64,000 nucleotides of DNA from Moniliella sp. 'wahieum' (GCA_003971905.1 RSEE01000008.1:186001-250000), one strand, 5' to 3'. Shown: positions 1 through 64,000, counted from the stretch's first letter. The notes: generated by a model not told the origin, from the sequence alone. Numbers and translations: made by a program.

Positions 1-1175
1 CTCCCGAACGGGTACGCAAGAATGTTAACTTCCCCTGGGCCCAACCCTTCGCTGCCCATGTTCTTCTTTTCCAATCTGGGGCAGGCGGAGATATCTTCGT
101 CGGCACCTCGTTCTTGAATCGGACCGAGGCAAGCAACGTCGAGAAAATTATCACCCAATTTTTCCGTTCCGGCGTGACCCCCGACCAGATTGCGGTTGTG
201 ACGCCGTGTAGAGGACAACGGTCGTACGTGGTCAACCATATGCAGCTCCATGGTAAACTCAAGAAGGAACTCTACAAGGAAGTGGAGGTTGCGTCCGTTG
301 ATGCATTCCAGGGGCGCGAAAAGGATTAATTATCCTGTCGTGCGTGCAGCAACGAACACCAAGGCATTGGCTTCTTGTCAGATCGCGCCGTCTGAACGTG
401 GCGCTGACCCGAGCCAAGTATGGATTGGTGATTTTGGGGAACCCCAAGGTTGTTCTAAGCACCCACTTGGTATCACCTCCTCCAACACTTTAAGGCCCAG
501 GGGCTCTTGGTCGAAGGCGTGGTTGTCCAACCTTCAGCCGAGCATGATCCAGTTTACGCGCCCGCGTCGGCCGCTTCAACAACCGGGTGACTTGATGGCA
601 CGGTACCGCCATGAAGTGGCGTACGATCGCTCCACTCATCCTGGCATGCCGGGTGGGGGCAGCGTGGGGTCCCGTCGTCGTATGGGTTGCCCAACGGTAC
701 TCCTTCGTCTTTTGCCATGCCCAGCTACCCGCCAAGCTTTGCCACCGGCCCGCCAAGCACGTTTGGGAGTGAGTTTGACACGCAGTCGGTGGCCTCGCTC
801 AACACGCAGGGCTACCCGGCAGCGCATTTGCCTCCCTATGCGCCGTCAGCCGGTTTGGGTTCCGCTTCGCTTGCAGGCTCGCACGTTGGTCCGACTCACC
901 ATCAGACCTATGGCCCTGCTTACAGTGCGACCCACCGACGCAAATATGCTGCTTCAAGTTACGCAGCGAGCATGGCGGACACGGAGGAGGAGACGGGGTC
1001 GGTGTACAGCCAAGCGTACGCTGCGCCCATGTCCCTCAACCCGATTGACCGTCTGGACGCCGAATACGATGGGGCGGGTTCAGCCGGGTTCGGAGGCAAA
1101 GGTCTGGGCTTGGAAGACGATGGGCGGTCGACGTACTCGGTGAGCACATCGCAAGCCTCTTTCACCACGTTTTAA
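1..1175 (+). CDS. UPF1: Nonsense-mediated decay RNA helicase Upf1/Nam7, 3' part (5' end outside window; several apparent indel errors)
   Basis: NRTEASNVEKIITQF...QIAVVTP.RGQRSY...EVEVASVDAFQGREKD, continuing across frames into [26 protein letters not shown]. These are SF1 helicase motifs V/VI of the Upf1 family. An S/Q-rich tail ends SQASFTTF* at 1175. Confidence 0.93.
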
Positions 1176-2048
1176 CGCGTCTTCACGCTGGCGTCGATGT
1201 CGGCTGCCTTGAGGCAGCATTGGACACGCCTGCCCCGTTGCGCGGACCGGCGTGGGTCGCATGGAAGCGCACGCATAGTGCATCCAGACGGATGGCTGGC
1301 CGATGCGTGCGCGCCTATGACGCCGGATGCGATGCGCAGAGCGCAGCCGTTGTGCGCTGGGTACTGGACCCCCACCCCATCCCCCCTCCGCGCGCTCACT
1401 TACACTGGCGACTGGGGACGCGCTGGGGCGGCATGGCGGCGAACGCTGCTGGCTAAGATACTGCAGAGGGTTGGTGTGGGTGCATGCTGCGGCCGGCTTC
1501 AAAGGCGACAACACAACGGGATGGATGGAAGAATGATTGGATGGGCGATAGGACGATGGGCCGAGGAAAGGGGAGGACGCAGGGAATGCTTTAATGAGAG
1601 TATTTAATGAGAGTATATGGCCATGTCCGTGCCAAGCGGGGTTAGCATGGGGCGGAATAAAATCATTGCACCGACGAGCGGAACAGCATGACTGCGGTGG
1701 TGCCAGGCAGAAGGCCAGTGCGCGGGGGGCGGCTGGGCCTGGCTGGGCCCTGGGCTGTCGTCGTTGCCGTTACCATCGCCATCGCCATCGCCATCGCCAT
1801 CGACGCTGCCTCCACCCCCCACCACCCTCGTCTCTGTCCCATCTGTCGCCCGCCCGCTGCTTTGGCCACACACCCTCCGCCCTCGCCTTCCACCGCCACT
1901 GCTGCCCTCCCCCTTGGCTGGAGCGATGCCTGACTCGCTCCGCCGACCCAAGCTTGTTGTATCTTTTGTCTCTCTTGCCCCTCCGCCTTCGTCGCCTGAG
2001 TTTTCATCGCACCACTCCTTGTGCTAAACTCCCAATCTCTTCCGCCCC

Positions 2049-4423
2049 ATGTACTCCTCCCCATCCGCAAGTCCAGCGCCCCAGGCTGCGTACCTCTCTT
2101 ACCTGAACCAGCAACACGGCTCGGCCGCGGCTGCTGCCGTTGCCAGCCAATTCCTTCCCCATTCCCATGCCGCTGCGCCTGGAAACTCTTCGGGTGCTAT
2201 GGGTGCCAACGGTCTCTATTCGCGCTTCGCTGGCTCGAGTAATACGGGCACCCCTCGGCCGTCTGGCCGGCCCCACGCAACCTGGCCAGCCAGAGCGGAC
2301 ACCAGCAGCATCCGTCCCTCTCTTCGCTCGTCGGTTCTTCCACCAACGGCATTCCAGGATCACCTGTCAACTATGCTACTGTCCACAGTTCTGCGGCTAC
2401 ACCAAGTACCCGCAACTTTCCCCCACTCAACTCCCCTCGCCTCCTCAACACCCATTCACCCGCTCACTCTCATGTTGTAGCGAATGGCAGCAGCGCATTG
2501 TCGCCTGCCGTGATCAACTCGCCCCACTGGAAAGCCCAGAAGAAAGGTGCAGAGGTATGTGTTTCCTCATTTGTCAGGTTCGCTTGATACTTACTCACCT
2601 TGGCCACCGCCCCAGATATCTCGTCAATCGGGATCCCCGCATCACCACGCCCGTGCCGCTGACAGCAGCAAGAACAGCCGCCAACGTGGTGGACGCATCC
2701 AAGGCTCTTCTACCTGCGAATGGACTCCGCCCTGAGGCTCTCAAGCCATCTGGATCAACTCCGATGCCGAGTTCAGACGAGTCGGCTAGCTCACCAGCCA
2801 AGCGCGCCACTATTCCCGGCAAGATTCCTCCTCGAGAAGTAGACGAGGATCAGTCTTGGACCCAACTCGATTTGGGGGGCATGCACCTGCGTGCTCTGGC
2901 GCCCGAGTTGTTTCGTTACGAATTTTTGACTTCGCTCTTCATCAATCATAACGATCTGACCATGCTGACTCCGGAGATTGCCAAGCTCAAGCACCTTGAG
3001 GTGCTTGACGTATCGCAGAATCGGCTGACACTGCTCCCTCCCGAACTGGGCCTCTTGCCGACGCTGAAGGAGTTGTTCCTGTTTGATAACGCGATCACAG
3101 TTCTCCCCCCTCAGTTGGGCATGCTGTACCAGCTTGAAATGCTGGGGGTTGAGGGCAACCCCCTGGACATGGAACAACTCACTGAGATCCAGCAGAATGG
3201 CACGGTTGCCCTCATCCACGCTCTGCGGGACAAGAGCCCAATCCCACCTGAACCCGTCAAGCGAAAGTGGATCAACTTGACGGCCGAAGCCGAGGAGAAC
3301 GAAGGCCAAGATGAGCAGGACACCTCCCACCTCGACCGCCCCGATGACCGGAGCGAGACATTGAGTGTGATGGGCTACAATGTTCTGGCTGACAAATTGG
3401 CGACCGAGGCGATCTTTGGCTACACCCCCTCCTGGGCCCTGCAATGGGAATACCGCAAGGAGATCATCGCCAGGGAGATCCGCCAGCTTGGGGCCGATAT
3501 GGTGTGTCTCCAAGAAGTGGGGATGCAACAGTACGACGAATTTTTGCCCCGTTGCTGCATACGTACGGCTATGCTGGTGTGTATTATGCCAAGTCCCGGA
3601 TCAAGACTATGCGTGACGAAGAGAAGCGTCGGGTGGATGGGTGCGCTGTATTCTACAAGCGAGCCAAGTTCCATATGGTGGACAAGTATGTGATTGAGTA
3701 TGGACAAGCCTGCCTTCAACGAGACGACTTTCGCGCCAGCGAGGATGTCTACAACCGCGTCATGCCCCGCGACCAGGTTGGAGTGATCTGCTGCTTTGAG
3801 TACCGCGAGTCGGGTGCGAAGCTTATTGTGGCCAACACGCACTTGCACTGGGATCCGGCCTACTCCGACGTCAAGTTGGTTCAGTCTGCGATGCTAATGG
3901 ACGAGCTGCAGAGAGCCTGCAAAGTGTTCTCGAAGCGCAAGACGGACGTTACGCTTCCTCCCGGGGCGGTTGCGCCTGTTTACCCGATGGCAATGCCGTA
4001 CCCACCATCCTCTGTGGCGATTTCAACTCTGAGCCCAGCAGCGGTGTGTTTGAATTCATTTCGACGGGCCAGTTGTCGGGCCAACATGAGGACTTTTTGG
4101 ACAAGACGTATGGCGACGTAACAGTCAAGGGGCTGCAACATGGGCTGCCTTTAAAGAGCAGCTATGGCGCCATTGGGGAGCTACCCTTCACCAACTTTAC
4201 CCCCGGCTTTGTGGGGGTACTAGAGTACCTCTTCTACTCGACCGACACGATTGAGACGACGGCGTTGCTGGGACCAGTGGACGAAGAGTATGCGTCGAGG
4301 TGCGTCGGTTTCCCCGACGCCCACTTTCCTTCCGACCACATCCCTCTCGCAGCCAAGTATCGTATTCGCCTACCCCTCGACACTAAGGTGATTCGTCCTT
4401 CGCCTGTGTCGTCCGATGCGTAG
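2049..4423 (+). CDS. CCR4: CCR4-NOT deadenylase subunit Ccr4 (LRR plus EEP nuclease)
   Basis: Leucine-rich repeats (WTQLDLGGMHLRALAPELFRYEFLTSLFINHNDL...) followed by EEP motifs GYNVLAD, CLQEV, ANTHLHWDP.YSDVKLVQ, GDFNS, FTNFTPGF and FPSDHIPL. Intron near 2556-2615; frameshifts near 3545 and 3990. Confidence 0.94.
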
Positions 4424-4773
4424 GGGGGTAGGGTTTCTCGCTTGTCGCGCATTACATTGCATTGCATTGTATTGCATTGTACCGTGCCACTCTTGATCTC
4501 TTGATCTCCTTTCCTCTTGGCCTGCTGTTTGTCTATATCCTGTCATGCGCAACGTCCCGATAGCCCACCTAATCGCAGTTCGCCTCGTACTCGTCCCCGA
4601 CATGTATTGTCGATACTCTTTGTACTTTGGGGTTGGCTTGTGATGACGCTCAATCAAGATATCGATCATATGGATAGCAGAGACGGATTCTCCTCTCCTC
4701 ATAGCTTTTTGCAACCTCCGATATAATACATTCGCTCCACTGCACCTACCCATCCCTAAGCCCCGGAGGATTC

Positions 4774-5042
4774 AGACACGGTACTACCCCCACGCCGGCG
4801 CATAGGCAGCCTTGCCAAGCGTGCGGCCGCCTCACCTTCACGCCCAAAGGCTTCTCCTCGGCTCGGATCCACCAAATAGCCCAAGCGCGAAACTACCGTG
4901 AGTCGTGTACCCCACTCACATCCTCCTTGCTCCACCACTCCGCCTTGTGCCACGGTTACTCTTTCCACCATCGCTCCCCTTTTAAGGTAGTGGAGGGTAA
5001 GGTAGTGAGGGACGCGTCGACGCGACTCTGTCATATGCCCGA
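4774..5042. repeat. Diverged direct repeat, copy A (partner at 5401-5951)
   Basis: Blocks such as GCAGCCTTGCCA.GCGTGC.GCCGCCTC..CTTCACGCCCAAAGGCTT and TAGCCCAAGC.CGAAAC.ACCGTGAGTCGT are shared. The 36-mer GAGGGACGCGTCGACGCGACTCTGTCATATGCCCGA is identical at 5007-5042 and 5916-5951. Confidence 0.9.
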
Positions 5043-5400
5043 CGAGGAAGTGCTATCGGGATGATACTCTTAGTGCCTTCGCAGCCTTCGCTGCCTTCGC
5101 TTGCTTCTGTTGGAGGGTAGTGCTGGGGTTCCCTTGCACGGCCCTCGGTGGATCGGTGACGCTCACGTAACCGGGGGGAAGAGTTCCGCTCGCAGGGCGC
5201 GCGCGCCTGCTCGCTTCATCTCCTTCTCTCTCTCCTGTCTCTTTCCCTTCAATTCAGATGTTGCTTGAACTTTGCCTTCACGCCTTGTCTGAAGGCTGCA
5301 TTGCAGCTGATCCATAGGATCGCGAGTGCTCCCAAGTGGCACTCTGTAGCAGCTTCGTCTGCTTCGCTCTGTCAACATATATCCCAGTGCGAAGGCGCCT

Positions 5401-5951
5401 AGACACGTTACTACCCTCCAGCCTGCGTATCCGCAGCCTTGCCACGCGTGCAGCCGCCTCGGCTTCACGCCCAAAGGCTTATCCTCCGATCCACCAAGTA
5501 GCCCAAGCCCGAAACCACCGTGAGTCGTCTTTCACCTAAGGGATTGTACCCCATCAACCTGAGTGAGCCCCCTGGCAGGGCCCGCCTGCGACAGGGTCGT
5601 CACAGATCGAGCCCGCTACAGCTGGACCATCGATCATCCTTGCTCCATCCTTCCACCAATTCCCTTTGTCCCCCCCTCTCTTCTTGTCCTCCCCCCCTCT
5701 TCTTGTCCTTGCCCCCCCCCACCTTATTTTTGGCGCAAAGACCCCAATTGCTTTCCCCTTGCTCCACCGCTCCGCGGCAGCCTTGTGGCCGGGTCAACGG
5801 CAGTGGGGGCACAACCGTGGGCGTGGATTGAAGGGGCACCGTGTGCGAGTGTGGGCGTCGGTGTCGCAATGGGGGCACCGGTGGGGAGTACGGGTAGGGG
5901 GCATTTAAGGGGGTGGAGGGACGCGTCGACGCGACTCTGTCATATGCCCGA
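5401..5951 (-). mobile_element. Diverged repeat copy B containing a decayed double CCHC zinc-knuckle (gag/ORF1-like) ORF; probable retroelement relic
   Basis: The minus strand from ATG at 5904 reads MPPTRTPHRCPHCDTDAHTRTRCPFNPRPRLCPHCR*PGHKAAAERW. This is one perfect CX2CX4HX4C plus a second knuckle broken by TGA. Confidence 0.65.
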
Positions 5952-6649
5952 TGATTGGCGTGGCCCGCCCCGGCCAGTCACGTGCAGGTCGGCGGGCAGT
6001 AGGGTTGTTGGCACTTTTCTTTGCACCCTCGCATATGGAACTAAGAGACTCATGTAGGTGTAAAAGGGGTTACCGTTGGTCTTCTCTTTTCGGTCTCACG
6101 TTTTCTTGGCTCGCATTTGTCATTGTTCTTGCCTGCAGGACGCTTTCTTGAACGTCTCCGTTATACAATGCAATGGGTGTAACGGAGCAAGCCAACAACG
6201 TCACTCTACCCCTTTCCAACCAAACCCTATCTCCATCACCGAACGGTCCCCACGCTCTGCCCCCTCCTCAAATGGACCACACTCAAGATGTAGCAGAGGC
6301 AAAGTTAGCGAGAACCTATAAGCTCTATACCTCTCAATCGGAACCGACCCATGACTCGCTTAGGTTCGTAGCCTGGATCGATAGGTTAGTAGCGTTTACT
6401 CTCGGCGGGCGGGAGGTCCGATCGAGTTCTTCCTAGCCGTCCTCGCCGACCTCGCGGTCCTCCCGGCCTTGGCAATCCTGGCAACCATCGTCACGCTGAA
6501 TTTTTGCGGCGGATACCAAGTCGTGACTCGAAACTCGAGACTTTTGGAAACCTAGGTCGGTCGCGGGGCAAGCACCGGTCTCGAAGGGAAGGCCGACCAC
6601 GGCTTGCGGCTCGTCACGCGTCATGGGCTTACGAGTAATAGTAATCCAG

Positions 6650-6656
6650 GCCCGAA

Positions 6657-6700
<44 letters not shown>
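6650..6700. repeat. (CCCGAG)n hexamer microsatellite
   Basis: Direct reading: gcccgagcccgagcccgag... Confidence 0.9.
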
Positions 6701-7858
6701 TTGCCCGTCAAAAGGATCCAGCTCCTTGTGAATCTAGTAATTGGTTCTTGCACCGGCGCGACGGTATATACGCAACGCACGAAGGGAAGAAGGACGAGCA
6801 GGTGGTGGGTGGCCGTGGTGTACCTGTGGGTGTACCCGTGGGCGTGGCGCGGCTGTGCCGTGGGCGTGGCGGGGGGACGCCCACGCGCGTGTCGGGCGCG
6901 AGTGTGCCTCGCTGGTTTCGCATCTTGTTCCCGGTCGACGTGGGCTCTGCGTGAGTGCACCTGTTCATATCAGTAGGATGATCCGACAGGAGGAGCGATC
7001 AGAGCCGTGAGGACCGCGAGATGAGCGGAGAGCCGGCACCGTACCCGACTCGAGTGGGGAGGTGCCATGGTGGTTGTTGCGCATATCGTCCGCACCTGCT
7101 GGATAGTAGGGCGCTGGTAGAGGCCGAACGGTGCTGCCTGCACCGCTTCCCGGCGTACGCTACGCCCATTCCGATGTGCACATGAAGCATGTGTTGTTGC
7201 ATGACGGCGAGCTGGTGGTTGACCTGTGGGTCTGCAAAGGGGGTGGCATGGAGGCGATGATTTGGTCGGAGTTCATGCCTATCAGCAATCCCATTGCGTT
7301 GCTGGGGTAAAAGGAGGTAAACGGAGCCTACCGGTACCGAGCTTCGGTAGCCGCGTGGGTTTGTCTCTGGCTCTGGTTCTGGAGATGGCGTTGGAGGAAG
7401 TGTGTGCGCCCGGAGGTGGCGGTGGTGCGTGGTCCAGCGGGCCCAGGTGGCTTGGTCAAAGCCACAGCTGAACCAAGCCTTACGTCGGCGCCAGGGCGGT
7501 GTCAGGACTTGGAGGCTATCGAGGCCGGATCCTAAATCCCACATGCCACCATGCCAATGATACAGCGTGGTGCGAAGACGCAAAACTTGGCTCCGCCTCC
7601 CGTCGCACCGGCTCCGCCGCCGGCCAGGCCAAGGCTATGTCCGTGTCCAAGTCCGTGTCCGTGTGCGGCACTCGCAGATCCACCATGGGGGGCGGCATGT
7701 GCAGCGTGGACGCCGGTGCTGGTGCATGCGGCGTGGACCGTCGGGCGTTGGGGCAACGTGTGGACAAGCAAGGTCCAGCAGCGCGAGGGTAACCAGCAAC
7801 CAGCGTGAGAGAAGAGCGACAAGACAAGTACCGTACTTGGGCACATCCAGCATGAAAC

Positions 7859-7927
7859 GCCTCTTTGGCTCAATGGTAAGGCGCACTCGTAATGCGAAGA
7901 TTAGTCGTTCGATTCGGCTAGGAGGCA
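7859..7927 (+). tRNA. tRNA-Thr(CGT); a few bases missing at the D-arm/anticodon-arm junction
   Basis: Acceptor stem GCCTCTT/AGGAGGC, D-loop TGGCTCAATGGTA, anticodon arm CGCA-CTCGTAA-TGCG, T-loop GTTCGATT. A T8 Pol III terminator follows at 7931-7938. Confidence 0.85.
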
Positions 7928-8180
7928 TCCTTTTTTTTAGTGTGCGGCTCGCGATTTGTTGAAGGTTGAAATACAGACATGCACGACAGGGCACCCAGGG
8001 CTGGAACCGACACCCTCCACGTCACCTGCTTATTAGCGTCACTACTTACTGCTCACCGGTCACCGGTGAGGTGACCTTCCACGTGGCGCTGACTCCATGG
8101 TAGAGAGGGAAGCGAGGGGGTGGGGGGTTGTGAGCGTTCACCCTCACCACCACACCGCTTCTGTCCCAGGTTTAGCCATT

Positions 8181-8791
8181 ATGAAGTTTGTTGCTCTTGC
8201 TCCTATGCTGCTGGTTGCCGCGGGGTTGGCCAGTGCAGCGGCGCCTCCGACGTCTCTGCAGATTGGGGTCAAGAAGCGTGTGCCGGCGGGCGAGTGCCTG
8301 GTCAAGACGGTGAGCGGCGACCATGTCGAGATGGAGTACACTGGCCGGTTGTGGGAAGGCGAGCAGTTTGACTCGTCGGTGGGACGGGGCCCGTTCGAGT
8401 TTGTGCTGGGCCAAGGGCAAGTGGTGCGTGTGCTGTTGTGTGCTGTTGGGTTGGCAGGAGGGTGTGCTGACGTGCTGACGGCTGTCTGCAGATTAAAGGC
8501 TGGGACCAGGGGCTGACGGACATGTGCATTGGGGAAAGCGCAAACTGACCATCCCACCTGCCTTGGGCTATGGCGAGATGGGCGCGGGGGCAAGATCCCG
8601 CCGGGGGCAACGCTGGTGTTTGATGGTACGTGTGCCCAGGGGGGAGGTATCTGCTGGGTACTGGGCCTGTGGCGGTGGTACTGACGCGGGGGATGTTGGG
8701 TGTGGTGTGTGCTGGCCCAGTGGAGCTGCTGGACATCAAGGGTGCGCGTGCCGATGCACTCAAGTTTGCGCACGCCAAGGCGGACCTGTGA
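8181..8791 (+). CDS. FPR2: ER-lumenal FKBP-type peptidyl-prolyl isomerase (FKBP-13/Fpr2-like), two introns
   Basis: Signal peptide MKFVALAPMLLVAAGLASA; GDHVEMEYTGRLWEGEQFDSSVGRGPFEFVLGQGQV|IKGWDQGLTDMCIG..RKLTIPPALGYG...IPPGATLVFD|VELLDI; ends HAKADL*. Confidence 0.92.
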
Positions 8792-9153
8792 GGGGTGGGC
8801 AAAGGGGGTCTGGATTGGATGGGCGTGGTTGTGTGTTTGCAGTCGCACGGGTAGCTACTGACGGAGCATACAACGTTGTTCTGATTTCATTCTGCGGGTG
8901 ACGTAAGGGGGCGCGTGAGGCGTGGCGGCTGCTTAGGTCATCGGGTGGCGGCGGGTGGGGACTGGGGGCCAGGGCGTGTCGCCAGCGGCCAGTCGCCCGA
9001 TCTGGCCCGGCGCACGCAAGGGGGCGGGCGGGCGGCGGCACAGCGCGGCTCGGTTCCGCCAACAGACTGGAGGTGCGACTGAACGCTGAAGCGCAACGTT
9101 GAGGCTGAACGCGCTCCACGCACCGCCCCCCCCCCCTCTCCCTCCGCCACGCC

Positions 9154-12100
9154 ATGAGCCGCCTCGGCACACCCGTCGGCGAACCACGCGCCAAGCATCC
9201 CGCCCCGCACCACCCGCATCCACCCCGCCCTCGCCTGCGCCCCCGCTGCCCCCGCGCCCGCGCCCGCCCCGCCTCCGCCGCCGCGCCCGCCGCGCCCCCG
9301 CGCCCCCCCACCGCCCCCTCCGCCCGCCTGCCTCTCCCCCGCTCCCGAGCACGACGTCCCCCTCACCGCCGACCTCCGCGCCTCGTCGCCTCCCTCCCCC
9401 CGACCAGCTCTCCCGCCTCGCCGCCCTCGCGCTCCGCAGCCTCACCGACCCCGACACGCGTCTCCGCACCCTCGCCGCCGCCCAGCTGCCCCCGAAGACA
9501 CCGTCCAGCTGCCCGGTGTGGTCGATGCCGTTCGCGCTCGCATCTACGCCGTGCGCTGCGACCCGCTCGCCATCTTGCCCACCGAGGTCGGCATCCGTAT
9601 CTTTGAGTTTATCGACCACCACGCACTCTGGCCCGTGCTGCGCGCGTCAGCCGTACCTGGCACCGTTTTGCCACCACGCCTGCTGTCACACGTACGCTCG
9701 CGCACCGCTTGGGCTTTACCGTGCCTACGTACGCGCCTCACTTGCTCAGTGCCGACCGTACCCGCTCGCTCGAATGGCTCGGCATTGGTATCAACAACCA
9801 GCCTCGGTTTGTCACGCCTCCGCCGCCCCCGCGCGCACTGGCGCCCCCACCTGTGCGCGACGACCATTCGTCCAAAGTAATCGTGATTGACGACCTTGGA
9901 TCCCAATCTGTACCTCCGCTCAGCCGTCGTCGTCGGTCCGATGCCGACGAGTCCAGTGCCCCGCCGCGGAAGCGTCCCCGTCGGTCTGCGCCCAACCCTT
10001 CCCGCGCTGCTCGGGAGCCCAAAATCGATCCGGCCGTGGCGCACCGGGAAGTACTCAATCTTCTCGACAGCCTGCAACGTCGTTACGTCGCGACGGGCGT
10101 ATCGGTTGAAAGTGATGATGAAACGTTGCGCATGCTGACCAAGGAGCTTGGGTACCTTGACCGTGCTCTGCGAGCGCGACTTCGTCCGTCGGCTGAATCT
10201 CAAATTGGAATGTCACTTCTCGATACGCTCGAAGGTATTGTCCGTGCCGAATCGGCGCAGAGGAGGGGATCCCACTGTTTGCCACGCGTCGCGTTTTCAA
10301 GTCTTCGATTGGACAAGGTGTGGTTGCAGAACCTGCGACGCGCGCCAAGTTGATCGAGTCGCTTTTGTTTTTTGCCGAGTTGGGACCAACGTCAGTCAAC
10401 ATGTTTGACACCCAGTCGTTCCTCTCTACCTTTTGAGCGCGCCTCGGGATGAGGCCAGAGTGCCAGTTCCTGAAGTTGTCGGCGGTGCGAATGCGGCCGG
10501 GGCCAAATGGTCAGGAGAAATCAAACCTGGTGACGCAGCCATCCCCCACCCCGGCCAAGCACGGAGGCATCGAGATGGCCAAGGATGCGTCGTAATGGAG
10601 AAACCTGCGTATGATGGTAAACAACCAACTGTGTCGTGTCTCGATACGAAAGGAGGATTGCTGGATACTCTCAAGCCGTCGCCGGAAAATTTAATTTTCG
10701 ACCTGCCTTCCGAAGGGCAGGAGGTGGCCACCGTCCCGGGATCGCATCCTCGTGAAGCGCTTGCGCTTCAGTATGAGGTGACGCGGGCGTGGCTCGACCG
10801 TGGAGGCCGGCTTCTGTCTCAACATTACCTGTACCCTGAGGTGATGATAACCGACATGGTGGCCGATGACGATCGGATCGTGCTAGGCATGGGCAACAAT
10901 GCGATCCACATTATCGATGCCCGAACGGGGTTGTTGCAAGAGACGTTGCATGAGCACACGAGTGGAGTCTGGTGCTTGGCGCTTGTGCCTCCTTGGCCTA
11001 GCTTGCGACCATCGGGATTTGCGGACCAAGTGCCGCGCGAGGGCATCCCAACGACCAACATGGTCTTGACCGAGTACGATTCTCGTCCAGAGGCTTACCT
11101 CGAGGCGTACCCTTCCCCGCTCCTGTCTGCCTCGGAATGGGAGACGGTACCTTGGCTCCGATCATTGAGTAGCACCCAGCGCGCCTTGCTGCAAGTGTAC
11201 CGCAGCATTGAGCAAAAGCTGCTTGACCATCCTACCTGGTCGCATTCGCGCGGGAAGATGGCTGATTCCACTGCGGGCCCTAGCAGCTACAGCGGCCGTC
11301 GCGGTACGAGCAAGCCCATCTGGAAGCTGGACCGGCATTACACGGACTGGGCGAGTCCGTCTCGAGAAGAGAATGTGCCGCCGATGCTGCGGCGGGATTG
11401 GACTGGGCCCGACTCGGTGATGGAAGCTGCGATGGAGACGGAGCGAGCGGCATGTATGGCCGCTCGCAACACCCAGGGCTTGCCCAATGCGCCTCCTATC
11501 ACGCAAGAGTCGTTGGTCCCCTCGTTGGCGCGCACGCGTGCTGAAAAGGCGATGGAGTTGGAAAAGTCGTTGGCCAACAAGCCGTTGTTAGTTTCGGGCG
11601 GGTGACCGGACGGTGATGGTGTGGGATTTAACCACCGGCCAGCTGGTGCACATTCTGCGTGGACATACCGCCACGGTACGATGTGTGTCTCTGCTGAATG
11701 TGCGTGGCCGTGTCATGGCGGTTACAGGCAGTCGGGACCGGGATGCGCGTTTGTGGGATGTACGAAGCGGGTTGTTGGTGCACACGTTCCGTGGGCACCA
11801 AGAATCGATTCGCTGCATTGCCGTGTCAGAGGACTGTGAGGTGACGTCGGACGGACTAACAATTCCGTTGAATCCTGCTGAAGCGCCCAAGGCGCCTCTG
11901 TTTGCCACGGGGTCGTACGATAGCAATGTCCGAGTATGGGATGCGGAGACTGGCAAATGCCTGCACACGTTGCAAGGGCACACGCAGCAAGTGTACTCGA
12001 TCGCCTTTCGTCGGGGGACGATCGTGACTGGATCGCTTGACACGACGGTGCGCGTATGGGATGCGGTGAATGGGTACGTTTTTGTTCAGTCCAGACGCAG

Positions 12101-13024
12101 CAGCAGCAGCAGTCAAGGGTACGTTATACTGACATTATTGATAGCCGTCCTTTGGGTGTACTCAAGGGCCACACTTCGTTGGTGAGTGTGATCACCATCC
12201 GTGGCAACATGGTCGTGACAGGCGGGAGTGACGGGCGGGTACTGGTGTACGATCTGGACAAGTTTACGTGTATCCACCGTCTGTGCGCGCACGACAATAG
12301 CGTTACGTCACTGCAATTTGTACCTGGTCTAGCGCGGGGGTTGATTCCGCAATACTACCTTGCGCGTCGTCGTGCGAGCCAGCGGCCTCGGAACGAGCGT
12401 GGCACAGCAGGTGCCGGTCTCAACCCGCCTGCGTGGGGCACGGTGGACGAGGAGTACTGGAGCTACGATCCCGAATCGGACGATGCGCGTTGGCTCGTAT
12501 CAGCCAGCAACGATGGGACGACCAAGTTGGGGACTTGGCCGATGGAGTGTGTGTGCGGCACATTGGTCCAACAAGCAAGCATGTGCTCAAGTTTGTCTGT
12601 ACCAACGACCGAGCTGTGATCGCGTCTTTCCCGTTGACGCATCCCATGCCGCGGATCGAGCGGTCGCGGTTGGACATTGTCTCCTTCCGCCCACTGAGCA
12701 CCAAGGCGAAACGCTGGCTGGTAGTCAAGTCGGGAAGCACAAGCACCGAAAGCGGGGCCGAAGCGGGCGTGGATGGCGAGGAGACGTGTCGCAGTCCTGG
12801 GGTCCTTCCGCCCAGCCGCCCGTCCTCACCCGCACCCACGTCCGGGCCTGCGTCTGCACTTTGGCGCAAGGGATTCGTGGATGCTCCACCCGCCGCGGCA
12901 GTCTGTGGGCGAGGAGGATGGGGACGAGGCAAGTGCGGGGCAGGAAGGGGAGGACGAGGACGAAGAAGAAGACGAACAAGAGGACGAGGACGAGGAAGAG
13001 AGTGAGGCCAAAGTCAATGTGTGA
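9154..13024 (+). CDS. F-box/WD40-repeat protein (Cdc4/Fbw7-like SCF substrate receptor)
   Basis: F-box CDPLAILPTEVGIRIFEFID at about 9555. Several WD40 repeats (LRGHTATVRC...VTGSRDRDARLWDV; TGSYDSNVRVWD; GSLDTTVRVWD; LCAHDNSVTSLQF). Acidic tail. Intron 12074-12143. Confidence 0.88.
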
Positions 13025-13634
13025 GCGCAGGGCGGCTCGGGTTGGTTGGCGATGTGGCTGTTTGGCGGCTATGGTTGTGTGTGTACTAGGGATTCCCCAT
13101 GGATCTCATGGCCCGTTTTGCTCGAACACAGAGGCAGGAGGTAGGGCGGGTAGCAGCTCAGACCGTAGCAGAGTGGGCAGTGATTATGAGTGGACCAGAG
13201 GCCTGCCTGGCCCAACCTACCCGTGGTTGTCGGCGTGATTGCAATGGGCAACAATTGAAATCGTAATCCCTGGTTCTGAATAGTGGAGGTTGAATTTTGA
13301 ATTGTGAACGCTGGATCCGAGTGCTGCTGGCACGTGCTCAGCTGCTGCAACTGTTCAATGTTCAATTGCAATGTTCAATGTTCAACTGACCCCCATTCCG
13401 CCCCGCAGCCCAAGCCAGCCTGGGCCGTCGCTGGCCTCCGGGCTGAGCCTGAGGCCTCACCGTCACCTGAGGCCCCCCGCGTCCGGCGCCCACGCTCGCC
13501 ATCACCACCCCCGCCTCGTCCCGCCTCCTTCCCCTTCCCACCTCCGCCTCCCCCCCCCCGGCGGTGATGCCCGTGAGCGACTCATCTGCCTCGACACCCC
13601 TACCAGTGCTAGCCAGTCCGACTGGCCCCCCGCC

Positions 13635-14620
13635 ATGCTGCCCACGCTCACACTCACTCCCGCCTTGTCGCATGAAGTTGGTGATCCGGTGGGCGACGAC
13701 CCGGACGAGTCCATGGGCAAATCCCACCACAAGCTCGACCACGACACGCTTACGGATGAAGATGATTTGTCCGGTGACGACCTATCCTTCCCCAACGACT
13801 CGATGCGCCTTGGCTACCTAGACTCCAACACTAGTTTCACACCACGTTTCTGCGTCCCGATCCGTATGCGTCCTCTGTGCCGCCGCATACGCCTGACTCG
13901 GCGTCCCAAGAGGAACCTACGGAAGACGAAGAGGCGGCCATTACAGCGACCCTTGCTCGTTGGTCCGAGCGAGATCGGCAGCGACGCAAGTCGGTGCGCC
14001 AACGACGGCCTGCCCCAACCTCCACTCAGCCTGCCGATACCGAAGCTGGCACGACCAACCCAGGACTGCTTCGTCGTCTATCTACGCTTCGTCGTCCCCG
14101 TGCCAGTGCAAAAGCCACCGTTTCATCCACCGCACCACCATCCTCGGGAAATGTACCATCGGTGAGCCAGGCACGTTCCACCACAGCGCTTGCGCCCGGC
14201 GCGCAGTCGCCAGGCTCACCTCCTGGCAACCCATCTCTGTCCGCTTCACCCGGCGCGGGGAGCGACGAGTCGGTTACGGTTGGGTCTGGTGATGCGGGAC
14301 CATCAAGAGGTGGATATGGTCTCACGTGCCAAGAAGGGTAAACGGCCTGAACCAGGTCTATCCAACCCGCGACCTACGGTCCAAAAACCTTTGGTCACAG
14401 CGGGCCCGGCACCCGTACGAAGCATGTCTCTCCACCCCCCGCCTCGGGAGTACGGGCGATGTGGACGGGCACGTGGGCGAGGTCGCGATCGTGATCGTGA
14501 TCGTGATCGTGATCGGCAGCGGTCTCATCCGTTATCTTCTTCGTCCTCTTCCCTTCTTCTTCTCCTTCTCCTTCTCCTTCTCCTTCTCCTTCGCCCCTCT
14601 CTTCAGGGTCGGCTAGCCCA
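13635..14620 (+). CDS. Hypothetical low-complexity protein (end uncertain)
   Basis: ATG after a pyrimidine-rich leader. Protein-like acidic/basic segments continue across frames (DTLTDEDDLSGDDLSFPNDS...EEPTEDEEAAITATLARWSERDRQRRKSVRQRR). No family recognised. Confidence 0.35.
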
Positions 14621-14921
14621 TCTCGTCCCCGGTCCCCTGCGTTTATGCATGGCAAACCTGATGAGCCAGTTAGGGATCGAGGGGTATGGCTCACCGACTT
14701 TCTCTGTTGCCTATCCAGTTCAACTACCGAAGAAGAAGCCCAGGCTGGACGGACCAACCCTCTCGAGTAAAGGGAGTGTCGAGCTCCTTCGTTCTTTCAG
14801 CGACGTCGCCCCGCCTTCCCTTCATCCCCTCTTTTCCCCCTCCGTCCTAAGCCTAAGGCCCATTCACTTCCTTCGGGCCTGGTCAGGAGGTTGCATGGGT
14901 GTCCCTGGATGTACTCTTTTC

Positions 14922-14968
14922 GTTTGGTTTGGTTTGGTTTGGTTTGGTTTGGTTTGGTTGGTTTGGTT
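14922..14968. repeat. (GGTTT)n pentamer microsatellite
   Basis: Direct reading: tttggtttggtttggtttgg... Confidence 0.9.
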
Positions 14969-15393
14969 TCATTTCGTTTCGTGCGTTTCCTTTTCCTGTT
15001 CTTTGTTTTTTGCTCGTCCTGGACACTGCGCACTTGTCGATGTTTCCCCCCCCCCCTTGCCCCTCTTGCCCACCTTGCCCCTCTTTCCCCTCTTGCCCTC
15101 CTTGCCCGCCTTGCCCCACTGTAGTACGCACATGGTTATACCCTCTCTATTGTTCCTACGCCAGTGGCCCCAGGGCCCACTCCAACCTATCTCACTCGTG
15201 AACCCTTTCTTGACTGCCATCACGCACCTCTGCCATGGGTCGATGAGTGCCACTGTTGCAGCCGTTGCTGCCAAACGAGATGGAAAAGGAAAGCAAGTAG
15301 GTGCGACGCGACGACAGAGGAGCGCCCCAGACGCCCTGATCAGCTCGATCAAGAGTTACTAGTTACATGTTACACTGACGATACAAAAAGGAA

Positions 15394-15481
15394 TTCCCCA
15401 ACCGGGAGTCGAACCCGGGTCTTCACGGATCAGACCGAGTGTCTTGAAAGCGTGACATCATAGCCGTTGGACCATTGAGGA
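15394..15481 (-). tRNA. tRNA-Glu(TTC) with an intron of about 16 nt at the canonical position
   Basis: Minus strand TCCTCAATGGTCCAACGGCTATGATGTCACG-CTTTCA-[AGACACTCGGTCTGAT]-CCGTGA-AGACCCGGGTTCGACTCCCGGTTGGGGAA, with a T-run downstream. Confidence 0.93.
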
Positions 15482-15728
15482 GTGATGTGCGGTTCTCGCA
15501 ACAGAAGCTCAACTGCATTCGCTCAACGAGTAGATTTGTAATTCCCATTCCGCCCGGGCCAAGTTTCAAAATTGGCATTACTAAGAGGCAGAAGGCGAGA
15601 CTGCGCTGGTGCCTTTATTGACCTTGGCTATCATCCTGACCACGTCTCGTTCCCGCTTAGTCCTGGTCCTACCAGCAAGAGCAAGCGCGTCCAGACCGCC
15701 TTCTTGGTCTCCACCGTCCTCCTCCATC

Positions 15729-16207
15729 ATGGCTCTGTCCCGCAGCATCTACAACGTGCTCTTTAAGCGCAACCCCGTCTTGTACGTCCTCTTCTCCGTG
15801 ATGGTTGGCTGGTTCCCTGCGGAGGCGCAGCTAACGCCGAAGTTCTGCACAGTGTGAGCGCTTGCTTCTTTGGCGGCTTTGCCTTCATGGTTGGCTTTGA
15901 CCAGGTCACTACGGCCTGGTGGGACAAGCACAACTACCCCGTACGTTACCGTTACTCTTTTCCCCTTGTGCTTCATGCTTCATGCTTCATTGTACCCTCC
16001 CGCCCACATCGGTCGACCCCGCGCGTTGGTACGAGCAGCGGGCCAATTGCCCTGCGGGCGCGGGGATGGGGGCCCCCTGACAGACACATTTGTTACCGAT
16101 TTGGGGGGACGAGATGACTGACCCAGTTTGTGTTCTTCTGTGTCCAGAAGCAGTGGAAGGACTTGCGTGGCAAGTACCTTACCAGTGCTCCCGAGGAGGA
16201 GGAGTAA
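15729..16207 (+). CDS. QCR9: Cytochrome b-c1 complex subunit 9, three exons
   Basis: Spliced product MALSRSIYNVLFKRNPV(L)|VSACFFGGFAFMVGFDQVTTAWWDKHNYP|KQWKDLRGKYLTSAPEEEE*, with the UCR_UQCRX_QCR9 signature (Y..LF.RN, KQWKD). Introns 15782-15852 and 15941-16147. Confidence 0.93.
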
Positions 16208-16932
16208 CTAGTAACTAGTAACTAGTAGTATCATCGGATGGTCTAGCCCCCGTCGTTCTCCATGGTAGACGGAAGAGCGACTGCTGCTCGTTCCTGCTAT
16301 GATCGTCACTGCCGAATCGCACGCGCCTCTTTGAATTCGACAGGTAGTCCGCTGTGAGGAGACGGAGAGAGACTGGTTCCAGGAGGCAAAGAGGAATAGC
16401 CTAATGGTGCATGCGTACGCCGCAGCGCGAGAGGAAGAGGTGCGGCAGCTATGTTGATTTCGAGGATCTTCCCTACTTGGCGTGAGAGCGGTGGCGGCCG
16501 GGTGGGAATTTGATGGCGTTGATGATCGATTGCGCTATGGTCAGTGGTATGGGAGTAGAGAGCCGTTTGGTTGATCCTGCCCACAGCCAGAGCAGGCAGG
16601 CCGTGTGTGGGGATGCGCGCGCGTAGGCTGAGCGCTGTCGCTTGTGTCATGGTGCCATGTGCCATGCAGGGGACGCAGGCAAGTGTGACATGTGACGTGG
16701 CCCTCATTAATCAGTCGAGCATCAGCGCTCAGCCTGATTAGCTTGCTTACTTGGCTGCCCGACGAGTGCGCTGCTGCCGCCCCGCCACAGCGGATGGGCT
16801 GTCAGTTGAAATGTTAGTCAAAACGCTAAGCGGCGAACCGAGCTAAACGCCGACCAACATCAGCCCTGATGCTCTCGCGCCCACCGGGAGCATCTCCAAT
16901 CGCATTCGCATTCGCATTCGCATTCGGAGTCT

Positions 16933-19900
16933 ATGCCCGACACGGCGCCTTCCACTGCGGCCTCCCTGCCCCGCCGCCCTCCCATCCGCGTAAGCGAGCT
17001 GCCGATGCCCACGATGACGACAGCCCAGAGTCCGCGTCGCCCTCTCCTGCCTCGGGTAAGCCGCCAGCCCCCCCCTGTCAAGGCCGCGTGTCTTTCTGTC
17101 GATCTCGGTCCGTGCTTCCTCTCCTGCCTCACATACCTGTCCCCGCGCCCAATTGACCCTCTTGACCCTCTTGACCCTCTTGGCCCGCTTGACCCGCTTG
17201 ACCCTGCTTAGGAAATCCAAGTGCGACGGACAGAGGCCATGCAAGACGTGCATTGCCAGGAAGCGCGAAAGATGAGTGTGTCTACACCGCCTCAAGACGT
17301 GGTGCAAAGCGTCGGATGATCGACCCCACCGAACTGCGTCAGCATCTGCAAGAGCTCTTGGGCCTGAGCTCGTTGCCGAATGACATTCGAGTGCCTGGCC
17401 TTGTGGCGCAACTGCAACCGTTTCAGCGGTCCGACTTGAGTTCCATGAGTTCCTACGAGCTCGCCTTGTTGCAGGAAGCCATTCAAGCTGAGCGTGTACG
17501 CCAGCAAAGCGCAAATATCATCGCGCCATCTGGGAGCAGCATCAAGGCGCCTTCGCTTCCTTCCTCTTCTTTGGTGTATTCGTCGGGACGAGGAGCAACT
17601 GCAACCCCATCCCAGCCACCTACTTCCCTTGCGTTCCAGCAGACACCTTTTGCCCCGCCCTCAGTGCCCAATGCGCTTCCACCCCCGACGCGGGAACTGC
17701 TGCCGACTGCTCCGACCTGCGTACTTTTGTAGCTGGTGCGTTGGAGAAGTTGAACGTGGAGGAGAGCGTCGCCATGCAGCAGCAGTTGGCTCTCAACACT
17801 CTTGACCCACTTGTTGCGGGACCGGGTGGAACGAGTGGATCGACACCTATTCCTGCTGGCACCGGTGGCCAAGACGCATTTCAATTTACCTTTCCATCCA
17901 CCTCGGTGAATTTCGTTCCGTCCCTGCCCGAGGGGGGGGCGTGCCTCCACAAGGACCCAACCAACCGGATTGGTTGGCTCCCTTGGCGGCTCAAGTGATT
18001 CAACAACAGAGTCAGAGGCGAGCGGGGTCCGTCTCGGCTTACGACCTTACTGCCACTCGACTGTGCAGTCCTGATCGTACTCGTGACCTGCTCACCTCGT
18101 TTTACCTTCATCTGTACTCGTTCCTGCCCGTCTTACTCCCTCCCCACCACCTGGAGACATATGTGGGATGGTATAGCTCTCACCGCTCACCGTTCCTCTT
18201 GGCCTTAGAGGCCGTGCTGCCGTTCCTGGAGGACAACGTGGAATTAGAACCATGCGAAGGACCTGACGCGTTCAACTCGTCCCCTCGCCAAGCGCGTCGT
18301 CAGTCTGCTGCCCGCTTTGCGCGCCAAGCTGGCGATGCGATCGACGAAGCTCTGGAGGCGATGGAAGAGCAGGCCGATTGGGACGTCTTGTTGGAAATTA
18401 TCCAAGCGTTGGTCATCTTGTCGATTTTCGAGTACGGTTCAGGCCGGGCCGTCAAAGCGCGGATCAAGGCGGACCAAGCACTGAGCTTGGCCATGTCTCA
18501 TGGTCTTCATCGTATGTCATCCTTGGCTGCGTTGAAGCGCTGGTAGCCCCCTCGATCTCAGCCGTCTCCTCGACCTCATCCCGTACCTTGTTGGCCAAGT
18601 TTTCCGCCCCGCTCCTGTTCGAGATGAGTAAGCGGATTTGGTGGACGGCCTGGACAGGGCTGTTTTATGCCTCGTTCAATACCGGCAAGCTCTTGACCAT
18701 CTCTGCGGATGATCCAAGGGTTACCTCTGCCTTGCCCTCGGGAACGGGCATGGCAGCGGAAAATGAGTGGGAAAAGCATGTTTCCACTCTTCGGTTTATG
18801 TTGTTGGTGCAAGAGCGTGTGTCGGCGTTGTGCAATCGCTTCGCCCGATGCGGAGCAGCCCACTCCCTCACCCGGTCTAACGTTTCACGACCCCCGGCGC
18901 CCAGTTCAGTTTTCTCACCTTCTTCCACGACGAGTGGGAGTCGTGAGCATCTGGCGGATAGTATGCGTTCGATCGACAAGGCGTTAGGGAGCAAATTGAA
19001 GAGCTGGAGAAACGCCGCTTCCATGGCACTTGCCCACCTTCCAAGGCCGGCCCAAGACCCTGCTCCAAGTCGAACCGAGCCTTTCGAGTTACATGAGGTT
19101 GATGAATTCGGGCCAGCTCTACACGGGCTGGTTGTGTCTCCATCTGTACTCGGCACTGCAAGGTGCTTCGATATTCGAACGCAAACTCTGTTTTCTCAAG
19201 TGCATCCCAGATGAGAAACCCAAACCTACGCCCCATCCCACTCCGTCCGTGTCCAGCCCCCCAGCTGATCGGTCCCCAGCCACAGCTGCTACCGTACCTG
19301 CTACCGTACCTGCTACCGTACCTGCTACTGTACTCGCCGTACCTACTCCCGCACCCGGCACGACGTCAATCACTTCCGTTCCGGTCCCTGGACTGGACGT
19401 GTTCAGTACAGTTTTTGCGCCGGACACGTTGGCTGCCGACTTGGAGCCGGCTGTAGGGCCAGTGGAAGCAGGTTGGGCTTGGGACGACCTGGACCAGCTC
19501 ACGGCCCAGCTCATACGGAGCTTCCGCAAGCTGCGTATACGGATTTGATGGGCGATTGGTTGTTGCGCATGACCGGCCTGACCGCCCCGAACGGGGTGGA
19601 CGGGGTGGACGGGAACGGGACGGGGTGGTAGAGCCCGTTTCAGGGGCGCAGGCCACACAGGCAACACAGGCAACACGGGCAACACGCTTACCATTAGCTG
19701 CCGAAGCCGAGCCGTCGCCAACATGGCTACCAGATGTGTTGGGCAAGCCGAGGGGGGAGCACCCGTTCGAAGCGCGCTACTCGCTGGAGCGGTGCGTGTA
19801 CGCGTCCAAGCGTCTTCTCGAGGTGCTAGGTCACGAGCAGCTGATGGTCAATCCGTACTTGGCATGTGAACATGTCTTGGCGGCGTTTACGTTGCTGGTA

Positions 19901-20201
19901 CAAGCGTTGAGCGTCAGTACCAATCTGGATGCGAGCGAGGTTGCATGGTAATGGGATGGGGCTGGACCTGGTCCAGTCGGCCGAGCAGTCAGCTGCCCTG
20001 GCTCGCCCACGAGATGGCAGCAGCAGCTTACCGCCCGAACGCCAAGTCGTCTTGAGCCAAATCTGGTTCCATGTCAATCGCATCCACGCTGCGCTCACCC
20101 GCCAGGCGCACCACTGGGACATGGTCGTCCCCATGGCTCAGGAGGTACACGTTTGTCTGCAGACGAGCGAGATGTTGTTTGACCAGTCGCAGAACGCATG
20201 A
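16933..20201 (+). CDS. Zn(II)2Cys6 fungal transcription factor with Fungal_trans middle domain
   Basis: VKAACLSCRSR|KSKCDGQRPCKTC...ECVYTASRRG split by an intron at about 17108-17211. Middle homology region FYLHLYSFLPVL...IIQALVILSIFEYG...AMSHGLHR...KRIWW. Confidence 0.88.
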
Positions 20202-20397
20202 CCTTCCCGCCTTGGTTCGGCTTGGGCTTAGGCTTGGACTTGCGCTTGGACTTGGCTTTGCCCTCCACTCCTCGTACAGGGTGGATGGATATGGATCTAC
20301 AGGTACACATTGCATGCCTAACGGATTTAAAGGACGGAAAGGGGGCGCAGAAGCGGGTATCAGAGCATCCATTCGTAGCAGCTAGCAGAGCAGGGGG

Positions 20398-20483
20398 GGT
20401 GTCTGTGTGTGTGTGTGTGTGTGTGGGTGGTGTGTGTGTGTTGTGTGTGTGTGTGTGTGTGGTGTGTGTGTGTGTGTGTGTGC
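20398..20483. repeat. Imperfect (GT)n microsatellite
   Basis: Direct reading. Confidence 0.95.
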
Positions 20484-20679
20484 GGCGACCGGTCGAGACG
20501 GTCTCACTCAGTGGCAACACTACACCTCATCGCCATGCTGAGGACCAACGCTGGTCTCATCAGGTCCGCGCTGACGCATACCACGGCCTTGACGAAGGCG
20601 CAACTCTTCCCTCATCGACTCGATCATGGACCGGTATATACCTGCCGAAAACGCAAATGCAAATGCAAATAAGAAACGG

Positions 20680-22168
20680 TTAGTGTTTGAGTTTTAAGCC
20701 GGCGTTGCGACTGGAGCAGAACGTACGTTTTTCCCACTCGCCCGGCAGATGAGGCCCGTGTAGAGGAACGTGGTGCCGGCGGCGCCTGAAGCGAGCGCCA
20801 AGCAGGTCAGTAGGACGCGCATGGGCGGTGCAGGATGCCACGAAGCCAGGCACAGGGATACAGTCAGGGCGAGCGTAGTGCCAAAGCCTGCAAGCCATCG
20901 CAGCTGGTTCGTTTTGGCCTGCTCTAGCCCACGGACGAGGGCTGCAATGCGTGAAGTGAGGCAGTCAATGGCAGCCGTAGCGTCAGGTACGTCATCGGTG
21001 GGGTGGGTAGCGTGTGCGCTTCCGCTTGATGGCGTAGTAGGCGCCGAAAGGGCAAAGGTGGCCTCGACACCAAAGTGATCCGAGACGTTGAGGTTGAGGG
21101 GAGGGATAGGCTGTGTGCATGTGACGGAGCATGCGAGCGGGATTAACAAACCCGGGGACGAAACAGAAGAAAAGCGAGTGCATACGGTACCGCCCATACG
21201 GGGCGGAATGTAGTAGATGTAATCCAGACGTTTGCCTGCGCCCGCCAAGGCGCGTGGGTCCAGTGGTTTTCCGGCGGTCCATGAGTTGAGGGGAGAGTCA
21301 CAGGTGACGCCGAGCTGGGTCAGTGCGCGAGCTGGATCAGGCGCGCCAGTGGCGTCCCCCAGAGGACGAGGTAACGAGACGGCCATCTCGGGCAGATCGG
21401 GGTGGAGAGCAAGGAAGGTATCCGTCAATCCGCCCACGTGGCGCAGCAAGGGAGCCGAGAGCGAGGGCGGGGTGCAGTTCAAATCGCCCATCTGCAGGAA
21501 AGGAACAGGGGGAAGTGTCAGCTGCCAGCTCAAAGCCTTCGTGTGGAAGAAAGAAGCGGGACAGAAGAGCGCCTGAGGGAGAGTGGGGGGGGGGGGGACG
21601 TACAACGAGAACATGGCGACCTTGCTCGGCGCTATCCCGAGCCCATTGGGCCAGTTGCCAAGTTTGGGTGATGCGGGCAGATCGGTCCATTCCGGTCCGT
21701 CCTCTCCGCCTGCAGCGACAGTGTGGGTGATCCAAACGTCGAGGCCCTGGGGCAGTCCGGGCACGACAACCGTAGCGCATCCGGCACCTTTGCCTACAAT
21801 CCAGTCCCCTTTGGCAACAGCAGCTGGCAGGCCATTGTAGTCGTAGCTGATGGAGCGCGTGCGTAGGATGGGGAAGCGGCTGAAGAGCGCAAGGCCCATG
21901 CCCCAGGCTCCGCCATAGAAAAACTTGCTGTGCGGGAGGCGGGTGGACAGAGCGGCCTGCAGCTGGACATAGTCCACGTGCGATACCCACAGCTCCTGCA
22001 GCCCAACCAGGTCGTACTCGCTCTCGGCAAGCGACTGGGCGATGGCCCGCAGACGCCTCTGCTTGTGCTTGGACAAGGGCTCAGGAAGGCCCCACATTGA
22101 ACGTCAAGACGCGCAGCTGCGTGGGCGCAGGTTGGGCACGCGGAAGCGCCAGCAGGGGCAGTGGCCAT
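20680..22168 (-). CDS. ISC1: Inositol phosphosphingolipid phospholipase C / neutral sphingomyelinase (Isc1-like)
   Basis: LRVLTFNVWGL, YDLVGLQELW, GLALFSRFPI, GDWIVGKG, MGDLN, TCDSPLNSW, GKRLDYI and SDHFGVEA, plus two C-terminal hydrophobic helices. Confidence 0.9.
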
Positions 22169-23303
22169 GATGGATGGTGGGGTCCAAGCCGCCTAGCCCG
22201 TAGTCACTTGTCGGCCTGAGATTCAGCTGGGCCTCAGTGCAGCTGTAGTTGGTATTGAGCGGAGCCTGCGCACGGGCCTGCTCGCTAGCTTTCCGATTTC
22301 AGAGAGATCTCTCAGATCCAGCGTGGAGCTTCACTTGAAGCTTCGAAGCAGGAATCCAGGTCACGTGTGTGACAGCTGATCACATGTGTGATGGGTGTGA
22401 TGTGCAATCCCATTGGTGGTGGCTGCACACGTGCGTACGTACACGTGTCACGTGCCCAGGGGACGAGACGGACGAGGCAGAGGGATCTGCGCATTCTGAC
22501 ACGGGCGGCGTGGCGGGCAGGGGACTGGGCTGGTGCGTGCCCCAGCACGTTGGCCCCTGACAGGCCGACAGGCGCGAGCCGAAAGAGGGCCTTGCTTGCC
22601 TGGGTGGCCCCCTGCGGGCGAGGTGCGCAAATCCCTCGCAGGCGCTACAGTGCCCCCCGGCTGGAGGGCGAATTCCGAGCTAGGCACACAGGCAGGGCGC
22701 CTGTGCGTGTGTGTTGGGTGCTCGCGGGGTGGTGGCATGGGGGCAGTCGACAGCCCATGTGGAATGGCGCTGGGCAGGGCAGCAGCCACGCCATGGGGGG
22801 GCACGAGGCCGCTGCTTCTGCGCCGTGCCTGAGCGCACAAGCCTCCCGCTTGCTGTTCCCGCTCGGCGCGCCCTGCCGCTGCCACACTCGCCCCACGCCT
22901 GCCCCAGCGCCAGCCGCACGCGCAGGACGTACGATCCACCGCACACGGCAGCCCGGCAGCACTCCCTCCAGCATGCAGCATTCAATGTTCAGGCTTCGCT
23001 CGCCGAGCCGCGAGGCAGCGCCAGGCAGCACCCCACCTGTCTTTCTGCCGCCCTCCCGCCCTCCCCCGCCCCGCAATCCCTCTCCGCCCCGCTTTGCCTG
23101 CGGACAACACCCCACGCTTCTCCTCTTCTAACCGCACCACCACCTCCTCCTCATCCTCCTCCATCCCCATTCCCATCCCCATTCCCATCCCCATCCCCCC
23201 CCACGCTCTTTACTTCCGTTGCCTTCTGCCTTCGGCCCACCTTCGTTACCGGTTACCCCCGCTCCACTCGGGCGTCCACCACCCCCCTGACCCTTGCCTC
23301 ACC

Positions 23304-24865
23304 ATGCGCGCTCCCCTTGCTCCTTCTTTTCGCCTGCACGCTCCTCGGCGCCCTCGCCGCCCTCGCCGCACCTCCGGCCCTGGATCGGGGCGTCCTGCTT
23401 CGTCGCGTCAACAGCTCCGCCATCCCCCCCCCACGATCGGATCCTTTCTATGTCCGCCCTGCCAACATCAGTCTCTACAGGCCGGCGATGTCATTCGCCA
23501 TCGGGTCATCGATGCCCAGTACAAGATCTCTGGCGCGGGCCGCACCACCCAGATCCTCTACCGCACCACCAACACCTTGGGCCACCCTTCTGCCACCGTT
23601 ACCACTGTAATCGAGCCTGCCTCGGGCACCCTGCCGCGTATGCTCTCCTACCATATTTGGGAGGACGCGACCAATCGCGACTGTGCACCTTCCTATACCA
23701 TCCTCCAGGGCAACAACGCCCCCAACATTATGGTCCTCGGTATGTTGACTCCTTCCCCCCCCCCCCCTCGTCCCTTGTTTTTTACTTGTTTGACTGACAG
23801 CTGTCCTTCCTCGTACGTGTGCCGCGCCCTCAGGTGATGATGTCCCAGTCTGGTGGGCGTTCCTCCTGGCCAATGGAATCAGTGTGGTGGTGCCCGACTA
23901 CGAAGGGCCCAAGTCTGCGCTCTTTGCTGGCTTCCAAGCGGGACATGCCATCCTCGACTCGGCGCGCGCGGTAAAGAATCACCTGAACTGGCCAGCAGAC
24001 GCTCGGATTGCGATGACAGGGTACTCGGAGGGGGCGCACGTAACTTGCTGGGCGGCCAACCTGGCGCCGTCGTATGCGCCTGAACTCAACATTGTCGGTG
24101 CCACGCATGGTGGCACACCGATCGATATGGAGCTTACCCTGCGTCACTTTGACAACACCTCCTTCTCTGGCTTTACGCTGGGTGGCATGCATGGCATGAT
24201 GGCCTCCTACCCCAAATTCAACCGTACCATTACCCAACGCGCAGCAACGGGCTTACCGATCTGGCTACCATCTACGCCCCGCCCGTTTGCCACGCCGTTC
24301 TACGCGGGCCCGCGTTCGCCAACATTCCTTACATGGAGATGCTCAACCTACCTAGTGGCGACCCGTACAACGATCCCGTCGTGCGCTCCGTGCTCAACCG
24401 CGAGACAATGTGGAGCAACAAGTCGTCCGTGGGCGTAGGATACCCCAAGTTCCCCCGCATGATCTACCAAGGTCGTCATGACGATGTGATTAGCTACGAT
24501 GCAGTGCAAGCCTATGTCGACCAGCAATGTTCCCAGCCAGGCGTGCAGATCCAGTTCAACGTGTATGAGGCCAATGCGCATACGGCGCCGCAGTTGGTCA
24601 TTGGGGGCGACTTGAATGCGATGCAATTTGTGCTGGAAGTGATGGAGACCAACGGTAAGTTCCGCACGCCTGTACCGTGTGGCACGCCTACGCCTTCCCT
24701 TCTCAACGTGGCAACCTGGGGGCTGGATGACATTCTCGGGGCAACATTCAAGCTGGTTTGCAAACGCTGCAAGCGCAAGCAGCTAGCGTGGGCTTTAACA
24801 ACATTGGCTTTGGTGACTTTAGCACATTTATCGAAAAGACATTGGAAGAACTGTTCCAGCCTTAA
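23304..24865 (+). CDS. Secretory lipase (LIP family, PF03583-like)
   Basis: Signal peptide, then PPRSDPFY, QILYRTT...ATVTTVIEP, LSYHIWED...CAPSY, VVVPDYEGP.SA...GHAILDSARA, nucleophile elbow GYSEGA, APSYAPELNIVGATHGG and YQGRHDDVI. Confidence 0.92.
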
Positions 24866-27800
24866 CGGTCGGTCAAGCAGTGCTTTCCTTCCATTCCCAC
24901 CCTCCCACTCGCGTTTCCCACCAGGTATCCTATCCTACTCTGGCCCCTCCTTCCCTCTGTTATCTTGGTTCATATCCCTTCGTTTGTATACTCGCAAACT
25001 GTTCTTTCTATTTTTTTTCAGTCTGCGATATCGATATCTACCCCCGCTTTTTGCCACTCTCTTGATACTATCCCTCTTCGCCTCTACCCCCGTTGCGCAT
25101 TTCCTCCTGGCCTCGTCTCGAGGTGCGGGCATTGAATTGGTCGTAGGAATGGGTGGTCCATCCTATTCTGTATCTGTACACTTTTGACAGCGTGTTTGTG
25201 TTTGGCCTAAGTACTAGGATATACAGTAAGTAGTAGTAGTCCTTTTTTTCTGGTCCCTCAACGTTCAACATGCTTAACACTGCATGCTCAACATCCTTAA
25301 ACCTTAGCCCATGAGGATGCTGCATGTTGACCCGCATGTGGTTTGGCCCGTACGTTTCGCCAATCCAGTCCCTCGATCGGTCCCTCCTCATGCCTGAGAC
25401 CTAATACAAGCTCCCCCCGATACCATGCGCGGAGCCCGAACGGGAAAGCTCGATTAACCACAAAGTTGAGGGGATACTTGACTTTGTTACCTTTTGGAGG
25501 AGCAGAGTCCACTCACAGTTGATCGAGCGTAGAGGCTCTACTGGCGGATCTGAACGGAGGTAGAGACGATTGAAGCGAGGCCTCGCAATTGGGGCGTCGG
25601 CTCGAGGCGTGGCGGCAAGGGTGCGCATGCCCCGAAACGAGATGAGGACTATAGTAGCGTGCCAGTGTAGACTCACAACTTGCACGATTGGCCGGACAGT
25701 TGACGCAAGGCAAGACTGAGTAGGACAGACGCTGTCGTACCGACCAGCTCGACTCTTATAGGGTCGCTGCGGGATCCGTACAGAAGAGACTGAAAGTTGG
25801 AGACCGACAAGGGATGCCTGGAGGAATGACGGAATTGGGCAAGACCAATTGGTGCCAGTCGCTGAAATAGGTGAAGGACTGCCTTGCAATATTCCGTCCT
25901 GAGTGGAGGGCGGGAATATTCTCTAACCTCTGTAGCTCCTGTGCAACGCACCGTCAACGTGTCAATTGCCTGCTCTCTGGTCTTCTACACGTTAGTAGGC
26001 AGGGATAATCGAGATAATCGAAGATCGACAATCGATAAGGGAACCTCTTTTGGTCCGCGCGTCCAGCTTCCAGCATCCATCCCTTGTACTTGCGTCGCGC
26101 CTTGGGCGTTTACTAGTTTTACTACTTGTACACACGCCCCGACGGTCGATCTTCAAGCTTCAAGCTTCAAGCTTCATCGATCACCGGCATAACGGTGCAG
26201 AAATGCGCGAACGCAGGGTAGCTGAGGTGGTCCCTGACCACCTGATCGGCCGGCTGACTGGGGCCAGAAGGGGTCACTAGGTCACTAGGGTCGCTGTATT
26301 CTGGGTCACTGTGGGTCAGCGCTCAGCCTGAGCGCTCACCCGACCAAGCGGGTCAAGCAGGTCAGAAAAAGGGTCAGATTTCAGATCGATCAGATCGATG
26401 GTCACGGGTCAGGGCGTTGGCGCACGCCAGCAGACGCAAGGCAGACCCACTGGCCGACCTGGATAGCCTGGCGGTTGTGTTCGGATTTGATATTGCGTGC
26501 GGGTGTTGCATGTAGCAGGCAAGGTGTAAGAAGCAACGCTAGGAGCTAGTAGCTAGTAGCTAGTAGCTAGCAAGTAGCAAGTAGCAACTAGCAACTAGCA
26601 ACAGGGGTGTAACAGAGTGTAAAATGAAGACAGGTCAAATAGTAAGTACCCCACAAGTGCAGATCCCTCCAACGCAGGCATAGTTCCCATGTGACATGGC
26701 AGATGGACATGGGAACAGTGAATGTGATACGCCACGTCACGCATGCGGCTGGCTGTTCTTGGGCCAGACCTTGCACGCGCGCTAAGCGCACAACCGCCAG
26801 CGATCTTGAATCTGGCGCGAGTAGTGCGGATGCGCTCAGGGCGCTGCTGCGGGGATGCGCGCATGGGAGCGGCGGTGGCAACGGGAGGGGCAGTGGGGCC
26901 AGCACCAAGTGCCCAGCGCTGCTGTCAAGCCTACCGCTAACCCCCATCAAGCGCAGCGCTGGCCTGACTAGTGAGATCACTCGATCTAGGGACTAGGGAC
27001 TAGTGACTGTCACCGTCACCGCGTCACCTGCCACCGTCACCCGCACCGTCGTCCGCGTCAGTCTCCTGTCGCAAGCCTGTCGCAAGCCTGTCGCAAGTCC
27101 CGCCCCCACCGCAGCCGGCCAGAACCAACGGCAGGACACGCCTGCAAGCCACCCACGCGCCCAATGCACCCGGCGCACGATGTGCATCATAAGTACCAAC
27201 CCCTGCTCAAGCCAACTGGTCCTGTCCTCCCTATCCTCATTAATTCCTCATTCGTCCTCGAAACTGATCTCAGTCCTGACTAGTGACTAGTGACTCTCCT
27301 CCCTCCCCCCTGCGACCGGCAGCAGAGTTGAGAACGCACAGTTTGGCCCAGAACACACAGCGTTTGACTACCAGTGGACCTTGTGGGCCTTTGTCGTTCA
27401 ACACGTTCAACGTTCAACTGAACGTTGAGCGCGTTGAGCGGCTGAGGCTTCAGGCTCATCAGCGCTCGGCGCAGAACAACGGTGAATGTACTGAACGTAG
27501 ACGTGTTAGGCCTTAGGCCCTGCGGGCGTGAGGCGTGAGGCGTGAGGCCCCGAGGCAGGATCACCGGTCAGTGCCAGGGTGCACGCCCAGCAGCCGGTCC
27601 GCAATGCGACACACCGATCGCATCCAAGCGCTTGCGCCTGGGGCCTGGGGAAGCACATAGTGATCAGACATCCTCTGTAGTCACACCTCGATCATTGCAC
27701 CCTAATCGCAAGATCTCTTGTTGACTTCTTCCCACCACCTCTTTTGTGCGTTCTCGCTTGAGGCACACGGCTTCTGCAGCTTCTTCTGCCCCTGCTCCTG

Positions 27801-28341
27801 CCGCCCTTTTTGCCCGGATCCCACCTCATCCGCTTGGCCCACCCAAGAGGAAGAGAAAGGGCCAAGCAGCTGCATCATCAACATCATCCATCACCGTTCA
27901 TCTCCCGCTGCGTCTTCTCTCGCCAGACGGTCACTAGCACTAGTCACTTGACGAGTCACTAGTTCACTCGCCATCCTCTCATTAACATTTCCCCTCCACT
28001 CTCCCCGCACTACATCTGCTTTCCCCTTGTCCCCGCTGCTGCGCCACACGCGGGTTGAACGTGTGGCTGGCCCTCGACGCGCGCATCTCCGCTTCTCTCC
28101 CGTTGTTGCCAACCAAGCCCCCTCCCTTGTCAACCACCGGAACACACATTTGGCACTTGATTCCCGCGGGTCTGCGTGTCACTCGTCACTAGTCACTAGT
28201 CACTCAAGCCCAACCATCCTTCTCGCTTCCTGACTGCTGCGACGACGGGCTTCTGTCTTCTTCCTGCTTTGCTCTCTTCGATATCCCTATCCCGTCCACT
28301 TACTCTTAATGTTGACGTCCGCGAGCACCACAGTCGACGAG

Positions 28342-31300
28342 ATGCGCCATCTGGGCTCCGCCCATGGCGCCATACGCGCCCAGCGCGGCGTCACTCTAAT
28401 GCCTACCCCCACTCCTACCTCTCCCAAGGACGTCACGCCCAATCCCGCGGTTGCATCGTACGCTTCTATTGTCCATGCACCTGGTACATCGGAGCGCAGA
28501 GCCACTCTTCAGCCTCTTGCCTCCTCCACCGCCCCAAGGCCTATGGAAGACACCACATCTCCAACCCATGCCGAAGAAAAGCCCCCACCGTCGCAATCCA
28601 CTCCCCCCCCCAGTCGCGGGCCAAGACGTCAACCCGACGCCCGTATGTGCAGTTTGGTTCTTATATTCTCCTCCATACCCTCGGCGAGGGCCAATTTGGC
28701 AAGGTCAAGCTTGGTCTCCGTATTCCGCATGGCGATGAGGTGGCCATCAAACTCATTCGTCGCACAGATTCGGCCAATGAGACGAAATGGACCCGGGTGG
28801 CCAAGGAGACGGAGCTGCTCAAGAAACTCCAACATCCCAACATTGTCGGGCTGTTTGAGGTGATCCAAAGTGAACGGTACATTGGCGTCGTGTTGGAATA
28901 TGCTTCGGGGGGCGAACTGTTTGATTACATTCTGTCCCAACGCTATCTACGTGAAAAGGAAGCCCGTCGGATCTTTGCCCAGCTCGTGTCGGCAGTGTGG
29001 TACATGCATACAAAGGGCGTAGTCCACCGTGACCTCAAACTTGAGAATGTGCTTCTCGACAGGCACCGCAACATTCTCGTCACCGACTTTGGCTTTGCCG
29101 GGTTGCTTGAAAAGGGCACCTTGATGGCTACCTCTTGTGGCTCGCCTTGCTATGCCGCGCCGGAGCTGGTCATCCAGGATGAGCCATACAATGCTCCCCT
29201 GGTGGATGTATGGTCTTGCGGCGTGATCTTGTATGTATCTTATCTTCTTCTGTTTCGACGGGCTCAATCTGACCTGACTCGCTTCTTTTTTTCCCCTATA
29301 GATATGCGATGCTTTCGGGATACTTGCCATTTGACGACGACATTTCCAATCCCGACAGCGCTAACATCCACCAACTGTACAAGTACATTCTACGCACTCC
29401 TCTCTCTTTCCCTGATCATGTGACAGCAGAACCACGTGGCCTCCTGCTCGCTATGCTAACTCCGGATCCGACCAAGCGAGCGACGATGAGCCAGATTATG
29501 AGCCATTCGTGGTTGCACTCGTACGCTGACTTGTTCAGGTTCACCGTCGCCGAGCTCGAACAAGCAGCGCTGGCCCAACAAGTTCGCCGCCAAACTACCT
29601 CCCGTGCGCAGGGTGCTAATGCTACAGGGTCGCTTTCGTCGGCCATCGCAGCCAAGGAGATCCACTCGCACACTAACGCTTTACCACTGCGATCGCCAAG
29701 TCTCGCGAACGCCGTTCCGTCCTCAGGGACAACTGGTGAGGTGGCTTCCTTACCTTCAGTGCAGGTGGATGCAGCAACGCAAGGCGAAGCTGGGCCCGGA
29801 TCTCAGAGTCTGCCCCTGGTGCCTCATTTGGAAGTGAATAAAGAAGTGCCGCTGAGCCCTCCACCTATGCCTGGCACTCCTACCTCGCCCTCGGCTACTC
29901 CTGCGGTGGGAGGGAAGAGCTCGCCTAGGGGACCTGGGATTGCACGCGTGGCTTCACCCCGAGCTGTGTCGCTGCAGTCTTCCCCGCATTTGATACCCCC
30001 TCAACCAGGTCCACCACCGCTCTTCCCGCCACCGCAACAGCCTACTCAACCCACACTGTCCAACCTGTCCACTCAGTCCTCTCGTCCCATTCATCCTTCA
30101 ACGACTGCCGAGGTCCTCCGATCGAGTCATGGAGGGGACAAGACACCGTCTCCATCCCCTACCCAAGCTCCACAGGCACAGGTAGCCGAAGGCCAATACT
30201 CTCGTCACCCGCCTCGATCCAATTCGGTCGACAGAGTCAGTTCACCTCGTCGACGCATTGTTCCCATTCCGACGGTGGGGGACGCGCTGGAAAGCAATTC
30301 GGACCCGATCGTTCCGTCGCAGCGCTGGCGTCGGCATACTGTTGGCCCATCCAATCGCTGGTCCTTGCCCGTCTTGAACGAGGCTACCACCTCTCCCAGT
30401 GGTGGGAGTAAGCCCCCCCCTTCCTCTCGTAATCACGACTGGAATTCGTTTGGATATCCACCTTCTACTGCCCATTCTGTTGGGGGGACTGCGCTGCCGA
30501 CCCCCAGCTCGGCTCCTTCCCGATCAGGATCATGGAGTCCACGAGGAACAAGGACGAGGAGTGGAGCAATGACGAACCATGCGCATGCCTCCCCGCGTGT
30601 GTCGCCCGTACTGGAGGCTTCTCCTCCTTCTACCGTCAGCCATTCGCTTCATCACCGCGAGGAGAGTCACAACCACATTCTTGTTTCGCTTCCTGCGGGG
30701 ACCGAGGGGGCTGGGACCCGGAAAAAGTTCACTTTGATACTCTGGACGTGAACCGGCCGGCTAAGGGGCAATCCGTTACCCTTGGGTCTTCCTCTGAGAA
30801 CCCTTGGGCCGATTCCAGCGCTGATCGTCGGCGCGTCACGGTTCAGCCGACCGTTCATCCATCCGTTAGTATCGAGCATGAATGGAATGCGCGCGATCAA
30901 GCCTCGGGCCATGCGTCGAATCCCGTGCCCCCACCCACGCGCGGCCGTCCTCGAAGCAAGTCAAATCTGGATCGGTTCAAGGCCCTCTTTTCGCCGCTCT
31001 TGCATCACGACCACCATCATTCGTCCAAATCAGCCGGTTTGGGCGCCAGCTCCTCCCCGTCTCCTCTTATCAGCTCAGGCTCTGATTTTCTCCACCCCCC
31101 CGGCTCGAGTCCAGTGTCCGCAACGCATGCCATGCCCTCTCCCGACCCCAAGGCGCGCACCTGGACTTCCTTGGTGAAGGAGAAAGTGGCAGGGACCAAG
31201 AACAGTCCTCAGAGCAGTCCTGTGGCCCCAACTGCCCCCCTTTCCTCCAGGGCCGAATTCCGTCCCAATAACCTCCCAGCTAGCCAGTCCAAGTCGGCCA

Positions 31301-31945
31301 GAACTTCTACCCGCGGCTGGCTCAAACATCTTGTCCATTCCCGTCATGAGGACGACGGCCCATCGCGACTCGATAGGGCCCCATCGTCCCTCGGTTCTAA
31401 CCCGTCCTCGCGCCAGTACCGTGGCGGCAACTGCCTCTCTAAGTAAAGGCGCAAGTACGAGTGCGTTTGCGCCTGGCACGTTCCTCCCCTCGCCAGATGC
31501 TCCCTCGCACGGTTGTCTCCTACCGCTGCAAGCGCGAATGCAATGCGCAGCCCAGATGCGTCTGCTCCGGAAACGCCAGCCGTGCCGGAAGAGAGCAAAT
31601 TGCGTGCCCACGAAGGACAGTTGAAGGAAGAGGCGTTATGTTCGCTGCCACTGTCGACGTTGGTGGAGCGTGTGGCGCGTGCGCTGGCCGAAATGGAAGC
31701 TGAAGTTCACTGTCCTGAACCGTACGTGTGGGCCGTCGGTGGCGCGACCCGTACGATGCACCGGCGGCACCGGCGATGGTCGTGTTTGCGTTGGAGGTGT
31801 TCCGCGTAGCGAGGATTCCCGGTTGTTGAGCGTGGATATGCAGCACTGGCTGGTGACAAGGACGCCTTTGCTTCGGCCCAACAAATTTCTACGTTCGCTG
31901 CGACTTGGCTTCGCCGCCCTAATAACCTGGTTTCGATTTAACTGA
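28342..31945 (+). CDS. KIN4: Kin4-like Ser/Thr protein kinase with long low-complexity tail and probable C-terminal fungal KA1 domain
   Basis: FGSYILLHTLGEGQFGKVKLG...IGVVLEYASGGELFDYIL...HRDLKLENVLLD...TSCGSPCYAAPELV...GYLPFDDD..NPDSANIHQLYKYI. The GYLPFDDD..NP...NI..LYKYI insert is typical of the Kin4 family. Intron about 29234-29301. Confidence 0.85.
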
Positions 31946-32470
31946 ATTGCTTTACTTGACTCGTAGCTTCCCTTGCCCTTTGTGTCATTGGATTCCCCTT
32001 GGCCGGTTGCCCTTCCTCTTGTCTGCCTCAACGTTCGTTCCGATCTTTTCTGACGTGTACCATCCTCCTCCTGTGCCTATACATGGCTTCAGGCGTGCCG
32101 ATCCGTGTCCCATCGAAACATGTCCCACGGCGCTCTGGTACAGCCTTGACTACTATCCGCAAATGCCCACCCTCGTTACTCCCTCTCTCCCTACCACCAA
32201 CTCACTTATCAGTGACTCCCTTCCTCATCTTTCATTCCCCTGCACAGATTCGCTGTTGAACTTGCTTTCTCTACCCACGCTTAGTACCCCCCCCCCCCCC
32301 CCTGCCCTCCTACCGGGTTTGCTGTCTCGCGTTTGCTTTGCCAATTCAAGCATACGCAGTGTATGACACTTTGATTCCCCCATTGTTGGACGAATGTAGA
32401 ACCGTAATACCGTAATGCCGTCGTGCCATCGTGCACCTTGTAGCGTTCCACCTCGTCGCGGTGCACTCCC

Positions 32471-34290
32471 TCAGGTTTCCAACGGCTTTCCAGCCGCTTG
32501 CCAAGCATCCTCAATCGCAAGCTTGAGCACGTCAGTCCCTTGCGCATATCCGACTCGCTCGCTTGTCCATACGCTACACGCAGGTAGGCGAGACGCGTTG
32601 GTCGGGGTAAAAGAGGAAGCCTGGTACAGCTACCACACCTCGCTTCAATGCATACTGCACCAACGCATTCGCGTCGCCCTCGGCATTGTCGCGGCTGGGG
32701 GGCAAGCGGAGCTTGAGCCAAAGAACATGCCTGCCGCGGGAGAGACCCAGGTGGCCAAAGGGGAAGCAGGAGCAGAAGCAGAAGCAGTGGGGGCATTGGC
32801 ATGAGCAAACACACTTTTTGCCACTGCCTCCATTTGGTCGCGCTTGGTACGTAAAAGTGCGGCGCGATCACACGAGCGCAAAAAGCCTTCCTCGCCCCAA
32901 TATTGGAGGAGCGTAGCTGTTAGCAGCGGCCGGTCCGCTGGCCTGCATACTGGATGCCGTGCCTACCGTATCAATTGCCTGTAGATGGGCACGGCAGCCG
33001 TCACGTACCCGATCCGCATTCCGGCCGAGATGACCTTACTAAACGATCCAGGCGGACCACGCGGCCATCGCCCCAGGTGGCGACGTGTTCCTGTTCGAGA
33101 GCGAGGTACGAAGGGGTGCGGGAGGTCGACGGACCTCTCCACCCCATCCCTCGTCAAAGGCAGGTAGTAGTACGGATCGTCTTCGATGATCACAGGCCGT
33201 ATTGACGGCCAAAGCGAGCACCTGACGCTTCCGCTCGGCCGTGGCAGATGTACCGGACGGGTTCCGCCCACAGGCACGGTATAGAGAGCTTTGGAAACGA
33301 TTTGTGTTTCGTTTCAGGATGGGTAGTCCGTTGGCAAGGATGGCGGCGAGGGCGGTACTGCTTAGGCCGCCGGCGTCGGTTGGGACCGGGTGGGGGTGGG
33401 CATTAAGGATGCGGATGCAGGGCAAGACGCCGCTGCAAAGGATGGGAGGGTTAGCACGGTAGAAGCGTTGGGGAAACGCACACACGATCAGAAGGGAATG
33501 AATGCATACGGGTACGCTGGCGCCTCGACTAGGATCGTCGCCCGAGCTGAGCAAGGATTTGAATACCTTGTCAATCACATCTTGCACCCCAGCGCAAAGG
33601 CGATGCCCCATGGAGTATGGAAGGTGGGCGTTTGGCCGTCGCGGCCGGCACATAGAGGGGACGTTGTGGCGAGGGTGGTATGATTGACAACCCAGTCGTA
33701 CAGAAGCGTGAGGCCGTGGCATGCCATACTGCAACGCCTCGTTGAGCCATGGGCATCCACCGTCAATTCTTGGAGCGTCGTTTCGTCATCACCCGGTCAG
33801 GCACAGTGACCTTGAGTTCTTGAAGCTGAACGCTCGGCAGCTGGCAGGCCGCCTCCCAGGGAGACTTTGCCCCGCACCTGGTCGGGAGTAAAGAGACCGC
33901 GGATTGCGCCTTGGGGCCAGTTCTGGGCCAGGTGGGAGAGGTAGTGGGTGTAGTCGAGGTGGGGCGTGGGGCGGTGCGCTGGGCCTGGGCCCGACGGGGG
34001 GAGGGCAGGGGGGGTGGGGTGGGTCATTGGCAGTGTGGGGAGAGTGTCGACGGGGGAGACCAAATGGGGGAGGGCCAAGGTAGACAGCCGCGTGCCAGGG
34101 CCGATATACATGAACATGACGCCGACGGAGGCCACGGCCAAGGCGATGATGGTGTCTGTCGTGATCGCTGCCTGTGGGCGTGAGGGGTGAGGTTAGATGA
34201 GGCCGTCCCAATCGACAGTCGCACGTGGGCGCGCCCTATGGGAGAGCACGAGCGAGTGTGTCTGAGGATGGGCAGCGCATCCCATATGCC
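32471..34290 (-). CDS. PLP-dependent class I/II aminotransferase (aromatic/aminoadipate, Aro8-like)
   Basis: YLSHLA...AIRGLF, SL.GGLP, NEALQYG, NPSGTSATAERKRQVL, IIEDDPYYYL, PLP-lysine motif SFSKVISAGMRIGY, ATWVSPAAGMFF, LVPG and YLRVAY. The 5' exon is uncertain. Confidence 0.88.
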
Positions 34291-34568
34291 CGCTCAAGCC
34301 CCTTATGTCCGAGGAAGCGGCGTGGCCGGTGGGGTCGGGGCCAGCGCAGTGGGACAAACGTCAATAGTTCACTTGGGCACACTCAGCTTCCAGCACACTG
34401 CAACTTTCAACATCTGCTCTTGCAATTTCAACTCTGCCGCCCGCCTGACCGGAGGATGCGGCGACGGACCAGGCAGCAGGAGCGAGGGCCATTCGCCCAG
34501 CGTCCGATTTCCTTCGCTACGCCGCTGCTCGATCAAAGGGCGCCCGCCATCGCCACCCACCATCGCCC

Positions 34569-37500
34569 ATGTCGTTGAAAGCACAGCTCAAGGCCGAGCG
34601 CGCAGCGCCTTAGCAGCCCGTGACTACGGGCTGGCGCTGACCAGTGCCGAGCGCGTGCTTGCATTCGAGTCCGACAACTACTTTGCCCTCGTCTTCCGCG
34701 CTGCCGCCCTCGCTGGTCTCGATCGTCTTCCCGACGCCACCCAAGCGTTCGATCGCGCCATTGCCGCCAAACCCACTGACTCCCTTGCCTGGGACGGTAA
34801 AATCAAGATGTACATCAATGCTGGAAGCTGGAATGAGGCCAGGAACACGCTCCATGCATATGCCGATCAACTCTTGGCCCAAGGCGAGGCGACGCCCTTG
34901 GCCACGAGCCTCGAATTGCTCCTCAAGCTGACCCAAGGACATGCCGGAAAGGCCGAGGTATGTCGTATTGTTTGCTTGGATGGAATCAGACCCGAGCTGA
35001 CTGATTGTGGGGGCTGTGCAGCTGGCCCAAGTGTTGCTCCTCTTCCTCCCGGGGTCGCGCTACTATCCGCTCTTGTCGACCTTGCCGCCTCCGGACCAGA
35101 GCCGGCCCAAAGCAACAACCACGTTTCAGACGCAGATGTACGTGCACGATGCCCATAGCACTCTGAGCCTGTACCAAGAGGTGCTTCAATACTTCTTCGA
35201 TATCGAGGAGGAAACAATCAACAAGGACGTGCAGGCACGGCGGATGCGGTTGCCTTCGACTGCGACCAGCCGCGGTCTGGCCCAGAACAACCGCGATGCG
35301 CTGACCAATGCGGCCGGGGTCGACATTTGGGCCCACTCCCGCATCCCGTCCTTGCTCCAGGGCGTGCTCGACCACCCCGGCACGACTGACCAAGGACGCC
35401 GCTGGGCTGAGGCAGAGCTGCTGCGATACCAGTATCGGCTGTTGCTCGCTCTTCCCCCCAAGCAGGAGGGTGATAAGGCAAAGGGCCAGGGCAAGCGCCC
35501 CAAGGGCCCGGACAAATCGGCGCTAAGGAGCCAGGTGCAAGAAATGGCGCGCGGGATGGTCATTCTAGGTTTGCCGGATGCGTTGGCATGGAAGATCCAC
35601 TTGGACTGGCAAGACGCCACCTTGATCCAGTGGTCGGATCAGTTGAGTCGGCGTCGTACCGAGTTGCGCGAATGCGTCCAAGTCTTTGCCGCCGCTGGAG
35701 CTGAAGCAGCCGAGGCGATCCAGCTGATTACGACCAAGTCCCGAAAGGCCAAGGCATTGACACAAGACCAAGTGGCGCACCGGGAACGTGTGGCGATCGC
35801 CGCATCAGCCAAGGCACTCCTGATCAAGCTGCGCGACCCTGGGCTAGCACAATACGAAGAGGCCAAGCGGGCTCAAGAGCTTGCAGCCGCTGGAACGGCC
35901 TCTGTGGATCAGGATGACATTGATTTGGACCTGGCCCAAGCGGCCGCGGAGCGTGCCGAGTTGGACCCCTTGTCCTTGGCCATGGCCGCGTCCGAATTGG
36001 ATGAGACGCTTCTACTTCCTCGGCGCTTGAGCGCGCTCTTCTCGCTCTTGGATACCGACTGGAAGGCCAGTGAGGACAATGCCTTGTCTGCTCTGCAATT
36101 TGTTCGCACGCTGGAAACTGCTACGGGCCTGTCTCTGGCCGAGGTCAAGACGTCCTTGAATGCCACTGTCGCTTCAGCGTTGGTGCGCAGGGCGATCGCC
36201 CAAGGTGCATTGGCCGCCAGCGCACCCGCTCCCACCACGGTTCAGAGCCGGAACGAACAGAACCCCCTCTTGGTGCGCGCCCACAAGTACATTGATGGTG
36301 TGCTCCGTCACCAGCCCGATCGCATCGATACGCTGTTCGAGCTTGGCTTGGCGCTTGAATGCGAGGGCGAATGGTCTTCATCTGCCGAGACGTTTACCCG
36401 GGTAGAAGAGATCAGCGCAGCAGCAACAGAAACGGAGGCGGAGATGGAGACGGAGACGCGGGCCCTGAGTCTACTTCAGCGGCCGCAGGTGGAGGCGGAG
36501 GCAGAGTTGGGTTGGTGCTCGGCCCAACTTGGCGAATACGAGCTGGCCGCAGCCCAGCTGGAAATGTGCTCCACCAGATTGATTCGGCGGAGAGCAATGG
36601 GAACACATTGACGGGTCTGAAACCTACCGGGCCCGCATCTGGTGGCGAGCGGGCGAATGCGCGTGGCGTTGGATGCGGCAACTGATGGAGCAAGACGATG
36701 TGGTGGTGGAAGAGGTGTCGGCACATAAACACAAGGCATTCACATCGTTCATCACCTCGCTCAAACGCTCGCCCTCGTTTGCACCAAGCTTTACCTCGCT
36801 CGGATTCTACTACCAAGAGGAAGCTCGTTTGGTTGCGGCCTCCAATGCCCAGCAAGCGGCTGCCTACACCGAACGAAGCGTCAAATGCTTCCAAAAGGCA
36901 TTTGAGCTTGATGCTCGCGAAGCCGCGGCAGGCTACGAGTTGGCTCGTGAGTTTTCCCAAGAGCGTGAATGGGAACTGGTGGAAGTCATTGCTCGTCGAG
37001 TGATTCAAGGTGAGGGCGGGGAGAGCAGTACTCGCGGCAAAAACAAGGCTCCTGCCGCTTCGGCGACCCGCAACCCTTGGGCCTGGAGAGCCATTGGCAC
37101 GGTAGAGCTACAGGCGAACCATGCCGAGGAGGCCATTGCGGCGTTCCAAGTGGCTCTACGTACGGAAGAGAACTCCTCCTCGTTGTGGCACTTACTTGGC
37201 GATGCCTATGCTCGCGGTGGGAGGTTCACCGCTTCCCTTAAGGCCTTAGAGCGAGCCTGGGAGCTTGCCTCGCACGGTCGCGTGCAGCAGGAAGCGATCG
37301 AGGCCGACTGGCCCTTGCTGTACACGATCGGAGGTGTACAACTGCATGGGTCAGTATGAGCCTTCGCTCGCCTTGCTCCGTTCCATTCTTGATGCTCTTC
37401 CCTCTACCAAGCCTGAGAGGGGTGTGGTGCAAGTGGCGTATGCCGAGACCCATTTGCTCGCCGCACGCCATGCTGAGGCTCATGGCTATCCGGGGCGTAG

Positions 37501-39481
37501 CCGCAGGGGCTATGTCCAAGCGCTCACCCATGCCTTGGAGGGAAACATGACAGCCCGCGCTGTGTGGAAGGTGGTTGCTGACGCTGCCTGGGCTCTCGGT
37601 GGGCTTCCGCCCCGCACTGTCCAGGGTCAGGAGGTGACCCTTCTCCAGCGCGTCCTCAAAGCGGCTGAAACTCTCCAGGCCGATCAAAAGTTGCCTGCTG
37701 TGACGACGGGCTCGCAGTCCGCTCTGCAAATGGTGCTTGCTGAATTGGAGGCTGAAACTGCACCGGAGGCCAATGCGCTGGCGTCCGCGTACACTCTGGT
37801 AGCAGTGCACGTGTACAAGGTGCTTGCTGTCCTCAACGCGGGAATGGGTGAGGACGTTGCGGCCGCAGCCTGGTACGATCTTGCTATGGCCCTCTTTAGT
37901 GTGGTTCAACGTTCCAGGCAAGTCGCACCTTCCGAAACGGTTCGGGAAATGGAGCCGCCGCAAGCCCAAAGCGAGGCGCTGGGCGGTGCGTGAGTCGCTA
38001 CGTCTAGATGGAAGCTCCGCTCGATCGTGGGCACTGGTGAGCAACCTTACGCGCGAAGACAAGCCCAAACTTGCGCAGCACGCTCTGATTCGTGCCATCG
38101 AGTGCGATCCCCAGGTACGTTGCTTTTTTTTTCTCTGAGACCCAAGAAGGCATTATTGACTCGCTACTGGTGGTATCTACAGTCGCCCATCCCTTGGACT
38201 CAACTTGGTTTGCTCTACATTGGGGCCGACGAAGGGCAGTTGGCTAACCAGGCTCTGGTGCGGGCCCAATCGTTGGATCCAGACTATGCGCCAGCCTGGG
38301 CTGGTCAAGGTGTGGTTGCTTCTCGTTTCCATGGCGACACGGAAGCAGCGAAAATGCTGTTTGACCATGCTGTTCGCCTGTCTGAGGGGTCCCTTGCCGA
38401 AGCCGACCATGGCCTTGCGTACGCTGTACAAGAGCTTTTGTCCAGTCCCTCACCGGGTGTCCGAGCACCCACAACCAAGGGCGAGCTGGAGATGGCCTCA
38501 TTTGCCTTGGATGCTTACCTAGCGCAGCCATCGGGCGCAGTGAATGTGGGTGCGGGACTTCTTGCAGGCTTGTTTGCTGAACGGCGGGGCATCTATGCAC
38601 TGGCGACCGATCGGATGGAGCGGGCAGCTAAGGCTCTGGAGCTGGCCTACGAGGCGTCTGAGGATGCGAGCACAATGGCGCGGTATGGTCTGGCACAAAC
38701 CAACTTGGCTCGTATCCGACTGGCTGAGGGTCAAGCCCAACAGGCCGAACTCATCTTCGAGGAGGCCTTGGCTCTCCTTCCCGAGCCAGAGGAGGTCGTG
38801 GTGGGCGTGACGCCTGCGTTGATTTGGCGGGCCAGGGTACAGGCCCAAGCTGGAATGGCACTTGCCCGCTTTTGGCAACTGCACGACGCCGGTAACGCAT
38901 CCGAAGCGGTTGGCACTTTGGAGGAGGCACTGTCGATGCTTAGCTCCGGACGGACGACGAGGTTGCAAGCGCCGCGGCTCAGACGGAGATTCCAGGTGCG
39001 GAGCTTCGCCGGCCCTGTTGGAAGAGGAAGTGCAGAGCGAAGAGGAGGCCAAGAAACGGTACCATTCGCGCATTGCTGCCGCGTTGGCAGGGGTACTGGA
39101 CGGGTTGGAGTGTGTAGTGGTGCAAGCGCTCTACACCGCGGGTGCACACGAGGCGGCATCCGCGGCGCTACTGACAATCGTGTCGAGCGGCCGCATTGCG
39201 TGCGTGCGGTGGCCCAACTGGCCGCTGCAGGGCTTGCGCAGGGCGAGGAGGACCTGGTCGCCGCAGCCCTGTCCGAGCTGCCCGCTGGGGCGGAGCGTAC
39301 GATGCTGGTTGGCCTTGGGAAGGCAGTCACAGAGACTGGCGAAGAGGCGGTGGGCGAGGAGCAACCCCAGGCGGGTGTGCAGCAGCAGACCATGGTCGCC
39401 TCGGCTGAACAGCCACGCGGAGTGGCGGGGGTGCATGCGGCGCCCTACGACGCACGCACCTGGGCCAGTGTGGTCGCATAG
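34569..39481 (+). CDS. SKI3: Ski complex TPR scaffold Ski3 (TTC37)
   Basis: Starts MSLKAQLKA...ALAARDYGLAL...VLAFESDNYFALVF. Contains QVLLLFLPGSRYYPLLSTLPPPD, FITSLKRSPSFAPSFTSLGFYY, KCFQKAFELDARE...LAREFS...WELVEVIARR, WAWRAIG and KLAQHALIRAIE, all characteristic of fungal Ski3. Confidence 0.9.
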
Positions 39482-40354
39482 CCTCTGCCGGCAAATGAAC
39501 ATGGATTTCGAGGGCACATGTGTTCTCACAGCATAGACGGCCAATGAGGCGTAAGCGGAGGAGCACTGAAGCACATGACAAAGAGAGCGGCATAACTGAA
39601 CGTCAAAGGCCCAAGTAACCATAGTAGTTTGGCTGCTCACTTTAGTATGAGACCCACCGAAGAGGGAAAAAATGGGCGAAAGGTGTAAGAACGCCAGCGG
39701 GTACGGGGCGGCGCACAGAAGAGAGGTGGCAGCTTGGCCACCACCGCCACCGCCACCTCTCTCTCCGTTACGCGTTGTCCTTCTTCAATGTGGTGCACGA
39801 TGTCATCACCGGCGACGATACGAGTCGGCCTTTCTTCCCCATCTCGTTTCCTCCGGTCAAGCTCACCCCACCATTATCTGGTGCACCCTTCTCGCAACTG
39901 CGCCTCCTAAGAGTACCCAGTTGGGCACTCGGCACTTGGTTGATCTTCGTCAAGTTGTTGACGCCCTACACTAGGCTTTTGTTTCGCCCTCCTGTGTTAG
40001 CATGGTTGGACAACTAACGCTAGCGATGCCGAGTTGAACTGCCAGAGTAGCCTACGCCTGCGCTCTCCCCTGCGTGTTCTGATCAACGTTCAGTAAGCTC
40101 AGTCGGACGCCGAACACGCTAGTACAGGCCCGCCCCCCCCTTTTGCACCTGTGCCGCAACCCGTCCACAGGCCACGTTGACTGATTTGATAGAGTTGAAG
40201 CTGCGCTGAAGGCGAAGGCAGCGCATGTCAGTGGTAACTCCTACGCCAGTACTACAACAGGATACAAGAATAAGAATGTGTTTGGTATGAGGTGCAATTC
40301 ATAAGAATCAACCAGCCCCTGGTAGGAGCAAGGCGAAAAGGAAAGATTGGGGAA

Positions 40355-40543
40355 GTGAGCGCCAGCGACCAGTGTGTAAGGGAGGCGGCACTCGTGGCGA
40401 CCTCGTGTGCAAGCACAAGCGATGGAAGCCGAAGACGCAAAGAGTGGAATGACAAGTACAGCTGGGCAGTGCCCAGCGTAACAGTTGTCAAACTGTTAAG
40501 AACAGATACTACACTTGATCTAAGCCAGAAGGCCAGAAGAGTT
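40355..40543 (-). ncRNA. U2: U2 spliceosomal snRNA
   Basis: Minus strand ACTCTTCTGGCCTTCTGGCTTAGATCAAGTGTAGTATCTGTTCTT gives stem I and the branch-recognition GTAGTA. Stem IIa AACAG..CTGTT, stem IIb GCTGGGCA/TGCCCAGC, IIc pairing TGACAA/TTGTCA. Length about 190 nt, with TATTTAA about 40 nt upstream. Confidence 0.95.
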
Positions 40544-41243
40544 GGGGGAAAACAGCAGAGATGCCCCCCGAGGACGCTCTTAAATAGACCACGAGCCATT
40601 CAACCCTACCCTGGTTGGAACGAATATCCAATTATCAACACTCGCAGGGAGTCAGTGTGCTGGACCGGTTTATTGCGGAAGGGGTTACTTCACTGGCGCT
40701 GTGCCTGCATCTCTGCGGTCGAGCCTCCACTTCCTGTTTGGTGCATTCCGCTTTGGCTGTTCCGCTGTGCACTAGCTGGTGCGGAACGCGCATGGCAGGT
40801 GCGCGGAACAGGCTCAGGCTCAGACACAAGCCCATGCCCACGTACCGACGCATGCCCCTTTTAGTAAAACAGAGAGGTCGTTCCCAAGTTCTGACCTAAT
40901 AGCACGTGTAGCCCAGCCACTCGCCTCAGCACCATACATGGCAGCACCACACATTAAATCCACCTTACCCTACTACCTTCCCCCTGCTTTGGGACGGTTC
41001 CCCCACGCTTTGGCGCCACATGTATTGCGCCGCCTCCCCCAGCAATTCTGCACAGTCATCGCCCAGCCAGTCCAGGCCAGTCCTGCTCTCCACCGCACCA
41101 TCACCCCCCCCCTTCCCCCTAATGGCCTTGCCCTGCTGCGCAATGAATTTCATGCCGCACAGCAGCGTCGCGTTCACCTTCTCTGTCTTTCCTTCTCTTT
41201 CCACGCCTCTTCCCCTGCTATGTCATATGTCAACAGAACGGTT

Positions 41244-41339
41244 CGTCAACAGGACACTCCGTCAACAGGACACTCCGTCAACAGGACACTCCGTCAACAG
41301 GACACTCCGTCAACAGGACACTCCGTCAACAGGACACTA
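41244..41339 (+). repeat. Tandem array of six 16-bp units CGTCAACAGGACACTC
   Basis: Five perfect units plus one ending in A; no variable spacers. Confidence 0.95.
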
Positions 41340-41855
41340 CACGACCGGGTAATCCGGACGGTGGAACGGTCAACCTGTGTGGGTCCGGTGGCCCAGCAGG
41401 GCGGATGGACGAGGGAACGGTGGCTGCCGTGGCTCCACCGAACGATCACGGTTGGGCAATGGAACAGTCGCCAGCATAACGGTTGGTGCTAAGGTGGCTA
41501 CGGTGTGGCTACGGTCACCGATCAACGCTGGCCCATGGAACGGTGGACAAGCTGACAACGACGGGATGGTGGCGATGGTTGGGACGACGAAATGGTGGCG
41601 TTGGTTGGGACGACGGAACGGTGGCGAAGGTGGCCCATCCTGACCAAGGATAGAACGTCAGGCGGGGCTCCCTGACAAAGTGCTTTCCTGCTACTGACAA
41701 CGGACTGGCATGCTACGCCACCCTGAATATGATGGAATGTTAAAACCTATGTCGAATGTTGGAGTCTCTGTTGACGATGAAACGGTGGACAGTGGGGATG
41801 GGTGGGGAAAGAGGAACGGTGAACCAGGGGGGTAAGGGGCATATGGAACGGTGGA

Positions 41856-42959
41856 CTAGGGGAGAAAGGTGGCCGTGGGTATTTGCAACCAACACGGAGG
41901 AAGGCTGGGGCTTCGCACGGTGAAAGCATTAGGAGTACATATACCGGGCGGTAGGCCCGGGTGGTCCTCTAGTTGGACGACAAATTGGACGAGGCTAAGA
42001 AGAGGCATGACGTGCGATTTCGAGGAGCGCATCCGCACTCGACTCGCTTGAGGAGAAGCGATCGGGAGTCGACAAAGGGGCGGAGCCCCGGACGTGGAAT
42101 GGTCGTAGATAATGATGGGCGCAGACCCTGAAGCACTGTCGCGCGCACGGCGTGCTTGGAAGGTGCACTGCGGGTGGGTGCACAGCCAGTAAGTAGTAGT
42201 CCACTTGGCCGGGTCCTGCGCATCCCGCAGCGGCGTCGCCAACGGATGCTTATACTGCGGCGCGACAAGACCCATGGGGTCGAGGCAGGCGACGAGATGG
42301 TGTCCGTGCGGCAGCGGCGGTGGCGGCGGCGGCGACGGTGGGCGTGACCAGCAGGATCCGGGCAGGTGGGATGGCGGGCGGGGTCGCGCAAGTGCGCTTG
42401 GCATCGCTTGGCAACGCGCAAGGGATCCTTCCCCTGCACCGAGACGCGAGAGAGAAGAGTGAGGTTAGCAGAAGCGCAGGGCCTGGGCCTGGGCAACGGG
42501 CGAACGCGGAGAAGAAGGAATACGCTCGTTAAGCGGGATGTGCATGCCCAAGATGCTGACCATGAGCACGACCGGCGTCAGGGGCCGGAGGCGGTGGAAG
42601 GGGGCAAAGTAGTTGAACAGCGCGGTGCGCAGGTTGTTGGGGGCGGAGGTGAGCTCGGGGTGGTTGCAGCTCGACGGGAGGGAGAGCTGGTCGGGCTGCC
42701 AGGCGGAGGTGAGGGTGGCGCATTCGCCGTCAGGCCCGACGGCGAGGCGGATGGGCAGCGCGTCGATCAGCAGGTGCAACTGCAGGGGGCTCGGTGCGCA
42801 GAAAACGATAAGAAGCGGCAGCGCATTGGTGGTGGAGGTGGCGGTGGGCGAGGCAAGGCGGAGATGGAGGAAGCGGGAGACGATGGCAGGCGCGCGGCAG
42901 AGGAGCTCGAGCGCGTGCTCGATGGCGGGCATGCCGACGGGGACGGGGGCGACGGCCAT
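41856..42959 (-). mobile_element. Orphan spliced ORF with WRKY/MuDR-type C-x4-C motif; possible Mutator-associated gene or relic
   Basis: KWTTTYWLCTHPQCTFQARRARDS...IIIYDH resembles the WRKY-GCM1/FLYWCH DNA-binding motif of MULE transposases. TATATAA lies upstream on the minus strand (about 43031-43038). A CTAAC...CAG intron is present at about 42435-42523. No DDE domain was seen. Confidence 0.35.
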
Positions 42960-44422
42960 CGGACGGGAGGAGCGGGATGGTTGGTTGGGTTGGTTCGGCA
43001 GTGCCGCTCGCCAGGGGGGACGTCGACGCGTTATATATGCGCGGGGGCACGTGAAGCGCTGGTTAGCCAATGTATTGCCGAGTAGGCCCGTGCCATGGTG
43101 CGTCGCACTGAGGGAGCCACTGGCGCTCACGTTTGGTTAGCCACTGTACTGCCGAGCTGTCAGTCAATTTACTGCCAAGCTGGTCTTCCCTCTGATGCCG
43201 GCAGGTAGCCTGCCCTCTGGTTTCTCCCCCAGAGAGACGCCTGTACGCTTGTGCTCACACGCGGTTAATCATTCTATTGCCGAGCCTGCCTGCCCCTCGA
43301 ACACTGCCGCAACGCCCCGCCAGTGTTCGGGCGTAGATAGACATAGCCTGCCTACTAGGCCCTTGGCTGGGCCCCGATTGGCCTGTGCGCGCCTTTTGAC
43401 TGTGCCACACCCCCCCCCCCCCTTCACCTCATGCCCCTCTGCGATTGCATCGTGTCTCCTCACCACCGCCCCTCTCATTACGCCCCGTAGAAACTGGTAT
43501 CCCCTCTCTGCAGCCAGCACATCGCGGAGTGCTCATCTGTGCCACGGCGCAACAACACCATCTTCTTCCCCTGTCCACACCAACATCACCATCGTTGTTG
43601 CCTGCACGCCTGCTGCCCGTTGTTGGTCCGTCCCCTATCGCTCCGTCGTCCTCGCCTGGTCCGCATTGCTGCCGTACGTCTCCATTCCCTCTCCCGCCAC
43701 ACTCCGTCCTCCTCGCCTCGTCTGTATCGCTGTTGGACGCCCCCTGCCCCTCGTCCCGTCCCCTCTCACTGTTTACATTGCTTCTGTCTTACGTGTTCTC
43801 TTGCCCTCCAGTGCTCTGTTGCTGACCCGCCTACACAGACTCCCCCTCGCGGGCCATCTTGTCATCGTTTCATCTGGTCCGCAGCGCCAGTCATCGTACG
43901 TGCCCGCTTCATCCGCATTCCCCTCGCTGCTGCTGACCCACCTGACCTTGTGGGTCGCATGCATGATGCGCATGCCCCGTTTCGTTCGCCTTCGACCCAC
44001 CCTTGTCCGTCTGCTCACTTTGGCTGTCTCGCTTACATAGTTTGCCTCGCCTCTGTGGTCCTCTCACTTGGCTGGTCTGCCTTGCCATCGTACGTCCCCC
44101 GTACTTCGCGCTTGGAGTTGCCCTGCCCCTGCCACTGTCTACCCAGCTGCTGCATGCACAGAATTCCACGGTTGGTTCGTCTCGCCTTATTCGCCTCGAC
44201 TCATCTGACCTTTGTTTCGCCGTCGTATGTCCCTTCTGTTATATGCCGACACTGTTCCTGACCTTGTTCGCCCTACCAGTGTACATTCCGACTTCATCCC
44301 GCTTGCCCTCGCTACTGGCTGACTTGATCGCCTGACCCGTGAGTCCGTCGCACATCTTCTGTGTCTCGCGCTAACCCTGTGCTGCTGCTGATTTGGCCAG
44401 ATTCTCCCTAGTGCGCGTCTCC

Positions 44423-45202
44423 TCACACTAACCTGTCATCTGCTGTGTAGCTCACTGCTTTACTACGTTGGTGCTTCCGTCCTACGTCGCGCCTACCCGT
44501 GGTTGCCGTGTAATCGCAAAGGATTATGGCCTTCATCTCTTTCTCATGTCTCATGGACCACACCCCTTTCGGAACGCACAGCTCTCGACCTCTTTTTTTT
44601 ATATATAGTCCTCCGGAATCCCGTAGGAGTGATCTTTTCCTCAATCCCGTATCACTCGAAAGATAATCATTCTGTGGTTCCATTACAACACAGTATAGTG
44701 CATACGCCATTGGCGTTCTGAAGCCAGAAGAGAAGAGGGCGCGCAGATTAGGCATGGCGAGAAAAGGCGAGTAGCTAACCCCCAAAAGCCTTAAAACACG
44801 TACTGAATATTGAATATATGGGAAAAGGGACAGAAAACAGAGAACGAGGATGGATCCAGCATAGGGCTGCGTATATAATACAGATCGTACGAGCGAAACA
44901 CTGTCGCCTGTGAGAGCGATCAAGTGCGGGAGCGTGAACGGGAACAAAATCGCATCGTACACCCCCTTTCTGGTAACATCACTAAAATACGCCCGTTGTG
45001 CAACAGACATTTTGCCATTCTCCACAACAGGCATCTCGATTTGGGGCGTTGGGTGTGATCCGGGGAATAGCAAACGGTGTTCTTGGCGAAATAGTTGGGT
45101 CCTCGATCTGTTGTTCCAAGATCGGAAGGGGGTGGCCGCTGCGCATATTATGGGTATCATATAGATGGATGCAGAGAGGGCGAGAAGAAAGGGTTCGCAC
45201 AC
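44423..45202 (-). CDS. Orphan ORF in a lower-GC block; hypothetical
   Basis: 259-codon open frame in DNA visibly more AT-rich than its neighbours. Hydrophobic N-terminus. No recognisable motif, and the start is not a clear ATG. Confidence 0.25.
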   Translation of the reverse strand: MCEPFLLALSASIYMIPIICAAATPFRSWNNRSRTQLFRQEHRLLFPGSHPTPQIEMPVVENGKMSVAQRAYFSDVTRKGVYDAILFPFTLPHLIALTGDSVSLVRSVLYTQPYAGSILVLCFLSLFPYIQYSVRVLRLLGVSYSPFLAMPNLRALFSSGFRTPMAYALYCVVMEPQNDYLSSDTGLRKRSLLRDSGGLYIKKRGRELCVPKGVWSMRHEKEMKAIILCDYTATTGRRDVGRKHQRSKAVSYTADDRLV

Positions 45203-47032
45203 TGCAGGAGATCATTCAAGATCGATAGTCTATTGTGAAGTGATTCGAGAGAGGTTTTGATCTTCGTCAGTTGCGCTCGTGGTCTCTGCCCCCGTTGCCG
45301 CCGTAGGTTGTCGTGCTGTGTATGCGGCTATACACAGAGATCTGTGGGTATATCGGGATTAATTACACGTCAAGTATAGTATACCCGTCTCGTGTGATCG
45401 ATTCAGCAGCCTTCTCAGGGAACGATATCGCGATATGATATGTTGGTGGTAAGGTCATTCATGCCTCAAGCCGAGGAACGGTTGCACTTGGTGCAACCAA
45501 TACATCAGGTATTTGTTGACTCGATCCATCTCCTGTGCCATATAGGATCGGGACTGCGTGAAGAGAACGGGTTTGCTGAAACGCGTGTGCGAAATTGAAG
45601 AAACGGCTCTTCACTTGGTGGGCGCTGCACTTCAGGCTTCAGGAGCGCAGCATTTTCAGCGGGCTATCCAATTTCCAAGGCCATCCATTGGGAGACCTTT
45701 TCTGCGCATTCCATATATGATGCTCAGCCCATTGGCGTGATCAACCTTTACCACCGCTGTAGGGTACCATACAATACCAGCTTTACTTTTACTGGACTGT
45801 GTATATGTTGCTGGTTATCGATTTGAACCAGATTTGCGGGTAGCTGTGTTCGTCCTTAAGGACCTTTTAAGGGATTGAGCGTTACGCGCGCGCTACGCGT
45901 TAAGCCTCTAAGCGCTAAGCGCTCCGAGTATATATGCCGTTACATCAGAGTACGTACCTCTCGGGGGGATATATGTTGGACACTTCCGAGGCCCGTATGA
46001 CGTGTGGGGGATTCGTGTGGCATGTGGTGGGGAAATACCCAGGTACATGTAGTATTCCTACTGGCGGGTGGCTCAGGCTGAGCGCAACGCACATCGCGAG
46101 AAGCGCTGAAGCGCTGAAGCGCCGAACGTATGATCGAGATCTGAGATCTCAATGAGATCTCAGTCTGAGAGCCGAGAAGATCGGAACGGACGTGTCACGT
46201 GTAGCACCTGCCGCAGACGCGTGAACATTGAACGTTGAACTCAACGTTGAACGTTCAACAGTGAGTATGTTGAAGTTGTGGCGCTGAGGCGCTGAGGCGC
46301 TGAGTGTAACCGGTACCCGATAACCGCCTGAGATCATCGATCATCGATCAGAATACTGAGTCGAATAAATATGTATGCAAGCTAGAACCAAAGCCGATCC
46401 CGACGGGACCAGTGCAACACCTCTGCAAGTGCACGGGGTACTTTTGAAGCGGACCCCATTAAGCATGATGCATTACCGGATTATCGACTACCGGTTACTC
46501 CTTAGCTGTGTTGATGCAGTTGATGTCTCATCTCTATATATACAGCGTTTGGGTGTCCCATTAAATGCCCCACCTCTGGGGTTGATCGATTTCAACCCAA
46601 GTATAAACGCAAAAATGGAGAGAGGATTATTAGGCAAAAAGGATGGTAGACGTGAGAGAAGGTTGATGGATTGATGGATTGATGGACTGATCAGTGAGAA
46701 GCAGCGGACGAGGGAGAAAAGAACAAGGAAAAGCTCAAGACCTGGGGGGCTGTAGGCGGTAGGCGTAATAGTGGAGTGAGAGGTATTAACGTTTAACGTG
46801 GCCCTCTTCCATGGCAAGAACAAAATTGTGGAAGCGTAATGTAACGTTGGCAGCAACAGTAGTCGAGAGGCAAATCAGAATTAAGATGTCGGGTGGAGGA
46901 ATGCACAGAGCTCCACACGCGTGTTTCGGTAGAAAAGACGGATGCCGGTGCTTGTTTAAAATGGCAGCATGTGTAATGGAATCGTGATCTCATCCCCATG
47001 GTCCAGACAGAGGCTGAGACAACCACCATCCA

Positions 47033-48345
47033 TCATCTTAGAAGTATGTGTTTGGAACAAAGAGAAAATCGGCAAGCATCATGTCGTCGTCCCAGCAACC
47101 AAAGAAATTTGACGTTGTGGAAAAAGGGAAGAAAGAAGGGAGGATTAGGATCAGTTAAAGGGGGCGACGGGTGCGTCGACTTCTTTATCGTTACTTGTAC
47201 CGGGAGGCACAGAGAAGAAATGAGGAGCGGGTCCATGTTGTGGGAACCAAGACGATGAGGAGAAAGTACCTCGTCATGAGGTAAAGCAGTGGCCATATTG
47301 GTCAATGGACTGACAAACACGGATGAAAGCGTACTGGCTGCCGTCCTCGAAGACAATGAGGAGGGGGAGTACTCCAATTCAGGCTCAGGTTTGGGAACGA
47401 TTCGTTGGGAAAAGTCAACAGGGTAGGATGGTTGATGGTCGAATCCCTCGCCCCAAATCTCTGGTGTCAAGGTCTGTCCCTCTGGAACTGACATCGGATT
47501 GCATCCACGCTTTTTCTCCACGCCATTGTTGCTCATGAGCCGAAGAGATGGGTCCCAGAACGATTGGCTTCGACCTCTGCGAATCGAGGCAAACGGTTCA
47601 TCATCAGCTCCCACCATTTTCTCCGTCCCGGCCGAGCCTAACGTAGCAGCGTCCGGGCCAAAAGAAGACGGCAGATCTTGGGAGGTGGGAAGGGGAATCG
47701 TCGAGCGCACATCAACAGGACTCTTGAGCGAAGGTGCCGAAACAATCCTACGAAGCAAATTGTTCTCTTGTTGCAAGCGGCCAACGAGAGAAGATAACGA
47801 CTGGTTCTGTGTCACCATCTCACTTTCTTTGATTTGAAGCGAGTCAACAAGAGTCTGGAGCTGGATAATCAGAAGCGAGGTAGGGTCAGTATCTTGTGGT
47901 TTATGATTAACTGGGGTTTACTGACCTCATTCAGGCGACTCTCCTTGCGTCGGCGAAGAGCACGTTGAGCATTACGGTTCTGTTCACGCCGGCGAGCCAT
48001 GCGTGCTTCGCGTGGGAGATGGGTAGAAGAGTATGGACGACCGGTGGCCTTGCTCACTTTTCCGGGCCTGGCCTTTGCCGACTGAGAGGAGGTGGAAGTG
48101 TCAGAGGGGCTTGCTGAGAGACGGGTATGGGTTTGTGCTTCTTGCTCCCAAGGTAGTGCCGTGAGGCTTGGCACGTCCGAAGGCATCGTTGTTGGCAGCA
48201 AGACATCGAGTGGTCCGTAGTTGCCGGGAAATGTTGATCGTGGGTCGTACGTGTTGGAGAGGAGAGGGAATACGGTGTTTTCCATGGCTTGTGTACCAGG
48301 TGCAGGTGTAGGCGTGCACACAGGGGGAGGAGCGTCGTTACTCAT
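47033..48345 (-). CDS. bZIP transcription factor (AP-1/Yap-like basic region)
   Basis: ARRREQNRNAQRALRRRKESRLNE, then an intron (about 47863-47925), then LQTLVDSLQIKESEMVTQNQSLSSLVGRLQQENNLLR leucine zipper. The 3' end is uncertain. Confidence 0.88.
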
Positions 48346-49589
48346 GGGGGCAGCTCGACAAAAAGAGGGGATAAAAGAGGTGGAGGAGAGCTAAAAGGCT
48401 GAGACGGAAGAGATGACGGACAATAGAGCGATGGAGGCAAGAGGCTGCGAGAAGAAAAGGCAGAAGCACGGGATACTGATGCGGCGAGGAAGGATGTTTT
48501 GAGAAGCAGGGTGTGGTGGTGCGGTCAGAGGGCAAATGGTGGGTGACGCAGTGCATGCTGGTGCTGAGGTTGGGCCCTGTTTAATTGGCAGTCGTTTATC
48601 GACAAAACACGCCGAGGATGCAATGATGGCCTTCAAGCTTCATGCACTTCATCATGCACGCCCAACTTAATTCTCAAAAGTGTACATACCAACAAAACCA
48701 CCGAGATCTTGCCGGAGCCGAACGCCCCCAAAACTCTGTTATACTATACCAGGCGAGTATTCACTTGTATAGCGTCTCTGGCTTCGTCTGTGCCACAACC
48801 TCTATTACCCACACGGAGTTGAGGAGATCTCAGGATCTCGGGTCTCACCAGAACACAAGGGCTTGTTGCCCCTGAGACTCCGAGGCTCTTGAACACAAAA
48901 AGCTCTTCAAAAGTCATCGAGCTAGCTTTCCCCGGACAGGGAGAGTTCCGATGGGGCCACAACGTACATTTCAAAATGCAAAATATGGCACCCTCTCCCC
49001 CGATCAGACCGATCAGCGTGCTTGGCTTTGGGGAGCAGTGCCACGTACACGTCCATGATATGGCTGGGGTACTAGAGATGTCTGCCACATGTCAGGAGTG
49101 ATTTGCCGTGCGCACGCCCACATCCAACACACAGGCTTTGTCGATGGTGCGCCCAGGCTGAGCGCTGAGCCGCTGAGCCAGTGCTGAGCTTCCGTACTTC
49201 GGCGCAGCGTCACGCGTCACGCTTCAAGCCATGTCCAATGTCCAACCCCATCGGTATCAGAACCCCCGAAACACCGACCGCATCGGGGGCCTGCAGCATT
49301 GGCACCCGGCGGCACCTACGCAGTGCGATTGTCACATGTCACCAGCACCACCTGGTGACCGGTGACTGGTCTGCGCTACTGCTCGGCCCAGCGCCCAGCT
49401 ACGCCCGCAGGGTCCCGTGTGGGATACGGACCCTCGCAACCTTAATCACCAGCGATCGGGGATTTTCGATGCCGTCCAGGTCTGCGCTTCGTAGGTCAGA
49501 TTCAGAGGGCAAGCAAGGTTGGTTCAGCTTAGCCGCCAGGCGCCCTGTACGCCAGCGCTCCCATGTCCATGACCCTGCCCATTCCCATG

Positions 49590-50093
49590 CCCATTCCCAT
49601 GCCCCCGCACTTGATTAATGATTTGGTCCCCGCACGGTGGTTTGGGCTGCGTTCGGACGCAGCCACCGGAGGCCTGGTGGGGGCGGACGGCCATATCATG
49701 CGTCAGGTGGATGCGCAGACGGACGCACATCCGACCGTTCAAATCTGGACATTGTTATGGCAAGCCACCAGCCACCACAGAGCCCCCACCGACCGCAACG
49801 TCCAACCACTCCACCAGGTGCATCCTAACAGTAGTGTACTCCGCTTGCACCAACCCTATCGCTACTCCTCCCCCTGCGCGCATGCAAGCAGCCTCCGCTC
49901 TCCCTTGGTCCAATTCATCCCAGCCAGCACCCGGCCGGCCAGCGCGGCCAGCGATGACGACAGCGACGCAACGGATAAATACCAAGCTGCGTACCGGGCC
50001 ATGATTGCCATCTTCAACAAGCTTGCTGAGGAAGGCCAACAGCTGGGGTCCAGGGCATCGGGTCTACGTCTTGGGACTGGGAAGAATGCTTAG
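49590..50093 (+). mobile_element. Possible Mutator/FAR1-type transposase C-terminal remnant
   Basis: YRYSSPCAHA resembles the end of a SWIM finger (PCxH). DKYQAAYRAMIAIFNKLAEEG resembles the helix after SWIM in FAR1-like proteins. The N-terminal CxC is not intact. Confidence 0.3.
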
Positions 50094-50610
50094 CGTATGT
50101 TGCGCTCCTCAGTGCAGAGATAACGTGGCAGTTAGTACGTCTCGGGTCTATTCGACTTGAACGCATATGCGCCCGAACGAAGTTCACTTGGCGTATCCAC
50201 TACAGACTGAGATAGTAAGATCCAAAAGAAATGCACTGTCCTCTCCGCCCACCAAATGCGCCCAAGAAAAAGATACCGGTACGGGACATGGGGAGCATCC
50301 TGCGTCCTGCGTCCTGCGTCATGTGGGAAAGCCGAGTGCGACTACCTGTCTCCACCCAAGAGGATCTGCGGAAGCGGCAGAAGGGTTATAGGTGAATCGT
50401 GATGCATCTTGTAAATGGTACTAAGACGAGCACAGATCATCGATCATCGATCATCGATCGTTTTGACGATCTCGATCACCTTCATCATGATCAGCGAGCG
50501 CTCAGCCTGAGCCCGCACGGTCCCCCCGGTTGCCCTGCAGGATGCTCTCCATCCACCGAGGGGCCATGTACCAGGCACTGGTGTGACATGTGATGACGCG
50601 AAGGCCGTTC

Positions 50611-53600
50611 CTACGTCCCATGTCGCGCGTCACGTCTAGCATACTCTGCCTGCCCCGCTTCAAGCTTCGCCTCGCCTCGAGAGCGCCGACGTGTGTGGTC
50701 TACGCAGCCCAAAACGGCGACTAGGGGGGAACTGCGATTGTGGGCGCGTATATGCTGGAGGCTTGGGATCGTATAGTTTACACGCACTAGCACAAAGAAG
50801 GGGGGAAGGGCACCCGGACAGGCACCCAGACACCCAGACAGATACCCAGGCACCCAGGCAGACAAGCAGATGGGCAGATGGGCAGACGGGCAGACAAGCA
50901 GACAGGCAAGCAAGCAAACAGGTAGGCAAACAGACAGACAGACAGATCCCAACACGCACGCTCAGCGCTTGCGGGGGCTTTCATCGCGTACCGCGCCCCG
51001 CTCCCCGCCACCACGCACAGCCGGTGGCACACTGTGCTACAGCGCAAACCAGCGGCTGCCGCAGAGACACGAGGAAGCGAATCCGCCCTGGTGGAGGGAC
51101 GGGTGAGGCCGCCGCAGGCCGGGCAGATACCCAGCGCGTAACCAGTCTGCTTGGCTGGTGCTGGAGCTGGTGTGGGGGCAGAGAGGCCAAGTGGGAGCGG
51201 GGTGATGCCCACGGCTGCGGGGGTGGGTACCAGAGCATCCAGTCCGCCACCGGGTGTGGTAGGTGGAGAGCTGGGTGGGAGGAAGATGGGTAAACCGCTG
51301 GTGTAGCCGGAGCGAGCGGCAGACGTTCTTTGGTGAGCATGTCGCGTGGTGGGGGCGGTAGAGCGAGGTCAGCTACGCCACCGGCAAATAGTACCCCGTT
51401 GGAGCGGGACGGATCCACAGGCCGCATCCACTCTTCGTCCCAGTTAGTTTCCCCTGCCGCCTGGGGGGCCAGGAGGAGCGCCAGCCCGTCTTGGATGCAC
51501 CCGTTGTGTGCGTCTCCTAATGTGGCAAAAAGTTGGGCCAGGGCGGTGTCGCGAGACTGGGTGCCAGGGGGCCGTGGATCCCAGACGGGACCCTCGGCTG
51601 CGCCTACCGCCGCCTTGCGCGTCTCCAGTACCTTTGCCACAGCCGTCAGGTCAAGCACGCTATGGCGGGCTTGTTGCTGGAGCAAGTGCGAGACGACCTT
51701 GGCTTGATCCAGTAGACTCTGGCACAGCGGGTTCGAGCCACGGTACTTTGGTGATCGGTGTGACTGTCGAGGTTTGTTCCGTCGGATTGCGTTGCAGACT
51801 TACTTTTTGTCCTTGCGGTCCCGTAAATCCCGCCGCGCGGCTGCGCAGCGTAGTGGCAGCACATCAAGAAACTCCTGTGCGTGGGGCGGCGCATCGGGCT
51901 TCCCCCTTGCGAGCCACTGGTGAAATGCCAACACGTGTCGGACCGCGCGCAACCACAGATCGCACCCCGTGGGCCCTAGGAGGGAGCGCACCCACAACGA
52001 CGAAGCCTCCTCCTTCCATACCCGTTCTCCGGGCGCTGCACGCGCATCCTCATCAACCTCCACATGGAGCAGGGCGAGACGGAAGAGGAAACAAAGTTGT
52101 TCCCCGACCCACTCGGAAAAGCGGAGCAAGGTCCAGGCATGATCAATAACATAGTATCCATCGTTTTTTGCGCGCCGTCGCTTCGGCTGGGGAAAGGAGC
52201 TCAACGTTGGCGCGTGCCATCCTCTGAGATTGGTCAAAGAAGCGTACGATGGTGGCTAGCTCCAACAGTGTTCTCGCACCCCGGTGGCCCTGGGCTGCTT
52301 TGGTCAGGTCTCGCAACAGACTCGCGTCTTGGTACGATGCGCCTTGTCTCAACGGAAGGCGAGGGATGCCCCCCTTGAGCAGGTCCCGCAAACGGGATCC
52401 CATCGCTTGCTTGGTTCCGAGTCGGATCTGCTGAAGCACAAGCTTGCCGTGCGAGTCGATCTGGGCAAAGAACCCAAAGTCGCTCGAAAAGGCCGGCGCG
52501 CAATCGAGAGCGCCATGCACGTTCATCCGCATGGGAGAAGGGGAAGTTGAAGCTTCCTTGGCCACCTCCTGTAAGGGAGACCAGGGTAGAGATAGCCAGT
52601 CCTCACGTCCGAACCGCCCTTGGCCTCGGAGAGACCCACGAACAAATTCGACCGCATCGTGACAAAGCCCGATGGGGCGGGACGAATCGTGCGATGGCAT
52701 GGTCCAGCTCCTTGTCGGAGAGCACTGTGGTGACCCAATCAGTTTCCTCTGCCTCGGGCCGCCAGTCTGGGAAAATGGGGGGAAAGGGGAGCTTTTGTGT
52801 ATCTTGTGTTTCTTTCATCATGGGGCTGTGGTTCCCGAGGTGCTGAAACGCTTGTGACACCTCGTTTTGCGGTTGCACCGCCTTCAGCTCCCATGCGATC
52901 AGGCGGGTGCCCGATGGCGACAAGGCAGCTGCGGGCTCGTGTCTCGCTGAGGGGGCAGGATCGCCCAAGGGCGATCCATCTGGGGCGGGCGGAGCCACAG
53001 CAGGCGCAGTTCCCAACGCCACACACAGTGCCACGCCAGAGGAGATGTCGGAGGCAGATGCGTCTCTCGTCTCGGTTCTGGGCAAGTGGACGAGTTGGAC
53101 ATCTTGGATTCCTAGCAGGACGGACGAGTCGCTCACTGCATTCGGTTGCAGATGCGCTGGCGGGACGAGGGGCGAGGAGGAGGATTGGAGAGAATCGTTG
53201 CGCGAGTGAGGAGGGGTCTGACTGCGAGCCGCGATGGCAAAGGAGATGGGCCAGACGGGAGCAAGTGGACAGGTACGCATAATGTCGCCCTCTACACCCT
53301 CGAGAGACCAGGAGAGTTTCACCTCTGTCAACCAGATGGCCTCCTCCCATGGATCAACAGAATGAGACGGGTTCCGTTCCATGTCCCCATCAGCACTGCC
53401 TCGGCCGTCCAGCCCGAATGAGAAGTTGCCGTGCGCATCAAAAGCTATCGTCATCACAACGAACAGTTAGTACCAAAGGGAAGATCATGTCACGGTCAAC
53501 TTACAAGAAAGTCCCGATGTACCGGTAGGCGAGGAGCACAGTTCCCGTGTTTGCATTGCGACCAAGATCGAGTTGCTCTCCTTGATCAAGCCAATGCTCG

Positions 53601-55196
53601 ACCGCACCACCCCACGAGGCGCGCGCAACTCCGAATTGGCATTCACGTAGCTTCTTGGTCTAGATGGCAACGGCGAGTCGAACGGTTCCGATGCTTGGGA
53701 CGAGGCAAGGCATGCACCCAGTAAGCTAGCCTCGAGGATGGAGAACAAACGAGGGAGTGTCCCCTTTTCTGCCCATCGAGTCAGGCGATGGAACTGATAC
53801 ACCTTCCCCTGGGATCCAACCAAAATAAACGCCTCTTCTTCTCCCTTTTGTGCCCGCGGAAAGGGAACTGGGGCCCACGTACTGGCGTACGGGATGCCGG
53901 TGCCGATGAAAAGGGGTCCAGCATGGGCCGTCGGCCCAAACCAAGCCAGCACAACTCCACAGGTTCGTCCGACAATTGGTCCATCCCCTCATTGGGTTTG
54001 ACCAAGTTCTCGACCGCTGCGCGAACCGAGGCGCGATGCACATCTCCGCTGACCAAGGCCGAGCCGGCAAACAGTTCTCCAAATGTAGGATCCTGTGGCA
54101 GACCCGACGTTGAGGCAGAAGCGGTAGCCAAGCAAGACGTATTCGACACGAACTGCTGCACCAGCACCCAGTCGTTCAATGCCCCGGATTTGCCTCGAGA
54201 CCAAATGCAAAGACGCCCTAGCGGAATGTCGGTGCACGCATGGCCGGGCGGGAAGTAGGCGACTAAGGTGCCTCCCGAGGGCTGAAGGATACCAGCCGAG
54301 CTGCTGCCAAGGCCGATGAATCCAAAGCGGACGCCACATGATTGGTGGCTGCCTCGGGAGCAGTGGAAGGGAGGGCATGCGCGTCTTCGTTTGGAGGGTG
54401 GGGGAGAAGGTACTGCGTTGGTTCGAGTAGGTCCGAAAGGTGACCTCGCTGAGGGTCAAAGGGAAGTGGTACACCAGTTGGTCCATTTGTCATCCCCGAG
54501 GTGGTCGATGATGACGGGCCGCGGAGCAAAGAGGGGGGATAAAGTCGATGGGCGATAGACGGGTGTACTCGCGATCTTGGGGGGGATGCAGCCTGGTACT
54601 TGTGTACAGCCCCAGGCACGAGCGAGATGCAAGGCTGAGAAGAGCGTGAGGGGGTAGCGGCAGGAGTGTCGGCAAAGGCGATCAGGTCATCGCATGACCA
54701 ATCGACTGGGTGCTGAGTAGCCCCCAGAGCATCCGTTTGCTGATTCCTCGCTCGTCTTTCAAAGCAGCATCAGACGGTGCGGTCTGTACAGCGTCGGCGA
54801 GCTGCAGCCACGCACGGGCTCGGGTCCGGACGGGAGAGGATGGAGTGGACGAAGGCTTCAGGATAGAGGGGGGGAATGGTTGTCAGGGAGGGAGGATGGG
54901 GGATGCTGCGGCAGTGAGGGTTGCGGTGGTGGGCGAGCTAAAACAGAAGGGAGGGTGGGCGACGAAGCGTCGTGCACGGCCGGTGTGGTGGCAGCTGAAG
55001 CGATGCTTGTCGGTGCCGGCGGGGAGAGCACGGACGGGGAGGCGGCTGAGGGGGCAGGAACAGGGTGTGGGGCGGCAGGATGCGGGTAGGGGCCGCTGAG
55101 GCGCGGCTGCTTGGTGTGTGGGAAGGGCAGGGCATCAATGACAGCAAGGTCGTCCCACTTGCGCTTGGGGTGCGCAGCGACCGACGTGGGGGTCAT
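50611..55196 (-). CDS. MED16: Probable Mediator tail subunit Med16/Sin4
   Basis: Long multi-frame minus-strand coding region from MTPTSVAAHPKRKWDD. It has a beta-propeller-like N-half (HPVDWSCDDLIAFA, LCIWSR...LNDWVLVQQF, WLTEVKL, AALSPSGT), a helical C-half (DAVEFVRG...DWLSL, VIDHAW...FSEW) and a terminal RDMLTKERLP...CHRLC. Assignment is by overall architecture. Confidence 0.6.
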
Positions 55197-55642
55197 TGTC
55201 GATCGGGAAGAAGGAGCAGGGGGGCAGGGGGCAGCGTGTCCACGAGAGTCAAGCGCAGCCCCTTGGAGTGGGCTGGGTGGGGGTGGGCGGCGGGGGTGGT
55301 TGGTGGCAAGTGCAGGCGGTGGTGGCGGTGGCGCAGGCGGTGGGGGCGGTGGGGCGGTGGTGGCGGTGGTGAGGAGGTGGTGAGGAGGCGGCGAGGGATC
55401 GACTTGTTCCGGCCGGCGTGGTCGGGGCGGGAGGGGCTGGCTGGGTTTGGGTGGTTTGGATTTGGATTTTGTTTTTGTTTTTGTTTTGATTTTGCTTTTG
55501 GCGGGCGGATGCGGGTTTGGTGCTGTGGATGCGCACGGCGTACGCGTCGACTGGGTGGGGCCGCCGACGCGAGCAAGACGCTGCCGACGCTCTTCTGCCC
55601 GCTGCTCTGCCTGCTCCGCCCCGCCGCCGCCTTCCCCCCGCC

Positions 55643-58600
55643 ATGCCGGGCGCCCACACACCCACCCCCACATGGCCGGCCAGGCGCCGCTTCCCGCACG
55701 AACGCGTCTTGTCGACCAGCGCTGAGCCCCGCTATGGACGCTGTTCTGCTCATCACGCCCCCGCCCCCTCCCGCCCCCGGCGCGGGCCCCGCTGCCACAC
55801 CCGCATGCCACCCAACATGTCCCTCGCCCAGCGCCGCATGCGCGAGATGCTCCTGCGTCGTCAGGCTGCCAAGTCTGGTGCGGCAACTTCCCTTTCGCCC
55901 GCTGCCAGTGGCCCCAACTCTGAGCCGGCCCGGGGCGCTCCCCTTCGGCTGGAGCTGTGGCGCTTGGCCGCGGACTGTGTCCGTCTCTGGGACGTCGAAT
56001 GTCCCCGGCCCAACATCTTTACCCCATCCACCTCCAACCAGCCCGAACGCGAAGATTGCTCGGTGCTTGGGATCGGATGGAGCCCCGATGGTACGTATTG
56101 TGCTTTCACCCAACCGAGCGTCTCCTGACCGTCTGACTGCCGTTCTGTCTAGGTCAAAAGATTGCGATCCATCTTCTTTTGACCCGGCTTGGCTCTTCGG
56201 CGCCCCGCCAAGCCACTGCGGTTCTTCTTCTCGACGTGCACACCGGTGCTGTGATCAAGTGCATTCGAATGGGCGAAACACGAACCCTGGCGGGCGTCTT
56301 GGACCAGCCCACGCCACCTCTTGTCTGGGTGGGCACGACCAGCAGCAGACATCCTGCGAGACCGACTTGGATCCCGCTTCTACCGTAACCGTGCTGCACA
56401 CCCTTCGCAGTTTGGCGCCGCTTCCGTCTCTACTTACATTACTGGCCTATGCTCCTCCCCGAGAAGAAAGCAGTGGTGCGACACAGGGCGCATGCTGCCA
56501 CATCAAATGCGGCTGCACCAGCTCATGGACGGCACTGGTCTACAGCAATCCTCTGAAACAGCAGACGAAGTGGATGGGAGTGGTCCCGAGCCAAGCGGCT
56601 GCGCAGTGGCTCAAGGTTTCCGTGTCGGGGACGTTGGAGAAGGGGCATGCGCCTCCAGCTACTTACTCTCTTGCCCAAATCCCCGTTTTGCCCATTTCTC
56701 CCTCCAGATGGGGGATGGTGGACCATGAGTTCCCCCCACCTGGAACCGGGAGGCTGGAGGTGGTCGCTCTCGGCGAGCGCGGGGTAGAACAAGATTGGAA
56801 CGAGATTGTATCGGATGTGCTTCTTGTTCCGCATCCCGATGGGGGAATCACATTTCTGGCTCAGGGAACCGTCCCGGTCGCCTGCCTTCCCGCTGATGGG
56901 AAACTTATCGATGTCAGCTGGTCTGGGCCCGGTGAGGTGCTGGTGGCGCTGGTACAGGACGGAGACCAACTCCATGCCCGTTTTGTACCACACCTCTTGT
57001 CGAGCCCACTCGCAACTCGGACCGGGGTTGACGGAGCAACGCAAGTCATATTATCTACCACCCTCCACCATCTCATGGCATATACTCTGGATGTACTCCA
57101 TGCCATGCGCCATGCTTGGCACCACACCTTTTGCCCTGCTGCCAAGGAGTGGCAGACGCACGCTGACGAGATGCGATCCAAGTTCTCCGTCAATTGGAAG
57201 TTGGAGCTCATGGCAGCGATGGCGGCGGGACGGATGGGGGATGGACTGAGCCACATTATGCTCAGCGAGATCAACGAAAATGTGAGCGCTTGTTGTCACT
57301 TGCGATCGAGACTTGTTTACTGACGTCTCCTCCTTTTCACGGCAGGCGTTAAATCGGTTACAAGACCGCATGTACAGTTCTCTCCGATTTCTTCGACGAG
57401 CGGCAGCGACCGCCCTAGGTCCCTTTGCGAACGTCTGCTCCTCGTTTTGCAGGCCCTGCGGGCTCACGGGCTGGCGAAACCAGGGTTGGAGGCAAGCGAA
57501 GAGGAGACGCTGGTCCAACACCTCTTACGCCTCAGTCTGGCTGTGGAGATCGAGTCAGAGAAGGAACTGTTGGCGTTGGGTGAATTTTACCTGTGGTGGC
57601 GGGGCGAACACGACCTTCAAGAAACCGAAACGCTTGAAGGGTACACGGTAGGACACGACGTGCTCACCACCGTCGAGTTTGTCCAGCGTGGCTTTGTCAT
57701 CCATTATTGCTCCGGCTCTTTGGCGCGTCAGACCTACTCGCCCCCCGGGCCCCAGCCTTGGAGAGCAAGTTGGATCTTGAAGCCATACTGGCTGAGACCG
57801 AGGCGTTAGTAAGTACCCCTCCCTTGCAGGCCGGGGACGTGCTTGTGCCAGCTGCAGCACTCCCAACGTACGAGCAACTGGGCCAAGTGTTCCAAACGAG
57901 CTTTTCCATTCCCGGACCGGGCGACACGACCGAGTCGGGGTCGGGAGACCTGCCTCCGCTGGAGGTTCGAGGGGGTTGTGGGCCTTGGCGGCGCATGCGG
58001 TCCAACATGTTTCCCAACGTTTGCAGGTGTGCCCGCTTGAGATTCCTGTGCCGACGAAAGGTCCTTCTTGGTCCCTGTCTGCCCCGCCTCGCTCGGGTTT
58101 GGTGCCGGTGCGACAAGTCCACTCCTTGCGCCCGGCGCGGATGCGGATGCGACAGCATCACCCACTCCGCAAGGGACTTGCATTCACCTTGTACCTCTCA
58201 CCGGAAACCGACGGATTCTTGTCATGCACCATCCCGATCCCGATCCCGACCACTCCACTCCCACTCCATCCACCTCGTCTTCCTACACGGTCCGAATGTG
58301 AGCCAGCACATCGTGATTGAGGTAGTGCTCTCCCCCCCGACAAGTTGGGGCCGTCAAGATGCTCCGTCATGGGCAGGAGGGGGAGGAGGAGGAGGAGATC
58401 GTGCTCCTCCTTCACACACCCAACGGCGACAGGCTCATTCATACCTCGCTCTCCCAAGTGCTGCTTGAAGCTCAAGACAACTCTTTCCTCTGCTCCATCC
58501 CCTTACGATTGCGATGGCGTCTGCCCCCTTCGGATCGGGTCGGCGGCAGAGCTACGGTGGGAACAGCCATACGGCTCTTACGTATTGCCGCTTCCTCGGC

Positions 58601-58741
58601 CGAGAGAGAGTGGCCGGTTGTCGGTCTGACGGAGAAACGGGCGGTCTGGCTCTGATTCTGTCAGCGTCGGAACCTGCTGCTGCCGGCCCAGAGGCCAAGA
58701 GGCAAGCGCTGGTCTATTGGGATTGGACCCGTGCAGAATAG
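55643..58741 (+). CDS. APC4: Anaphase-promoting complex subunit Apc4
   Basis: SPAMDAVLL...LRLELWRL...LWDV...VLGIGWSPDG|QKIAI...LLLDVHTG matches the ANAPC4 WD40 region. A helical region follows (HHLMAYTLDVLHAMRHAW...LELMAAMAAGR...EFYLWWRGE...HDVLTTVEFV). Confidence 0.8.
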
Positions 58742-59049
58742 CAAATGGGGCCAAAATGATATTGGGTTCTATTGGTGCGCCCTGCGGCGCCTAACAACTG
58801 AAGACTGAAGTGATACGTCGTACTAGAGGGCCACCGGCCCTACGGCCTGGTCAGGTGCTTAGTGCTTGGTGCTTGCTCGCCACCGTAGCCACCGTTCCCC
58901 TTCGCTACCGTAGTCACCGTTCCACCGTTCCACGCTGGAGAGCGGAATAGTATTCACCACTACGCCTTGGCGGAATTTTATCACCCGTGTGCAGCAGCGG
59001 GACTGGAAAGCGCCGGGTGGACTGGAACGTGGCGGGTGGCACGCTTACC

Positions 59050-59411
59050 ACTAAACTGCAGCTGGCAAATAAGCCGCCGCTCTTTTATTAAAAGGAGCAC
59101 TGGGAGGATCAGGAATGGAGGTCGACCACACGTTGCGCGACACGGGAACGCAAGAGGCGCAGAGCGCGTACCGGCGGGTGGTGCACGAGAGCACTGCGTC
59201 GCCTTTGGAACGCCGCGAGAAGGAACTGCTTCCGCTGCTTGAAAAAGCAGAATGCGACAAGAACGCCAAGTACCAGGGACGCACTCAAGAGCCGTTTTTC
59301 CCCCTGGTTTTGACGACGCGAGGATACTACGGCACCAAGACAACGGGCAAGTTGTTTGCGCATTGGAAGGAGTTGGCTACTATATTGGCCTACGTCTCCC
59401 AGCAAATCTGA
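59050..59411 (+). mobile_element. 3' fragment of a CRE-clade-like non-LTR retrotransposon (restriction-like endonuclease region)
   Basis: LLLKGALGGSGMEVDHTL...LLEKAECDKNAKY...PFFPLVLTTRGYYG follows the RLE pattern D.T / K..KY / F.P.V....G. Stops lie upstream and no RT domain is retained. Confidence 0.6.
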
Positions 59412-61032
59412 TGAACAACAGAGGCTGAAGGTGATGGTTCGAAGACAGGATGCGGGACTAGGCCCAGGACAGGAAGAAAAGGAGAAGAAGAAGGAGAAGA
59501 AACGGCTCGGGCGCTAGACCAGTCTGAGGTCCGAGCGAGTCCGATCGAATGCGCGTTCAGCGCGTTTGATGTGTGAGAAGGGACCAGGTCAATGTGGCTT
59601 AGAGGTGATTGGCCCTCGGACCTCCCGGTCAACATACTAAGTCTCAGTGGAAATGGTTCCTCGCTCGGATGTCAACCACGTTCATCGCGTCCACACGCGC
59701 TTCCTACTTACGGGACCGGATGGCGAGAACCGGAGGGTCCTGATATCCTGGCGATCCCCCTGATCCCTTGACCTTAGTGGCGCTTCCAAGTAACCCCCGC
59801 AAGATGAACGGTTCGGTTTAGACGTAGCGTTCCCCCTGTCCCAGCCTTAAGCTCTGTCAATGATATGGATTCAAAAGATAGATTACTAGTGGTGGAGATG
59901 ATGATAAGCCAGGTCGCGGTATATTGGTAGCCACCGCGTTGGATCTTGATGCTGTCCGTGCGAAGGGCGGTGTCACATGTCATGACCCCGGGCCACGCTG
60001 CAACGCGTTGGACGTTGAGTCGGTACTATGGCTATGACAAGAGATCGAGCGGCGAGCGAGATGAACCTGGGCCTGATCGATGATGCTGTGGATGGATGGC
60101 TGAAAAGTACGATTGCGATTGGTAATATGGAGCAGCGCTAGCCGTCGAGGGTCGAGTGTGACATGTGAGGTGTGAGGGCGAGGCCGTCGAGGTTGAGCAG
60201 GGCGAACGTTGGGCGTTGAGGCTGGGCTGCGTGCCATCTGTAGAGAGCCAGAGAGGCGCGCGAAGGGCACTTACTAGTTACTGGCACAGCCGCGTACGGC
60301 TCAGCTTGAGCACTGACGCGGGGTCCGGTCAATTCAACCGAGAGGGGGGGCGGCAGGGAGGGGAGAGAAGACACGGCAGGGCAGCGCGAGCTGCGGGTGG
60401 GATCTGGGAGAGGATGTGGGAGAGGACGTGGGATGGGGATGGGACCGATGGGGTTGGCGACGGCCATGGGCTGAAGCCGAGGGGGGGCAGACGCTGCAAG
60501 CGACGCAGCGGAAACGCGGCCAGAAGAAGGACAGTGGTGCAACACTGGCGCCGGGCGGGGGGACCCACCTGCCGAAAGTGGCCAGATGAGCAGAGGCGGG
60601 CACGGGGGCAGTGGGGCGGTGGCCGCAGGGCGCGAGTGCGGGTGGTGGCGTTGGCTTCGCGGGGCTTGCGGCGCTGGGAGCAGTGGGGAGTCTTGGGAAG
60701 CGCAGCCGCGCGGCTGCAGCCTGCCGACGCTGGTGTGCTGCGGTGGTGCTGTCGTGCGCTGTCGTGCGCGGTGCTGCGGTGTGCTGTCCTTGCGGTCCCG
60801 CGCTCTCCTGCGCGGCCCTGCGCCGCGCTGCCCAGCGGCCGGCAGTGCGCCCCGTGCGCCCGGGGTTGTGCGTTCTGGGGTTGGCTGGCGGGGTGCTGGC
60901 CGGGAGCGCTGCGGGCTGCTGCCTGCCGGCCGCCTGCCTGCGTGCCGCCGGGCATGCAGCGCTCCCTCGAGAGTCCCGCCGCGCGCTGCCCCCCCCCCAA
61001 TTTCCACCACCACCACCACTTGGGCCCCGGCC

Positions 61033-64000
61033 ATGCTGCTCAAAGACGCACTCAAGTCCGGCGGTCAGAGCCTCCTCGCCCTCGGCCCCGATCGCGACCG
61101 CGACGCCCGCGATGGCATCGACCACCTCCCCACTCCAGCCGGCGCCGCCGCCCCGCCGCTGCTTCCATCGCCTCCGCCTCCCACGCTCCTGCTCCCGCCC
61201 CCGCCCCCGCTCCCGCCCCCCCTTCCGCCCATTCTCCTGTCCCCGCCCCCTCCGCCCCCGTCGCTCCTGCATCCACGTCCACATCCACCCCAGCCTCCTC
61301 CTTCAGCGGCAGCTGGCGTGACTTTGACTGGATCCGCCGCGGCACCTCCGCCTTCTCCAAAAAGAGCCGCCTCTCTGGCGCCTCTGGCCAGGGAAGCACA
61401 CGCCCCACCTCGGGCCCGCTGCCCAGCTCCCGCTCCCGCCTCACTGTGCCCCATCGCACCGCCGGCGTGCCTTCCCCCAGCGCCTCGCCCTCGAGCGTGA
61501 CCCAGTCCCTCACTCCGCTCCCCCCTCGCTCCTCCTCGGCCAGCCACCCTTCCCCCACTCCGACACCTGCCTCTGCCTCTGCCTCTGCCTCTGCCTCTTC
61601 CCATAGCTTGGAGAAGGAGAGGCACAAGCATCATCACCATCACCATCACCATCACCACCCCCAGGCCCCTGGCCAACCCCGCACTTCCCGCCACGACTCT
61701 CATCATCACACCCGCCGTCGCAGTCAATCCACCACCGATGCTTCGCTGGCCGAGCGTGTGTCTACTGATGGCCGGCTGGACGATGACGACTTGTCCCCGC
61801 GTCCATCGATCACTAGTCAGTTCAACACCAGGTCCCACTCGTACCGTTCATCCAGCACCCGTTCCCCACCGCCTTCCTTCCGCTCGTCGCTCAAGGCGAG
61901 TACCGATTCGCCTCGACCCACGCCTGTGCTTGACCTTCCGGCCCCTACCCCTGGCCCCCCGCGGTGGCAAAAGGTTAGCATCTGCAACCCCCTCGGCCGG
62001 CTCTTCTTCGCTTTCACCACCCGGTACAGTCGCGGATTCTGCTCACTCTTCCACCACCGCATCGACGCTTAACCCACGCAGTCGTCGTGCCTCGGCCCGG
62101 GTCGCTCGCTCCCGCATCGAGCGTTCTACTGCCTTGGCGGTCGACCACGACGAGGCAAACTATGGGGGAGGTCCTGAGTTGGACCCGAGTACGCCTGAAA
62201 GCCAACGCCATTCGCTCACCAATTCTTCCGGTCGCAACTCCTCCCGCCCTACCACGGGTGGATCGGGGTGGCGAGTCGAGCCGTCTGGCTTGAGTGGCGT
62301 GGCGCGCTTGCGTTCCTCTGCTCACGAAGCAGTTGCCAATGGCACGTACTACTCGGATGCCGAACTTGAGACGAACCGCAGCGGATCCCCACGCCCGTCT
62401 AGCAGTCTACGTCCCAGCTCGGGCATGGATCGGCAGTTGGGTCAAGAGGGTGATCCAGAAGTGTCTCACTGGGGTGGGGCTCCCTCGGCTACAACTCTTG
62501 ACTTGGCTCAGTTCGATTCCCAGGGCATCATGGCAGTCCCTACGTTTGGGCGCAGCCAGGACAGCCTTTCTTCTTCCTGTAGCTCTTCATCTTCCTCCTC
62601 TTCTTCTGGCTCTGTTGATGGGGACGGTAAGACGAAACGCCTGAGTCATGCCCTTACTGAGACCGGTTCACCTCGTCTGGGCCGGGTGGAAACCACGCTT
62701 TCGGGTGATGCAACCACTCAGCCTCACGATTCGGACGAAGACGATGGTCCCGATGAGCCCGAGCACACCCTGTCGAACCAGAGCTCAGCTTCGACACTGG
62801 CTCTTCGGCCGCGAGGCGGGGGCGCCCCTCTTTCGGCTCTGCAAGCGCTAGCTCACCCTGCCCCCATACGGGATCTAACTTTGCGTCGCGCTTCAAGGCG
62901 GCCCGTGCCAGTACCCAAGTCGATGCCCAGGGCTTGACAGAGAAAGCTTCGGTTACCACGTTGACCGGTGCCCCCTGGGTCTCTTCCTCGCCTGTCGCCC
63001 AAGGATTTCCCGCGTCTTCGATGGAGCCTTTACGCGCTTCCTCTAGCCAAGCTAATCCCGCCTCAACGGGGGGCAGAGAGCGCAGCGGAAGTCGGTCCAC
63101 ACGCTCCAGCATGTTGGACGAAGATGGGGTTCGCACCATGGGTATTGCTGTGGTGGGGCAGCACAATGTAGGGAAATCGTCCGTCATCCGAAAAGGTCTC
63201 CGTCAATATGGCCTCTCGCGCCCGACGGTGGTGAGCGACAAGATTAAAGCCTATGCTATCCGCTGTGTCTTGGATCAGCCTACCGCGGAGAACATTCGGG
63301 TTTTGGAACTCGACTCGGCTGCGTTTGTCGCAGCCTCAGGCACAGAACTCGCTTGGCCCGCCGATTTGGCTGACTTGGACCGTCCCGGTCACGGCAAGAT
63401 TGAGGGTGCTGTTATTTGCTACGATGCTGGCTACCTGCCATCGCTCAAGGGTGTCCCTGAGCTACTTGGTATGTTGTTTTGACCTGCTTGTTGGACTCTT
63501 GCTAACGTATTCCCTCAGAATTCTTCCACAAGGCGCATATCCCCACTATCGTCTTGGCGTGCAAATCGGACATTCCTGCCAAGGCCATCGATCCGTTTTT
63601 GGTGCGCGAGTTGGCATCCAAGTTTGCCGCTCGTTTGACCGAGTGCACAACTGCCTTGCCGCCGCCTGGTGCGGCTGCTGCTGGGATGGGAGAAGAAAAC
63701 AAGAAACGGTTAAGAGATGCTTTCCAGTACCTGTTGCGTTCCATGAGCCAAGCTCGGGTGCAACGCGCTGATTTGGAACTTGGGTACGCTACGGCCACCG
63801 TTCGGCACCGCCACCATCACCAGCCCAATTTGCCCTCCACCTCCACTTCCGCTGTCAAGGACACTTCTCGGCACAGGTCCGGATCTGCGTCGCAGGCTGC
63901 CTTGAGCTTACTCCCTACCGCGGGCGGAGGGATGCTGGACCCGGAAGAACTGGCCCCTGCCGAACGTGAACGGATTCAAGAGGAAGAGCAAGCTGCTGGT
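61033..64000 (+). CDS. Large protein with a long S/P-rich N-terminus and an atypical Ras-like P-loop domain (probably the basidiomycete Ras-like/RasGEF fusion); continues beyond the window
   Basis: IAVVGQHNVGKSSVIRKGL (G1), VLELDS, IEGAVICYDA...SLKGVPELL, intron 63469-63518, then EFFHKAHIPTIVLACKSD (G4-like). The GEF domain is not within the window. Confidence 0.75.

Follow-up and report, generated by a model that had tools for sequence, protein, structure and literature searches.

T-N-A trinucleotides copied around four-base palindromes in the non-coding DNA of a basidiomycete fungus

In the 64-kb window analyzed here (the whole stretch of DNA), a T-N-A trinucleotide followed by a 4-bp palindrome and then by an identical T-N-A was found 46 times at 37 loci, where simulation predicted 1.7 occurrences. 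The middle base of the trinucleotide is variable (C, G, A or T) and is shared by both copies: among 55 pairs of T-N-A enclosing a palindromic 4-mer it was the same in 46 (1.7 expected), complementary in 8 (1.6 expected) and otherwise different in 1 (1.6 expected). Because the base is copied and not complemented, a duplication event is indicated, which speaks against recognition of a palindrome, hairpin or half-site. Our leading, still tentative reading, to which we assign a probability of roughly 0.38, is that TIR transposons with a TNA target duplication, or a comparable repair of staggered breaks, left the loci as scars, and that slippage later amplified them.

An earlier note had described a triplet-N4-triplet rule with mostly palindromic spacers in this DNA. 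All 14 groups of triplets and spacers quoted in it carry them as given, and the observation is confirmed as real and sharper than first stated. Palindromic spacers occurred in 46 of 94 TNA-N4-TNA pairs against a background of 5.9%, so the description of the spacers was correct. The rule is specific in three ways, namely to T..A triplets, to a spacing of four (a 3+4+3 geometry) and to palindromic spacers. Comparison triplet classes enclosed palindromic N4 spacers in 3/56 (ANT), 8/109 (CNG) and 10/162 (GNC) pairs, and identical triplets around such a spacer numbered 46 for TNA and 14 for the next-best class, so that T..A triplets alone qualify. At other spacings, palindromes separated TNA pairs in 4/26 (k = 2), 1/55 (k = 6) and 0/28 (k = 8) cases. 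Eleven of the 16 possible palindromic 4-mers are used in TNA loci, and a single chain can keep its triplet while unlike palindromes succeed one another (AGCT three times, TCGA and CCGG at 26153; CTAG and CATG at 15356). When 2-4-nt direct repeats enclosing palindromic spacers of 2-6 nt were scanned without bias, TCA/TGA+4 (37 vs. 1.36; z 35) and TAA/TTA+4 (9 vs. 0.24) came out on top. When triplet spacings were compared with 100 block-wise order-2 Markov simulations, TCA-N4-TCA (51 vs. 12.1 expected) and TGA-N4-TGA (30 vs. 11.8 expected) showed the excess at k = 4 proposed earlier for the window, and other TCA/TGA spacings were flat save for the coding periodicities k = 3, 6 and 9. Three triplets in phase occurred 10 times for TCA (0.19 expected), 5 times for TGA (0.23) and 10 times for TAG (0.02). 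TAG is enriched because CTAG is the commonest spacer; as a flank, TAG breaks the TNA rule.

When extended, the same unit forms tandem heptamer arrays (Table 1). Perfect period-7 arrays of at least two copies numbered 46 (5.0 expected); in 15 of these the unit was an A-NNNN-T palindrome plus one base, and TCA/TGA was the most enriched triplet in the units (22/46 vs. 7.8 expected, p = 1.4e-6). The period-7 match run was 3-6 in 25 of 39 loci and at least 7, or two full head-to-tail copies, in the other 14. Since those 25 loci are bare 10-12-mers and not arrays, 7-bp tandem duplication was probably not the primary event. The short runs are bimodal (length 3, n = 7; 4, n = 1; 5, n = 10; 6, n = 7), which means that many loci are 5-nt repeats with a 2-nt gap, a form that a simple 3+2+2+3 model does not predict. 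Segments of 8-40 nt whose inverted ends measured 4 nt or more also lay between TNA direct repeats more often than expected (20 vs. 2.5), while counts for other flanking triplet classes were at expectation. The longer TNA-flanked segments mostly start and finish with the palindromic 4-mer itself, and may represent disrupted arrays instead of longer remnants of ends.

Table 1. Copied-triplet loci and related arrays in the window.
Feature	Position	Strand	Remark
TCA CGCG TCA	6614..6623	.	
TCA CCGG TCA CCGG, then TGA (N flipped)	8053..8069	.	directly upstream of FKBP ORF
TCA ATGT arrays	13352..13385	.	spacer one mismatch off palindrome
TTA CTAG TTA CATG TTA	15356..15372	.	one triplet, two palindromic spacers; ~20 bp from tRNA 15394-15481
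(TGCTTCA)3.1 = TCA + TGCT (one mismatch)	15969..15990	.	3' of GTACGT in small-protein gene
(AGTAACT)3.6 = TAA CTAG repeated	16203..16227	.	first TAA ends frame of small + strand gene, C-terminus ...PEEEE
TGA CATG TGA	16686..16695	.	
TCA TTAA TCA	16704..16713	.	
TCA GCGC TCA	16722..16731	.	within recurrent 15-mer motif
TTA CCGG TTA	23246..23255	.	
TCA ACGT TCA	25258..25267	.	
TCA AGCT TCA AGCT TCA AGCT TCA TCGA TCA, then CCGG	26153..26183	.	triplet constant, three palindromes
TGA + 17-nt inverted-repeat segment (7-nt arms) + TGA	26223..26245	.	
TCA GCGC TCA; also TCA + 17-nt palindrome (8-nt arms) + TCA	26316..26338	.	
TGA CTAG TGA	26965..26974	.	
(TGACTAG)2.7	27277..27295	.	
TCA ACGT TCA + TGA ACGT TGA, inverted order	27403..27428	.	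composite palindrome, -8.0 kcal/mol
TTA GGCC TTA GGCC	27506..27519	.	
(GGCGTGA)3.4 = TGA + GGCG (one mismatch)	27525..27548	.	
TCA CCGG TCA	27561..27570	.	
TCA CTCG TCA CTAG TCA CTAG TCA	28179..28204	.	~100 bp upstream of kinase ORF
TCA ACGT TCA	40083..40092	.	
TGA ATAT TGA ATAT	44804..44817	.	
TAA GCGC TAA GCGC	45908..45923	.	
TGA ACAT TGA ACGT TGA .. TCA ACGT TGA ACGT TCA	46222..46259	.	direct and inverted units mixed, -10.0 kcal/mol
(GATCATC)2.7 = TCA TCGA repeated	46332..46350	.	
TTA ACGT TTA ACGT	46786..46799	.	
TCA AGCT TCA	48633..48642	.	
TGA GCGC TGA (GCTGAGC x2)	49157..49170	.	
TCA CGCG TCA	49207..49222	.	
TCA CATG TCA	49332..49341	.	
TGA CCGG TGA	49356..49365	.	
TGA TTAA TGA	49612..49621	.	
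(GATCATC)3.6 = TCA TCGA repeated	50435..50459	.	
TGA CATG TGA	50584..50593	.	
TCA CATG TCA	59973..59982	.	
TGA TCGA TGA	60074..60083	.	
TGA CATG TGA	60159..60168	.	
TTA CTAG TTA	60271..60280	.	
TCA CTAG TCA	61810..61819	.	

The host is a basidiomycete fungus, and the signature sits in its non-coding DNA. Only 5 of the 37 loci fell inside ORFs of at least 200 codons, though such ORFs span 67% of the window and 58% of its TNA sites; the loci thus avoid long ORFs, and their density is ~1.5 per kb of ORF-poor DNA. In 80 other fungal loci (783,436 b) the TNA-palindrome-TNA arrangement was not enriched (53 vs. 37.2 expected), and the middle base was the same, complementary or other in 53, 37 and 65 pairs. 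As to the suggestion of a lineage-wide system, the signature was lacking in these 80 loci, which include no close relative, and in that comparison it is specific to this genome.

As transposon scars, the loci would be small insertions arising when a T-N-A trinucleotide is duplicated. TNA would be copied much as a target-site duplication (TSD) is, and the intervening four bases would be palindromic for having come from both ends of an entity whose termini are inverted. Excision of TIR cut-and-paste transposons with a TNA duplication (PIF/Harbinger-like or Tc4-like) would explain this most economically: two TSD copies would stay behind together with the two outermost bases of either inverted end. 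The 9-19-nt inverted-repeat segments found between TNA copies would then be longer remnants, in which the same type of deletion went less far. With two units present, fresh hits on TNA sites that had been regenerated, or replication slippage, may have given rise to 2-4-copy heptamer arrays; we infer a transposon rather than another staggered-break process as the maker of the units, and slippage as the maker of the arrays. The 46 same-N pairs are the direct T-N-A duplication expected of a TSD, and the perfect palindromes, like the excess of longer inverted-end interiors, are consistent with, not proof of, a transposon origin. Against it, 11 palindromic spacers would imply a large number of element families that differ in their terminal dinucleotides, and the locus density is very high for footprints. 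No parent element of the form TNA + TIR ... TIR + TNA was found above background in the 64-kb window: a search for 9-nt perfect TIRs gave one hit, which is background level, and 14-nt TIRs with up to 3 mismatches gave 6 hits for TNA and 3-28 for other triplet classes. The window also held no dispersed TE-like repeats, and Pfam detected no transposase domain among the ORFs scanned (12 in one scan; in another, 144 of the 179 ORFs with 130 codons or more).

Several known systems resemble parts of this pattern. Harbinger excision is usually described as precise. The Tn10 "nearly precise excision" remnant is a palindrome of two IS10 ends between 9-bp duplications; like the 17-nt cases at 26223 and 26316 it has TSDs on either side of a palindrome left from the two inverted ends, but it is bacterial and 50 bp long, with a 9-bp duplication instead of TNA. 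PIF/Harbinger and nematode Tc4 elements share with our loci the 3-bp direct T-N-A duplication and, as expected from two inverted ends, a self-complementary interior; the Harbinger TSD has been called "classic TNA" (PMC12477816) and Tc4 duplicates TNA within CTNAG (bioRxiv 10.1101/2023.11.06.565293), an interrupted palindrome resembling the x'TNAx context seen here. The Harbinger-type MITE mJing reportedly left one TSD and two internal nucleotides behind (PMC6850418). Unlike these systems, the window has no element, no TIR and, among the ORFs scanned, no transposase domain, and shows 11 spacer types, an extreme density, arrays of up to 4 units and many loci with a 2-nt extension. Tc1/mariner footprints (e.g., the Sleeping Beauty CAG between two TA copies) likewise comprise a TSD, a few terminal bases from the transposon-end overhangs and a TSD, produced when staggered excision cuts are end-joined (PMC8151067), but with a TA duplication and a 3-nt interior where our loci have TNA and a 4-nt palindrome. 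Short tandem repeats with hairpin-forming units (cf. PMC7441554) also form head-to-tail heptamer arrays of self-complementary units, whereas here the primary unit appears to be a 10-12-mer, and for the T..A and period-7 specificity no counterpart is known. Bacterial intergenic heptamers (e.g., TAACTGA in Beggiatoaceae; cyanobacterial and Xanthomonas repeats; cf. PMC4679880, PMC4692102) share the period, the location and stop-codon-like words, but they belong to prokaryotes, each genome repeats a single fixed word in long arrays, and they are not known to follow a palindromic-spacer rule.

The same anatomy (copied N, 3+4+3 geometry, TNA specificity) would also be produced by a break-and-repair process without transposition, in which a lineage-specific nuclease, possibly a domesticated transposase, makes a 3-nt staggered cut at TNA, both overhangs are filled in by end joining and a short self-complementary filler is added, so that 7-bp cassettes are written directly. 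This would fit a window without element, TIR or transposase and copes more easily with 11 of 16 palindromic 4-mers and the very high local density. We nevertheless judge it unlikely, as we know of no repair route that puts an arbitrary perfect 4-bp palindrome between filled-in ends; P-nucleotides, which arise when hairpins are opened, would repeat the TNA, a pattern that does not occur here; and no candidate enzyme was identified within the 64 kb. An assembly or base-calling artefact is hardly credible: several long genes do appear as ORFs in shifting frames, as introns or indel errors could cause, but the pattern is tied to particular sequences (TNA flanks alone, perfect palindromes, spacers of 11 types) and confined to ORF-poor DNA, and to our knowledge no error mode has this shape. 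Ordinary slippage microsatellites, with self-complementary units favored because slipped strands fold into hairpins, are a poor prospect. Tandem repeats of 7, 8 and 9 bp (46, 18 and 18 per 64 kb vs. 5.6, 3.7 and 2.4) generally occur here at 5-8 times their frequency in control fungal loci, and the array at 26538-26602 displays classic variant spreading (GCTAGTA to GCAAGTA to GCAACTA). Most loci, however, have fewer than two copies; palindromes are enriched in tandem units at period 7 only, not at 5, 6, 8, 9 or 11; outside arrays, neither palindromic hexamers nor short inverted repeats are in excess; and slippage gives no reason for T..A flanks or for unlike palindromes within one chain. Pure heptamer arrays also fold weakly (-1.4 to -3.7 kcal/mol). 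The same weak folding, together with the minority status of perfect 10-bp palindromes (complementary N), argues against hairpin-primed expansion, one form of the process footprint that the earlier note had offered; its general idea of a process footprint is supported in the sense of a copying event, while its derivation of TAA from TCA>TTA transitions finds no support, with no C/T or G/A mixed pair among the 55.

It had also been proposed that the arrays are half-sites read by an abundant protein at 7-bp spacing, and a broader cis-regulatory grammar, in which sites or site arrays for abundant promoter factors are multiplied by duplication and kept by selection, can be envisaged. The loci do concentrate in ORF-poor intergenic stretches adjoining gene starts; two longer conserved contexts, GCGCTCAGCCTGAGC (9 matches at up to 2 mismatches vs. 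0.45 expected) and TSACATGTSACA (11 vs. 1.25 expected), co-occur in the same intergenic regions; and the x'TCAx pentamers TTCAA, ATCAT, GTCAC and CTCAG are all among the 11 most over-represented of intergenic-like DNA. We regard such a grammar as improbable and the half-site version as unsupported, since a protein cannot demand the same N in both copies yet accept any N (46 same vs. 9 different), nor tolerate 11 palindromic spacers that are unrelated to one another; T and A are the sole fixed bases. Some loci, moreover, lie at gene 3' ends (16205, 25258, 40083). Three-frame stop cassettes, another function put forward, are a by-product at most; at least three in-phase triplets occur in only 7 of 37 loci, and TCA/TTA forms put a stop on the opposite strand only.

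Taken as a whole, the pattern looks like a cut-and-repair or jumping-gene scar rather than a protein-binding code. Such scars would survive only where inserting 7 bp does no harm, i.e., in non-coding DNA. The recurrence of the two long-context versions, which counts against the scar reading, suggests selection on at least a subset of the loci.

The earlier note had described a TGA or TCA (or TAA/TAG) triplet recurring every 7 bp around interchangeable 4-bp spacers, and the triplets and spacers that it quoted were present in 14/14 groups. TCA-N4-TCA occurred 51 times and TGA-N4-TGA 30 times, where 100 block-wise order-2 Markov simulations gave expectations of 12.1 and 11.8, respectively. The excess was specific to this spacing, as all other spacers of 0-12 nt were flat save the codon-related 3, 6, and 9. 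Perfect tandem arrays with two or more copies exceeded expectation at all periods of at least 6, and among non-multiples of three period 7 was prominent (46 arrays vs. 5.0 expected; period 8, 18 vs. 1.5). TCA/TGA was the most enriched triplet in the period-7 units (22/46 arrays vs. 7.8 expected; p = 1.4e-6), followed by CTA/TAG (10 vs. 3.8).

When all XYZ-N4-XYZ in the window were counted, in arrays or not, the spacer was palindromic in 46/94 cases with TNA flanks vs. 5.9% of all 4-mers, in keeping with the claim that spacers are mostly palindromic. The corresponding counts were 3/56 for ANT, 8/109 for CNG, and 10/162 for GNC flanks. Pairs consisting of a T-N-A triplet, a palindromic 4-bp spacer, and the same triplet again (TNA-pal4-TNA) thus numbered 46 vs. 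1.7 expected by simulation, a ~27-fold excess, and merged into 37 loci. The next outer pair was TNG (14 vs. 5.6 expected), and TNA flanks with palindromic spacers of 2, 6, or 8 gave no signal in the window relative to simulation. An unbiased scan of every 2-4-nt direct repeat around a 2-6-nt palindromic spacer returned TCA/TGA+4 (37 vs. 1.36; z = 35) and TAA/TTA+4 (9 vs. 0.24) as its top signals, the remainder being mostly rotations of these heptamers.

The middle base of the triplet proved informative. Among all T-N1-A pal4 T-N2-A combinations, N1 and N2 were identical in 46 cases, complementary in eight, and otherwise related in one, with ~1.6-1.7 expected per class. Copying of the middle base indicates duplication; N would be complementary or unconstrained in a symmetric protein site, in a hairpin, or after quasi-palindrome correction. 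C/T or G/A mixed pairs were absent, implying that the TAA/TTA versions arise as such, which contradicts the earlier view of TAA versions as TCA>TTA transitions. The complementary-N cases mostly adjoined same-N loci, building larger composites (8060, 26329, 46142-46153, and 46241-46248).

A T-N-A triplet adjoining a palindromic 4-mer is a 6-bp palindrome, A-NNNN-T, plus one base. Such 'hexamer palindrome plus one' units formed 17 of the 46 period-7 arrays (null 9.9%; p = 9e-7), and 15 of these 17 were A..T palindromes (null 2.2%; p = 4e-14), i.e., ACTAGT three times, ATCGAT, AACGTT, and AGCGCT twice each, and AAGCTT, ACCGGT, AGGCCT, AATATT, AGATCT, and ACGCGT once each. In the arrays of the window, no enrichment was seen for palindrome-plus-one units at periods 5, 9, and 11, or for full or plus-two palindrome units at periods 6, 8, and 10. 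The E-box-type CACGTG T CACGTG, a C..G member of the class, was found at 22442-22454 and 46190-46202.

Runs of bases matching at period 7 were of length 3 in seven loci, 4 in one, 5 in ten, 6 in seven, and at least 7 in 14, so the majority of loci are 10-12-mers and no tandem repeat. The short forms were of two discrete kinds, the bare TNA-pal4-TNA and a one-sided two-base extension, TNAxy-y'x'-TNAxy. The spacers drew on 11 of 16 possible palindromic 4-mers (CTAG in 10 pairs; CATG, ACGT, and TCGA in 6 each; CCGG, AGCT, and GCGC in 4 each; TTAA and CGCG in 2 each; GGCC and ATAT in 1 each), with GTAC, AATT, TGCA, GATC, and TATA absent from the 46 pairs. Along a chain of 7-bp units the triplet stayed constant and the palindrome could change, as at 26153 (AGCT three times, TCGA, CCGG) and 15356 (CTAG, CATG). 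With N read as pyrimidine, the base following an unextended chain end was G in 10/15 cases vs. a background of 26%. Array variants at 26538-26602 showed a spreading pattern typical of slippage. TNA direct repeats also surrounded longer segments of 8-40 nt with inverted ends of at least 4 nt (20 vs. 2.5 expected), and in the window all other triplet classes flanking such segments were at expectation. Many of the longer segments were bounded by a palindromic 4-mer, so some may be interrupted arrays.

Genes, recurrent motifs, and longer TNA-flanked segments in the window
Feature	Position	Strand	Remark
CCR4-type ORF	2107-4420	+	Closest named relatives ~45-53% identity (Malassezia, Ustilago, Puccinia, others)
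tRNA gene	7859-7927	+	
tRNA gene	15394-15481	-	Rfam match; none with ARAGORN
U2 snRNA gene	40350-40543	-	124 bits
GCGCTCAGCCTGAGC, near-palindromic 15-mer	16621-16739, 26319-26335, 46071-46085, 49149-49165, 50498-50514		Exclusively intergenic stretches
TSACATGTSACA, 12-mer	16684, 26685, 41221, 49083, 49330, 50582, 59971, 60157		
TGA + 17 nt + TGA	26223		Longer TNA-flanked segment
TCA + perfect 17-nt palindrome + TCA	26316		Longer TNA-flanked segment

The window comes from the nuclear genome of a basidiomycete fungus. Its CCR4-type ORF had nearer matches, at 75-82% identity, in further assemblies, and other ORFs included a protein kinase, a secretory lipase, and WD40 and TPR proteins. The discrepancy between Rfam and ARAGORN suggests that the tRNA gene at 15394 probably contains an intron. 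Since a self-trained codon-usage map failed to separate coding from non-coding DNA, ORF cover was used for this purpose. ORFs of 200 codons or more accounted for 67% of the window and 58% of its TNA sites, and contained 5/37 loci. Loci outside them clustered in ORF-poor DNA at 13.3, 15.3-16.7, 25.2-28.2, 45.9-46.8, 48.6-50.6, and 59.9-60.3 kb, at a density of ~1.5 per kb ORF-poor DNA. Some were upstream of genes (8053, FKBP ORF; 28179, kinase ORF) and others at 3′ ends, with the array at 16203 opening on the stop codon of a small plus-strand gene and the locus at 25258 directly past the lipase ORF. Period-7 loci were also observed ~20-270 bp from each of the two tRNA genes and the U2 snRNA gene.

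Two further sequences recurred in the intergenic DNA. The near-palindromic 15-mer GCGCTCAGCCTGAGC had 9 matches with at most two mismatches on both strands vs. 0.45 expected, and could represent either a promoter element or a very small dispersed repeat; the 12-mer TSACATGTSACA had 11 matches with at most one mismatch vs. 1.25 expected. The two families shared intergenic regions, TSACATGTSACA often lying ~50-150 bp from GCGCTCAGCCTGAGC. Other repeats were noted as well. About ten copies of GGTCA or GGGTCA lay at irregular spacing within 150 bp (26270-26420), resembling either a homotypic cluster of motifs or a minisatellite that has degenerated. A 16-bp minisatellite (GTCAACAGGACACTCC) was repeated 6.9 times with 95% identity at 41229-41338, a (GT)n tract of ~43 units occupied 20399-20482, and 16 consecutive C were found at 32287-32302. 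The copies of a local duplication (4760-5060 and 5385-5970) shared blocks of ~84-97% identity and differed by large indels; their alignment revealed no TNA-flanked insertion.

Statistics for the signature rest on the 64 kb and on 80 control loci around CCR4 genes on metagenome contigs (783,436 bases in total), whose best identity of 51% means that a close relative is absent among them. The controls contained 53 same-N TNA-pal4-TNA pairs vs. 37.2 expected (4.3 per 64 kb), and N was the same, complementary, or other in 53, 37, and 65 cases, compared to 46, 8, and 1 in the window. They held 69 period-7 arrays (5.6 per 64 kb), of which 4 were A..T palindromes plus one. Across the 81 fungal samples compared, the signature is confined to this genome or lineage and is not general to fungi. 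Short tandem repeats of 7-9 bp were generally 5-8 times commoner per base in the window than in the controls, and those of periods 5 and 6 only ~1.6-1.7 times. A full-text search of articles returned no description of a TNA-pal4-TNA rule in fungi.

The best explanation, to which we assign a probability of about 0.38, is that the loci are excision scars of transposons that duplicate TNA. A 3-bp direct duplication around a short self-complementary insert has the anatomy of a target-site duplication (TSD), and the sequence between the TNA copies would represent the two inverted ends of the excised element. If two bases were left per inverted end, the interior would necessarily be a 4-bp palindrome and the unit 3 + 4 = 7 bp. 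Arrays could then form by renewed insertion into regenerated TNA sites, or by slippage once two units exist. In the literature, the classic Harbinger TSD is described as TNA (PMC12477816), and Tc4 is described as targeting the interrupted palindrome CTNAG, with TNA duplicated (bioRxiv 10.1101/2023.11.06.565293). Tc1/mariner footprints are attributed to terminal transposon bases left after staggered cuts and end joining (PMC8151067), and one TSD and two internal nucleotides are reported to have remained in one assay of mJing, a Harbinger-type MITE (PMC6850418). Against transposon scars, neither a parent element with TNA duplications nor TE-like dispersed repeats were found within the 64-kb window, nor a transposase domain among the ORFs scanned. 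Eleven spacer types would require many element families, the density of loci is very high, and neither the 5-nt repeat class nor the G following chain ends is accounted for. In addition, TSACATGTSACA and GCGCTCAGCCTGAGC recur with longer conserved context.

That context suggests selection on at least a subset of sites and speaks for a regulatory code, which we nevertheless regard as unlikely; its form in the earlier note, half-sites for a protein, is incompatible with 'same N, any N' flanks plus 'any palindrome' spacers. A break-repair process other than transposition would produce the same geometry and seems similarly improbable. Somewhat less doubtful is a very precise insertion process of this lineage, in which TNA would be duplicated around a perfect 4-bp palindrome, yielding thousands of promoter-proximal 7-bp cassettes. 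Its agent would be a nuclease or transposase outside the catalogued elements, either new or domesticated. The cassettes would recreate their own target and so grow into heptamer arrays, with a TSACATGTSACA/GCGCTCAGCCTGAGC subset co-opted as regulatory sites. Slippage with hairpin bias is a poor candidate. Hairpin-driven expansion gained weak support at best, as the single-stranded folding energies of six pure A..T arrays lay between -1.4 and -3.7 kcal/mol, and only mixed direct/inverted composites reached -8 to -10 kcal/mol. A three-frame stop cassette, as also proposed, takes three units in phase, and only 7/37 loci have them. That the pattern is an artefact is scarcely credible.

General palindrome richness was rejected: outside arrays, palindromic hexamers did not exceed expectation (A..T class, 172 vs. 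191), odd 5-9-nt palindromes centred on TNA were not enriched outside loci, and short inverted repeats were enriched at spacer 1 only (37 vs. 19.9) because of the period-7 arrays themselves. A 5-bp TSD plus two P-nucleotides, prompted by the 5-nt repeat class, was not adopted, as the palindromic addition would in every case have to come from one side of an asymmetric TNAxy target. Other candidates, namely hAT elements (8 bp, nTnnnnAn), Tc1/mariner TA footprints, topoisomerase II 4-bp duplications, and quasi-palindrome correction, were rejected as predicting a different geometry or complementary N.

Footprints and TSDs are already known; the novelty would lie in the signature as the dominant source of heptamer microsatellites in one lineage. 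As a mutational signature, a 4-bp palindrome enclosed by copies of one TNA is clean and can be counted easily in any genome, and its presence in a genome without a matching element would be something new. If transposon excision is the origin, the loci would preserve an extensive record of insertions and excisions in gene-dense DNA that is not visible by other means, and footprints would be shown to seed microsatellite-like arrays in promoters; a previously undescribed nuclease-repair route would indicate new enzymology. Under either origin, the 'unrelated heptamer microsatellites' of this lineage would share one source.
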